From: Lepidodermella squamata
Taxonomy: Eukaryota > Animalia > Gastrotricha
DNA length: 64,000 nt
Direction of reading: 5' to 3'
Assembly: GCA_047495785.1 (NCBI GenBank)
Contig: JBLDXI010000059.1
Coordinates: 1-64,000, forward strand
Each line of letters begins with the position of its first letter. Position 1 is the first letter of the stretch. A program made the position numbers and the translations under genes. Positions 1 to 64,000 of the stretch are shown one piece after another. The notes beneath the pieces were generated by a model, which did no database searches, was not told the origin of the DNA, and was given only the letters and a program-made list of their open reading frames with translations.

Positions 1-101
1 AATTTCAAGACGTCCGTGCGATTTTTCAATCCGTGGATAACTTTGCCGACCTCGGCTGACCCTGGGGTGACATTTTCACCAAAAATCAGGCGCAGGTCCA
101 T
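1..101 (-). CDS. Family A copy A0 (5' end only; runs off the window)
   Basis: Reverse complement from ATG at 101 reads MDLRLIFGENVTPGSAEVGKVIHGLKNRTDVLK, matching the N-termini of A1 and A4. A TTTCAG acceptor lies 12 nt upstream of the ATG. Confidence 0.85.
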   Translation of the reverse strand, partial: MDLRLIFGENVTPGSAEVGKVIHGLKNRTDVLK

Positions 102-710
102 TATTTAAATCTTCTGAAATGAAAAAAAGGAATCGATAAGAACAAACGATGGAGACTTCGCAGCAAATCGAAGCCAAAGCGCGCAAAAAGCATACAATGG
201 GGTGAAGGCTATATTGGCAATCTTTTCTCAAGCTTCTTTAGGAGGCCTCCTTTATACGATGAGTGGTACCCAAGGAATGGAAGAATAGCTCCGACTAGAT
301 GGCTATACTACATGTAGAGGTTCAATGGCTGGGAAGTGATCTATTTAAATTTCAAAAGTTGGGAAAAGCCAAGCTAAAACGAGGGATAATTTGAAAATGC
401 TGATTATAATTTCAGAAACATTAGAATTTTACAATTTTTAAAGATGGAAACATTCAACATGTGACGCATCTGACAGGTGGGATCTCGGCAAATTTCCTGT
501 AACAGCAGGGCACTAGCGTGTGTTATCAAATGCTCTAATCCTATCGTTCGTAATCTTCGAAAGTAAAGTCTATAATATGAAAAAAAAACAAATAAAAGCC
601 ATTGAAAAATAAATCATATTTGACAAGTGAAAACGAATATCTTTTATTCATATAAAATTTCAAAATGGAGCATCAAGATTATTGTTATGATTAATTCTAC
701 GGAATGAAAT

Positions 711-2730
711 TTAGACGCCGGGAAAAATGATATCATCGAAATGAAACAGATCAAGGCTTTCGAACTGGGAAAATTCAGCTTCAAATTCCATATCTTCTAG
801 ATTTAGATATCGCATGAGGCTCACAGGTAGGGGCAGGCTTTTGATAGCATTTTGTCGGTTATTAAGCCCACGAGGTAACTCGCGCAAGATGGTTTGTCGA
901 GCAAGAAACTGCAGAGAAAACGGATAGGCGGACGAGAAGATTGCAGGCAGATGAGCCGGCAGATCAACACCCATGCCACGCAACCAATAATTCATATCTT
1001 CCAATGAAAACTTTTCGACGATCGTCGCCTTTTCGAATTTTTCAAGGTTGCACAACGAGAGGGCGAAGCAGAAAAATGCATGGCTCAGCGACGCATTTTG
1101 TATGATATCGGATTTTACAATGAAAGAAATCAGCCGGAGCATTTCAGCATTTTTGAATGGCATCAAGCCTTCCTGGAGATATCCAGCACGAGCCAGCGGT
1201 AGAAAACAGAACTTTAAGAAAGAAGGGGCCATTAATTCAATGTCCGCATGCTCAATTGGGAAGGCAAATATGTGGCATGCCAATTTTGCGAATGAAGCAT
1301 CTTGGCCGCGTTTGCGCGCATTTTCGACAATACGTTCAAAAACATGGTGGAAAAATTCGGAATGTGGTGAGCGATCTGCATAAGGTAACGAAGGAGTTCA
1401 ACGCAATCCAAGTCTTCAATCGATCCGAGAAATGTATCCAGCAGCATATCCACGACTTTTATTAAGTTTGTTGGTTCGTTTTCAGTCTTGAATTTTCGAA
1501 ACCAGCTGCAGCACAATTCTATCAATTAATCAAAAAGAACTGTGTATTTAGAATTAAAATTAAATTAAAAAATAATCAGTCTAGAAAATCGTAAACTTTC
1601 CAGATGAAAGGCCCATTTTCGATTGTTTTGGCATATATTTAAGGCGGTTTTTCACGCTCTAAAAGATGGCAGTAGGCGTTGAATGGTCGAAATATTAGGT
1701 GTCAAAATCTCCGCATAGCGATTTTTCTCCGCAAGACAACAGTCCTATGGCCTTGTAACACCAAGGTCCAACCATGGTAAACAGCCCACCAGAAAAACGT
1801 GCCCAGGAGTGGAGATCTAGCTACTTGCCAATGTTTTGCTATGATTTTGCGGTGATTCACGTTTTGAATTTTACAGGTGAGCGAGTGCGTCGGATTTAAA
1901 ATTCGCTTGAGTAAAATCACCTCAGCTCTATCCGAAAAAATATTTCACGGTGATCTGAAAACATGAGCTGGGTCGTCGGTCAAATCGACGTGGAATTGCC
2001 CTATTGAATTTCTTGAAATTAAGGTAGCTTTTAAAATTCTTCGTAAATTGTGCCGATTGAAAGACATAGATGAGCGAAATAGCTCATCATTCAGAGTCGT
2101 TACGGTAGTTAAAAAATTACGTTCGCAATAATGATTTCCGAAGCTGAAATAACTATAGTTGACGCTTCCCGATATCAGCTTCAGGTCACTTCGCCACATT
2201 TTAGCCAAGTCTCCACAAATCAGCACACTGTCGTCGGGAATGCTATTCGTCGCGCGGCTGTGCCAGTATAAAGCTTCAAAGTAAGCCGTGACAAGTGGTG
2301 GTAAAACATGAGCTGGAATTTCTCTTTTCTCATTTACGATTCGCCGGAATTTCTCGTAATCGCCACAACTTATCGCCAGTGATAGACCGATAAAGTCGCA
2401 GGGTGAAAACTCTGTCTTCAACTTGAAACGTGACTGTCCAGTATTCCCATTTTTCACGCGATTCAGCTCGATACAACAGTCAATGAGCGGTGGGGAAAGC
2501 CAAGTGAAGAAATTTTCAATAGCAGAATCTCTAACATAGATTGAACCGTGGGATAAGTCCAAGCCCAAGCTAACTGACCCGAAATCGGGAAGAGGCTGTA
2601 CTGAGACCTGGTCAGCCAGCTGGGGGAATTTCTCTTTCAGCATGTAAACCAGCAATCGCAAAGCATCATCCAGCGATGGACCAGCATTAAACTTATCGCT
2701 AGCGAACAAATTATAACGGACTTCAGCCAT
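711..2730 (-). pseudogene. SOCS-box protein B1 (2 exons, intron 1519-2120; apparent frameshift at A5 run 1338-1342)
   Basis: Colinear with the paralog at 21206-22630, with the same phase-1 intron (GAA C|GTAATT...TAG|AA TTG). C-terminal SOCS box SLQFLARQTILRELPRG...IKSLPLPVSLMRYL. The frame shifts between PNFSTMF and ERIVENARKRG, which could be a homopolymer sequencing error. Confidence 0.75.
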
Positions 2731-3097
2731 TCTTTATCACTTCAATTTCGCTATAAATCCCTAAAAGATTAAATGAGAGACACCAAAATTTGACCGATCT
2801 GCCGCTAGAGCTTGGATTGAAATGAGCAACATAGAAATTCAGATATTTCGGACCTCGACAGTCATCCACATAAAAAGCCAAGGTGCAGTATTTTTCTCGA
2901 TTTAAAAGCCATCTAAAAAAAATTAAAATGGGTCAATGGTTACCGTTTTTCTTCTCACAGCGATAAAAATGAACATAAGTATAAAGTTCAAAGTTAGTTC
3001 GATAATTTGGCAAACGACCATTTTTTCCGTTGTAATTTAAAAATCGAACAAGATCACGTAATGAAATGTTAAAAAAAACTAGCATTTATTTTTTCAG

Positions 3098-5365
3098 CTA
3101 GAACAAAATTTTGAAACAAGAGGTTTTCTTTCGTAGTTCATTGGTGAGACCGGCAGGTATGTTGTCAAACGAAATTTGTCGCAAAGCTTGAGCAAGAAGA
3201 CCACAGATTTGGCGTTGCCGCTCCGAAAGTTTGGCACTGCTCGATTTGATGATTTTCGTCAGTGCAATAGCGAATGCCATGGCGAACGTCTGATTCATCC
3301 ATTTTTCCGCATCAAGTTGATTCGGCCGTTGCAGCAGGTTGTTGATGATGCCGAAAAGTTCATTGATGAGACGAGGCCTAGCTTGCAGTAAAACCTCAAC
3401 AGGCAACAAAGGTTCCGGGCCAGAAATTAACAGTGTTAAACAAATCGAAGCATTGATTGGATCAAGCGTGTTCTCATACCACTTCGGCGCGAAACTCGAC
3501 AATTTTAGAATTGACGAGGCTACTTTCAGCAACGAAGCGCGATATTTAGCCGCAATTCTCGCACGAGAGACTGGATCTTTCAAATTACGAAGAACAACAG
3601 CAAGGCATACGTAACCGCTAAGCACGGTGCCTTGTTCGTAAAAGCTGAGATATAACCCGAGCAAAGGGTCAAATTTCGGGTCAGTGAGAAGTTGCGAGAA
3701 AATCGTCTCGCCCTTCATAGCAGGCCAAGCCAGGAACCTTACCAGGTGAATGACCAGTTGTCTCAAAGCTGGGTCGGTTTCGATTATTTCAGTATTCAAC
3801 GCGATCGCTGTCATGAAACTAGAGCAGAATTCGCGGTTATTCGCAGGAATCGAAGCGTACTTCTGCGCATCGGCACTTTCCGTGAAATTATGCAATCCTA
3901 CCAGGGCAGCCGTCCCTATTGTTGATCCGTGATTTTCTCGCTTCTCCAGCTCGAAAAATTTGAGGATGACACCGATAAACGAATATAGCGAGGCCAGATT
4001 GAGCAACGAATCGGGTGGCTTGGAACAACAACTTGTGGGGACTTGCCACATTATCGCATTGATCAAACGGAAGGTCCAGTAAGTCACTTCACAGCCAGTG
4101 ACGCTGTTATGTCTGCAACCGTCCCAGCCAAGGAATTCTGCGGCCGATGCTGAAGCGACGAGGCAAAATCGATCAATCGTCTGGGCAATTTCATGATCGG
4201 GCAGGCTCAGAAAATTACGTCTCATAAGTCCGTTTGATTCCCATTCAACATTAGCCTTGTTGATGATGAAATAGGAAATATTTGCATGTGAGCCGCCGTA
4301 GCCATAGTAGGAGAAAGCGTGATCAGCTGGTCCGCTGAAAATCATGAGCATCGCAGTTTTCGCGAACCAAGTCAAATCGTCGAAAAGCGGCAGTTTTCGA
4401 TTGACTTGATAGCTGGATCCAACATCCTTCCAGAGTGGCGATTCATTGTCCCCGGCAGCCACATCTGGAAACGTGAAATTGATCCAACTGCCAATGATTT
4501 CAAGGTAAGTCCCAGGAAGGGCTGTAGAAAACTTCTTCAAAGCGCCTGGGGTAGCGAGGCTTGATCCAAAATTGATCAGGAATTTACGAAACCACGGCTG
4601 CTTCTCTACCTTGCCGGCAAGATTTTTGTCGAAAAAACACATCATAACCCGCATGGTCGAAAACAAATGACCGATGAATCTCAGTTGCGATGGATTCAAT
4701 GCGACGAAATCGGCATTCGAGATCAAATCGCAGAGAAATTTATTTTCAGCCAATTTTTCAATCAGCAGAAAGCATTGCTTAGTGAAATGTGGAGTTACCA
4801 TCGGAAGCCTATTCCCAAATGGATTGATGACATTTCTAAGCAGCCACGTGAGATAGATCAACTTTTCATCCAGGTTGTCTTTCGGAGTTATCGACAAAAT
4901 AACACTCGCAGGTGAAAGACAATACATGACAGCGTCAATTTCCCTCAGATCGATGAATTTTTCCATTTCGTTTTCAATTGCAACTTTTTGTTCGACTTCC
5001 CAGTGACGGATTTTGGCCATCGTGAAGAAAGCATAGGCCCGTTTCGAGTCTCCACTTTTGTACAGCGCTTTGGCAGTGCGGCAATGCAATTCTGAATCGA
5101 ATCCTCCCAACAAATCCGAGATTTCGTACAAACAATTGACGACATCTCGCCAATTTTTAGATTCCTGGGCTTTCGCAGCTTTTTCTTCCAGCTCGGCAAT
5201 TTTCTCGTTTCTTTTGCTGACTTCATCATCACCGCCTGCAGCTCTACGACGGGCTTCATTACTCAAGTTCAGGACGTCGCTGCGATTATTCAATCTGTGG
5301 AAAAAGTTGCCCACTTCGGCTGACCCTGGGGTTACAGTTCTGCCAAAAATCAGCTTTAAATCCAT
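3098..5365 (-). CDS. Family A copy A1, 755 aa TPR-like + helical solenoid protein of unknown function
   Basis: Intronless long ORF with the MDLKLIFG...PGS start, TPR-like KAAKAQESKNWRDVVNCLYEI, and shared motifs PLFDDLTW, IDRFCL and NNREFC. Confidence 0.9.
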   Translation of the reverse strand: MDLKLIFGRTVTPGSAEVGNFFHRLNNRSDVLNLSNEARRRAAGGDDEVSKRNEKIAELEEKAAKAQESKNWRDVVNCLYEISDLLGGFDSELHCRTAKALYKSGDSKRAYAFFTMAKIRHWEVEQKVAIENEMEKFIDLREIDAVMYCLSPASVILSITPKDNLDEKLIYLTWLLRNVINPFGNRLPMVTPHFTKQCFLLIEKLAENKFLCDLISNADFVALNPSQLRFIGHLFSTMRVMMCFFDKNLAGKVEKQPWFRKFLINFGSSLATPGALKKFSTALPGTYLEIIGSWINFTFPDVAAGDNESPLWKDVGSSYQVNRKLPLFDDLTWFAKTAMLMIFSGPADHAFSYYGYGGSHANISYFIINKANVEWESNGLMRRNFLSLPDHEIAQTIDRFCLVASASAAEFLGWDGCRHNSVTGCEVTYWTFRLINAIMWQVPTSCCSKPPDSLLNLASLYSFIGVILKFFELEKRENHGSTIGTAALVGLHNFTESADAQKYASIPANNREFCSSFMTAIALNTEIIETDPALRQLVIHLVRFLAWPAMKGETIFSQLLTDPKFDPLLGLYLSFYEQGTVLSGYVCLAVVLRNLKDPVSRARIAAKYRASLLKVASSILKLSSFAPKWYENTLDPINASICLTLLISGPEPLLPVEVLLQARPRLINELFGIINNLLQRPNQLDAEKWMNQTFAMAFAIALTKIIKSSSAKLSERQRQICGLLAQALRQISFDNIPAGLTNELRKKTSCFKILF

Positions 5366-5678
5366 CGTAAAATCTAAATAAAAAGAATTAATGATGAATA
5401 AACCAATAACGTCACACCGGGGTCACTTTGAAATGTCAAAATGAAGCGAATTTGAGATATCAAAATGGTATATAGTATACAGGTACCGCAATATATTCCG
5501 GCAAATCCAATGATATATTTTAATCAAAATTCAAATCGACTTTCATTTGTTTCAGAGGTCAAATAGTAGCGATACTTTTCCCCGCTAATAATAAACTCTA
5601 ATTAACGAACAATCAAGGAAAACCCATTTTTACTTTTTGCAACAATCGAAAAACCATTCGGAAATGAAAAACAAGATG

Positions 5679-7862
5679 TCACGGGTTGACAAATTTTCGA
5701 GCTCGAGAAATAAGCGGCTTCAATAGAGATCCGCTTGACTTGGCAATATACCTAATAGACGGTGAGTTTTCACACAAAACAGACGTGGCCAACGTAACAG
5801 ATGAAATCACAATTTTCACAGTTACTGTTAGATTTTTGGTGAATGCTGGCTCTTTCAGCCACAAAGCTTTGCTGTTAATGAAACTTCGCAAGTTATTATG
5901 GATAGATTCGGCATCTTTGCGGCTTAAATCGCCGATTTTCGCCAACATCGGCTGACGGCCGATGAGACCATGTAAAGATAACATTGCCCAAACAAAATTA
6001 CTTGGGTCAGTCGGGCGAGATTTCAAGTTGCTAATCACATCGCCGAGAATCTTATTCCATTGCTTGGCAAATTGAGTCATTTCAAGGCGGCAATCGACGT
6101 CAATATTTTCCAGTAAAACAAACAAACACTTGAAATCACCGCCGCTTATAAACTCAACCACGTTGCGGGAGTAAGCTGAATCTTTGGTCATTAACCTGAC
6201 GAGCTGAGGCGATTTAGGATGCAAAATTGTAAGCGCGAAATATTGATGTGCAACATATAGCAGGCGGTGAAAAGATTCATCATGGTGTGTCAAATTGACA
6301 GCAAAAGGCAGCAATCTGACGAATCGATAGTAAAAATCGTCGCAGTTAAGCAAAGCTAGGATGCTGGCATTCGCTTCAAATAGAATGAAACGGAGACAAA
6401 ATTTCGATCTCAAGATGCCGAATTCATTCAAATTGCCATACGCATCAAGCAATTTTTCCAGTTCGAGAATTTTAAAAGCTGCAAACGAAGGATGGTCGGG
6501 TAAAAAAGCGCGTAGGCCGCTTTCAACAAGCATTCCACAGAACATATCCATCAAAAGACGAAAATCTGCAATAGACGTTGATGGCGATTCGTTTCGACCA
6601 GTGTAATTTCCGGGCTTCTCAAGCATCACTACTTGGAACCAATCGGCCGCAGTAATAGCCTTCGCTATGAGCAACAAATCAATAGCCTTCGATAAGGCAG
6701 TTTTATCAGTGGTTTCGATTGCTTTCATGACATTTGGATTTTTAGGCGCATCAACAACGTACGGGCTCAGTATTAAGCTCGCGATGTCAGAAGAAGGGAG
6801 CGCTTTTGAAATTTCATTTAGATTTTCTGGCATTACTCGGGTGAAAATACGAAGATTTATAGCTGAGGCAATCCAATGCAAATCATCCAGTGGTTTCATG
6901 GGAAACTGATCCTTCTTGGAAATGATCAAAGTAGCCAAACCCCACCAGGACAAGAAAATGTCCTCGAACAGCCCTTGGCCACGTGTTGAGCAAATCCGTT
7001 TCAGAGCCTCTTTCGTGACAAAACTTCGACTGAAAGACTCGAAAAAGCTTCGAAACCATGGGAGCGCAATCAGAAACTGAATTGCCTCTCCGTTACATCG
7101 CATTTTTTCGCAAGTTATGGCCCAGACAACCAACACACGGCAAAAAAACGAAACAAATTGAAGGTGGAAAAAACTCGAAGTAGCGAGGTCAGCTGTTGCT
7201 AGCAGCTTCGCCAATTTTTTGTTTTTCTCAAGTTCAGAGAGACATCCCAGTCGTTCGGACAATAGCTCATTTTTCTCATTCTTCACAACTTCGTACAAGT
7301 GAACGATAATGAAAAGCAATTGTTCAGGATATTGGGAGTCATCAATCTTTTCGAAAAGACGGTCAATCGCCTCTTGCGTGACTTTCCGATCGATATTCGT
7401 TAGTTTCCCCATGGTAAATTGCTCGCCGGTCATTTCAAAGCCGAGCAAGCTATACGCCCGCCGTATCAACGCGTAAAGCAACTCGACGCGAGGAACGTCT
7501 TTCCGAGAATGAGTGAGGACAGACCCGATGGCAATAGCTTCTTCGTACCACTTCATGCCAATGTAGCCAGTCATTATTTCGACAGCTTTTTCAGTAGAAA
7601 TTCCGAACGCAGTGTTCGTCGCCCTGCGAACAGCTTCTTCGATGCAGGTCAATCGAGCAGCAAACCCCCGCCTGTCAATTATTTCTTGAATTCGCAACAG
7701 ATCGCAATAATACTCGCAGGTGTCGAAATTCGGGGCGGCATTCAGGACAATATTTTTCGCAAAAGACGCTACTTTGAAGCGATTGTCGAGGCCTATGAAG
7801 GTCTTGTACACGTCTTCAGATCCGGGTACAGCGTTCTCTCCAAAAATTAATTCAAAAGCCAT
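5679..7862 (-). CDS. Family A copy A2, 727 aa
   Basis: Intronless ORF starting MAFELIFGENAVPGSEDVY, with PLDDLHW and IDLLL...ADW motifs. Confidence 0.88.
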   Translation of the reverse strand: MAFELIFGENAVPGSEDVYKTFIGLDNRFKVASFAKNIVLNAAPNFDTCEYYCDLLRIQEIIDRRGFAARLTCIEEAVRRATNTAFGISTEKAVEIMTGYIGMKWYEEAIAIGSVLTHSRKDVPRVELLYALIRRAYSLLGFEMTGEQFTMGKLTNIDRKVTQEAIDRLFEKIDDSQYPEQLLFIIVHLYEVVKNEKNELLSERLGCLSELEKNKKLAKLLATADLATSSFFHLQFVSFFCRVLVVWAITCEKMRCNGEAIQFLIALPWFRSFFESFSRSFVTKEALKRICSTRGQGLFEDIFLSWWGLATLIISKKDQFPMKPLDDLHWIASAINLRIFTRVMPENLNEISKALPSSDIASLILSPYVVDAPKNPNVMKAIETTDKTALSKAIDLLLIAKAITAADWFQVVMLEKPGNYTGRNESPSTSIADFRLLMDMFCGMLVESGLRAFLPDHPSFAAFKILELEKLLDAYGNLNEFGILRSKFCLRFILFEANASILALLNCDDFYYRFVRLLPFAVNLTHHDESFHRLLYVAHQYFALTILHPKSPQLVRLMTKDSAYSRNVVEFISGGDFKCLFVLLENIDVDCRLEMTQFAKQWNKILGDVISNLKSRPTDPSNFVWAMLSLHGLIGRQPMLAKIGDLSRKDAESIHNNLRSFINSKALWLKEPAFTKNLTVTVKIVISSVTLATSVLCENSPSIRYIAKSSGSLLKPLISRARKFVNP

Positions 7863-8399
7863 CAAAAATTGAAAAACCTAATATAAAATATAGGTAAGTT
7901 GAAATTATAAATTTTCAGAACATGTATCGCTTCGATATTTATTTTCCGAGACAAATAGGTAACCAGAGCGATGTATCGTCAAATTTCGATTAGCTCAAAT
8001 CAGAACTCATAATGCGATTCCAGATCCTCGTCAAGATCAGGGGTCATTTTATTCAAAATTCGTCATAAAAAACAAGTAGAAGACGCAAAATTCCACATAG
8101 CGCAATATAGCAAAACAGAGTAATTAAGCACGATCAGAGTTTGTTGATGAGATTTTATCGATGTAATCGATCGATACCGTACAAGGTTATATTTATAAGC
8201 CCATACTGGCCTCTGAAAGTTCGACTATGAAACACGTCAGGATAAGCAAACAGTACAATACTCAACAGTTACAATTAGCTGCATTCATATATCTGAAAGA
8301 AAACGTTTTATTAAAATCAATTTAAAAATTCATAGACACAACAAAGAGCGATTATACCTCGCAAAAATGAAGTCAAGCGTTTCTGAGTATAAAATTAGA

Positions 8400-10565
8400 T
8401 CAAATTTCCAACAACAGGTGAGAATTTTCAAAAATAGAACACAGATGGGGAGATTTTCGACGTAAAAAAGTGCATAGGCTAACAATGTCAGACATTTGTT
8501 TCGAGGCAGGTTCAAAGAAAGGCCCTGCCCTTCCGGCACCAAGTTCACCTAAATTTTGAGAAATATGGCTGAAAAGGGAAGCTGCTTCTTCGCCAGTCCA
8601 ATCTTCAAATCGAGCCAATTCAGGTTGGCGACAAATAAGCGCATGCAAAGCAAGCAAGACGATCAGCGAATCGTTTGGACAGGCAATTTCACCAGCTAAA
8701 TTTCGGCGAACCCGTGCCGAAAATCGTTGCAATTCCGAAGGAAATTCAGCAGCGAGTTCACGGCGGAAATCGGCATCGCTGCTTCGTAAAACCGCCGTCA
8801 AAAACGGGAAGCTGAATTTGTCGTAATGAAAAGCAAATTTAAACATTCCTCGCGACAATTCGAAATTCTCAAGGACACTTCTGTAGACTGAATATTTCGA
8901 AAAAGTTGTAGCATCTGTCAAAAACTTGAAAAATCGAGTAAGTGCCGACTTTCGTCGTTCTTTTTCGACAATTGAAATCGTAGCGAGTTGAAACGCTCTA
9001 GGAAGCACTGCGAGCAACTTTTTTGAAAATTCGTAGTTAGAAATGAGAGGACGAAAGCTCAACTTGGCCAGCAGCATCATGAGCCAGCTTCCGAGTACTT
9101 TTTTCCCACGTTCGTTTAACGCGAATTGCGATAATTTTTCGAGTTGCACTAGGCAGACAGCCGCATGAGAGCCTCGATTTCGCAGCAAATTTCCCAGAAT
9201 CTCAATGACGGCGGCTGATTCGTACAAGGCATTGAAAATTGTGAAATACAATAACCGGCTGGAAGTTGGGTCGTCTTTCTCAACAGGCGGATATCGAGTA
9301 TAAGCTGTTTTATCCCAATCAGCGCAAACCAAGATATCGACAAGGGACAGCAAATCGATAGACTTTGAAAGCTTATCTTTACCCAAATTTTCAGTGGCCA
9401 TTTGAAACTCCAAGTTGCTGGTAGCTAGGAGTTTCAAACAGGAAGCCATTTGCATAGCAAATCGATCACTTCCAGGAAACAAATGTTCAGCACAATCGGG
9501 TTCAAAATACGTTTCCTGGAAGAAAAGCTGGAAGGCAATAATCGAGGCGTACCATTCAAAATCATTGAAAGGTCCCAACAGCTGCAAATCCTCTTTGTTT
9601 GATAATATGCGAGAGATATAAGGCTGAGCCAGTGAAGACCAACCAGCTAACAAATTCTCATAGGTCCCTTCGCCTGGTTTCAGAGCCAGGCGAATCAAAC
9701 CTTCCTTTGAAACCAAGTTGTATCCAAATGATGAAATGAAGCTTTTGTACCAGTCTTGGCTGATCAAAAAATCACTGGCCCGGGTTGACTTCTCTACTAT
9801 ATCGACCAATTCGACCCATTTGCTCACCATCAAAGTGAACCAAGCGACAAATTGAAGTTCGAAAAAGGAATCCGAACACAAGTTGATTTTTGATAGGATG
9901 TTTGAAATTACAGGATTATGGCCAAATCTAGCGATTACGTTCAACCTCCGACAAAACACCTCCGTAATGCCAGGGTCATTACAATTTATGAGGCGCAAGA
10001 GATGGGTGGCGAGAAATAGGAGTTTTTTCGTACTATCGAATTGATTTGCCATGAGAAGGCGATCGATTGACGAATCCGCCTCGGCTGCGTCGAATTTTTT
10101 CTGCTGCCCGCCTAGCATGATATTATCGATGAGTGAGACGCTAGGCAGGCGGTCATAGCCGAGTTGGGTGTAACACGATTCAACGAGAGATCGAACGGCT
10201 GGTGAACCTTGAACATTTCCGAGCGACAATTCGTAGATGGATCCAAGTCCGATTGCTTCTTCGAAGCGGCCATTGTCCATGTAGACATTCATTATAGCAA
10301 TGGCATAGCGAGTGGGAACCGAGCCGTTTCTCCAAAACAAATAATTAACAGCCCTTACTTCAGCCTCTTCCACAGGACTGACAATGATGGGCCTATGGTA
10401 AATTAAAGGCCATTCTTGAGGATCTGAGTAGAAATTGAGCAGGTGTTGGCGTAAGTCTGCGATGAATTTAGCAACTTTTGACCGGTCATTCAGCCCAACG
10501 AAACGATTGTAGACGTCTTCAGAACCCGGGACGGCATTTTCACCAAATATCAGTTCAAAAGCCAT
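8400..10565 (-). CDS. Family A copy A3, 721 aa
   Basis: Intronless ORF whose first 19 aa are identical to A2, with PFNDFEW and IDLL...ADW motifs. TTTAG directly abuts the ATG. Confidence 0.88.
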   Translation of the reverse strand: MAFELIFGENAVPGSEDVYNRFVGLNDRSKVAKFIADLRQHLLNFYSDPQEWPLIYHRPIIVSPVEEAEVRAVNYLFWRNGSVPTRYAIAIMNVYMDNGRFEEAIGLGSIYELSLGNVQGSPAVRSLVESCYTQLGYDRLPSVSLIDNIMLGGQQKKFDAAEADSSIDRLLMANQFDSTKKLLFLATHLLRLINCNDPGITEVFCRRLNVIARFGHNPVISNILSKINLCSDSFFELQFVAWFTLMVSKWVELVDIVEKSTRASDFLISQDWYKSFISSFGYNLVSKEGLIRLALKPGEGTYENLLAGWSSLAQPYISRILSNKEDLQLLGPFNDFEWYASIIAFQLFFQETYFEPDCAEHLFPGSDRFAMQMASCLKLLATSNLEFQMATENLGKDKLSKSIDLLSLVDILVCADWDKTAYTRYPPVEKDDPTSSRLLYFTIFNALYESAAVIEILGNLLRNRGSHAAVCLVQLEKLSQFALNERGKKVLGSWLMMLLAKLSFRPLISNYEFSKKLLAVLPRAFQLATISIVEKERRKSALTRFFKFLTDATTFSKYSVYRSVLENFELSRGMFKFAFHYDKFSFPFLTAVLRSSDADFRRELAAEFPSELQRFSARVRRNLAGEIACPNDSLIVLLALHALICRQPELARFEDWTGEEAASLFSHISQNLGELGAGRAGPFFEPASKQMSDIVSLCTFLRRKSPHLCSIFENSHLLLEI

Positions 10566-10943
10566 CTAAATAATAAATAATATATCGCGATAAAAATGAA
10601 AAATTAACCAAATACGAAATTGAAAGGAAAGGTCTAATTCCGCTCAAAATAAATGGTAAAGGAACTTCAAATTCAGATAAGGAGAGGATGGGCGTTATCC
10701 GGAATAAGAAATTTTAAAAAATCTGGCAGTTAAAAAATAAGAAAATACTTTCAAAATATCGTTGGGTTCTGCTGAAAGCTGTAGTCTTTTAGAGTACCAA
10801 GGTGTGGATTTCAGCTTTGGAACGGATCCCCTAGAATAAATTCCCTGATCTGCGTTTATTGGGGATTTCTTCCTAAATTTTATTCCACATTTCGCGCGAA
10901 ATCAAAATCGCAGCAGGAGAAATAGTAGTGATATAAAAATGAC

Positions 10944-11009
10944 TAGAGCCAAGCAAACGAAATTCCAAGTTTCAAGTAGAGCCAAGCAAACGAAATTCCC
11001 AGTTTCAAG
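10944..11009. repeat. Tandem duplication of a 33-bp unit (x2)
   Basis: TAGAGCCAAGCAAACGAAATTCC(A/C)AGTTTCAAG repeated head-to-tail with one mismatch. Confidence 0.9.
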
Positions 11010-11645
11010 CTAAAGAAAATTTCGTGAAATGACCTTCGCCATTCTGAAATCATTCTGAGCGTCAACAGCTGCACGAAGAATGCATACATTTATTTGAACA
11101 ATTTGGCTGGCTAGGCCACAAAACACTAATTTTAGACGACCCCATGTTTGCACATTCGAGCTGTCGCCACGGAGATAAAATTGGTGATTCGCCAAGTTCA
11201 ATAAAATAGCTTACTCATGGCACAGCTTGGCTGTAATCTGAAAACACCTTTTCCTCACCTTTCTGTTTCTAACTAAAAGCAATAAATGAAATGCATCAGC
11301 CACTTATGAGCTTGAAATCACGTAAGTTTCAAATATCTACCTTAAAATTAGAGACTCACTGTTACTTAGAAATTAGAAGGTGGCCACATAAAATCGGCAA
11401 AAATGTCAATTTATAAAGAATTTTATTCGAATCCTCTTGAAGTTCGAAGCCCAACATTACCAACTTCTAGGAAATCAATCGGATGTATGAGTCGGAAAGA
11501 CAACAATTCAAGAATTGAAGCGAAACAGTTTTATTCCTTTCTGCTATATTCGACGATTCATTGATCAAAATATTTATCAACATTCAAGCATGCAATTGAG
11601 CAGAAATTACAAGAGAAGCGCAAAAACGGGATCATTGATCTCAGG

Positions 11646-13898
11646 CTAGAACAGAACTTGGAAACAGCCGAGTTTCTTACGAATTTGATCATACAGACCA
11701 CAAGCTATATCATCAATTGTTTTGCGCATCATCTTCGTGAGAGAAGCGCAAATTTGAAGCTGGCGCTCAGACAACTTGACGCTGCTGCTTGCTTCGATAA
11801 TTTTCGTTAGCATGATTGTAAAATTCAAAACGAACAGCTGATTCAGTCCTTTCTTGGCGTCAAGTTGATTTGGTCGATTCAACAAATTATTGATAATACC
11901 GAAAAATTCATTCATGAGACGAGGCCTAGATTGCAGTACAACTTCGATCGGCAACAGAGGATCCGGGCCAGAAATTAACAGGGTGAAACAAATCGAAGCG
12001 TTGAGAAGATCCAACGTGTCCTCATACCACGTGGGCCCCAAATCCGTCAGTCGAAGAATCGATGTAGCAATTTTCACCAATGAACTCCGATATTTGGAGG
12101 CGATTCTGGCGCGATGGGCCGGATCTTTCAAATTGCGAAGAACAACAGCAAGGCAAATGTAACCATTAAGCACGGGGCCTTGTTCGTAAAAACTGAGGCA
12201 TAACCCGAGCACAGTGTCGAATTTTGAATCAGTGAGAAATTGCGAGAAAATCGAGTCGTTAGTCATACCTGGCCAGGCAAGAAACTTGACAAGCTGAATG
12301 ACAACGCGCCTTAGTTCTTGGTCACCTTCGATAAGTTTGGCATTCAGCGTAACAATGTCGAGAAAACTGGAGCAAAATTCACGGTTATTTGCTGGGACGG
12401 AGGCGTAATTTTGCGCCTCGATATCTACCGTGAAATTGTAGATGCCGATTAAAGCTGCACTTGGATAGTTAGTTTTCATCGGATTCGGCTTCTCCAGTTT
12501 AAAAAAGTTCAGGATGACACCGATATACGAATATACCGGGGATAATTTCAGGAACGCACCGGTTGGTTTGGACCCGCGATTTTGCCAAAGAATCGCGTTT
12601 ATTAAAGGGAAGACATGCCGGTTAATGGCGCAATGAGTCACGCTTTTACCGTCCTTCTTTTCATGAAATTCAACAACCGAAGCAGAAGCTATTAGACACA
12701 GCCGATCCATGGTCTGAGCAATTTTTTCATCGGGCAGGGCCAAGAATTTGCCCCTCATTACTTCATTTGATTCCCATTCATTTAAAGCTTTTTGAAGGAT
12801 AAAATGCGAGAAATTAGCTGCCGAAATGCCGTAGCCACCGTTAACAAAAGCATGATTGACAGGGCCGCTGAAAATCATGAGCATAGCAATTTTTGTGAAC
12901 CAAGTCAAATCGTCGAAAAGCGGCAGTTTTCGATTGACTCTAAACCTGGGTCCAACTCCTTTCCAAAGAGGCGAGTCATTGTCAGCATAGGCTACATCTG
13001 GAAACGTAAAATTGATCCAACTGCCGATAATTTCAGCATAAGTTCCTTCACGAGCAATTGCGAATTTCTTCAAGGCACCAGGTTTAGCGAGACTTGATCC
13101 AAAATTTATCATGAATTTGCGAAACCACGGCTGCTTCTCCAATTTGCCAGCCAGCTGAGCGTCGAAGAAACACATCATCACCCGCATAGTCGAAAACAAA
13201 TGGCCGAGAAATCGGAGTTGCGATGGGCTCAAAGTCACAAAATCGGCATTCGAGATCAAATCCGACAAAAACTTATTCTCGCCCAATTTTTCAATCAATA
13301 AAGAGCATTGTTGGGCGAAATACGAATGTATAGCCGGGGGTCTAGCTCCGAATGGGGCAGGAACGACGCGAAGCAGCCACGTGAGGTAGATCAGCCTATC
13401 ATCAAGATTGTCTTTCGGAGATATCGATAAAATAAACTCTGCTGGTGAAATCGAACTCATGACGCTACTGAATTCCGACGCATCGATGAACTTGTGAATT
13501 TCCCTTTCGATTGTTTCCTTCGCCTCAATTTTTATTTCACGGATTTTGGCCATCGTGAAGAAAGCGTAGGCCCGTTTTGAGTCTCCACTTTTGTGCAGAG
13601 CTTTGGCAGTGCGACAATACAATTCTGAATCGAATCCTCCGAGCAAATCCGAGATTTCGTACAAACAATTGACGACTTCCCGCCAATTTTTAGATTCCTG
13701 AGCTTTAACAGCTTTGTCTTCCAGCTCGGCGATTTTCTCGTTTCTTTTGTTGACTTCGTCGTCACCACCAGCAGCTTTACGGCGGGCGTCATCGCTCAGT
13801 TTTAATACATCGCTGCTATTTTTCAAGCGATGGAACAATCGGCCAACCTCGTCAGAGCCTGGGGCAACATCTTCGCCGTAAATCAGCCGTAAATCCAT
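11646..13898 (-). CDS. Family A copy A4, 750 aa (close paralog of A1)
   Basis: Intronless ORF with long near-identical blocks to A1, e.g. VVNCLYEISDLLGGFDSEL and KSGDSKRAYAFFTMAKIR. Confidence 0.9.
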   Translation of the reverse strand: MDLRLIYGEDVAPGSDEVGRLFHRLKNSSDVLKLSDDARRKAAGGDDEVNKRNEKIAELEDKAVKAQESKNWREVVNCLYEISDLLGGFDSELYCRTAKALHKSGDSKRAYAFFTMAKIREIKIEAKETIEREIHKFIDASEFSSVMSSISPAEFILSISPKDNLDDRLIYLTWLLRVVPAPFGARPPAIHSYFAQQCSLLIEKLGENKFLSDLISNADFVTLSPSQLRFLGHLFSTMRVMMCFFDAQLAGKLEKQPWFRKFMINFGSSLAKPGALKKFAIAREGTYAEIIGSWINFTFPDVAYADNDSPLWKGVGPRFRVNRKLPLFDDLTWFTKIAMLMIFSGPVNHAFVNGGYGISAANFSHFILQKALNEWESNEVMRGKFLALPDEKIAQTMDRLCLIASASVVEFHEKKDGKSVTHCAINRHVFPLINAILWQNRGSKPTGAFLKLSPVYSYIGVILNFFKLEKPNPMKTNYPSAALIGIYNFTVDIEAQNYASVPANNREFCSSFLDIVTLNAKLIEGDQELRRVVIQLVKFLAWPGMTNDSIFSQFLTDSKFDTVLGLCLSFYEQGPVLNGYICLAVVLRNLKDPAHRARIASKYRSSLVKIATSILRLTDLGPTWYEDTLDLLNASICFTLLISGPDPLLPIEVVLQSRPRLMNEFFGIINNLLNRPNQLDAKKGLNQLFVLNFTIMLTKIIEASSSVKLSERQLQICASLTKMMRKTIDDIACGLYDQIRKKLGCFQVLF

Positions 13899-14676
13899 AC
13901 TATAATATCTAAAATTAGTGCAGCATTGAATTGAAGAATTGAAACTATGAAAATGGCAAAATAATAATTAAAGCAAATAATTTAGACCAGTAAGGCATTC
14001 CTTCCGGTTCACGCCAAAATTTAATAAAACAAGTAAGAATGAAGGTGTAAAATAAATAACCACAAAAAATTTCTGAATGAGTTGAACGCCCCAAGCAAGA
14101 TGAATCTAGATCAGCACGCGACTACACCGAGGCATGAACAAGTTAAGACAAAACAACCTAAACGAAATGGGAACTATCTACTATCACAATGAGAAACTTC
14201 ATTGACGTTCTCAAGTTGGTCGAAACAAGGTCAGACCTCGGAACAAATTTTTGTTTGCATAAATAAAGCTATTTTTTGAACTTAACATTTCATTATTTAA
14301 CAACTTTTTTTACGGCCGTAGACGCGGAAAGTGGCAAACCCCTACGACAGATTTATCGATGCCGGTTCTTTTCGAAGATTGATAGATTGAAGTTCAGCCA
14401 ATATTCCCCTCCAGATAAGTTGACCCCAAGGCTTGGCAACACAACGGCCGATTCTAAGGATATAAAAGTGTTCCTTTAAGACCTTTACCGTCACAGCTCA
14501 AGTTGAAGTTGAAAAGATTCGCGATCCAACAAGTACTAAAATACCTAAATCAAGATAAAAAATATGAAATTGCACAATCATACATGGTCATTTTTCCAAA
14601 TTAGGCATTGATTTGAAATTGGTAATTGATTTGAAAGCTGGAAAAGGTTCAAAAATTAGTTTGGCAAAAGTTTAAT

Positions 14677-15864
14677 TCAAGAAAGCAATAAGGCATCAGG
14701 AAGGCCATCAAATTCCGAAAAATTCAGGTAATTCTTCAGAGTCATTGGTAACGGAAGCGACTGGATAGCGATCTGACGATCAACAATACCAAAAGGCAGA
14801 GTTTCGACAATAGCTTCTCGGCAAAGATCTTGCAAAAATCGCGGAATTCTCGGAGGCTGATAATCAGAAACAGCATTGTAACAATGAAAGCCAAACTTGC
14901 GAGCCAATTCGCTGAAGATCGAAAAGCCAGGATTTGTGATATAAAAATTGCCTGTAGCCCGGTATCCAGCACGTAGAAACAAGAGAAGCCCGTAAATGAT
15001 TCCTTTCCTTTCAAGCAACGAGTCGCCTTTTCCAATAAGACTGCGAATAACGTTCCAAATTTGATTGACAGGAAAAATCGGTGGTTTAGCAAAGGCGAAG
15101 GCAAACAGCTCAGCGCATTCCGCATCAAACGCCGCCATAGTAGTAAGGCGTTTCATTATCGTCGCAAATGAGCTGTGAGATGAAAATGAGTAATTTTGCG
15201 AAATTAATTTCTTCATGACAATTTTAGCAACGTTCAGCCATCGATTCAAATAACGATTTGCGTACGAAGATTTCCTCAACGCCTCCGCCAATCCATGGGA
15301 CAAGTAGATCATAGGGCAGAAGTGGCTGTAACCGAGTCGGAAAGGCACGTCATACTTGACCACAGCTTCGATGCCAGCAATCGACCCGGCCGTGTTTCTG
15401 TAGCAATACGCCAGAAAACACAGGGGAAAGGGCCCGTCAAGGCAAGAGAAAGCTTTATCCAGCAGCGCGTAATTCTTTTTGATCAGGCAACAAATGGCAA
15501 GAAGATGGAATTCCGGTCCATATCGAATAATTTTGACTTCGCCCAGGTCGAAATAGTTATCATTCAATTTCTTCATTAAGCCGTTAGTTAAAGAATTATC
15601 AAAAACTTGAGACCTTCGAACCAATGACATGGAATTTCGGAGCTGGAGAAAGTGAGAAATATCCAAGCGAAAAAGCTCGGGGTCGAAAATAATGTCAATC
15701 AAGTGATTTCTATCAGCAAGACTCGCAAGCTTTCCGGTTGAATTTGCAAAGATTTCTTGAAAATACCGACTGGCCGTGTTGCACAAATCATCCTGAAATG
15801 TCGGGTTGGAAATAAAGCAGTCACCGCCGCAAATCAGCCTCTCGTGAAGTTGTGCTGTATTCAT
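14677..15864 (-). CDS. SOCS-box protein B3 (~395 aa)
   Basis: C-terminal BC box plus Cul5 box: PRFLQDLCREAIVETLP...IQSLPLPMTLKNYL. First ATG is at 15864, after a TTCTAG acceptor. Confidence 0.85.
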   Translation of the reverse strand: MNTAQLHERLICGGDCFISNPTFQDDLCNTASRYFQEIFANSTGKLASLADRNHLIDIIFDPELFRLDISHFLQLRNSMSLVRRSQVFDNSLTNGLMKKLNDNYFDLGEVKIIRYGPEFHLLAICCLIKKNYALLDKAFSCLDGPFPLCFLAYCYRNTAGSIAGIEAVVKYDVPFRLGYSHFCPMIYLSHGLAEALRKSSYANRYLNRWLNVAKIVMKKLISQNYSFSSHSSFATIMKRLTTMAAFDAECAELFAFAFAKPPIFPVNQIWNVIRSLIGKGDSLLERKGIIYGLLLFLRAGYRATGNFYITNPGFSIFSELARKFGFHCYNAVSDYQPPRIPRFLQDLCREAIVETLPFGIVDRQIAIQSLPLPMTLKNYLNFSEFDGLPDALLLS

Positions 15865-15944
15865 TAATAAATCCCTAGAATTGATCGATACATCAAATTT
15901 ATTTATCACCAACAAACAGCGAAAGACTTGGATTTTATCATTAT

Positions 15945-17297
15945 TTAGGAGGATGGTATATCAAATTCTTTGAATAAAAGGTAGTCCTCCAGCGAGCTTG
16001 GCAACTGAAGAGACTTGATGGATTTAGGACGATCAAATATGCCTGAGGGCAGATTTTTCAAAATTGCGATGCGCGAAATTGCCTGCAACGGCCGAGGGAA
16101 ATATTTCGTCGCTTGGCTCAAGAAAAACATTGTATCTCTGAGATGAATCGACCTTTCCGACCTCAGCGCATTGATTCGTTCCGTTACTTGACCGATATCA
16201 AAAGCTGAACTGCCAGTACACTCGATTAATATGTAAAAAATCATGCTTTCATTCCTCCAGATGCGACTACTAAACGAATTTTCCGAGGCGTAGAACCGTT
16301 CAGAGCGGGTGAAAACGTGGCAAAAATTTTGCATCGGGTGACTCCGAGCGCCGGCACGTAACAGCGGCAGCACTAAATTTTTGAATACTTTGACGAGGAT
16401 ATCGGTCGAAAATTGCGAAGATGGGACGTTGATGAAAGCCCACGCCAATAATTCAGCCAAATTCGAATAGAAAAATCCATGCGAACCTTCTAGATGAAAA
16501 CAGGATTTGAACTTTTCGATGAGAAACTTGGTCAAATTCGGACTGAAAACGCTTAGACCGACGAGCTTTGCCAGGCAATTCGCAGGTTCCCTAGCATGTG
16601 ACGCCAATTTCGTTAAACATCTGTCCCAGATTTGGACATCATTCTCATAATGTGGAGGCCATCTTTGAATCCTGAGGCTATCGTGGAAAAGTTCAAGATA
16701 AGCATCGATGCAGTGAGCGATCGGGGCTTCTTCTCGCGGGTCCATTCCCATAGGTTCGTCTTCGTCCACATCCATCTCATTGGTCTCTTTCAAGAGGGTC
16801 GTGTCGACATCGGCGCCATTTAAAATCAGCACATCAATGCCATCGGCCCACTTGGTGCGAACTGCGGATAGCAAAAGAGACTGAATAACGCATTTTGGAG
16901 TGGTATTCCCGACTGATACTAGGGCATCTAAAAGGGTTTCACGATCCTCGCAACGGACAGCAAATAGCATTTTGACGTAGGCTTCGGCGTTAAATTTTTC
17001 TGACAACGCAAGATTTTTCGTTTGATTTCCAATAGCAACATTATGATCGGTTAATTCGTTTTCAGCAAATGGTATAAGTACGATCGCGTTGCTAGTCTCA
17101 AACTCCAAATCTTCATCCAAAAAGAGAATTTCGTCCTGTTCATGTCGAACTAATTCGGATGTGATCAAAACACGACCGGCAATGTCGCGAGTAACATGGC
17201 TAGCGACTCGCGTTAAATCGTCGAAAAATTGCTCGGTTGATATTATACAGCAATGGCCGCCGCAAACGAACCTTTCGTTGTGACCTTCAAATCGCAT
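15945..17297 (-). CDS. SOCS-box protein B4 (450 aa)
   Basis: C-terminal PRPLQAISRIAILKNLP...IKSLQLPSSLEDYL. The N-terminus ERFVCGGHC matches ERLICGGDC of B3. One ankyrin-like segment (LLSAVRTKWADGIDVLILNGADVD). Confidence 0.85.
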   Translation of the reverse strand: MRFEGHNERFVCGGHCCIISTEQFFDDLTRVASHVTRDIAGRVLITSELVRHEQDEILFLDEDLEFETSNAIVLIPFAENELTDHNVAIGNQTKNLALSEKFNAEAYVKMLFAVRCEDRETLLDALVSVGNTTPKCVIQSLLLSAVRTKWADGIDVLILNGADVDTTLLKETNEMDVDEDEPMGMDPREEAPIAHCIDAYLELFHDSLRIQRWPPHYENDVQIWDRCLTKLASHAREPANCLAKLVGLSVFSPNLTKFLIEKFKSCFHLEGSHGFFYSNLAELLAWAFINVPSSQFSTDILVKVFKNLVLPLLRAGARSHPMQNFCHVFTRSERFYASENSFSSRIWRNESMIFYILIECTGSSAFDIGQVTERINALRSERSIHLRDTMFFLSQATKYFPRPLQAISRIAILKNLPSGIFDRPKSIKSLQLPSSLEDYLLFKEFDIPSS

Positions 17298-17640
17298 TCA
17301 ATAAGAATATCGGAAATTAATAGAAATCTAAAAAAATAAAAAAGCTCAACAAGAGGCAGAACGATTAGATTGGTTCAATCGGTTGTTTTCAAGTAATCAA
17401 ATAAGTATCGAATCCAGCTTGTAACTTCGGCGTGACCTAATTCAGTGCTTGTACGATTAGAATTAAATAAATCTGCTCATCTTTCAAGGATCTCAAATTC
17501 CATCAACAAATTGGGGAAAATCATCCAATAAAATTCTAACCAGAGCAGTTTGTGAACATAAGCTTTTCAGCTCTCTCCCTCAACAGCTGGCGCAGCTGTC
17601 AACACGTGACTTGTGAGCGAAATGAAGTGAAGATCCCGTT

Positions 17641-19539
17641 CTACTTCGCTTCCTCGACACCCAACTCTTGGACTGGCATCAATGCAGCCTCGAAAGGTTC
17701 CGTGGCATCTCGGCCGGCTGCTGGTTCCCCATTCGTGTTGCCGTCAAGAGCGCGGCCGGTAACAGCTGGTCGTGGCGGGCTGCGGCTTCCGCGGAAAACA
17801 GGCCCCACTGTGGTGACGTCTGCATCACGGCTGTTACTGGAACGGCCAACATCAGGCAGTACGAGACCACGTTCCATGGCCCAACTTCGGAATTGCACGT
17901 TATCAGCCGCGAGTCTGACCACTGTTGGTCTATAGAACTCCTTCGATAACTGAATGCGGTGAAACAGAAACATTACAAAGCTCATCAATGCTGTCTAACA
18001 ACTTCCTACCATTCCATCTAGTTTATCAAATTCGGCCGGTGTTCGACAGGAGCGAAACATCAGCTCAATACCCCGCATCATCGAGTAGCCGTCTGCTCGG
18101 TAGAGCGTCAACATACCAGCGAGTTTCATCTCGCCTCTCTCGACCATCGCCGGGATGACGTGAGCATCGAGTGTCCGAGCGTCGAGATTCTTCAGCACCT
18201 GGAAACGAGCGCGTTCGGTGGTACGCGTCGTTCGAAGTCTCGTGAGATAAATCTCGGCAGCTAAGCGGCTGGCACTGGGATCGACTTGCACCTTTTCAAG
18301 ATAATTTTATTTAAAGATTTATATTCTTAGTGGAATCGATACCTGGAAATTCAGGATTTTCTTTCTGTTCAAGAAATAACATGCTAAGATGCTGGAAAAT
18401 AACCAGCCCGGCGTCCTTTAACAAATTTTAGTCCAGCCAATTGCGATTTTGTGGATTCGATGGTTCCACGAAGTTAGAGTTAAGTAAGTAATTAACACTT
18501 TAAATGCCAAAAATAGACTGCGAGGTCCGATATTTGGGTCTAATTCCTGGGTCTGTCAAAAAGTCATTTTTTTCGCGTCAACGATGCGTCGAGGGGCAAA
18601 ATGCCTGACGGCAAAGTGTAGGCCATGACCTGGCGGTTCTTTTGACACCGAATTCGGGGCCACAAGGTCTGAGCAGGTCATTGGAAATGACAGTGAAATA
18701 ACGTCGAAAATTTTGGATTAGAGCCAAAAATCAGACCCAAGAATTGGACCTAATTATTAGACCCAGATTATGGCGCAACAATCGAAATTTCACTGTTTTT
18801 CAAGTTTGATTTCTGTGCGTTCCTTGAAGTCTTTGGCCCCAAATTCGGTGTCAAAAGAACCGCCAGGCCATGGCCTACACTTTGCCGTCAGGCATTTTGC
18901 CCCTCGACGCATCGTTGACGCGAAAAAAATGACTTTTTGACAGACCCAGGAATTAGACCCAAATATCGGACCTCGCAGTCTATTTTTGGCATTTAAAGTG
19001 TTAAGTAAGTAATTTAACTCTAACTTCGTGGAACCATCGAATCCATTCAATTAATTAATTATTAATTTAAATAATTTAAATAATTCAATTAATTAATTAC
19101 TTGAAATAAATGCATCCCGGCTTGACGACACCGCGTAATCAAATCTGATGCTGAGCCTTGCAGAGGAACGACTTGCTGCAATTCGTAGAGATAAGTATAA
19201 GTGTTGTCCAAGCCGCCATTTTCCAGACGCTGGCCGAAAATAAGCAAATTGCCGTGGTTGATCACGTACAGGTCCGCCGTCTCATCTAGCGGTTTTATGA
19301 GCCTAACGCCGACTTTTTTGGCAACACGAACCAACGTCCTTTAACGTAGAAAAATTGTACAGGTAAAAATTTATGCATCAGCATTCAACTTACAAATGAA
19401 ACTTGTCATCAGCCTCCGAGTCGTTGTTGTAAGCGTCAATGACACTTCTGTCCAAGGGACAGTTTGCGAATCGTGATAGAATGCCCTGAAACGCGTCAAC
19501 AGCCATCCGAATTCTAACGTCTTTAGGAATTCCAGTCAT
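17641..19539 (-). CDS. Orphan 5-exon gene (~346 aa, hand-built model)
   Basis: Exons 19539-19394, 19338-19101, 18415-18343, 18284-18010 and 17949-17641 joined by GT-AG introns give one open frame (1041 nt). This explains three fragmentary ORFs in the track. The exon 4 acceptor choice is uncertain. Confidence 0.55.
18452..19045. repeat. Outer 32-bp perfect inverted repeat enclosing the MITE
   Basis: TGGATTCGATGGTTCCACGAAGTTAGAGTTAA at 18452-18483, with its reverse complement at 19014-19045. Confidence 0.9.
18496..19000. mobile_element. Non-autonomous TTAA-flanked (piggyBac-like) MITE, 505 bp
   Basis: 167-bp TIRs (18496-18662 / 18834-19000, 2 mismatches seen) starting CACTTTAAATGCC, with TTAA on both sides and no credible ORF. 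Confidence 0.8.
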
Positions 19540-19976
19540 AATTAGATAAAATTCTACCTAGATGATGTAATTATGAAATTTATTTTTAATCCTGGAACGT
19601 GACGTCAAGGTCAGCTACGATAACTGAACGATTGTTAATGGTTTCTTTTATTGCTAGGGTTGAAAAATGGTTGATCAAAACATGAGCTGTAGTAGGTTCA
19701 TTTGGGCTCGCGCGAACTAACGTCACGCCAACATTGGAGACAATTTGCGGCGACGGCGCAGTGAGTGAGTCGGGACAATCGGCCGATGGCTAGCAGCAAC
19801 TGGACCGGACGGTGAGGTTACAACATCTGCCCACGACATCGGATCGGGTAGTAAACGGTCCGGGGACCGATAACAAGACGTTGGCTGAATGAATTGAATT
19901 GGGCGTCAAACAGCAATATGACCTTGCCGATGCTGAACTGTCTCTAACCACTCTTCGCCCCATACACGGCCAACTG

Positions 19977-20699
19977 CACTCTCATTTTTAGGACGGGTTT
20001 GATGAGGCCTAAGGCGCCTTAGAGCCTCTCCAAGGCGCCTCTAAGGCGTCTTCAAGTCGCCTTGCATCATGATTCATCACTCTAAGGCGTCTTAGAGGGC
20101 TGTGATTCACAGCCTAGGCTGATTAATGACAAAAAACTCGGTCAGCCGGGGACTTTGACAAAAAATCAAAAATTTTAAGGCGCCTTGCCAAGACGTCTTC
20201 GTCATGGACGCCTTACCCAGGCGTCTTTAAAAGATGACTTACCAAGGCGTCTTCTTAAGACGTCTTACGAAGTCGTCTTTTAAAGATGCCTTACCAAGTC
20301 GTCTTCTTAGGACGTCTTTTCAGGGACTTGACATTTTTTGCGAGTGCAACTGACCAAAAAAAATTCAGATCAAGTAACAAAAAATCGCACAATGTTTTCA
20401 AGAGCAGTGGTGGCGTAGTGGTTAGAGAGGATGATGGGTTGTCTGAGAGGATGATTGTGCGTGGGTTCGAACCCAACAGCCTATATAGATTTTTTTAATA
20501 GATTTTTTTAAAGCTCAATTCTGCCACAAAGACGTCTTGATAAAGGCGCCTCAGCAGGGTAAGACGTCTTAGTAAAGGCGCCTCGAAGACGCCTTAAAGG
20601 CGCCTTCAAGGCGTCTTACGAAAATACAGGGCGCCTTAGGCTAAGGCGCCTTTATGCGGTTTTTTTGCATTACGCTAACCCGTCTTTTCTGTGAGAGTG
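19977..20699. mobile_element. Non-autonomous CACTA/EnSpm-like DNA transposon, 723 bp
   Basis: Termini CACTCTCA-N7-GACGGGTT / AACCCGTC-N7-TGAGAGTG and a 2-bp TSD TG (19975-76, 20700-01). Many subterminal palindromic AAG(G/A)CG(C/T)CTT repeats at both ends. Confidence 0.75.
20404..20509 (+). promoter_or_regulatory. tRNA-derived RNA polymerase III cassette (A box, B box, T-run terminators) inside the CACTA-like element
   Basis: A box TGGCGTAGTGG at 20411-20421, B box GGTTCGAACCC at 20464-20474, then two runs of 7-8 T. No anticodon or acceptor stem. Confidence 0.6.
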
Positions 20700-21205
20700 T
20701 GAAATAATTTGTTAAACAAAAGTTACTCATTCAAGGTATTAATCGATGAAATTACCATAGCTACGGCTGGACACGAGATCCTCGAATACAAAACGTCTGA
20801 CTGTCACCGTTCGGCCATCTTTCTTGCCTGCCTCAGGCTCATCGCCAACTTCAGTCACTTGCATCTTAATGCACAAAATATCTATGAAATCGTCAGGTTT
20901 CAGGGTTACGTTTAAGCGAAAAAAGCGAGATATCTCGTAGAAGTTAAGCCGCCCAACAATCCGCGTCGATTTGTCGACATCGATGCGTAACACTTTTTAG
21001 CGTTGTGGTTGAAATTTTACCGCTAAATAATTGAGCATAACCTCCGCTTCTAAAGTCTTACTATAAAACCGAAACAAAATTTAGTTTATTCCACGCAACC
21101 GGATACAAGCAATTGAGCGATTATATATTCAAAATATAGGAGGGTATCAAAATGGGATTAATGCACAATTAGAAAACATTGAGATGTCAATTGAATCAGC
21201 GTAAT

Positions 21206-22630
21206 TCACGACCTAGCAAACATAGGATCAAAGTCGAATAGGGCAACACTTTCGAAAGCTGAACAGTCCATTTCGAAATCGACATCTTCCAAATTCAGGA
21301 ATCTCATCATAACCGGTGGCAAACCCAACTGTTGGATGGCATCCTGACGCTTGGCCAGGCCTTGAGGCAATTTTCGCAGGATTGCGCGCCGAGCAAGGAA
21401 TTGTAAAGAAAATTGATAGGATGATGAGAAAAATGCCGGAATGGCAGCCGGTATCTCGACGCCCAGATAACCGTGTTGAAATTGAAAATCCTCGGATGAA
21501 AAATAATCAGAAATAGTCGATTTCTTGACATTAGTCAGGTCGCATAACGAGAGAGCAAAACAGAAGATCTTGTGGCTAAGTTCAGCGTTTTTCAACACAT
21601 CAGATCGAACGATGAGCGTCATCAGCCAGGTCATATCCGCATTCAGGAATGGCGCGTTGCCTTGCGACAAAAAACCAGCCCGAGCCAGGGGCAAGAAGCA
21701 AAATTTGAGCAGAGATGGCGCTGCAGCTTTGATGGTCGGGTTCTCGTAAATACGCCAAGATGGGTAGGTAAACTCCGAAAGCGAGACTTTATCACCCCGA
21801 TCGTGGGCCATTTCGGCGATTTGGCAGAAAATTCGGTCGAAATTCGGGATGAAATGAGCGATTTGCAGTAAATATCGCAGAAATTCCATACAATCGAAGT
21901 CGGTGATTGATTTCAGGAAAGTTCCGATGAGAATATCCAACACTTTAGAACGATTCTCAGTGTCACTTCCAGACTTGAACTTTCGGAACCAGAACAGAAA
22001 TAGCTCTGAAATTCGCAATAAATTAGAAAAAATTGAAAAAATGTTTCAAAAATTACGCTCGGGCCAACGCTCGCAACCGTAGTCTATGCTTCTACTCTTC
22101 AGCATCAACGGTAAATCACTTCGCCACAGTTTAGCGAGGGCTTCACAAATCTTGACAGAGTCGTCGGAAACTGGCTTGAAGCCGTGAAGAAATGGCGTTT
22201 CGAAGAAAGTCGTAACGAGCTCGGGTAAAACATGGGCCGGGACTTCGAGTTTAGCATCGACAATGCGCTGAAATCGCTCGTAATCCCTGCATTTAATAGC
22301 CAGCGACAGGGCAATGAAGTCGCATGGCGAAAATGCGACATTTCCTCCGAAATTTGATTGCTCGATTTTGAAACGGTTCAGCTCGATGCAGCAATCGATG
22401 AGCGCAGGGAATAGCCACGTGTCGAGCATTTTGCTAACGGACTTGTCAACGCAGATTTGGCCGTGGAAAATGTTGTGGACCAGGTCGACGCCTACAAAAT
22501 CGTGTTGACATCGAAGTGATATTCTGCCAGCGAATTGAGGCCACTTCTCTTTGATCATGTAAATGATAAGGCGGCTGGCATCATCCAGCGATTCTCCGCC
22601 GATGTACGAATCGCTAGCGTAACGATTCAT
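21206..22630 (-). CDS. SOCS-box protein B2 (2 exons, intron 22006-22056, ~457 aa)
   Basis: A 51-nt GT-AG phase-1 intron joins the two track ORFs, at the same position as in B1. C-terminal SLQFLARRAILRKLPQG...IQQLGLPPVMMRFL. Confidence 0.85.
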
Positions 22631-23190
22631 TAAACTTTATCCAATTCAAAGTCTACAAAGACATTAAAATTAGAATGAACCGACAAAACCCAAATATAGG
22701 CGCCCACAATTCACAGGCATAACAAAATCGGGGATTTGCACGGTCTTATCAGAATCGATAAAATTACGTGTTTTAGCCTTCCTAGTATAGAAGTGGCCTG
22801 TTTTGCGTGGCTGAGAACTGCAATCAAATCACTGACCTCGCGCGCTCTCTTTTATATGACCCGCGACACCGACGTTTTATTACACCATCATCACTGATTG
22901 CTGCGCTAATTATCGTCACTACCAGGCGCTATCTACGCAATCGGCACTAATAATTATTAGGTACCCATACGCAAAGGACAGCGCGTGGAAATGAATTATT
23001 GAATAAAATAATGGCAGAAAAAAATTCGTGGCAATTTTTGGAGTGATATCACTCCTTCTGCTCGGCCGTCATTCAAATCTGTCTGGCTTTCAGTTTTGTG
23101 GACTCGGCTGATTTCGTCAGGCGGTGAATTATTTCGCGTTTTACTTAGCCTTACCTTGCAGAACTGAAGTCCTTGAATCGTTGTTTGAAA

Positions 23191-23235
23191 ACGAATTCGC
23201 CATTTACGAATTCGCCACTTACGAATTCGCCACTT
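23191..23235. repeat. 15-bp minisatellite x3
   Basis: ACGAATTCGCCA(T/C)TT repeated three times. Confidence 0.9.
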
Positions 23236-23793
23236 ATCTGAATGCCCGCAGACTTTCGATCTCACAGTTTTAAGAATGTCTTGATTTAAAATGACTTAAA
23301 GACTGCCTTTTTTCTCATCGATATTTTTCGTAATAATTTTCGCAGTAGAGGGTCGCTTAAACGCAACTAAAATGCGTCGGGAGGGCGGTTTACTGTGATC
23401 AAAATCTGCAGCTAGCGCGGCGAGTTAGCGCCAACTTGGCGCCACCCTATGAGTCCTATTGAGGGTGACTGCTAATCGCAGGTGCGGCGATTATTCACGC
23501 GGCTTGTATTAAATCTGCAATTTAGCGATTATTAGAGTGCGACCTCTATACTGTAGTCAACTGTATTTCTATACCCATCCCATCTCACTTGACAGATTGC
23601 ACCTGCGGCTTATCAAAAAAGCTTGATGCGCGAGTGACCAAATAAGGAATACATCACGCTACATCAGATGATTAAATACAACAGCAGCCTGCTTTCCGTG
23701 AAAATAGATCGTGGCATGCCGAACATGCAAAGATAAGAAAAAAACGCTGCGATAAAACTCGTTTTACAGAACCTTTTCCCAACCGCGATGTTA

Positions 23794-23865
23794 GCCACGG
23801 TAGTATAGTGGTTAGTATTCCTCGTTGTGGCCGAGGTGACCCTGGTTCGACTCCAGGCCGTGGCA
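23794..23865 (+). tRNA. tRNA-His (GTG)
   Basis: Acceptor stem GCCACGG/CCGTGGC, D-loop TAGTGGTTAG, anticodon GTG at 23827-23829, T-arm CCTGG-TTCGACT-CCAGG, and an oligo-T terminator from ~23901. Confidence 0.97.
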
Positions 23866-24294
23866 GAGTCACACAACTCGAGCAAGTGGCATGCGGTTCA
23901 TTTTTTGTTTTTTGTTTTTTTTGTTTTTAATTATTATTTCAATTATTGTTTCATTTTTTCCAAAATATCACAAAATCTATAAAAGCGGAGCCTCAAATCG
24001 AAGCACAGAATTGCCGGAAGATTGTTACAAAATGATGATTCACCGTCAAAATTGCTGACAGTTGAATTTTAATTTTTCAGGATAAACCCGCCGAAAACTT
24101 CAAGTAACAGACAGCCAACTATAATGAATAAAAAACAGAATTTAGGCTTTGATAAACAGGATTTTAATAAATTATCTTGAAATAAATTTAATATCAGCAA
24201 CATGAAATCGAAAAACAGTAAAGTGAGCATTAGAAGCGTGAAAGTTTGATTCGTTCGAAATTGAAAAAGAAATAGTTCAGAGCCGTCGAGAATT

Positions 24295-25650
24295 TCAATG
24301 AGCAACAGGAGAGTTTTCCACATTTTGAAGAGAGCGGCGCTGTGTTTTCTCACCGGCTACACTTGCAAGCCGAGGGTTGACCAAGGCGGGGATTTCTGGA
24401 CGTTCAATAACAGCACCGACGATCATCAGCGTGAAGTTATTGGTAATAAGAGGTACATCAATCGTGGTGGCCGCAATTTCGAGATCGCCGGTTAAAATCT
24501 GACTCGATCGGCCAGTAGAAGAAATCGTGAGCTCTAACCAGCTTTTCTCATCAGGCATTACGACGGATTTTTCAAATTGAACTTTGTAGTCCACATCGGC
24601 AATTATCACGCTCGGGCTAATTTCGACGCCGGAACTTCCGAAATTCTGGATGAAAATAGTTTTACTGTATTGGGAGTCAGCTCGAATCGGAGGTAGGATG
24701 AGTTTTTCAAGGCTTCTGAACTGGTCATCGAACATTTTTAAATAAATCTTCTCAAACCTAGTTCGTATAGGCAAGCTGCTTATTTCAATTGAAGGCGAGC
24801 AGTCTAGAAATGCGACCAGTTCAATATCGTAATTTGCGCTAAATTTTGACGGTAGGCAATAAAGAGCGAAATCTTGCCGGGATTTCGGGGCCAAACAGAA
24901 CGAAAGCGATGATTCAGTTTGGTGCAAAGACGGCAATTTAGGCGGAGTTTTGTTATTCGCTAGTAGAAATAGTCCAAAATGTTGCCGGGCAGCTTCTGGC
25001 CTCAACTTGACGACCAGGGAAACATAGGGCTGAGTCATGTTAGTCGGATTCCGAAAACCGACCGAAAAAACGGCAGATCGACATTGGCCGACAGCAACTC
25101 GAGTGAGGTCATCGCCTTCGAATCTGGTCAAATTTACGGCAGGTAGATGGACCGAGGCGTTGAAGTTAATAGCTGGTAGCTTCGTGATTTTGTCTTCCTC
25201 GCATGCGAATAGAGTGATCGGAGCGGAAAATTCGCCAATTTCGCGTGGTTCGAATCGAAATCGTAGCCAGCCGATTCGACCGGCGAAAACGTGAGTAGAC
25301 GATTTGGTTGCTACGAAGCTGCTGCTATCAGCTACCAATCGATCGTCGCATTTCAAGGCTCCGACTACGGCAAAAACTTCGGCGCTTGATCGCTTTCCAT
25401 CTGTTATTTCGAGATCAAGGATGACATCGGTGCTTTGGCCGATGTAAGTTAGGACATTTTCGGTTCGCCAACGGGATTCGATTGAAATAATCGACTCAAA
25501 CTTGAAAATTAAGGAGGATATCTGATGAATGATTCAATTTTTGAAATAAATCACACCTACCGAGTCTTCAGGTGCCAGGTCTTCTTCGCCAAACGTCAAA
25601 TTTGGCGAGATGGGTTGCAGCAAATAATTTATATCAAGTTGATCGCCCAT
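24295..25650 (-). CDS. ASH/PapD-like Ig-fold repeat protein C1 (Cep192/Spd-2-like; intron 25522-25560)
   Basis: Beta-rich repeats with FEPREIGEFSAPI, VGFRNPT, IFIQNFGSSGVEI and VMPDEKSWLELT, typical of ASH domains. Paralog of 48921-50223 with the same phase-0 intron. Confidence 0.65.
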
Positions 25651-26321
25651 AATTAGAAAATAACTCTAAAAACAAACAAAAATTCTATGTTGAAATTCTA
25701 AGATTATGATGAAGAAACGAGGATGACACTCAATAAATCCCTCAAATAACCTAATAATTTTACATGGTCGAATTTTGATGGCACTCTGATGCTAAGATGA
25801 AATAAAAAGCACCAAACAGCTCGTCGGTCAACTTTAGAGGTTTTTTCGATGGAATCTGGCTATAGGCCAAGAGAATTCAATGATGCCTGGAAATTTGTCG
25901 TCTAAATCTGTGGACATATACCTTAAAATGTTAGAAATTTCGTAACAGCAGCCTGTGCTTACACACATTTCGCAATTTATTGAACAAGATTTTCAGTAAA
26001 CATAGCAAGATTTATTTAAAATGGCCCTTCAATTGACAGATATAGTAACAACGTATCCAGGTGTTTTGAATTTTAGCCACGGAGGCAGCACAGTAAAAAG
26101 CGGTTTTCAACGTTTCAGTACATCCTGAGCAGAGGAAGGAGAAAATCATAAACAACTCATACTTTTCCGATAGATTATAGGTTTCAAACGCAATCAATGG
26201 TAGATATTTAAGTGATTGGCACACAGATTCAATATAGAAGCAAGAATTAAGAGATTTCAAACGAGAAACAAATTCGTTTCATTTTTCACCAGCAAATCCG
26301 CGAACATCGCAAACGAGGAAA

Positions 26322-28418
26322 CTACTTTGACTGATTTCCAAGGCATTCAGAGTCATCGTTCGGTGCCAAATGGGAAAGAACAACAGCCAGGGTCATCTTA
26401 GCGACTTCTGCAATCTGGCGCGTTTCGATGGTTGTGAAACGTCGGCGATAGCCCAAATTAGCGCCAAGTACAACAAACACCTGGAACAGATTCTTGGTAT
26501 CAAACGCGGATGTAGGAACAAGGGGCGGCAATACGACAAAAATCGAATGAAAAACAAGCAACTGATTGGCGATCTCATCAATCGGAGCATTGATGTCGTG
26601 AGGGAGCATCAGATTGGCAAGACGGCGTAGCTCAGATTGGTATTTCGAGGCCAAACGCTGACGGCATGTTTCATCACGCAAATTTTGAAAAACAGAAGTA
26701 ACGTGGCTCAAACGAAAATGAGACTTGCCACTCTCGAACTGGCACAGGTATTTAACCAACGGGTCACACTGTTCGGATTGCAGAAGTTGAGCAAAATAGG
26801 ACTCTTCGAACGGCTTTGCCTTCATGAGGTACTGCAGAACCGTGAAAATGACCGACTCGTCACAAGGCAGGCCGTTGAAGTTGATCTTGGAAATTTGCGA
26901 GAAAACAGCGGTGACAAATCGATTGCAAAATGCTCGGTCATTCGCGACGGCCAGGGCGTTGGCTTCAGATCGGCAAATCCGTTCGAGTATCCAAATCACG
27001 CTGGAAATGCACATGACGAAATAAGGACTGCCGTGTTCAGGCGTGAGTTTAGCCAAATTTTTGCCGCCAAATTCGATTCTTGACGTGAAAAATGCGAGCA
27101 TTGACGAGTAATTACAGATCGAAATGCGGTAAGAGGATTCGCGCAAAGCCAACACCATTCTCGAAATCATGTTAATCATTTGGTTCGACAACAGGAGCTT
27201 CGTCATAACGAAAGGTCCAACATTGGCGATCGATCCAATGTGGAGATCTTGCCAGTCAGCAAATGCGAAAGTGCCCAGCAGCAGAAATCGATCGATCGAT
27301 CGAGCAATGTCCTCCTTTGGCAAAGCTCGAAAATTCTCGAAAAATTTCGGGTTAGACGTTTCGAACAGGCGTTCAACAGCTCGAACAAACAGCCCAGGGG
27401 TGTCCCAAACTCTGCCATCCTGATAGCTCCTCCGAACATGAAATTCCGATCCTCCAAAAACGACAAGAACTGCAATCTTCGAGTACCAGCTGAAGTCATC
27501 ATAAGGCGCGAAAACATCAAGGTTGTCCAGCGCCGGGAATGACAAGTTGGCCCATCCGAAAATGACCTCGCCGAACGCGCCCTTAGGAGCCATGGCCAGC
27601 TTTTTCAGAGCCTCCGGGGTGGCTAGGCTCGTTCCGAAACTCGCTAAGAAAGGTTTATGCCAACTTCGTCTGGCGATGAGATCTCGAAGGTGAGGCATTC
27701 TCTTCAGAATTTTGCATAGGGTCAGAGTCAGTCGACCGAGAAAGCGGAGTTTCTGAACGCTGTAGGTAGCAAAATCGGCGTTGGCCAGAATATCGACTAA
27801 AACCGGATTTCGTTCGATGCCAGTGATGAATTTTTCAGCAATCGGCTGCATGAATGCCACAGGTTTTCGCAGGACCGTCGAAAAAAGGTTGAGCAAAACC
27901 GTGAAATAGTGAATGCTCTGGTCCCAATCAACCGGGTTCTGCAAGTTCAGGATGAATTCGCCGGGCGGGAGCTTGTCGAAAATATCTATCTCGGGCGAGC
28001 ACATGAATTGTACACCGACCTCTTCAAAGTCCGTTTGTCCAGTCTCAGGCGTGTGGTGACGAATTTTCAGCAGCGCGTTCAGTCCAGCGCCTTCGATGAG
28101 TTTGCCGCTTTTGTAGAACGTCTTTATCGTTTGTTTCAGCAGCTCTTCGTCCGCTTCACCCGCTACCATGACAGCATGTCGCAGGCTACTGAGCGCTGTG
28201 TTGAAGTCGCCGTCCTTTTTGGCGGCTTTCGCCGTTTTCATCAGAGTCGAAACAACCCACTCACGTGAAGCAACTTCAGATTCACCGCCAGCCGCTTTTA
28301 TTCGAACAGAGTCGCAAAATTTGACCACATCCGAACCATTCTTCAAATTGTAGAACAATGCGCCAATTTTCGCTGATCCTGGCTCGACGCCATCGCCAAA
28401 TAACAGCTCAAAATCCAT
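26322..28418 (-). CDS. Family A copy A5, 698 aa
   Basis: MDFELLFGDGVEPGS start, TPR-like segment, and PYDDFSW, IDRFLL...ADW and NDRAFC motifs. Confidence 0.9.
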   Translation of the reverse strand: MDFELLFGDGVEPGSAKIGALFYNLKNGSDVVKFCDSVRIKAAGGESEVASREWVVSTLMKTAKAAKKDGDFNTALSSLRHAVMVAGEADEELLKQTIKTFYKSGKLIEGAGLNALLKIRHHTPETGQTDFEEVGVQFMCSPEIDIFDKLPPGEFILNLQNPVDWDQSIHYFTVLLNLFSTVLRKPVAFMQPIAEKFITGIERNPVLVDILANADFATYSVQKLRFLGRLTLTLCKILKRMPHLRDLIARRSWHKPFLASFGTSLATPEALKKLAMAPKGAFGEVIFGWANLSFPALDNLDVFAPYDDFSWYSKIAVLVVFGGSEFHVRRSYQDGRVWDTPGLFVRAVERLFETSNPKFFENFRALPKEDIARSIDRFLLLGTFAFADWQDLHIGSIANVGPFVMTKLLLSNQMINMISRMVLALRESSYRISICNYSSMLAFFTSRIEFGGKNLAKLTPEHGSPYFVMCISSVIWILERICRSEANALAVANDRAFCNRFVTAVFSQISKINFNGLPCDESVIFTVLQYLMKAKPFEESYFAQLLQSEQCDPLVKYLCQFESGKSHFRLSHVTSVFQNLRDETCRQRLASKYQSELRRLANLMLPHDINAPIDEIANQLLVFHSIFVVLPPLVPTSAFDTKNLFQVFVVLGANLGYRRRFTTIETRQIAEVAKMTLAVVLSHLAPNDDSECLGNQSK

Positions 28419-29525
28419 ATTCTAAAATCATATGAAACGAGAATGAGATATAAATTAAATTTTACAGAAACTGACAAAAAACTGAAGGTTATGCCAAGTG
28501 TGCACCCTAAATTTAGGGTTGCAGCTCTAAATTTCACCGAAATATATGGCTTTCAAGTTCTAAGTCTTCCCTAGAATCTCAGATTTGTTATTATCAAGCC
28601 TAAACGATGCACTATCTCAGCTTATGACTTCTATTGATTTAGCAGCCGATATTATTCACAGCATCGATTTTACTCATCAGTCAAAACTGAAATCTGTCAA
28701 AAAATGATATTTGAAATAAAAAAACTGTCAAATCAGGAACTCAAAAAAGGAAATATTTCTACCTAGCTGACGATACCTGGTCGCCAAAAAAAACCATCGT
28801 CATGGGTCCAGCAATATCGATGGAGAACAGAAACTGCAGAAATCGCAAAAAAATCGGAAGAAAGGGTGAAGCGTGAGGGTTCATGAGCTTTTTTGAAACC
28901 TCCAGAATTACATTTTTTTTACGATGTTTCGCGATTTCGAATTTTTTCGTTCTTGGTCGATATTGATGCCCTCCATATCCCTGGGGTATTTCATTATTTT
29001 AGCTACCTGCTAACCTCGGGGAATAAATGTATAATTTTGGCTCCCCAAACTGCTGGGATCGGAAAAAATCTCACTAGCAAAATTAATACCGGAAATTGCT
29101 CAGGTGGCTGTAAATTGGCGCAAAATACGCCTATTAGATGTGCCGGTTTCCGGATAATAGAGAAATTGAGGTGTAGAGGAGACAGAGTGAAACTCGCGCG
29201 CCCCTTGTTCACCTGTACTACTAGGCGCAATCTCTTGCTTCAATTTCGAAATTCGAAAATACCATAATTTCTCTGACTTTTAATTAACAAGAAATCAGGT
29301 CGCAGAATTGCCGCAAAACATACCTCTGCTTTCCGGAGATCTTCACTTATGACGAAAGTTAAGACGAAATCGTAATTTTAACAACCTAAGAAAAAAATAA
29401 TCACAACAATAATTTGATGGCAGGTTTTCCTTTTATTAGGATTCTAGAACAACCAAAAATGAGGATTCATTGTGAGTGAAACAGCGTAAAATCTTCATAA
29501 AACTTTCAAACGATGAAAAACAATG

Positions 29526-31487
29526 TCAACGACCGGAAACTACTCCGCTGACGTGGCTAACGAAGTCGATCAAATGCTGGCTAGGCAGATTGTCTTCGTT
29601 CAGCGTCCACCAGTGGGAAACAATGATAGCTAGAGTAACCGAAGCAAGGTTAGAAATCTGGCGCCTCTCGGACGTTAAAAAACGTCGGCAATAGCCCAAG
29701 TTTGCGCCAAGTTCAAGGAGCCTCTCAACCAACTTCTTCGAATCAAAAATCGTCGCAGGTACAAGGGGAGGTGAGACAACGAAAATCGAGTGAAAAATTA
29801 GAAGTTGATTCGCAATGACATCGATCGGCTCGTTGCTGTTTCGAGGAACCATCAGCGTGGCAAAACGGCGCAGCTGAGACTGGTATTTCGAGGCTAAACG
29901 CCTGCGGCAACTTTCATCAAGCAAGTTGCCGAAAACAAACGCAATAAGGCTCAACTGAAAATTAGGCTTCGCATTCATCAAGCCCAGCACCAGCGAGTCG
30001 CACTGTTTGGTCTGTAGCAACTTGGCGAAATACGTCTCTCCAAAGGGCTTCGCTTGAACAAGAGACTGCAGCACTCTGAGAATCAAGAACTGCTCAAACT
30101 TATCACAGTCGAAATTTTTCATATCAAAGAAGTTCGGAATTTTAGACAAAACCGCCCCGACAAAACAATCGCAAAATGCGCGATCATTCGCTGCGACAAC
30201 GGCATTCGCGTTTGATCGGCGTCTGATTTCATTCAAAGTCCAGAGTACTTTATCCAAGGTTGCGATGAAAAAGGGACGGCCAAAAGTGAGTGATAGTTCG
30301 GCCAGGTTCCTTCCACAGTATTCGAGTTTCGATGCGAAAAAAGCGAGGAACGAGCAGTAGTTGGTAATGCACACGCGGTATGACGATTTTTCTAGATTCC
30401 TCATCAGGGTCAAGACCAAATTGTTCGCTTGGAAAAACAGAGTGAGCCTTGTCATTACAACAGGCCCGGCACTAGAAGTCGAGTTAATCAGGCAGCACTT
30501 CCAATCGGCAAATGCAATAACTCCAAGTAACAGAAATCGGTCGATTGATCGGGCTATTTCATCGCTAGGCATGTCTCGAAACGTTTTAAAGAACGTCGAG
30601 TTTGAGCGTTGGAAAAGACTTTGAACAGCTCCGACGAATAGCCCAGGGGTATCCCAAACACCGCCATCCTGGTAGCTCCTTTGAATGTGGAACTCCGATC
30701 CACCAAAAACGACAAGAACGGCCATTTTCGAGTACCAGCTCAAGTCATCAAAAGGTGCGAAAACATCAAGGTTGTCCAGCGCAGAGAATGATATGTTGGC
30801 CCAACCGAAAATGACCTCGCCGAACGCGCCCTTGGGAGCCCTGGCCAGCTTTTTCACAGCCTCCGGTGTGGCTAAACTGTCACCGAAATTTGACATGAAA
30901 GCTTTAACCCAGCCTTGTCTGGCGACGAGAACACGAAGACGAGACGTTCTTTTCAAAATTGCGGAAATGGTCAGAGTCAATCGACCGAGAAATCGGAGTT
31001 CCTGAAGATTGTAGGCAGCAAAATCAGCTTTCACGAGAAGATCGACTAAAACCGGATTTTGTTCGATGCCAGTGATGAATTTTTCAGCAATCGGCTGGAT
31101 GATAGCAACTGGATGCGTTGAAAAACTGTTGATCAAAACCGATAAATCATGAGTGTTCTCATTCCAGTTGACCAGGCTTTGCAATTTCAGGATAGACTCG
31201 ACGGTTGGAAGCAAGTCGGAAGGATCTACTTCGGGCGAACTCGGGATTTTTAAACGACCCGATTCAGCAATCTGATAAAGCATTTTCACTACACGTAATG
31301 CGTTTTCTCCCAAATTCGTTAACGTAGAAACAACCAATTCGCAAATAGAAACTTTGCCAGCCGCTTTCGCGCGAACAGAATCACAAAATTTGACGACATC
31401 TGAGACATCCTTCAAGCTGTAGAACAAATCGCCAATTTTTGCCGATCCTGGCTTGGCGCCATCGCCAAATAACAAATCAAAATCCAT
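29526..31487 (-). CDS. Family A copy A6, 653 aa (close paralog of A5, TPR region largely deleted)
   Basis: Long near-identical blocks with A5 (APKGAFGEVIFGWAN, RSYQDG.VWDTPGLFV) but a shortened N-terminal helical segment. Confidence 0.88.
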   Translation of the reverse strand: MDFDLLFGDGAKPGSAKIGDLFYSLKDVSDVVKFCDSVRAKAAGKVSICELVVSTLTNLGENALRVVKMLYQIAESGRLKIPSSPEVDPSDLLPTVESILKLQSLVNWNENTHDLSVLINSFSTHPVAIIQPIAEKFITGIEQNPVLVDLLVKADFAAYNLQELRFLGRLTLTISAILKRTSRLRVLVARQGWVKAFMSNFGDSLATPEAVKKLARAPKGAFGEVIFGWANISFSALDNLDVFAPFDDLSWYSKMAVLVVFGGSEFHIQRSYQDGGVWDTPGLFVGAVQSLFQRSNSTFFKTFRDMPSDEIARSIDRFLLLGVIAFADWKCCLINSTSSAGPVVMTRLTLFFQANNLVLTLMRNLEKSSYRVCITNYCSFLAFFASKLEYCGRNLAELSLTFGRPFFIATLDKVLWTLNEIRRRSNANAVVAANDRAFCDCFVGAVLSKIPNFFDMKNFDCDKFEQFLILRVLQSLVQAKPFGETYFAKLLQTKQCDSLVLGLMNAKPNFQLSLIAFVFGNLLDESCRRRLASKYQSQLRRFATLMVPRNSNEPIDVIANQLLIFHSIFVVSPPLVPATIFDSKKLVERLLELGANLGYCRRFLTSERRQISNLASVTLAIIVSHWWTLNEDNLPSQHLIDFVSHVSGVVSGR

Positions 31488-32577
31488 ACCCTAAAAAAAA
31501 TAGAAAATTGATGAGAAAGAGATAATATAATTATGTAATTCCGTATTATGTAGTGCGTGAACAGGGGACAATTTGATGTGGTTAAAAAATAGCCGTAACT
31601 GGATGTTTATCATTATGCCTTAAAAATGGTTCATACTTGCGACATCAGATGAGAAAACTGCGCTTTTACTACACATGACTACATGCGGTGCGCGCGCCCT
31701 CGCTCGGTCCAAAAACGTCGCCCCACTTCGCTCCGCGCGCGCGGTTACACGACAAGGCGCCAACAAGAGCGAACGAGAGCGAAAACTGCTCGTGTAAACT
31801 AATTTTATACTAATCGTACCACTGAGCGCCTCTCATGGGCGGCCGGATGAGAGAGAGTAAGAGCCACTCTAGAGCGATCGCGCGGCCGCGCCCTAATATA
31901 TAATTTTATTGACTTCATAATTTAGTGCGTTATATTCTAGGTCGCGCGCCCCTCAAACTTCGACCGGTGTTCCGACCCGGACGCCGGCCTGGGAAGTTGG
32001 TAATTAAGCGGGTAGCCGGTTACGCTTCCGCGCCGGCGCGTCATGCGATGATCGGTAGCGAGGACTCGCGAAAAGGGCGCGGCCGCCTTTTGACCAACTG
32101 CGGCATCAAAAGCGCCGGCACCCGCGCGCAAGGCGAGCCCGGCATCAACAGTCATGTCGATATTACTGATGAGTGTTAACATTAGTGTTACTCGAGGCAA
32201 TAAAACAAGTACAGCCGACTATCACCTACTATCGCCCGATCAAGTAATTGATTAGTTATAATTTGCGGATGATTTGCCGATTAGATACCGACTTAGCAGC
32301 ATGCGGCTGTTTTATTAGTGGCCAAAAACGGCGCGATACTTATTGCGAAAACCGCAATAATTGGTAAAAGCGAAAAAACAGGCATTGGCGATTGCGAGGA
32401 TGAGCCCATTCGCCGATTATATTTAGCTTTTCTCACCTGAAAAAACTGATGTAAAGAATTAGATAAAAAATAGTTCATACATGCGCCTTTATTATATCAC
32501 ATCATAAGCAAGTTCCAAATCGTTATTTTTCAGCATTTCATGCACGACGCCAGATAATTTCAAAATAAGTGTTTTAA

Positions 32578-34773
32578 TCACTGAATAATTTTCCGAATTT
32601 TTGAAGCAAGAGTTTTGACAAAACGTTCATTCCCTGCTAAAAGAGTATTGCAGCCACACGAGTCATCTTCAAAAATTCCAGCCAGAATAATCGCAACAGT
32701 CATGGCCACAATGTCGAACAGCTTACCGGTTTTACGCTTTTTGTCACCCAGGTTGTAGACGCGAATAAAATTTGCGACAATTTTAGGGCGGTCTTCAATT
32801 CTAATCGACACCAGAGCAGGCGAGGCGGTTACCAATGAGTGGAAACAAAGCAAAAGAGAAGCCGTATTTTCGCTCAATTCACGCATTTTCTCGAGCTCGT
32901 TAAGAATAGATCGGGCTAATTCATCGAGATTTTTGCGATATTTCGTCTCCAGTCGCAAACGGCAGTCACGACTGCGTAAATTTCGAAAAACAGCCGCCAA
33001 ACACAGCGGCGAAAAATGCGTAGAAACCCTCGTAAAATCAGTCATAAATTTGATCGTAGGATCGAATCGTTTACTTTCCATGAGTTTGGCGAAGTAGGAT
33101 TTGCGAAATGAAGGCGCCGATATCATAGCCAGGAGAAAATCGAAAATGATTCGGGATCCTCCGATCAACCGAATAGTCACATGCTTCGAAGCAGTTTCCA
33201 TTCGAGCGAGAACAGAATCGACAAATCGATCGCAGAAATATCGATTGTTAACAACGGATGCCGCAGCTGAGTTGTCATTTGAGTGGCCGAGAATAAATTC
33301 CAAGTAATGAATAGCCAGAACAAGTTGCTGCTCCCCGAGTTCATCCTTCTGTTCCAGATTTTCGAGATTTTCGAAGGTTAGCTCCAGTTTCAAGCCGATG
33401 AACGTGAAAATTGAAGACATTTTAACCAGGGCAGTATGTAAACGTTCAGACCCTGCTATGAAAGCCAGGTAGATAGATAAGAGGCCTGAAATATCGTAGC
33501 AAAGCAACATGGAAGTGACCACTTTGGTTGAAGTAGTATCTCTCCCTTTGATGAAAGCGCTTTTCCAATCGCCGAAACCCATCGAGGCAGCCAGGCATAG
33601 ACGATCGATGGTTTCAACGCATTCCCGATCAGATAAAGCTGTGAGATTTTTCTGAAATTTCTTACTACCATTGTCCGGTGAAATGTGATGAACAGCAGTT
33701 CTGATCAAAATATCCGGCAATGTTTCCCTCGAAGCACTGTGCTCACGCATGATTGATTCATCGTAAGGTTCTCCAGTGAATAAATCGTACAACGCGAGTT
33801 TGGCATACCAGCTCATGTCATTCAGAGGCGCGGTCGAGTCGATAAACTCCGGAAATTGGCGGAAAATGCAGAATATTTCAACCCACGACGTTAGCACATC
33901 AGAAAAGGCGCCTAAAGGAGCCAATCCAATTTTCTTCAGCGACTCTGGTTTCGTGAGGCTAGCAGCAAACTTGGCTACAAAAGCCCTCGCCCAAGGCAGT
34001 TCAGCTACCTTTGAATAATCGCGTAAAGCGTCCGCTGCTTCAACGACGAGCCTCGTAAGTCGGCCGAGAAATCGCAACTGATCCACATTCATTTCAAGAA
34101 AATCAGCGTTAGATAAAAAATCGCTTAAAAATTTGTTTTTCGCAATTCCATCAATAAATTTAGTCGCTTGATTGCGAGAATCGGGATGAGTTTCAGATAG
34201 CCAGGTCTCAAATCGAACCAAAAAGAAAATACTTTCCAGCCAATCGACTGGTTCTTTCATCTTCAGAATGTTATCAATGGGCGAGTTTTTATCATTCAGG
34301 TCACTAAGATCGCTCGCAGTTATTCCCTCAGGGTGAAAATGGCCATTTTTGAGATAGGCAGCCGCTCGTGAAACTCCCAGTTCGGCATTCGGAGGCGGCT
34401 TCTTATTGCCGTATCGAAACACCCGTAACCCGTAAAGGCTAACCGCCTGTTTAAGCTTGCCGATTTTAGCCGCTAGATCAATCATGTGATCCAACAAATT
34501 GGCGTCGAATTCACCGAAAACTTCACCGGCTTTCAAGTAGAGTTTGTAAGTTCCTTCAAAGTCTTCACCAGTCACCACCCGGGCAGCTTTCACTAACAGG
34601 TTCAATTGAGTCTTCTTCAACGCATCCATGGCTTCTTTGCCACCAGCTGCCCTGATTCGGACTTCATCGCGAAATTTAACGACATCAGCCCGGTTTCGTA
34701 ATTTTACAAATAATTCGCTGATTTGGTCAGATCCAGGCTCAACGTTTTTACCGAAAATAATGCCAAAATCCAT
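32578..34773 (-). CDS. Family A copy A7, 731 aa
   Basis: The family start MDFGIIFGKNVEPGS at 34773 follows a TTTTAG acceptor. The track's longer start overlaps the upstream gene. PLNDMSW, IDRLCL and NNRYFC motifs. Confidence 0.9.
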   Translation of the reverse strand: MDFGIIFGKNVEPGSDQISELFVKLRNRADVVKFRDEVRIRAAGGKEAMDALKKTQLNLLVKAARVVTGEDFEGTYKLYLKAGEVFGEFDANLLDHMIDLAAKIGKLKQAVSLYGLRVFRYGNKKPPPNAELGVSRAAAYLKNGHFHPEGITASDLSDLNDKNSPIDNILKMKEPVDWLESIFFLVRFETWLSETHPDSRNQATKFIDGIAKNKFLSDFLSNADFLEMNVDQLRFLGRLTRLVVEAADALRDYSKVAELPWARAFVAKFAASLTKPESLKKIGLAPLGAFSDVLTSWVEIFCIFRQFPEFIDSTAPLNDMSWYAKLALYDLFTGEPYDESIMREHSASRETLPDILIRTAVHHISPDNGSKKFQKNLTALSDRECVETIDRLCLAASMGFGDWKSAFIKGRDTTSTKVVTSMLLCYDISGLLSIYLAFIAGSERLHTALVKMSSIFTFIGLKLELTFENLENLEQKDELGEQQLVLAIHYLEFILGHSNDNSAAASVVNNRYFCDRFVDSVLARMETASKHVTIRLIGGSRIIFDFLLAMISAPSFRKSYFAKLMESKRFDPTIKFMTDFTRVSTHFSPLCLAAVFRNLRSRDCRLRLETKYRKNLDELARSILNELEKMRELSENTASLLLCFHSLVTASPALVSIRIEDRPKIVANFIRVYNLGDKKRKTGKLFDIVAMTVAIILAGIFEDDSCGCNTLLAGNERFVKTLASKIRKIIQ

Positions 34774-34852
34774 GAAAAAATGCGAATCTAAAACACCGTT
34801 ACATAAATTATTAGTATTTTTTAATAAAATAATTATATTATTCAATGAATTT

Positions 34853-35966
34853 TCACGCATCAAAGCCCAGACATTTGTAGAATCTAACCATATCTTCCGC
34901 ATTCAATCTGTGAACAATCTCTCTCAGAGGAGCATAACGACACAAATCGCTGTCCAAAGGACCATCGACTTTGGAGTGACTGAAAGCTCGAATTCTCAAG
35001 TGCACCTGACGGGCCGCTAGACCCGTGAAAAACGCGTCCTCATTCGTCAGCGAGTTATCTGTGTGTCTCAGTCCGTAGGGTATCAACAAATCCAAATTTC
35101 CTAATTGAAAAATATACGCCGTTCCGGAGCAAAATCGCGGAAAATACATGGGGGCATAGACTTCAAACGGTGTATAATTTTTGTCAAGTTGGTAACGAAT
35201 GACCCGAGAATTCGGCCATGCGCGACAATAGAATGTCTTGTCATCGGCACCGTTCCGCCTCATCAATCGACCAACTGAGTGAGCTACAGCGGGTAAGTTG
35301 ACAAAAGTATCATCGTCAGCTTTAACCACGTAGTAGCTGGACGGGTTCACCGCTTGATTTGTCAAGTTCAGTTTATGACGAATCCAGATAAAAGTTTCAA
35401 GGCTTTTCAGGGTCAGTAATCGATATTCATCGATGACGTTCAGAATGATCACATCGCCGTAAATCGAACTTTCATTCAGCAATTTTCTGTCAATTTCCGC
35501 TTCATCAGATGCCGTCGTATTCCGGGCTTTTCCAACGAAGAAGTAAGGTCCTTTGACATTTGATCCGATAGTTGCGGAGAGAAATCGGCGATTCGCCCAG
35601 GTTTGGCGAATGGCATTGCGGTTGACGAATCGGTCGCGGCCTGAGATGACAGCGATTATCAGTGGTATTTCAACAGGCCCGCTGTCGTAGGAGGGATCTA
35701 AAATTTCGATACGAGAAATCAGACAAAATTGTAGCAGATTTGATGCGCTTACTGGTGTAATATGTATTCAGCTGATTCAAGTTGATAATAACGCATTTGA
35801 TCGAAATAACCGCGAAAACACCTTAAAATAATGAATTATTCTCAGTCAATCGGCTATATGACTCACTTGCGAATATCAAAACCCCAATAATTCGAATCGA
35901 AAGCGATCCATTTTTACTAGGCAAATTCACATTTTCTGGGTCATCGATTGGAACCGTATCAGTCAT
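34853..35966 (-). CDS. Beta-1,3-galactosyltransferase-like (GT31), 3 exons, ~337 aa
   Basis: Introns 35822-35866 and 35698-35752 give a type II membrane anchor, then RNAIRQTW, YGDVI, DEYRLLTLKS, KADDDTFVN, FCSGTAY and EDAFFTG motifs. Confidence 0.9.
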
Positions 35967-36590
35967 TTCAGCAAGGTCCACATTGAAATTAGTGCCCAGA
36001 GTCAAAAGTAACGATCTCCAAGAGCAGACGAGTGTATTTGTTTAAGGGAACATTTCTAGACCAGTCCTAGGCGAAATACTGCTCTAATGAAGAGCGCACG
36101 TTTTCACATTACGCACAAGGATTGGTCGGCGATTTCTGGCGGCCGGAAACGGCAAATGAGAAGACTCAACTTTGTTTTGCTTAAATCTCACGCTGTCTCA
36201 TTTAGTCACCCGGTCACCTTAACGTCAAGAAATAAATGTTAAAATTTTTTAATTCTGTCACATTGAACAAACTCCACCGGAAAGCAGCAGATTTGTAGCT
36301 TAAAAATGCAAAAATGCATAGTCAAATCACCCAGAAAAAAGCACTAATCAAAAAGAATTTATAAATCAATTAATGAAATATGATAGATTTCGGTACTAAG
36401 ATTTCTTTATTCGAATATTCAAAATTTCAAGAAGCTTTGAAATCCCAGCAATCACAAGTTCAAAATCTGATCAGATATAGGTAAATAAGAGATGCATAGT
36501 TAAGAGTGTAAGTAAGCATACAGCATTAACAATATTAATGTGAGAAAATTGGTGAAATTTGACGAAAACATGGGCAGAGTCAAATAACGT

Positions 36591-38807
36591 TCAAACCTTA
36601 ACAATCAGTTCAAGTTCTTTGATCAGCAATATTATCGATTTTGACTCGGCTTTGCGTACAAAAGTTTTCAACTTTGGATCAATCGAAACAAGCCAAGCGA
36701 GATTAATTGCAACAATCATCAAGACAATATCGATGTCTTTCGAAATTTTCTTCTGACGGGTTTTCATCGCGGACCGAAAAATGCGCAAAAAGCCTGAAAT
36801 CAGCTTTGAGCGATCGCTTCCTTCGAAATCAACGCTTTCAATTTTGACCAATACAGGGCATGCGATAAACAAGGAATGAAACAGTAAGAGATACAGCGCC
36901 GTGTTTTGAACACTGGCGATTTCGGAATCGATGCAAATCCGAGAGACAACATGCTGTCCGAGCTTTAAAAGCTTGATTGAAAATTTAGCAGCCAATCGAT
37001 CGCGGCAATCAAAGCTTGTCAAGCTGCGAAAAACAGCAGTGACACAACCCAACGAGAAATGTGATGGAACCTTCTTGAACTCACACAAAAATTTGACTGC
37101 AGGATCAAATTTTTCCTTATTCATTAATCTAGCGAAAAAGGAATCTCTGAACGAAGGCGCAGAAAGCAGAAAATCGACAACGGCAAAGATGAATTTGTGA
37201 TAGCCGGGAATAAGCGAAGAAATTTCGTGGCTCATCACAGCATCAACGCGACTTAACAGCTAGCCGACAAATCGCTTGCAGAATTCTTTGTTATTCACAG
37301 CGCGGGATGAATCTGGCTTTTCAGCTTTGAAAGAAATCAGTTCCAAGTTGCGAATCGACACAGCAAGCTCCGGCTGGCCAGAATCAGACGTTAGGTTATC
37401 CAAATGCCGACAGCAAAATTCGATTTTCAACGCGTAAAAAACGTAAATTGACGACATTCGCATGATTTCGGTTTGGACAGGTGTAGCCTTGAAATTCATG
37501 AAAACTCCGGCTAAAATGTTTGAAACAGCGCAGGTCAAAATCTGGGTTGTGATATAATGAGGAACGTAAGAGTCTTCGTTCTTGTTTCTCAAGAACTGGC
37601 ACTGCCATTCAGCAAACGCAGCCATTCCAAGCAAGCACAATCGATCAATCGATTCAATAACCTCTTTCGACGACAATTTGTTCGCAGATTTTACAAATTG
37701 GGTGTAATCGGGACGGTGCGGATTCCCCTGTCCCATGGTCATCAAGAATGCGGAGATTTCAGTAGCACCACTTGGGCTGCAGTGGGTGAGAGGATTGAAT
37801 GGGCCACCGCTGAACAGCAGAAGGAGGGCCACTTTCGTGCACCACGCAAAATCGTTGAAAGGCGGCATGTGATCGACTCTGATTTTGCAAGCTTTGAAAA
37901 GCATTGCGATTTGATACCAACCGTGAATAGCATCGTCAAAAGCTCCCATCGGGGCAATTGCCAGTCTCTTGATCGCTTCCGGTTTGGCGAGACTCAAGCC
38001 GAAATTTGTAACAAATTTTTTGGCCCATGGCAGCTCGGGGATTAAAGAATGCAAATCCAGCGCTATGCAATACATGAAAATCATTTTGGTAAATTGGCCG
38101 AGAAATCGGAGCTGGTTCAAATTCATGTTAACAAAATCCGCCTTATCCAACAAATCGCTCAAAAACGGACTCTTGGCTATCCCAGTGACGAGCTTCATTC
38201 CTTCATTTCTCGCCTGCTCACGAAATTTCGCTAAATATTTTGTAGCCCGCAATAGGTAGAAGAACGCTTCCATCCAATCAAATGGTTCGACAAGGCTCAG
38301 AATTGGATCAATCGGAGATGACATATCCATCGAGCCGCCAATTTCGAAGGGTAAGACGAACTCGACTGGGAAGTGGCCGTGCTTAACGTAGAAGTCTCCA
38401 AGTCGCAGGCCGGGTCTGCCACAACGGGGGTCCATAGGGCCGTAGCACGACATTCGAAGAGAGTACAGTCCAACAACCTGCCGAAACTTCCGTTTTTCCA
38501 GTAGAAGATCTGCGATGTCAGTGAACGCGAAAAAATCCCATTCTCCATCAATTTCCGCAACTTGATTCATGTATTTCATATATCCGTCATAGTCACCCTC
38601 GATCGAAGCATCGCCAGCTTTCATTTCCAATTGAAAAGTGGCATCATGCCTTGCATCGATAGCCTCCTGGCCGCCAGCCACTGTCTCCCGCAGTTCTTCG
38701 CGGAATAGAGCAACGGCTTCGCGGTTCTTCAAACGAACCAGCACATTGCTAACTGCATCTGATCCTGGTTCAACATTTTTACCGAAAAAAAGATGGTTAA
38801 AATCCAT
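36591..38807 (-). pseudogene. Family A copy A8 with a single in-frame TAG (37260-37262)
   Basis: Track ORFs 37260-38807 and 36591-37238 are in the same frame. FCKRFVG*LLSRVDA aligns with FCDRFVDSVLARMET of A7. Confidence 0.8.
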
Positions 38808-38869
38808 CTAAATAATAATATAGAATCAATTTCAGTCATTGAAAGAGCTTTTTGTTTTGCGAGTTTATT
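38808..38869 (-). promoter_or_regulatory. Candidate intercistronic element: AATAAA followed by a trans-splice acceptor abutting the next ATG
   Basis: On the minus strand, AATAAA at 38869-38864, then a U-rich tract, then TATTATTATTTAG|ATG at 38807. The whole stop-to-start spacer is 132 nt. Confidence 0.6.
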
Positions 38870-38939
38870 CCGTAATGAAAAAATGAAAGATGAAATCATC
38901 ACAAATTTAGAATCAATGGAAATCAGCGTGAGAATGAGG

Positions 38940-41150
38940 TTAATTGATGACCCTTTGAAACTCGCGAATGCAACCGACCATCTTGCTTTGATCTTCAGCT
39001 TTGAGAGTTTTGAAAAGTAACTGATCATCCGAAACAAGCTCGGCGAGAATAATTGCGATTGCCATCAACATGAGATTGCCAGCGTTATCTCCGCCAGCGC
39101 TAAAGCGATCGACGAGTTTCAGTAAATATCGGCAAAATTTCACTCGATGAGCTGATTCCGGGAAAACCTGTTCAGTGGATACCAGCCACGGCTTAGTAAC
39201 GAATAACGCGCGTAAACACAACAAAAAGGAACAAATTTGCTCATCATCAGCGGTATCAGAATTTTTCTTCAAATTCCAAACAAGGCTCTGGGCAAATTTT
39301 GAAAATTGCGGCCCATATTTCGCAGCCAATCTAGTTCGATTTTCCGCACGTTCCAACCTCCGAAAAGTAGCAGCCAGGTAAATAGAAGGGTAAATCTTGC
39401 TGTTGTTCTCAAAAGCACATAAAAATTCAATTGCTGGATCAAATCGCTCACTCTGCATCAGTTCTGCGAAGTAAGAGCCGTTGAAGCTAGGCGTCGAAAA
39501 CAAATTAAACAGGAAGTCAAACAGCTGCTTTGGGCCGAAAGCGAACAGCAACGCTGGATGTTTGGACACGGCTTCAATATTACGAATCACTGAGTCGAAA
39601 AATCGATCGCAGAAATCTCGGTTGTTCACGACAGACGATGCACCCGGGCTTTTCGCGTCTTGAAAAATGACACCAAGGTTTCGAATGCAAACTGCCAACG
39701 CAGGCCGGCCGAAATCAGAGTTGAGTTTATCCAAATTTTGGCAGCAAAATTCGAGTTTCAAAGCGTAGAATACGAAAATTGACGGGATCTGCCATAACAC
39801 TTTCTGTTTCGAGGTTCCCATCAAATTCCAGTGGATGAAATTGAACAGATTCGAGACATCAGAATTCAGATCACGAAGTGTGTTTACTCGTTTTGTAGCA
39901 GCCTCTTCGGCCGGTTCTATGAACTCATTTTTCCATTCAGCAAACGCTATCATGCCAAGTAAGCAGAGGCGATCGATTGTAGCCGCCATTTCCTGATCGG
40001 AAAATTCTTCGAAATTCCGGAAAAAATCGTTCGAATAAGGCAACCGAGAAAATTTATCGGCAAGTTTGATCACAATACTTGCGCAATCAAGCATTTCTTT
40101 CTTGCGAGATTTTACGGCCATAACATCAACTGGGCTTTTACCAAATAGGAAAAGTAGCGCGACCTTTGAATACCAGGACATATCATTGAATGGGGGAGTG
40201 GTATCAAGTCGAATTTCGCAATTTGAAAATAGAATAATGAAATCCATCCACCCGCAAATGATGTCATCGAAAGCATCGAGTGGGGCATGGGCGAGTCGTT
40301 TCATCGAATTCGGTTTAGCTAGACTAGAGCCAAAAGTGGTAAGAAACGATTTAGCCCAAGGTTGCTCGCATAAAAGCGGCCGTAACTCGAATTTTTTCGC
40401 CCACTCAATGACGCAACGAGTGAAACGTCCAATGAAATAAAGCTGAAGGATATCCATCTCAGCAAAGTCAGCTTTACCAAGTAAATCACTCAAATATTGG
40501 TTGTTTGACACCGTTTTAATGAATCTTCTTGCTTCAGATGCAGCCTCAGGATAGCCATGATCAAGCCAGAGTCCTAGTTTGTTCAAATAAAACAACCCTT
40601 CAAGCAATGAGGTCGTTCTATCCAAGCTCAAAACCGCGTCAATGTGCGACGATTTATTGCTGAGAACCAAATCCATGTCGCATCGTTTGATTGATGTCAG
40701 AAACGGCATGAAACGGTTTAAGGTTGAAAACGCTTCAACCTGGTGTTGCGGACCCATTTTCAGCAGGTCGTTTGTTTCATCTCTACCATATCCAATAATT
40801 CTCAGGTAGTAAATGCCCTGGGCGTGTTTGCCTTCCCCGGCACCCATGAAAAGGTCAAAAGTTGTGTCGAACAAACGGCGATCAAAACCGCCTGAAACTT
40901 GGACGGCTTGGAACATTTTATTCAAAGCCAGATCGTATTCTTGTTTGATTGCGGCGTCAGCCGATTCTCTGACCAGTTTTTTGACAGTTTCCTCCCTGGC
41001 TGCAATCGATTCAGGGCCACCTGCAGCTCTTTCGCGAACTTCACAGCGGAAATTTTCGACATCTTCCCGTGTTTTCAATCGGATCAACAATTTTCCGACT
41101 TGATCGGAGCCAGGATCAATATCATCTCCGAAAATAAGACGATAATCCAT
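38940..41150 (-). CDS. Family A copy A9, 736 aa
   Basis: Family start MDYRLIFGDDIDPGS at 41150, with PPFNDMSW, IDRLCL...AEW and NNRDFC motifs. Confidence 0.9.
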   Translation of the reverse strand: MDYRLIFGDDIDPGSDQVGKLLIRLKTREDVENFRCEVRERAAGGPESIAAREETVKKLVRESADAAIKQEYDLALNKMFQAVQVSGGFDRRLFDTTFDLFMGAGEGKHAQGIYYLRIIGYGRDETNDLLKMGPQHQVEAFSTLNRFMPFLTSIKRCDMDLVLSNKSSHIDAVLSLDRTTSLLEGLFYLNKLGLWLDHGYPEAASEARRFIKTVSNNQYLSDLLGKADFAEMDILQLYFIGRFTRCVIEWAKKFELRPLLCEQPWAKSFLTTFGSSLAKPNSMKRLAHAPLDAFDDIICGWMDFIILFSNCEIRLDTTPPFNDMSWYSKVALLFLFGKSPVDVMAVKSRKKEMLDCASIVIKLADKFSRLPYSNDFFRNFEEFSDQEMAATIDRLCLLGMIAFAEWKNEFIEPAEEAATKRVNTLRDLNSDVSNLFNFIHWNLMGTSKQKVLWQIPSIFVFYALKLEFCCQNLDKLNSDFGRPALAVCIRNLGVIFQDAKSPGASSVVNNRDFCDRFFDSVIRNIEAVSKHPALLFAFGPKQLFDFLFNLFSTPSFNGSYFAELMQSERFDPAIEFLCAFENNSKIYPSIYLAATFRRLERAENRTRLAAKYGPQFSKFAQSLVWNLKKNSDTADDEQICSFLLCLRALFVTKPWLVSTEQVFPESAHRVKFCRYLLKLVDRFSAGGDNAGNLMLMAIAIILAELVSDDQLLFKTLKAEDQSKMVGCIREFQRVIN

Positions 41151-41664
41151 ATCTACTGCAAACATTAAAACGATGAAATACCTAGAATTAAGGTTAATAG
41201 TGGACGGATAAGATCCGAATGCCAAGAAAAATTGACTGTAAATGACGATTGATAAAAGCTATGAAACCAAAAATCGATCAACGATAGTATCGATAATATC
41301 CTTGATAAGAACTCCGCTTCAAATTCAGCTTTTTCATTGGAATTTCTCGATCTCCACCCTGTTAAGAAAACCGTGCATTAATGAAATTGATGGCCGGGTT
41401 TCTTCTCGTTCTTCTGCGAATTTCTTGAATTTAAAAACATGAACCTTCTGTCTTCATTAGAAAATTTTCTGAAGAAATTAAAAAAATCTGAAAAACGATG
41501 AAATAGTATTATACAACCTGGAATTAAGCTAAAACACCGATATAAATGTTTATTTTGTAGATAAAAAATATATGGTCAAATAATAAATTTTAAGTAGCGT
41601 ATAACAACAAAGTGTGACTCAAATCTCTTCAATAATCAGTGATCGAACTTCAAAAACAAAAGTT

Positions 41665-42045
41665 TCATGAGGCGTAAAATGAAATAAGCGTAGCAACTAG
41701 TTCTCGAATGTCAGTTCTGTAGTCTTCAGGTAGCGTCTTCAGGTAAGTTATTTCGTCGTCAATCATTTCGAGTAAATTCGGAGGAAGCCCGTCGGCAACA
41801 GCGTCGGCAAATTTCTGGCCCAGTCCGAAGATGACCATATTTTTGGCATTTCCTCGCCCATCAAGGTGAATAAACTTTCCAGAACGAGTTCTCACGACAT
41901 TGGAAGAAATCCGTTCAGCGATGAGGGTAGTGTAACCTCTACCCCGCTTTTTCGACAAAAATCCTTCAACAATGCAGCCGCGAAAATTTTGCTCTGGAAT
42001 GATGCTCCAATCGCTTAGAATCAAATCAACTTTGTACGAGGTCAT
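41665..42045 (-). CDS. Stand-alone SANTA-domain protein (KNL-2/M18BP1 N-terminal domain-like), 126 aa
   Basis: LSDWSI...IVEG...TTLIAERISSNVVRTRSGKFIHLDG...GLGQKFADAVADGLPPN matches the SANTA pattern LxDW..veG..T.I..Ri..l.T.sG..y.L.G..Gf..F..GFP. Confidence 0.75.
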   Translation of the reverse strand: MTSYKVDLILSDWSIIPEQNFRGCIVEGFLSKKRGRGYTTLIAERISSNVVRTRSGKFIHLDGRGNAKNMVIFGLGQKFADAVADGLPPNLLEMIDDEITYLKTLPEDYRTDIRELVATLISFYAS

Positions 42046-42246
42046 TGTCAACAGAAAAATAAAATTTGAAATATAAAACAACAAAAATCTAAAATTAAAT
42101 CAGAGATTAAAAAATATTTGCCAGCAAGTACAATGATAAATGGATGGATATATAACTGTGCGTAGACAAGGATAACACTCGATTATAAGATGGTACAATT
42201 TAAAAGTTTGTAAATCAACAAGAAAGTCAACAACGAATGCAGCGAT

Positions 42247-45200
42247 TTACGCTAGAAAGACAGTTTCACTTTCTTTGATTGCATTTTTCAGCTGAGCCAG
42301 GATGACTGAGCGATGAATTTCACGATCGGAAATGTAGATCTTGCGACAGCGCTTGTCATTTTTGGAAAGACCAGCCAGGATGATACCAGATAACATCACA
42401 ACCAAATAGTACATTTTAAACAGATATAGCTGCTGCCCTCGCAATTTTTGACGGCGAAATGCCGGTTTCATGTCATTAATTTTTTCGGAAATCGTTCGGA
42501 TTGACACGGCAAGTGCGTACATCATTGCAATCATTCGCCGGGGCTTCACCGCCTCGTCGAGATCAGCCAGAAATGGCGATGAACCGAAAATGGCGACAAG
42601 CATTGCCATGTAATTTTGGAAATCAGGCAGGGTAGCTTCGGATGTTGCGACGCAAGTACATTCGATGAATTCGTTAACAGCTCGACCAGCCACATTTTGG
42701 AGTTGAGATTTGTACTTTGCGAGAACTTGCTGGCGATAGCTTTCAGTCCCAGCAGCGATGCATCTCAGGTAATTAGCGACACATTCGTGCGAAACAAAGT
42801 CGAACTGGTTTTTCGGGTTTAGAACAACGCTTAGAAAAACGTCACTGATTTCAGGCCGGCGGAAGTAATCGGCAAACGATGAGCGGTAGCTTTTAACAGC
42901 CAGAAAGTCGGAAACAACGTTGATGACATCAGCGTATGGACCATTGCCATCACACAACGCAGAGGCTGATGGATCGCTGAACCTGATTCCAGGTAATTTT
43001 GGCACCAATACGGCATAGGTTTTGAACAGTCGTTCGGAATATTCCGGGCAATTCACAAGCTCAACCAGTAATGAATAATCTTTGAGGTGCAAGCGGCCGT
43101 TGACAACGTTGAGAATGCTCTCTAAAAATACATGAATACAGTATTTATCGAAAAGAATAAATTTTCGCGCATTTAGAACTACTTACTTAAATTAAATTGA
43201 AAATTGAGAATTTTTGGAAATTTCAAAATTTTTAATTTTCAATTAATTAACAGTACACTTTAATTCCGATATCCAAGGACTAACACTGACTCGATCAACG
43301 CTGACTTTGAACATGGGCAGAAATTAAATCCTAGGGTTTAAGCCATGAATTTCTTTATTTCCTGCTTTTTAAGATTAAAACTTAATGCAAAGCCAATTCA
43401 TGCTTCTACTGCTGATTCCAAGTTACTTTATACAGGCAGTCATCGCCCGAACGTTTGTTGCTATGGCAAATGGAAACGTTGACTCGTCAATTTCCATATT
43501 TAGCTCTGCTGAGCGGTTTACCCTCGTTCTGCAATATGAGCACGCCATCGACATCATAAGACCACTGGTCAAGCCCGTTGATCTGAAACCAAGCTGCGAC
43601 ACTAGATTCACCGATGTCTACGATTTTGAATCGCCCGTCGGACCTGAGACGGAGGTAAACGTCAATCTCGCTGGTCGAGTTCTTCAATTCACCCATAAAG
43701 GCATCGTCACTACGACTCAGGGCGACCACAACCGCGACATTGCTGGAGCTGTTTTAACAGTCGTTAATTCAGTGAACGTTATGCTAAGTTAGTAATGATA
43801 ATTATTTATTAAGATATTTTCAAGTCGCGAGGTTCACGAGGTTCAAGAGATCTTATTCAGATATTCATTTTGAATCTTGATTTTATCTTGATTTGAAATT
43901 TTCGCAGATATTCTGATCTGGGGCGACAAGGAAGTCGCGTTATTGGAACGTCTTCAACGTGAACATTTGATAGCTGGCCAACATGTGTGGGCATATTGGG
44001 TTCAAGCTTGCGTTCGACGGGATGGCATAGTTGTGACGTGTGGCCGAACTTTCATCGGGCTTGACAGCACTGCTCGCCGAGATTTGATGGTACAGCCCAA
44101 CAGGTCAGACCGCTGGGAGTTTCGCCGGACGGATACTGTTTTGTTGCGAGATCTCGAAGCAGCTCGAAAGCAACGGTTATTAGATCCCGTCGAGGCTGCA
44201 GCTGAAGCCGCCGTTGCTCAACAACACGCCGCTCAACCAGCCCTATCTCCAGGTCCAGCCGCTGCTCCTAATAATGGTCCAACTGTCTCCATAGCTACTG
44301 CAGCTGCACAGCCGCTTATCGCATACGCGGCGATATTTCTCGAATTTTTTAGCGAGGACAATCGTGTGCGCACCATGCGCCAAGCCGATGACCTCCGCAT
44401 AATCTTCAATAGAGTAAATTTAGAATTTTATAGCCAATAGGTATATTTTGCCACTTTCTTTCACTTAACTTTCGTGAAACATAGCTGTCCGACTGAAGAC
44501 ACCCCAACAAGCGACCCTAAGAGCGCTCATTCAGGACCCTTGGCTTCGGCCCGTCAATTCAACGAATGGGACGGGACGTCTTAAAATGAATCCATTTCTT
44601 TTTACTTTTTATTTTCGTGAAATTTTCTCTCTACGACTTCGTGCGTTGTTCAGGCAAATTCAAAACATCTCTGCTCTTCCCTCCGTTTCCTCTGCGGCGT
44701 TTCCTCCGTTTGTGATATTTTCCGTAAAATTGCCGCTATGGCGTTACTTTCTCACGCCCACTCGCCGGCGATCCTGGGCCAATTCGTGCCATGCTGTTAC
44801 TTTTATGTAACCACCGGACGATTCCTCGCCATCGGTTGTGTTTTCACGGAGGCGGCTGCCTATATTTCTGTCGCTATCACATGCATTGTGTCCCAACAAG
44901 ATTATAGCTTACCTGCGATCTCTGCTACTCTGGCTGCCTCATCCTTGCTGGATAGGCTAACAATAATCGTGATCACATTACCACACCGCTCCAATTGAGC
45001 GGCTTAAATTTTACTGGTTTGCGGATCTCAATGAAAGTGAACCGCTGGCCGTACCTAGTGACATTCTCAAGTTTCGGTACATACACTATCTGGACAAAAA
45101 GATTGGCACAAGGCGAAAATAAGTGTAAAATTGACCATATGTTGCTTTCGCGCGCTCTAGGAACTTATGATGCCACAAATTGTTTTCGCGCCATCACGTC

Positions 45201-48200
45201 CTTAATAAACCTCAAGTTTAGACATGAATTCATTCATCCGCCATGCACACACCCACTATTCGAGCCCGAATCATCGGTATGCGAGAGGGTGGCATTTCAT
45301 GCCCTTTCATTGCCGAAAGGCTTGGATTGCCTAAGCGTACAGTCTATAGAATCGTTGAAATGTTTGAGAAACGTAAGGTAATAAAGGGCCGAACCAGTCC
45401 TGGCCGTCCCCAGAAGTTGACTGACTCGGCTGTGCGTCGACTAGCCCGAGAGGCGCGGTCGAGCAGAAGAATGTCGACTCCAAAGCTGGTCGGTAGGTTC
45501 CCGATGTGACCATTTCCAAGCTCTGGGCTCTATTCCTTCCCTATTTAGCCTCATTTAACGTTACCCTGAGCCCTAGGAGGCGCATTTCGCCCAAGACAGC
45601 AACTCGTCGGTTGAAGGCGGTCGGTTTCAAGCGCAAAGTTGCCGCTAAGAAACTTGCTTTGTCGGCTGCCGATCGATCCAAGCGTTTGAAGTGGGCCAAA
45701 GAACATCGGGATTGGTCGGTCGAAGACTGGAAGAAAGTGATGTTTACCGATGAATGCCGGTTTGGCTTCCGTTCGGATGGTCGGCAATGGGTTTGGCGGC
45801 GAGTTGGAGAACGTTTTCACCCCGATTGCACGATCACAAAGTCGAAAAGTCGGGCTGGAGTCATGTACTGGGGCGCGATCACCTCAAACGGGCAGTTCCA
45901 CTTCCGCAAGTGTGAAGGGCGCGTCAATGCCAATCAGTACATTCAGATCTTGACGGCGGCCGGCATTCAACGAAGAACCAACACGAAAACATTCATGGAC
46001 GACAATGCACCCATTCACCGCGCCAAAACCGTGACAGCTTGGCTCAATCGCAACCGCGTGCGACGTTTGAAGAGCTGGCCCGCCTATTCTCCCGACTTGA
46101 ACCCCATTGAAAATGTTTGGGCGGTGATGAAACAGCGTCTACGTCAGCGCGTTCCACAGCCAGTCTCGCTGGATGACCTTGAAATGGCCGTCGAAGAGGA
46201 ATGGGACGCTATTGGTCAAGAAATCATCGAAAACCTGTACCAATCCATGCCCAACCGCTGTCAGATGGTCATCCAATCCAAAGGCGCGCCCATCAATTAT
46301 TAGGGCCTCGGTTGACTTTCCATGCTTAAATTGACTCTTTTTCACTTTGTCCATCGATTTCACTCATTTGAGTTGGTTTTAGGCTAAATATAAACGAATT
46401 AGGCCAATAAAATAGCTTAAACGCGTGTTTTTGAGCAGTGTGCCAATCTTTTTGTCCAGATAGTGTAGCACCTTTGCACATGTTCAAATGTGACACTTAT
46501 TTCGCCAAAAAAGTGACATCGACTATAGTAAAATATCGCGTAAAATAACGTAGGCCGAACCCAGGCCAGGACGGACTTGACAATACCAATGGATACGAGT
46601 ATAAACGATACCATTTTCAGAAAAAGACCAAACTGTTTATATTTTTAATGTTGTAAGCCTATGAAAAATGTCACCAAAAATGTTACGATACGACAGGAAA
46701 CTGCTGATAACCACGGCCTTCATTCGTTAGCCGTTTGTAAAAACCCCAATGTGAGGACTGAGGAAATTCTGGAATCGCTGTATTCTAAGGTGGATTCTAC
46801 AAACCCAGGCGCTGAACTGTCCGTTACACATCTTGCAATCTCTATATGCCTCCCGTTAATGATGCTAACTTCTGAGAATTGAGAAGCCTCTTGAAGTACC
46901 TCTTTAAACCCTGCGTTGCACAGATAAAATTCCATAACGTGCGCATTTACCTGTCATTGAAAGCTACACCGCATGATTTGTTACAATTTAGAATTTACTG
47001 AGCAAGACCCAATAATAATTGCCAATATGTAAGTATTATAATACGTTACATCGGTTAAACAGGGTATTCGCGCGATAATACTTTTCTAATAATAGCTTTT
47101 AGCTTTGCTGCTCTTTTCATGCACTTGAACTTTTTTGTAGCTATTTTTAGCTCAATCAGAGCATAGATAGCCCTGTAAATCTCTCATTAAAAAAAATGAA
47201 AAAAATTCTTACGAAATAAGTCGAAGTCGATCGATTTCACTCGGGACATATTTTCAACAAGAAATTCGAGTCTGAAGGTCCAGTGCAAAGCAGACGTCAC
47301 ATGAGCTGTAGCGTGTCCTTTGATGAAAATGTCATCGAACATGGTCAGCGACGGCAGGATTGCATTCATGACTCTCATTAGCTCTTTCGTGGTGACAGTC
47401 GGTTCAACGGGCAAAATACTCGCCGGTGGTCTATTAATTAGTTCCGATTTCCATTCGGCAAAATTAATCTGACCAAGAGTGAACAGAAGATCGAGAACTT
47501 TGCGACACTCGACCCTTGACAAATTGCTCATGCTTTTGAAAATCATCGGATGCTCTTCGTCGATAATTCGAGTCAAACGTTGAATGAAAGTCGCCGATAT
47601 GTCGGGCTGATCCTTATCGCAGATTGTTTTACGATCGACGCTGAAGCGTTCACCCATGAAAATCGACAGCCAGCCCATCGAAATGTAGAACTTCACGTCA
47701 TCGTACGGCGGAACAACTGGCAGTTTGTGGTGAACAGAATCGATTGGCATTATCATCAAATGCATGCACGTAAAGAAGAGCAGACTTTCGAAATTAAACG
47801 TGATCAATGAGTAGTCGTATTGAGCCAATCGAATCAGCGACTCTTTTGTGACAACGGTCTTCGCAAAATTCGATATCAGGACCTGGAACCATTTTTTACG
47901 CACTAAATCAGGCTCGCCAACTAAAGTATTCAATATCCGAATTAAACAGGTCATGAACCTCAACTTGGCCGGTTCATCTGTGCCGAAGTTGACCGACGTG
48001 AACAGATCAGAAACAGCTTGAGAGTTGGCAAAGCGAGATACAATGCGATCAACATTATCTTCGAGATACTCGCGGTTTTGATCCTTTTTAATTTCGAATT
48101 GATATAAAATGTGGGTTGCGGGGAACAAATTTTCCTCCCACGGCGTGCTTGTCTTGAACGATAACAGCTTATCAAACGATTTCGCGAGGTCTTGCGCAGT

Positions 48201-48629
48201 CAAAGAACAGGTCGGGAAAAGCTCTTCGTAACCTTTTTCTACAACTTCTTTAAAAATTCGTTTGCTATGAATTTTACTGGCGACGAAGGCCAATGAAACT
48301 GCTTCTTTCAGTCGGTTCAGCTTTTTAAGGCAATCAATAGCTAGTTCGAAATCTTGGCAGGAAAAATCTCCATTCAGCCTGCTCACTTCGACTAAAGCTG
48401 AATAGGCTTTCGCGTACATTTCTTCGCGGAAAAATTTCATCGCCGAAGTTCGAAGCTCGTTTACTTTTTCTAGTCGAGCTTTTACAGCATCCCTGCCACC
48501 AGCTGCCTTCAAACGAATTTCGTCGCAAATTTTCTTCGCATCTTGCGGATTGTTCAGCTGCAACAGTAAACTGTAAACTTCCCTGGAACCTGGTTTAGTT
48601 TTATCTCCGAAAATCAATTCAAAAGCCAT
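42247..48629 (-). CDS. Family A copy A10, 763 aa, split by a 4091-nt intron (43122-47212)
   Basis: TTT C|GTAAG donor and TTTTTAG|AG AGC acceptor are phase-compatible. The join reads DFDLFQSILNVVNGRLHLKDYSLLVELVNCPEYSERL and restores the family length. Confidence 0.8.
43385..44440 (+). CDS. Nested antisense gene, OB-fold-like (RPA70-type) protein; intron 43788-43907; 5' end uncertain
   Basis: Phase-1 splice gives VNVNLAGRVLQF...AVLTVVNSVNVMLNILIWGDKEVALLE...GQHVWAYWVQ, resembling OB-fold strands (VDvxGxV...LtLWG). Followed by an Ala/Pro-rich tail. Confidence 0.5.
45084..46465 (+). mobile_element. Tc1/mariner transposon, 1382 bp, apparently intact
   Basis: Perfect 27-bp TIRs CACTATCTGGACAAAAAGATTGGCACA (45084-45110, 46439-46465) and TA target-site duplication on both sides. 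Confidence 0.97.
45243..46303 (+). CDS. Tc1-family transposase (334 aa, intron 45493-45548, DD35E)
   Basis: Paired-like HTH with GRPQK, then VMFTDE, MDDNAPIH and WPAYSPDLNPIENVW. A 56-nt GTAGGT...TTTAG intron joins the two track ORFs in frame. Confidence 0.93.
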
Positions 48630-48920
48630 CTAAATGAAAGCGTCACAGCAATTCAAAAAAAACGCAATAAGACACAAAATTTAACTAGAGATTCAAAATT
48701 CTCACGAAGTGATCCATGACTCATCAACCTTCGCTGAGATCAAATGATAGAGATCAGATTAACAAGAGAGGAAATGCCTAAATTTTTCTGCAAAAATTAA
48801 TTATGAAAATATTTTTAAGGAGGAATTTTTAAAATGACAAATCACTCAAGTATTCTCCGAACATTCAGAACAGAGTTCCCTCCCTGGTTAATCTGATTCC
48901 TATAAAGATCAACACATAAA

Positions 48921-50223
48921 TTAAACATTTTCATGATTGCGCAGCGCGCCTAGTTTGATCCGATTAATAGAATTGAGCTTTTCAGTCGATTTTTCAGGCT
49001 CGACCACTGACTGCCTAGCATCATTAGATTGCTGATTCACCAAACCGACGATGAGCACTTCAACAGAAGACGCCGGCAAAGCTTTTCCGGTTAAATAAGT
49101 CTCGACTCGAAGCTTGGACGTGAATGTCTCGCCAATTTTCCGATTTTTTGTATCAAAATTAAGGCGAACCGGAGCCTGCTCCCCAGGGCCTAACTCTAGC
49201 CGGTCGACCAGGTAGTTCTTATCGCCGTCAAAAGTCGCAGAAATTTCAACTGGGCACGATCCATTGTTGGCAATCATCATGCGACGAGTCGTCAATCGCC
49301 CAGCCTGGCAGGGAATGACCAGATTATCGAGTTCCTTCGCATTTTCATCGAGTATTTTCACATCGATCGATTCGAATTTCACGATCATATTTCGACAGCA
49401 TAAATCGATCGGCGGGGATGTCATAGTAGACAAAACCAGGTCGATATGAGCGCTGTCGCGTTCACGACGAGGTAAACAAAACATTGTAAATTCTTGCTTC
49501 GAAAATTGAGTAATGTCAAAAGTTAAGCTGGATTGAGTTCCAGCTAGAGATGAAACCTTCGCTAGATTCGTGTCATAAGACAAGCCGAAATGCAGAGAAG
49601 CCCAGTCGGGGCAAATTCTAACTTGCAGAGGTAAAGGTGAATCAGCAAGAGAATTGAAAGAACGCAGTTTGATTGAAAATACAGCAGAGCGGCAAGTACC
49701 GACTGGCACTGAGTCGAATGAATCTTCTTCGCCGCTTATTTCGAGATCAACCGCTGGAACGGACGCGTAAGCTGCGAATCGAATAGGGTGACAAATGAAA
49801 GACTTGTTGTCAGAACTAATAAATAAGTTGATTTTAGCCGAATACGACCCGGGCTTCTGGGGCCGGAAGTCGAATTTCAGCGCGACAGTGCCGCCCGGGG
49901 TAAGGGCCGCTGATGGCTTAGTGGCAATAAATTGATCGGTTGCCACGACAAGTTCTCCATTCAATCGCAAGGTTTCGACTACAGAGGAGATTTTCAGCAG
50001 AGGATCGGCGCAATCAGGTCGCATTTCGAGCTCTAGAACGGTTTCATAGCACTGACCAATCCAGAGATCAACATCTTCCTCTAGCCAATTAGCGTAAATC
50101 GGAGAATCATCCCACAAAGTTAATGAATCGAACTAAAATTAGAAGAATTTATATATCAGAAGATGAAAATGTTCAAATTGAACTGACTTGATCGGTTAAA
50201 TCTGCGAGGGCAATATCGGCCAT
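48921..50223 (-). CDS. ASH/PapD-like Ig-fold repeat protein C2 (intron 50133-50187)
   Basis: LTPGGTVALKFDFRPQKPGSYSAKI, MMIANNGSCPVEI and LELGPGEQAPVRLNF motifs. Shares VGxCRSAVFS and HFGL with C1. Confidence 0.65.
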
Positions 50224-50335
50224 GCGAATGCCGAAAATCAATTTAATAATAACACTATACCGAAATAGATTTCAAAAATCAATAATTTGACGATTTCTTT
50301 ATCACACAAAGCTTCAACAAATAGGCACAATTATT

Positions 50336-52624
50336 TCAAATTGAATCAATTTTCTTTGCAGCAGATTCCAGCTCGCCAATAACGCTTTCCAACGCTTTTC
50401 TCTGATTCTCGAAAACACCAATCGCTTTCATTTCTTCGGTTAGATGCCGAACAAAATGTGACAAGCTGTCATATGGCCATGACTTGGCATCAAGCGGTTC
50501 GGCAAGGGCTCGATTCGAAATCAACTCGACTAGTTTATCGATCTCTTGAGGTAATGCATCACTTTTCGAGAGGTTTTCAAATGAAACAATCGCAGGCTTT
50601 CGAATTACGATTTCGTTAAATGATTTCAGAGTCGAGTTGTAATTTTTTGCCTTGACTTTCTTTCCAGGATTCACGATTCTCTCGAATAGATCCAACGCCA
50701 GTCGTTGCAATGGAGCCGCGAGCTGTTTCACCCAACGTCGCCGAGATTCATCATCCGCTCGGCTGAGCAATTGCTCGAGGAATTTCACGCTGATGGGGTT
50801 GCCTTTATCGAAGAAATTCCCCTTTTCAAGAGCAAATCGAATGACAGTCAGTGCGCATTCCTCGTAGAAAAATCTAGAAAAATGACTCGAGCTGTCTGAG
50901 CTTGATAGAAGAGTGAAAACAGCGTCCATCGCGAGTCGGAACGTCTCTTTGCCGTCCAAACCCTCCTTCTCCAGCCGCTCACTAATCGCTGGGATTTGCT
51001 TGGAAATCGAACGTAAAAATGACTCAGCAAATGGCTGGCAATTTGCGAGATTAGCCACCTGACTAGGACTTGCGGCAATCCAGCAAGCGTAGGGTGTTAG
51101 CTGGAAATTATCGACGAGGTAAACACAGTCGTTTTTCTCAAACTTCTTCATATCCGGAGCGAGACTTTCAACCAGATGAGCCGATAGCACAAATAGAGAT
51201 AAATGCTCGAGGAAATACGAATTTAGCTTGTTGTCTTTTCCGAAGCAATGGCTGATTTTCGTTAAAAGTCGACTCATGTGGGAGAATAAATCGGTTTCAG
51301 TGATTGATTTGTAGTTTAAAGCTGATTTCGATTTCTTAAAAATGACATCTTTCCACTCCGCGTAATTGACAGCAGTGATTAATAGGATCAAGTCGAGCGA
51401 TTTTCCGAAATCTTCACGCGATAAATTTTCCAGCTGGCTCTTGAATGAAGCATGAGACACTAGTTGCTTCAGAAAAAGAGGAACTGTGTCGACAAAAGGC
51501 GAAATTACGTTCTCAGCAACCCCACTTTGTTCGCCGGTTCGAACGCCGTCGAAAATCACCATTGGCAAACAGCCGCATAGCCAGGTGAAATCGTGGAATG
51601 GCGATAGATTTCCATCGGAAAACGGACTAGTATCAGCATTTTCAGTTGAAAGCGCCTCTAGTAACGGGTAGGCTAGCGCCAACCAAGATCGAATCAGCGG
51701 GTCGATCGAGCCGGGTATTTGCTGCGACATCTTCACGTAAAAATCCCGCGTCGCCAGGGTCGAAGTTAAACACGCCAGCAATTTGAAGCACCAATGCTGG
51801 GCGATTAGTTCACGTTTAATCGACTTGTTAACAATCATTTTCTGCCACCAAAAATCGATGACTGGGAGGAAATTCTCGAGAAAACGACGATCAGCCCCAG
51901 TTAAGTTTCCGGACTTGACTTTCGCTAAAACAGCGACAATGGCTGGAACAGTTTTAATTTTCACGAAAAAATCGTTCCGTTGAGCTAGAATCGTTTCCGA
52001 CTCAGTTTTCCGGTATTTTCGATGAGCTTGAACGTGGTAGAGCAAGAAAGTAAGCTGGTCGAGATTCGAATTCGGGCCAATTTCAAATTTCAAAATGTTA
52101 TCCAGGGTTTCTTCCAAATCAGAGTCGCCAAACGGCTTCGGAACGACGATGCTGAAACGATCTTCGCTGATGATTTTTTCGAGTTGATTTTTAACAAAAT
52201 CGTGATAACCCAGAGCGTGGTAGCTCCAGGCATACATTGACGCCAACTGACTTCGCGAACCTTCACAGGCGTGTTTGACGAAAACGATCGCCTCATCGAA
52301 GCGCTTCAACTCGATCAGCACTGACATGAAGCAGATAAGTCGATCTGGGCTGGATAAAGCTCCGGCTTGTTCAATCGCCTCGTAAAATGCCGAATAAGCT
52401 TCGAGGTAGTTGTTAGCAGCAAATGCATCGCTGCCGTGATTTTCCAGGTCTTGGATTCGGTGCTTCATGTCGTGAACAGCCTCTTTCCCGCCAGCAGCGT
52501 TCAAACGGGCAGCGTCGCAAAACCTCTCGACATCAGTTCTCTCTTTGAGCGAAAGTAAAACATTGTACACATCAGCCGATCCGGGAACGGCGCCAGACCC
52601 GTAAATTAGCTCAAATGCGTCCAT
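50336..52624 (-). CDS. Family A copy A11, 762 aa
   Basis: MDAFELIYGSGAVPGS start, the clearest TPR (LENHGSDAFAANNYLEAYSAFYEAI), and PFHDFTW and LDLIL...AEW motifs. Confidence 0.9.
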   Translation of the reverse strand: MDAFELIYGSGAVPGSADVYNVLLSLKERTDVERFCDAARLNAAGGKEAVHDMKHRIQDLENHGSDAFAANNYLEAYSAFYEAIEQAGALSSPDRLICFMSVLIELKRFDEAIVFVKHACEGSRSQLASMYAWSYHALGYHDFVKNQLEKIISEDRFSIVVPKPFGDSDLEETLDNILKFEIGPNSNLDQLTFLLYHVQAHRKYRKTESETILAQRNDFFVKIKTVPAIVAVLAKVKSGNLTGADRRFLENFLPVIDFWWQKMIVNKSIKRELIAQHWCFKLLACLTSTLATRDFYVKMSQQIPGSIDPLIRSWLALAYPLLEALSTENADTSPFSDGNLSPFHDFTWLCGCLPMVIFDGVRTGEQSGVAENVISPFVDTVPLFLKQLVSHASFKSQLENLSREDFGKSLDLILLITAVNYAEWKDVIFKKSKSALNYKSITETDLFSHMSRLLTKISHCFGKDNKLNSYFLEHLSLFVLSAHLVESLAPDMKKFEKNDCVYLVDNFQLTPYACWIAASPSQVANLANCQPFAESFLRSISKQIPAISERLEKEGLDGKETFRLAMDAVFTLLSSSDSSSHFSRFFYEECALTVIRFALEKGNFFDKGNPISVKFLEQLLSRADDESRRRWVKQLAAPLQRLALDLFERIVNPGKKVKAKNYNSTLKSFNEIVIRKPAIVSFENLSKSDALPQEIDKLVELISNRALAEPLDAKSWPYDSLSHFVRHLTEEMKAIGVFENQRKALESVIGELESAAKKIDSI

Positions 52625-53634
52625 AAAACAAAAAAATTAATCGGATCCTAGTTTCGGCACAAGTCCTATGCGTTTTATCCTCAGGCAAAACCGCAGGAAA
52701 TAATGACCTTCAAAAGCGGAGATCGCATCTACGCAAAGCACAAATTATTGCAGCGGCCAGAACTGCACTGTGAAATCTTAGTCAGCTGAAAAATTTAACA
52801 CGGCCACAAAGTGAAGAGCAGTGACTAAATGCAGAAATTCGCCTATTCCACTGAAAAATTGAATGGTAAATTTGCCTGACAGGCAATCGCCAAGTAAATG
52901 GCTGAAAAAGAATGGAAAAAATGGCAGCGATACTAATACTGATAACGTGGTTGTTTATTCCAAAGCGTGTGTGATAGTATAAGCAAAACATGAATTTGCA
53001 GCTGTGTGTGTGGCGTGTTTAGTGTGGCACGCGACATGAGCCGCCTCTAATAAAACACACACTCCATTCATAAAAACGTGGAGTGGTAAGTTTATTGCTT
53101 GCTGCGCACAGCAAAATGGTAATGAAACTCACTCGAAAAACAGCAACTTGACTACACTAATTGTGGCGCAATTTTCGAAGCAGCTTTTTCAGTTTTGCAA
53201 CGAACGACTCCGAAATTGCGAATTTATTTTATGATTGCGAACTGAGGAAAACATTATTTACCGTTTCGCTGCCGCCATTCAAATTTTTGAGTGTCTAAGC
53301 TGTCGATTTGAGAATAAAAAAAGTATGGCTAGGAGATGGGAAAAACGTCGTCGTGATTTGATACAAATTTCATATAAGTTGACCGACATCGGACATATAG
53401 GTGTAGCTTCTTTGCTCACCCTTTGCCTTGTCAAACCATGTCGTGTTGGTAAGAAATGTCGTGCTCGGTTTCTCTTTCGTTTAACGTGGAGGATCGCCAG
53501 AAAAATGACTTAGTCGTGACGTGGGTTGCTTTTGCATGTTATACCTAATCTCCTATTAGCGTCATTTGAACACCTTTCAGCTTCTTCAACACATTTTTTC
53601 TGAACGCAATTAAGAAACTTGTTGTTCGTCAACA

Positions 53635-54370
53635 ATGGCGAGGCCCTTATTGTTCGCAGTTGTCATCGCATCTTTTGGCTATATTTCCGCTCAATCGGAT
53701 ACTACTCAAACGTTACCAGAGGGAACGACAGTGGCAACGACCAAAGCAGCCGATGTGCGGCCCGAATTATGCTTTCAAAGTCCTCCTAGAGCAAAATGCG
53801 TAGATAATACTACAGTCAAGAAATATTTCACCTACAATGCGACGGCTAACGAATGCGTGACTTATAACTACGTTAGTTTAAAATCACTTAAATATTCAAC
53901 TAGAATGCGAGATAGTAGGCGTTTTTGTGAAGGCGCTAATAGACTATTACACGCTAAAAGTGTCCGACTTATTGCAAATAAATATTTTGATCGCCAAAAA
54001 TCATCAAAAATCACCAAAATTTGGTAATAAATCGGCAATCGCCTTTTATACACACCTATTTCTCAAATATGTCAGATTTCCAACTGATTTTCAATCGTCG
54101 AATTCCATGGGGGTTTTTTTCAAAAAATATACCCTATCCTACGCTAATATTGTTTTCTCTAAAAATCAGGGATGCGGACCAATGATAAACATTTTCAAAT
54201 CGAAGGACGCCTGCGAAGAGATGTGCTGGCTAGATGTTGATGGTTACTACTCGGACGATGACAGCAATGACGAATATGGCAATGATGATGATGATGATGA
54301 CGACGATTATTACTACTATTACGATGAGGATAATGATAAGGACAGCAAAAAGAAAAACAAGGGACATTAA
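53635..54370 (+). CDS. Secreted Kunitz/BPTI-domain protein with Asp/Tyr-rich tail (intron 53872-54169)
   Basis: Signal peptide and six Cys after splicing: CFQ..KC..YFTYNATANECVTYNY|GCGPMINIFKSKDACEEMC. Confidence 0.85.
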
Positions 54371-55064
54371 ACCTGCCAGTCCTCCAGGCGCACAATACCC
54401 AATATATATCGGCTCTCCAATAAAATTCAGTAAATATTATTTAAGATGTATTCGAACTTTTAAATCGATAAAGAAAAGGTTGATAACTTATTTTTTGATC
54501 AATAAAACCGCTGAGGTTTTTCCAACTCGGAAATTATTAAATTAAAGGAGAAAATTTCGCGACCTCGAGTACCTAATGCTTTATTTATAGGTGTCAATCA
54601 TATCTATAGCGACGTACCTATCCCTCACCAGGATAACAACCTAAGAATTCAAAAATCGCTAGCAATATTCGCTCGATAAACGCACCGAGGGCGACAATGC
54701 AACGACGTCATTTGCGCGAAGAAAAATACCGAATATGTTTGAATTCAGCTTTGTCGTATAAAATTGCTTGATTTATCTGATGCGTTTTCTCCTCAAAGGT
54801 TTTTTCGATTCAGGAACTGTGAGCTTGTGAAGTCACTTTGCTCTTCTTCTATTGTTATTGATGTGAACTTATATACAGTGTATTGGAAAGTTAAGACAAA
54901 CTGTAACGCCTTGCCTTTTTAATAACAATCAGCGAATCGTTAAAACAATTCAGCTGTACTAGAATAAGTATACATTTTCGCACAGGTTTCAAGTACTGGT
55001 TGTATCATTGATCACATATAGTTCGTAAAAATGGAACTATGGGCATCCCATATTCCGTTCCAAA

Positions 55065-55364
55065 TCAGAAGCATTCGCATACGTTGGAAAATTCGTTAAA
55101 GTCGTGTGACATTTCGAGTCCACCGCAGTATTCTTGGCAGTCTTCGGCGGTACTGATCGACCAAGACATCGATTGAGACGGCTTCAGACATTCGCAGTTA
55201 TTTTCATCACCCATATCCGGCTCGTGGGGGCCAAAGTAATTCGGCTCAAGTTTGCGCGATTTGCAAAATCGGTTGCAAGCAGCTTCATTTTTAGCTATCG
55301 TTCCGATTGCGTCAACCGAGAAGACAACAACTGCCAAAACAGCTACAACTGACAGAGCTCTCAT
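55065..55364 (-). CDS. Small secreted Cys-rich protein with two CxxxC...CxC repeats
   Basis: Signal peptide MRALSVVAVLAVVVFSVDA, then CNRFC...CEC and CQEYC...CEC. Confidence 0.75.
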   Translation of the reverse strand: MRALSVVAVLAVVVFSVDAIGTIAKNEAACNRFCKSRKLEPNYFGPHEPDMGDENNCECLKPSQSMSWSISTAEDCQEYCGGLEMSHDFNEFSNVCECF

Positions 55365-55850
55365 CGTTCAAAAACTGGAACTGAATGATTTTAACTTCGC
55401 GTGAGAATTAACGCCTGAATATCAGTTTACGATAGCGAATGATAGCTTTATTTTTCCTTGATCGCGGCTATATATACTCAGAATTTTATATTTAATTACG
55501 GAGGGAGCGTAGCGTGATAATTTCTCAGGGAATTCAGGATGGAGAAACCACTGATTACATCCGCAATGAGATCATTTTTTCGCGTGCGTAGTTAGGTGGC
55601 CAGTGCCACAACACACAAGAGAATGTTGCGAATCGAATTGTCCGCAGTCTAGAGTTTGTAATACAACAGCAGCGCGTAAACCTGTTATTTCACACCTTGA
55701 TTGTTTTATTTTTTTGATAACGAATCCTGGGTGCTATCAGATCGGAATAGCACTTAGCACAGATGAGTAATATGTAACATATTCCCATGTCTACATTAGC
55801 ATGCGGGAGAGAGAGAGAGTTCGGCTATCCAGGAAATTAAATTTGCCGAT

Positions 55851-56177
55851 TCAAAAGACGCTTCTGGGACGCTCACCTTTCCGCGGTGATGTTGCCTTAT
55901 TTCGCCGATTATCTGGTAAACCGCCGGGGATTCTTTTGCTGAGTAACAACCGTGAATCCAAGTAATCTTCGTTATCTTTATCCACCTCCTCGATGAACTT
56001 GTAGAAGATGTCACGTTCGTCTTCGGTGTCGTGGGTCGAGCACGGAGTTTCCTCCTCGACTTCTGCCGCCGTAGCAGTAGAATTAGACTCTTCGGTAGAT
56101 TGCGCTGCAATCATTGCGATGCATATGAAGAAGGCAAACACGCCGAAAAACATGGCAGAAAAGAATCGAAACTGCAT
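55851..56177 (-). CDS. Putative secreted prepropeptide (acidic pro-region, KR site, basic mature peptide)
   Basis: Hydrophobic leader, Glu/Asp-rich spacer, then KR followed by IPGGLPDNRRNKATSPRKGERPRSVF. Confidence 0.55.
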   Translation of the reverse strand: MQFRFFSAMFFGVFAFFICIAMIAAQSTEESNSTATAAEVEEETPCSTHDTEDERDIFYKFIEEVDKDNEDYLDSRLLLSKRIPGGLPDNRRNKATSPRKGERPRSVF

Positions 56178-56747
56178 TATTGCCACGAGAGTATAATCGT
56201 TGTTGAGAATTAATTCGACATTGTAACCCAAGGCAGCCGCTACTACAGTCAGTAGAGTCAAATGCAAGCGGGCCAGTGCGTGGCTGTAAGTGCTAGTCGA
56301 TAAAGTTTCGAAATCAGAGTGGGCGGCAAGTTGAAGGTTTTTGACATATTTTCTTGTCAAAATGAGCAAGGCGTCAATAATATTCACATATGTGGTCGAT
56401 TTAAATTAATTTTACATCGGGTCAAGGATCGCATTTAGCAGTAATGGAATTGTTTCCCCGCGACAAATAAATTACAATAGAAGCACGAAATAGAACAGGC
56501 TTCCGATTTTCCGCCAATCTTCATCTTTGCTTATTGTTCTTACTCTTCAAAAAGTCTTTTCTTCCACTCTCGTATCTTCCCTTTCTTCTTCCAATAGCTA
56601 AGAGCTAAAGAACTGGAAAGTGGACACTAAAAGTCAGGAAAAAACTGAGGATTTGAAAGAAACACCAATTTTTTATTTTCAACGGGCTCATCATTATGTA
56701 ATTAAGTTAGAGGAATATTTGCGTGCATTAATTTTATTGTTTTTTTT

Positions 56748-57110
56748 TCAAATTAAACTTGGCTTTTGTTTCGAGCCACGTTCGTAGTGCGCGTTGTTGG
56801 TTGACTTCAACGCTCCATGGGCATGCTTTCTGTGATCCATGGTGTAAGCGCGATGAGAGTCGAGCTTCGGAGAGCCAAATGGTCGAATGCGGGTTATGGC
56901 ATTTCGTCGTTGGACGGCTATTAGAGGAAACTCTGCTAGAAGGCTGGCTTCGTCGAAAAAATCATTCTGATCAGGTTCTCCTGATAAAAGACCATGTTGA
57001 AGAGATGCATCTTGTCCCTGAACGTTGTTGTACGTATCAGCAGCTACCCAGAAGGCAGTGGCAGCGCTGCAAAGATAACCAAAGACTAGGAATAGGGTTG
57101 CGAACTTCAT
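56748..57110 (-). CDS. Putative secreted prepropeptide (RR site, basic/His-rich C-terminus)
   Basis: Signal peptide MKFATLFLVFGYLCSAATA, acidic spacer, QRR cleavage site. Confidence 0.6.
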   Translation of the reverse strand: MKFATLFLVFGYLCSAATAFWVAADTYNNVQGQDASLQHGLLSGEPDQNDFFDEASLLAEFPLIAVQRRNAITRIRPFGSPKLDSHRAYTMDHRKHAHGALKSTNNAHYERGSKQKPSLI

Positions 57111-57794
57111 CTTACAAACTGAAGAGAGTAACGGCTTGTGCCAAAACTAACTCCTATTTATCGAAAAAGCTCCGCATGTCAATTGTCAATCGCTAACCGA
57201 GTTAAAATCCCATTTGGGCTTTCAGGGAAATCACACTAATGGCTCGGCCCCAGGCGTTCTCGTTCGTGTTTGGCAAGTCATCGTCGGGTAATTTTTTTTA
57301 TGATTTAACAAAATGATCGTAAACAGAGTTTTTAATCTCAACTGACTCATCATGAAGCGCGGGATCAATAAAAACTAGTTAGCGTCAGGCATTATTAACT
57401 GCTGCAATGATCCGCATCGGTTACCATGGCAAAACGCGCAGGTTATATCGCTCTTTGATGGTGATTAGTGTGATTTATACGCGCCTCGGTACCTCGTAAT
57501 ATATATTTCAACTCCGGCTAATGGTGTATGAAGAGCACTGGTAATAAAACAAGCGCGGAGCCGGGTGCCGCTCGGTGCGTCTGAACGAGACGGGTTTGTT
57601 GAAAGAAGCGCGGGTATATATGGTGTTTACAGCGCCGTGATTGTAAAAATCACGTATCTACAAAAGATAGTTTTAGCTACTTTATTAACCAAAAAAGCCG
57701 GGTTTGTGTCCGAACATAAACCGCCAGAAAATATCGCGCCCGATCGAGTTTACTTCGCCGGGCGTAGCATTGCACCACATAAACCGGATCAGGC

Positions 57795-59170
57795 ATGCAG
57801 ATTCCCGCTTTTTGGCTATTGATAGCCATTTGTCATGCGACGGCTATCGGGCGCACGGTAGCTGATTTCAGTAACGAATCTAGTACATTTTTGAAGCAGC
57901 GCTACACCAGCGCAGACAAATCTCATGACGATGACTGGTGCGAGTCTTTAGCTGATAAATGCCCCTATCTCAGATCCACTACCGCTCGACCCGCATCACG
58001 AGCCGACATTCCAGTTCGTGTTTCTGTCGACTTCTGGCCGACCAATTTTATCGGAATTGATGACCGAGAACAACAGTGAGTAATACTTCCTTCGCGCTGA
58101 TTTTCCAACATTTTGCCCATCAGGTTTTCAATACAGGGCACATTTTGGTTTACTTGGGAGCTTCCATTTTGTGCCAGGTGGAGCAATCCGTCAATGAAAT
58201 TTGACGAAAGGCAGATGCAGGATATGGAAGGCTACGAATTGCCGGTCAACGAGAACATCACATGTTGCTTTTTCAATCGAAGCAGAATCTGGCACCCTCC
58301 AGTCAGGCACTACAACGCAATGATCGATCCTGATGTTTTTGAAAAGTGAGGTCGTCTGATGTATCTGACCTGCAGTAAAATTCGATTATTTTTCAATAGG
58401 CAAGGTCGTCATGATGTTCGAGTTGATTCCCGAGGAGTCGCTTACTGGCGTGTTAGTCACCGCTTTGACTCCTCGTGTTCTCTGGAGTTTGACAAGTAAG
58501 CGATCTCTGGTAATGATTTACAATAGCGTGACAAGAACTGATGATCCTTAGATTCCCGTTCGACGTTCAGTCATGCGCAATCGAGGTGATAGTCCTCGGC
58601 GAGTATGGTTTCATTTTTGAAGAAGCCGAGGCAGGGCAAAATGATCGGCTATTCGACAACAGCATCTGGGAGTTCCGGAACGTTACTACGACGCTGACTG
58701 ATAACAACTCACTAATGCTGATAACTTACACTATGGCTCGAAAATTCGAGTCTTATGTAGGCACCGTCTTCTTGCCCACGGCTCTCCTCGCCGTTTTGCA
58801 GCTTTTCTCCTTAACCATGGCACCTGATTTACCCGATCGAAGCACCATTTCCATGACTGTCTTTCTCGCACTCGCCGTTGAACTGTCCATGTTCTCTAAC
58901 TTTTTACCCATCACCCCTAACCTGCTTTACATCACCATATACTTTCAATTTCAAATGACTGTCGCCGTAGTGATAACTGTTTACTGCTTGGTTATCAGTC
59001 GCCTGCTTGGCCATTGGCCCGGTCTTAGCGAAAACTTCACCTACAGAGGCCGCGAGGTGATATCGCGGAAGCTGCGCCTTGTTGACTTCCTTGACATTGT
59101 CGTTTTTGTGATTGCGCTAATCCTATCGCTTCTAGCCAGTCTCTTTTTCTACATCAAACTTCTGACCTGA
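57795..59170 (+). CDS. Divergent Cys-loop ligand-gated ion channel subunit (4 exons)
   Basis: Introns 58076-58123, 58346-58399 and 58496-58551 give signal peptide, RP, IWHP, Cys-loop CSLEFDKFPFDVQSC and four TM segments. Confidence 0.9.
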
Positions 59171-59237
59171 AAGTGAGAATATAATTTATTGTGAATAACC
59201 ATGATCAACCACAAAATAAATAATGTGAATTTGAGTG

Positions 59238-60284
59238 TTATGCTTTCAATAATTCAACGTCATTCGCCACCATATCCTCAACGAGCTGTTTGAAGGTGAG
59301 TCTTGGTCGCCAGTTCAGCTCACGAAGGGCTTTCCCAGGATCCCCAACGTAGCTCACGGCCAACGCATTTATCTGCGAAGACGCATTAGACCTTCGAATT
59401 CTCACTGTATTGGTAGATCGCTCGAAAGCAACTTCATCAGACCCACTACCACGCCACTCGAGTGATCTTCCTACACTTTCAAACGCAAGCGAGCAAAACT
59501 CCCGGATAGTATGGCTCTCGCCAGTTGCTAACAGAAATTCGTCTGGTTTCTTGTGTTGTAAAATCGCCCACATTGCCTCAACAAAGTCCTTGGCGTAACC
59601 CCAGTCGAGCGAGCTGTGGAAATTAACCATTTCAAAAGACGTGAGTAGACCCAAGTGAATTTTGGCAGTTGAAATCGACATTTTCCTCGATGCAAAACAG
59701 GGCAACCTTCGAGGCGATTCGTGGTTGAAACAAATAGCATTTGCGGCGAACATCCCGTAACTATCGCGATACAAACGACTCAGCCAAAATGTCACTAGCT
59801 TAGACAGGCCATATATTGACCGTGGTCGGTGAGGTGTTTCTTCGTTGATTCGCTTTACGGATCCAGGAGCTGCACTGATATCAAAAAAGACTGAAGTTGT
59901 TATCTGGAAGATCCGGCACGAGTCGGTGAGTCCAAGAATGCGGACAGCCTCGATCAGGCGTAGGTAACCAGAGCTGTTGATGTCAGTTGTGTATATTGGG
60001 ATGGCGGACGAGACGTCTTGCTGACTTTGAGCAGCCAGATTGTAGATTTCGTGCGGGCGAGTCAGTGAAATTATGCGGCACAGGGATGAGAAATCTGCCA
60101 AATCTCCATAATGAAGCGTCACATCTTTCAGGGATTTTTGGATGAGGTGTAGTTGGTGAGGGATCGAACTGGAATAACGCACAACACCATGTATCTCGTA
60201 TCCCTTTTTCGTCAGTAATTCAAGCAGGTAAGATCCATCTTGTCCCGTTATACCCGTGATGAGAGCAACTTTTTTCGTATTCAT
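59238..60284 (-). CDS. gmd: GDP-mannose 4,6-dehydratase homolog (divergent)
   Basis: ALITGITGQDGSYL, YNLAAQS, YGLSK, FNHESPRR and DWGYAKD motifs. Intronless. Confidence 0.9.
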   Translation of the reverse strand: MNTKKVALITGITGQDGSYLLELLTKKGYEIHGVVRYSSSIPHQLHLIQKSLKDVTLHYGDLADFSSLCRIISLTRPHEIYNLAAQSQQDVSSAIPIYTTDINSSGYLRLIEAVRILGLTDSCRIFQITTSVFFDISAAPGSVKRINEETPHRPRSIYGLSKLVTFWLSRLYRDSYGMFAANAICFNHESPRRLPCFASRKMSISTAKIHLGLLTSFEMVNFHSSLDWGYAKDFVEAMWAILQHKKPDEFLLATGESHTIREFCSLAFESVGRSLEWRGSGSDEVAFERSTNTVRIRRSNASSQINALAVSYVGDPGKALRELNWRPRLTFKQLVEDMVANDVELLKA

Positions 60285-61238
60285 GTTGCATGTATAAATT
60301 CATTGCGCTGATCTAATCATTTCGAACTACCCTCGTGAAAACAATCCAAGGAATGAGTAGACGAAACAACACGACAACTTGAAGGAGTGTCTCAGCAGCA
60401 GTAGCATGGTAGCCAAACGATCGTCATGATGTGACAACACTTTATGGCTTTATTAAGACCCGAGCCGTTTTTACAATCGTTTCTTAGCATTTACTTGCTT
60501 TTACTCTCGGGCAGAAAACGTCTCGTTTATAAGTCTTTCGCCTATTGTGTCTCTATTACTGGTTAAGAAAGGAGGACGGTAGATTCAAGGTGCTGATTTG
60601 CGATGATTTCAGGACGCCAGTTGAATAATTCGCCCGCCAACTTTCGAAACGCAGCTAGCCAATTGTGATAGCAGAAAGAATTGAGAGAAAATTTGCCCAT
60701 TTCTAAACCCGGGATTTGTCTGTTGACCGGTGTTGGATTCAAGATTTTGGCAATTGACAATGTTATGTACCCAGGCCTATTCGACCGCGGCTGTGTAAGC
60801 CATAGTAGCCCAACTTTCCAAATGCCACTTTGCACTCATTTTTTAATTAAATTGGAAGCCTCCACTTTTAGGAGAAATACATTGAAAGGTATGTTAATTG
60901 AGTGATAATAAAAGTCGAAAATAAAATTCGGCGTGGCAAATGACTTTAACTCCGCTGACTGAGAGGTATATGCATGGTACATGCGATGAACATTTATGAG
61001 TACCAAAGGTCATGTTTCATTTCTTTTTTTTAAATCAAGTGACTACGCATAAATAAAAAAAACAAGAACTTACGTCATCATCAGCTAACAGAGCAAACAC
61101 GATCAGAATGAGTTTATTTTCACGTGAATAAAGCCTGAGCAAACAACATGAAATCGCTTGCTTAAATAGTGCGCAAAAAGTCAACTGCCGGATACTTTCT
61201 CACGAGAGCGCTATATCGTATTAGCTGAACCAAGTGTG

Positions 61239-62743
61239 ATGGCACTATCTGCCGTCAAAATCGGAATTTTTCGCTCACGGCCAATCGAATTTATTCTGTT
61301 TTCCTGGGTCGTAGTTGCCATATGCTGGTTTTCCACCGACTTAAAAACTACACCATGTCATCATGTACGTTTCAAAGCCGAACGCAGCTCGTACTTCGAG
61401 AAAGAGTGCCGCATGTATTGGAGAGAGAATGATTGCGCAAATGTTCTCGCCAATTCAAGTGATTCGGGCGGACACGACTGGCCAGTGACACTAGCCGGTG
61501 ACTCGGACAGTCTTATAGACTTCCACAATGTTTTGCTCATTATCTATTACAACATTCCCCATTTCGAAACTGCAGCAAAACTCGACGCGATATATCGGCG
61601 AAACTTTGCTGACATTGTTTATTGTGCTTCGGATCCACCTGAAGACTTCTGGCCAAGAAAGCGAGAGACAAATGATGAATTCCCCATGTATGCTCTTCCC
61701 CAAAACACGCTGTATGTGAACTACTCTTCAAGAACTTCCGTTAATGCAGGAGCTACCAATTACCATTGCTTACCATTAGCTCTGAAAGCAGTTGGCGATT
61801 TCAGCCGATACGACGGTGTACTTGTTTTGGCTGACGATGCGATTTTGAATTTTTGGAGTGCAGGCGTCTTCGGTAAAACGCTGTCGAAAAACTGGTTTCT
61901 TATGCCCGATCCTTTGACATTTTTTGACGCCGATACGGTAATACTCAGTAAATAGTAATAAGTTTCGATTTCATGTTGAATTTGTTATGTTAGGGTAACT
62001 TCTGCGATGGTCAGACTTCAATCAACGCAGAAGATTGTTGGCCAGAAAATAACGAATGGGTTTGGAGCGTGTATTATGCCAATGCTACTGGTCTGTTTTA
62101 TGACGAGCTCGAACAGATTGTCTCATCCGCTCCTTTGAAAGTTAACGGCAGAGAGCAGGAATATTACGGAGCACCCATAACATACTGGCAAAAGGTACAC
62201 GACTATCTGCTAAAGGAAGGCGGTGGCCCGCGACGGTTGCTTGGAGGGACTGCAACCGCAGATGCTTATTATATTACGAGGAAGTACGTGAAGGAATTCT
62301 TGCCGCTTCTGAATCTGTTTGCGGAGTAAGTGTTGCAATGACATGCGTTAACATCCGTCCACGTTTTCATTTCTATTAGGCATGGGGTTTGGTTAGAGAC
62401 AGCGGTCGGCACAGCAATGAAAGTTCTGACCGACCCTGATGATATTCAGTACATCGATACGTATGCCCATGACTCGTATTTCGGCATAGTTCGTGGAAAT
62501 CCGTTAGTGGAAGTTTACTCGCCGGGGCTTGAATTTATTCACCCGGTGAAAATGTCCTCAGTTTTGACAAATTCCCCTCGCCTTTCCAACATTAACCCAC
62601 CGTCAACAAAGTTGAAGTCTACCTTATATTCGTCGAATTTCCACAAACAAAACATAGAGATGGGTTCAACATCAACTGCGTGTGTTTATTGCAATGTAGT
62701 TTTCTTGGCAGAGCATTATTCACATGTCTTGCAAAAAAGATGA
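61239..62743 (+). CDS. STELLO-like (DUF288 family C-terminal region) type II membrane protein, 3 exons
   Basis: Introns 61938-61993 and 62326-62379. Motifs VLLIIYYN.P, YRRNF..IVYC, YHCL, DDAILNFW, DAYYI, WLETAV and HPVKMS. Confidence 0.7.
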
Positions 62744-64000
62744 ATATGACCGCAAAGCATTGTCGTTCGCTTTCCGGCTATTCATTTTCTTGTTATTCCG
62801 GTTTTTAATGTTAGTTACATGAAATAATGTTTATATGCGGGTACCGAAGCAATCGGTAGTTGTTAGCTGTAAACCGGCAAGTAAAATATTACATGAAAAA
62901 CGATATCCTTCTCCTTATAGCAGCTGATCAAAGTAAAGGAAGCGCAACCAACAATGCACCAGGATTCGCGGCGAGATTAGCGTCTAGTGTTGAAGAATGT
63001 GGTGGGGAAATCGAAGCGGGTCGATTCAAAGTCCTAACTTTACCCACATCGCCGCATTTGCCAGTGGAATATCGGAGTCCCAGACGGCCGTAGAATTCGG
63101 TTGAGATTCACAAATTTCAGCCTTGAATCGCATCAAAGGTGCATGTTCGATTTCGTTTACATGGAAATTCACCGATCAGCGCAGTTGATTGGTATATTCT
63201 GCGGCAATCAACTGCCTGACTATCGTCTATGAACAAAAAGTCAGTGGTTTTCAGCTCCGATTATTAGCGGTTGATTCTGGGCATTGTTCGATTCAATAGT
63301 TGGCTTCAATATTCAACCGGTTTTGGCAAACTCTCATCTGCTGTTCAACTGAAGCCCAAGTTATTTTCGCATCATTGAAATTAGAAATGGTGATTGACTT
63401 TTCTATCCCATTATTCAAATGTTTCATATCTTCCTTTGGCCATCGAATAGCCCTATATTAAGAATCATTGCAACCAGATTGAATAAAAGTTTAGCAACAA
63501 AATAGATTAATGCTACAACTCTCGATCCTCAGAGTAAAAAAAATCCTCAATTTGCGCACCTTCTTTCCATAGCTTCTTTGCTATAGCAGTTAAAACTGCC
63601 TGTTTACGTACCTCATCGCGAATTTTCTGCAGCTGTTTCAAGTTGTTTTTGTGCGGGTGGATAAGTAACTTCGGGGAGAACACCTCATCGTGGTAAAAAA
63701 CTGGCAGAAAAAATCGCGACAGCTAATATTAGCTAATCAAATAAGATGCTGCTGTGAAGATGCAGCCACCTATGATCAAGGAAAACTATCAACAGCAAAA
63801 TTGAGAGGACGAAAATTCGAAAGTAAACGGTTAAAGTTGAGAAATCACTGATAGATTCTTGTTGACTATTGGACTGAAATCCAAAACAATAATAGGAAAC
63901 TTTAGTTGTCAGTCCATCCTCAAAATGAGCTTAATAGCAACAATGTTGTTCCAATACCGGTCGCCCAGCCGTCCGACAAGCTCATATTTACATCAATTAC

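What the first reader, a model, noticed from the sequence alone, without database searches (positions are those of the whole stretch)
1..52624. Candidate new system: 52-kb co-oriented array of an unrecognised TPR-helical family interleaved with SOCS-box, ASH and SANTA genes
Seen: 12 paralogs of one ~650-765 aa family, 4 SOCS-box genes, 2 ASH-repeat genes and 1 SANTA-only gene. All are on the minus strand, mostly intronless, intermixed rather than in separate blocks, and include recent pairs (A1/A4, A5/A6) and disrupted copies (birth-and-death pattern). The array continues off the left edge. Established: SOCS boxes recruit Elongin B/C-Cullin5 E3 ligases, SANTA is the KNL-2/M18BP1 centromere-licensing domain, ASH repeats occur in Cep192/Spd-2/ASPM, and animal operons are enriched for germline/maternal genes. 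Inference: a co-expressed, fast-evolving recognition plus degradation module, either germline conflict or control of centromeres and centrosomes, or intracellular immunity analogous to nematode F-box/pals expansions. I do not recognise family A as a named family.
Basis: partly seen in the sequence, partly recalled or inferred. Interest (0 to 1): 0.9.

Follow-up and report, generated by a model that had tools for sequence, protein, structure and literature searches.

The report
Expanded TTC12-like gene family, mixed cluster
A 52-kb same-strand gene row in a tiny invertebrate holds twelve old, conserved copies of a helical docking protein that probably descends from the normally single-copy cilia-assembly helper TTC12; the ubiquitin-adaptor, centrosome-type and centromere-type genes mixed in look like neighbours, not proven partners.

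Summary
The array is real: 12 family-A genes (11 complete, one cut by the window edge), 4 SOCS-box, 2 ASH-type and 1 SANTA-only gene, all on the minus strand. Family A folds as a TPR head plus an armadillo body (pLDDT 83). Its least-diverged outside relative (P0005) is single-copy among housekeeping genes in its locus, keeps 4 of 5 Hsp90-clamp residues and matches TTC12 best (ESM features 0.96). TTC12 is also the best predicted-structure match of A7 (TM 0.43, weak). TTC12 ancestry is likely (about 60%) but was not tested by alignment. All window copies lost the clamp. The genes are under purifying selection (dN/dS 0.22-0.27; allelic pN/pS about 0.09), not fast-evolving. A and SOCS genes are not paired (3 adjacencies against 4.8 by chance). 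Acceptors before 17 of 19 ATGs and 79-300-nt spacers suggest a trans-spliced operon layout; no RNA data were available. The scan noted similar TPR-ARM arrays and SOCS arrays on many other contigs, mostly apart; the TTC12 link is new. The proposed four-family system is not supported.

The parts
1..101 (-). A0: first 33 codons of a family-A gene, runs off the left edge; closest to A4/A1
   Evidence: tBLASTn 70% to A4; ATG at 101
711..2730 (-). B1: SOCS-box gene, exon 2730-2121, 602-nt GT-AG intron, exon 1518-711; frameshift in a T run at 1351-1355 (pseudogene or assembly error)
   Evidence: 52% identical to B4
3098..5365 (-). A1, 755 aa, intronless
5679..7862 (-). A2, 727 aa
8400..10565 (-). A3, 721 aa
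11646..13898 (-). A4, 750 aa; 68% identical to A1, dN/dS 0.22
14677..15864 (-). B2: SOCS-box protein, 395 aa; 80 nt downstream of the B3 stop
15945..17297 (-). B3: SOCS-box protein, 450 aa
21206..22630 (-). B4: SOCS-box protein, 457 aa, 51-nt intron at the same position as in B1
24295..25650 (-). C1: ASH-type Ig-repeat protein, 438 aa, predicted 39-nt intron after codon 30
   Evidence: 31% to C2, E 8e-45
26322..28418 (-). A5, 698 aa
29526..31487 (-). A6, 653 aa; lacks about 50 aa of the TPR head; dN/dS with A5 0.27
32578..34773 (-). A7, 731 aa; modelled: N-terminal arm (1-45), TPR-like head (about 46-150), armadillo body (about 160-731)
34853..35966 (-). B3GALT-type galactosyltransferase (spliced; 5' exon inferred), unrelated to A/B/C, 79 nt before the A7 ATG
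   Evidence: Pfam Galactosyl_T E 4e-24
36591..38807 (-). A8, 738 codons with an in-frame TAG at 37260-37262
38940..41150 (-). A9, 736 aa; AATAAA and next acceptor within a 132-nt spacer before A8
41665..42045 (-). SANTA-only gene, 126 aa
   Evidence: Pfam SANTA E 2.9e-9; weak M18BP1 hit E 0.58
42247..48629 (-). A10: two exons (48629-47213, 43121-42247) around a 4,091-nt GT-AG intron that holds a Tc1/mariner element; spliced model open, 763 aa
45082..46467 (+). Tc1/mariner transposon with terminal inverted repeats (29 nt perfect) inside the A10 intron
48921..50223 (-). C2: ASH-type Ig-repeat protein, 415 aa, 55-nt intron after codon 12; 112 nt downstream of the A11 stop
50336..52624 (-). A11, 762 aa, first gene of the row

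Best explanation
The window is a mixed birth-and-death gene cluster in a compact animal genome with an operon-like layout. SHOWN: family A encodes TPR-plus-armadillo solenoids without membrane-length hydrophobic stretches, which are old and under purifying selection and have lost the Hsp70/Hsp90 tail-binding (EEVD clamp) residues still present in an outside relative. INFERRED (about 60%): the family descends from TTC12, the cytoplasmic TPR-ARM co-chaperone for axonemal dynein assembly. INFERRED mechanism: each paralog is a cytoplasmic docking or assembly factor that holds its own client protein in the armadillo groove without direct Hsp90 docking; the conserved N-terminal arm is a structural cap or a shared partner site. 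The SOCS-box genes are independent Elongin B/C-cullin substrate receptors from a second genome-wide expansion. They, the two ASH genes, the SANTA fragment and the galactosyltransferase share the strand because of local tandem duplication and insertion into trans-spliced runs, not because they form one machine.
For: Fold: AF2 pLDDT 83, pTM 0.83; armadillo matches Z 12-13.6 over residues 160-731. P0005 is homologous beyond the TPR (hhalign 93%, E 3e-7) and its head matches Hop/PP5/Sgt TPRs at Z 17-18. P0005 hits TTC12 clusters in the top six ESM rows (0.96, 215 of 256 features) ahead of UNC-45 (0.92). The A7 model's best TM by query in the Atlas is TTC12 (0.43 over residues 164-686; UNC-45B 0.33). 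TTC12 is 705 aa with TPR and ARM domains (PMC10267457, PMC9406135). Clamp positions R-N-N-K-L in P0005 are lost in all window copies. dN/dS is 0.22 and 0.27, and no 100-codon window exceeds pN/pS 0.57. Haplotype differences in A8/A9 are 30 synonymous to 10 replacement, pN/pS 0.09, p 2e-12. A-B adjacencies are 3 against 4.8 in shuffles. Acceptor-like sites precede 17 of 19 ATGs against 29% background, p 5e-8.
Against: No sequence alignment to TTC12 was obtained: profile search of 1.84 billion representatives returned 4 unnamed relatives and no TTC12, and word-based searches found nothing useful. TM 0.43 is under 0.5. The ESM hit could reflect shared architecture only, and A7 itself scored plant ARM-TPR proteins (0.88) and UNC-45 (0.87) with no TTC12 in the ten rows shown. 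No clients and no expression data. Scan notes report A-like/SOCS mixing on two other contigs (unchecked). The allelic sample is only the 40 best-supported of 217 differences.
Confidence: 0.55

Rival explanations
1. One reading: A proteins recognise targets and co-transcribed SOCS-box proteins deliver them to Elongin B/C-Cullin5, forming a coupled module (germline conflict or centromere/centrosome control, with the ASH and SANTA fragments as baits or decoys).
For: All genes co-oriented with tight spacers. B1 precedes A0 and its paralog B4 lies upstream of A4, a close relative of A0, which allows one B+A co-duplication. Notes s1-422690 and s1-387759 report similar mixing elsewhere (unchecked). 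SOCS boxes are intact.
Against: No pairing. 12:4:2:1 ratio. A glycosyltransferase is inside the row. Outside relatives lack such neighbours in the DNA held. Purifying selection. Notes list many single-family arrays and SOCS genes mixed with other families.
Confidence: 0.15
2. Family A is an old repertoire of cytosolic immune sensors (TPR-ARM surfaces that bind pathogen proteins), kept diverse by gene turnover rather than by codon-level positive selection, comparable in role to nematode F-box and pals expansions.
For: Very deep paralog divergence (16-36%), disrupted copies and many arrays (notes). Loss of the chaperone clamp shows a change of job.
Against: pN/pS 0.09 between haplotypes and no region of excess replacement in two pairs. 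No effector or signalling domain was found.
Confidence: 0.15
3. Family A kept the TTC12 job and the cluster is a cilia/centrosome-building operon: paralogs specialise on different dyneins or cell types, and the ASH-domain genes (a ciliary/centrosomal fold) are co-expressed for that reason.
For: TTC12 is a dynein-arm assembly factor (PMC8836003, PMC8535419). C2 hits HYDIN/CFAP65/Cep192 Ig domains. Both C genes directly follow an A gene, one at 112 nt.
Against: Clamp lost. Far more paralogs than plausible dynein clients if the notes are right. C after A is expected by chance when 60% of the genes are A.
Confidence: 0.08
4. Family A derives from UNC-45 (TPR plus central ARM domain, UCS domain lost) or from another TPR-ARM protein rather than TTC12.
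For: UNC-45 is the top Foldseek PDB hit for A7 (E 8.8e-4) and among the top for P0005; ESM features 0.85-0.92.
Against: TM only 0.16-0.20 and rmsd above 30 A. No UNC45-central Pfam hit in 14 members. No UNC-45 chain among the best 60 profile hits in PDB. TTC12 was not seen in any PDB result, so it probably could not compete there. A has a 45-60-aa extension before the TPR.
Confidence: 0.1

Closest known systems
TTC12 (dynein-arm assembly co-chaperone; PMC10267457, PMC9406135, PMC8836003)
   Same: About 700-760 aa, TPR head followed by armadillo repeats; best ESM feature match of P0005 and best predicted-structure match of A7.
   Different: TTC12 is normally a single conserved gene (own knowledge). 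Here there are 12 copies in one window at 16-36% identity, with a degenerate TPR, no clamp residues and no detectable sequence match.
UNC-45 myosin co-chaperone
   Same: TPR plus ARM order; weak Foldseek and feature hits.
   Different: UNC-45 is about 930 aa with a UCS domain; whole-chain TM 0.2 or less; no UNC45-central hit.
SOCS-box (ASB-type) Elongin B/C-Cullin5 substrate receptors
   Same: C-terminal SOCS box above the Pfam cut-off in all four B genes; LPLP Cul5-box motif in B1 and B2.
   Different: N-terminal parts have no Pfam match and little mutual similarity; B3 and B4 have variant Cul5 boxes (LQLP, LGLP).
Nematode F-box/MATH-BTB and pals expansions (own knowledge)
   Same: Clustered birth-and-death families of adaptor-like proteins.
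   Different: Those show strong positive selection in substrate-binding parts; the pairs and alleles tested here show purifying selection.
Spliced-leader operons of nematodes and tunicates (own knowledge)
   Same: Same-strand runs, spacers of 79-300 nt, poly(A) signal followed by a lone acceptor before the ATG.
   Different: Several spacers are 0.5-3.9 kb; no leader was seen on these transcripts (no RNA run).
KNL-2/M18BP1 and Cep192/HYDIN/CFAP65 ASH proteins
   Same: SANTA domain; ASH-type Ig repeats.
   Different: SANTA gene is 126 aa without a Myb/SANT domain; C genes are about 420 aa, far shorter than Cep192 or HYDIN, and cannot be assigned to one of them.

Membership tests
TTC12 | Three-TPR head followed by an armadillo body, about 700 aa | tested here: met
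   A6 has a shortened head
TTC12 | Nearest named cluster by language-model features or predicted structure | tested here: inconclusive
   P0005 0.96 to TTC12; A7 model TM 0.43, best but under 0.5; A7 features favour plant ARM-TPR and UNC-45
TTC12 | Significant sequence or profile similarity across the armadillo region | tested here: inconclusive
TTC12 | Role in axonemal dynein assembly | not testable with these tools
   needs knock-down or localisation
Hsp70/Hsp90 clamp-type TPR co-chaperones | K-N-N-K-R carboxylate clamp | tested here: not met
   lost in all 11 window proteins aligned; P0005 keeps R-N-N-K-L
UNC-45 | UNC45-central domain and UCS domain, about 930 aa | tested here: not met
SOCS-box receptors | C-terminal BC box plus Cul5 box | tested here: met
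   Pfam above cut-off in B1-B4; motifs
SOCS-box receptors | Ankyrin repeats (ASB subfamily) | tested here: inconclusive
   no Pfam ankyrin hit; not folded
Positively selected immune repertoire (F-box/pals-like) | dN/dS above 1 or replacement excess in binding regions | tested here: not met
   site models with orthologs not possible
Spliced-leader operon | Lone acceptor before ATG and tight spacers | tested here: met
   17 of 19, p 5e-8; spacers
Spliced-leader operon | Leader on mRNA 5' ends or polycistronic RNA | not testable with these tools
   no RNA run listed; run X1 behaves as DNA
KNL-2/M18BP1 | SANTA plus Myb/SANT domain | tested here: not met
   SANTA only, 126 aa
Cep192/Spd-2 | Cep192-specific ASH domains above cut-off | tested here: inconclusive
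   D1 and D3 hits below cut-off; HYDIN/CFAP65 equally good

The most novel reading that the evidence does not exclude
TTC12, a single-copy ciliary co-chaperone elsewhere, was amplified in this lineage into a large clamp-less receptor family that is co-transcribed with SOCS-box cullin adaptors and with stand-alone ASH and SANTA fragments, forming a recognition-and-degradation module for centrosome/centromere or pathogen proteins.
Probability: 0.1. Interest if true: 0.85.

Novelty: new variant of a known kind. Interest (0 to 1): 0.47.

Why it matters
If the TTC12 origin holds, a gene whose loss causes human ciliary dyskinesia and that is normally single-copy has been expanded here into a large, old, conserved family that no longer docks on Hsp90. 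That would be an unusual case of a ciliary co-chaperone turned into a general docking scaffold. It would also give a named ancestor to an 'orphan' family that this scan flagged on many contigs. I found no paper describing such an expansion. The four-family system would matter more, but the evidence does not support it.

Tried and rejected
Word-based homolog searches with the A alignment, P0005 and the P0005 TPR region gave nothing useful (P0007 is an unrelated poly-TPR protein, hhalign 6%). Two metagenome contig scans found no relative. Phage tBLASTn gave no match. Pfam gave no family for A. UNC-45 membership was rejected (see rivals). No A protein has a match to the BC-box pattern I scanned, so a ZYG-11/FEM-1-type self-adaptor reading found no support; none has a 19-residue hydropathy above 2.0. 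Reading A10 as two broken genes was rejected because the halves join in frame at GT-AG. The state of the A8 stop in run X1 is unknown: no variant at 37260-37262 is among the 40 shown, and 177 were not shown. The B1 frameshift was not checked against reads. Spliced models were joined only in local scripts from window.fa for frame checks and the tree; database searches used exon references, and the joined search step was left out. A direct alignment to TTC12 was left out because no tool returned a TTC12 sequence and I did not type one from memory. The primary TTC12 paper (PMC7011118) is not held.
Full report
OBSERVATION. Six-frame translation and all-against-all BLAST confirm a row of 20 minus-strand genes between 1 and 52,624. 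In transcription order they are A11, C2, A10, SANTA, A9, A8, GalT, A7, A6, A5, C1, B4, B3, B2, A4, A3, A2, A1, B1, A0 (A0 runs off the edge). Family A has 12 members of 653-763 aa, mostly 16-36% identical, with two recent pairs at 68% and 60%. Pfam confirms four SOCS boxes, one SANTA domain and ASH-type Ig hits in C2. The two apparent fragments at 47-48 kb and 42-43 kb are one gene: they join in frame over a 4,091-nt GT-AG intron that holds a Tc1 element, giving 763 aa. B1/B4 share an intron position and C1/C2 each have a short first intron. Disrupted copies are A8 (TAG at 37260-37262) and B1 (frameshift in a T run at 1351-1355). A public run (X1) covers every bin of 36,400-42,390, including spacers, mostly at 99% or more, with a second haplotype at half depth, so that stretch is real genomic DNA.

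HOST. Not identified by my own tests. Scan notes suggest the gastrotrich Lepidodermella squamata. Its published assembly (122 Mb, 157 contigs, 43% GC, 3% heterozygosity; PMC11660948) fits this window's GC and the scan's 1,993 windows on 147 pieces.

WHAT FAMILY A IS. AlphaFold2 with the 11 paralogs gives a confident all-helical model (pLDDT 83, pTM 0.83): an ordered N-terminal arm, a TPR-like head and an armadillo body (VIA Z 12-13.6 to HspBP1, p115/Uso1, CTNNBL1 and beta-catenin; these values show the fold class only). A profile search of 1.84 billion representatives found four unnamed relatives. P0001 (766 aa, E 6e-73) lies between two receptor-like genes on a 4.9-kb contig. P0005 (751 aa, same cluster as P0003) is single-copy in a 21-kb locus among a Bax1-inhibitor gene, a TPR gene and aldo-keto reductases. 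P0005 is homologous beyond the TPR (hhalign 93%, E 3e-7). Its head is a canonical co-chaperone TPR (Z 17-18 to Hop, PP5 and Sgt2) with four of five clamp positions kept (R67, N71, N102, K132; L136), whereas none of the window copies keeps the clamp. In the tree P0001 falls among the window paralogs when P0005 is taken as the outgroup (97/99 support, long branches, root assumed), so the family is probably older than this species.

TTC12 LINK. For P0005 the top six ESM Atlas rows are TTC12 clusters (0.96, 215 of 256 features), ahead of UNC-45 (0.92). Separately, the A7 model's best TM by query among Atlas structures is TTC12 (0.43/0.44 over residues 164-686; UNC-45B 0.33). TTC12 is a 705-aa protein with TPR and ARM domains (PMC10267457), has three TPRs (PMC9406135) and is a cytoplasmic dynein-arm assembly factor (PMC8836003, PMC8535419). 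From memory only, and so as a lead and not a test, vertebrate TTC12 also resembles P0005 at W122 in the second TPR and around residues 232-244. Against this: no TTC12 came up in any sequence search, TM is under 0.5, and A7's own features favoured plant ARM-TPR proteins and UNC-45. UNC-45 fails on length, whole-chain TM (0.2 or less) and Pfam. I put TTC12 ancestry at about 60%. The word TTC12 occurs in no earlier finding of this genome, and I found no paper on such an expansion.

SELECTION. dN/dS is 0.22 (A1/A4), 0.27 (A5/A6) and 0.21 (B1/B4 first exon). No 100-codon window exceeds pN/pS 0.57. Among the 40 listed haplotype or strain differences in A8 and A9, 30 are synonymous and 10 replacement, pN/pS 0.09, Fisher p 2e-12. 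Seven of the ten replacements fall in the first 36 codons of A9. The sample is 40 of 217 differences and window averages can hide single selected sites. The deep divergence reflects age and turnover more than rapid diversifying selection.

IS IT ONE SYSTEM? A-B adjacencies number 3 against 4.8 in shuffles, and three of the four B genes form a block. An unrelated enzyme gene is embedded. The outside relatives have no B, C or SANTA neighbour in the DNA held, though only one locus is long. Scan notes (unchecked; I could not confirm they are the same family) list many TPR-ARM-only arrays, many SOCS-only arrays, SOCS genes mixed with TRIM, ankyrin or viperin genes, and two TPR/SOCS mixtures. This fits two genome-wide expansions that sometimes share a neighbourhood. 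Co-orientation is expected from tandem duplication and from an operon-rich genome. A T-rich AG acceptor lies within 45 nt of 17 of 19 ATGs against 29% of spacer positions (p 5e-8). Several spacers are only 79-300 nt, two with AATAAA inside. This is the layout of spliced-leader operons, but 5'-UTR introns could give the same signal where spacers are long, and no RNA run was available.

MECHANISM. Shown: fold, loss of the clamp, purifying selection, gene layout. Inferred: cytoplasmic TPR-ARM docking or assembly factors with paralog-specific clients, descended from a TTC12-like co-chaperone; B proteins as independent Elongin B/C-cullin receptors (from established SOCS-box biology); C and SANTA as short domain-only duplicates whose partners are unknown. 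The coupled module (0.15), an immune repertoire (0.15), a ciliary operon (0.08) and a UNC-45 or other origin (0.10) remain as rivals.

VERDICT. Observation confirmed with corrections; interpretation partly supported. New variant of a known kind; interest 0.47.

Noticed in passing
window 34853-35966 (-): Spliced B3GALT-type galactosyltransferase embedded in the array, stop 79 nt before the A7 ATG.
   Followed up: partly
window 45082-46467: Tc1/mariner element with 29-nt perfect terminal inverted repeats and a DDE transposase ORF (45497-46300 +) inside the A10 intron.
   Followed up: partly
window 43379-44995 (+): Unassigned ORFs (137, 182 and 125 aa, no Pfam match for the two tested) in the A10 intron; probably another mobile element.
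   Followed up: no
window 18452-19045: 594-nt foldback element (arms 97-100% complementary), MITE-like, in the 3.9-kb gap between B4 and B3.
   Followed up: no
window 20009-20663: 11-13-nt palindromic subrepeat arrays (AAGGCGCCTT-like), resembling transposon subterminal repeats.
   Followed up: no
window 17644-18306 (-): Two broken ORFs of 117 and 103 aa without Pfam match, possibly a mobile-element remnant.
   Followed up: no
window 40940-41232: The second haplotype differs at 25 of 286 bases over the A9 5' end, with most of the listed replacement changes in the N-terminal arm.
   Followed up: partly
window 7804-7867 and 10507-10570: A2 and A3 share 81% DNA identity over their first 21 codons although the proteins are 28% identical overall (strong constraint or gene conversion).
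   Followed up: no
window 38845-38878: A 32-nt deletion in the other haplotype within the 132-nt A9-A8 spacer.
   Followed up: no
window 53614-62740: Right of the array: Kunitz-like secreted protein exons (53.6-54.4 kb, by eye), a Cys-loop channel-like exon (58532-59167, by eye), intronless GDP-mannose 4,6-dehydratase (59238-60284 -) and a STELLO-like glycosyltransferase (61170 onward +).
   Followed up: no
L002:10001-12243 and L003:361-2616: P0003/P0006 and P0005 are the same gene; L002 lacks 13 nt relative to L003, which splits the frame.
   Followed up: yes
L004:74-1000: The relative P0002 continues in a second exon after a short GT-AG intron at a position not seen in the window's genes.
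   Followed up: partly
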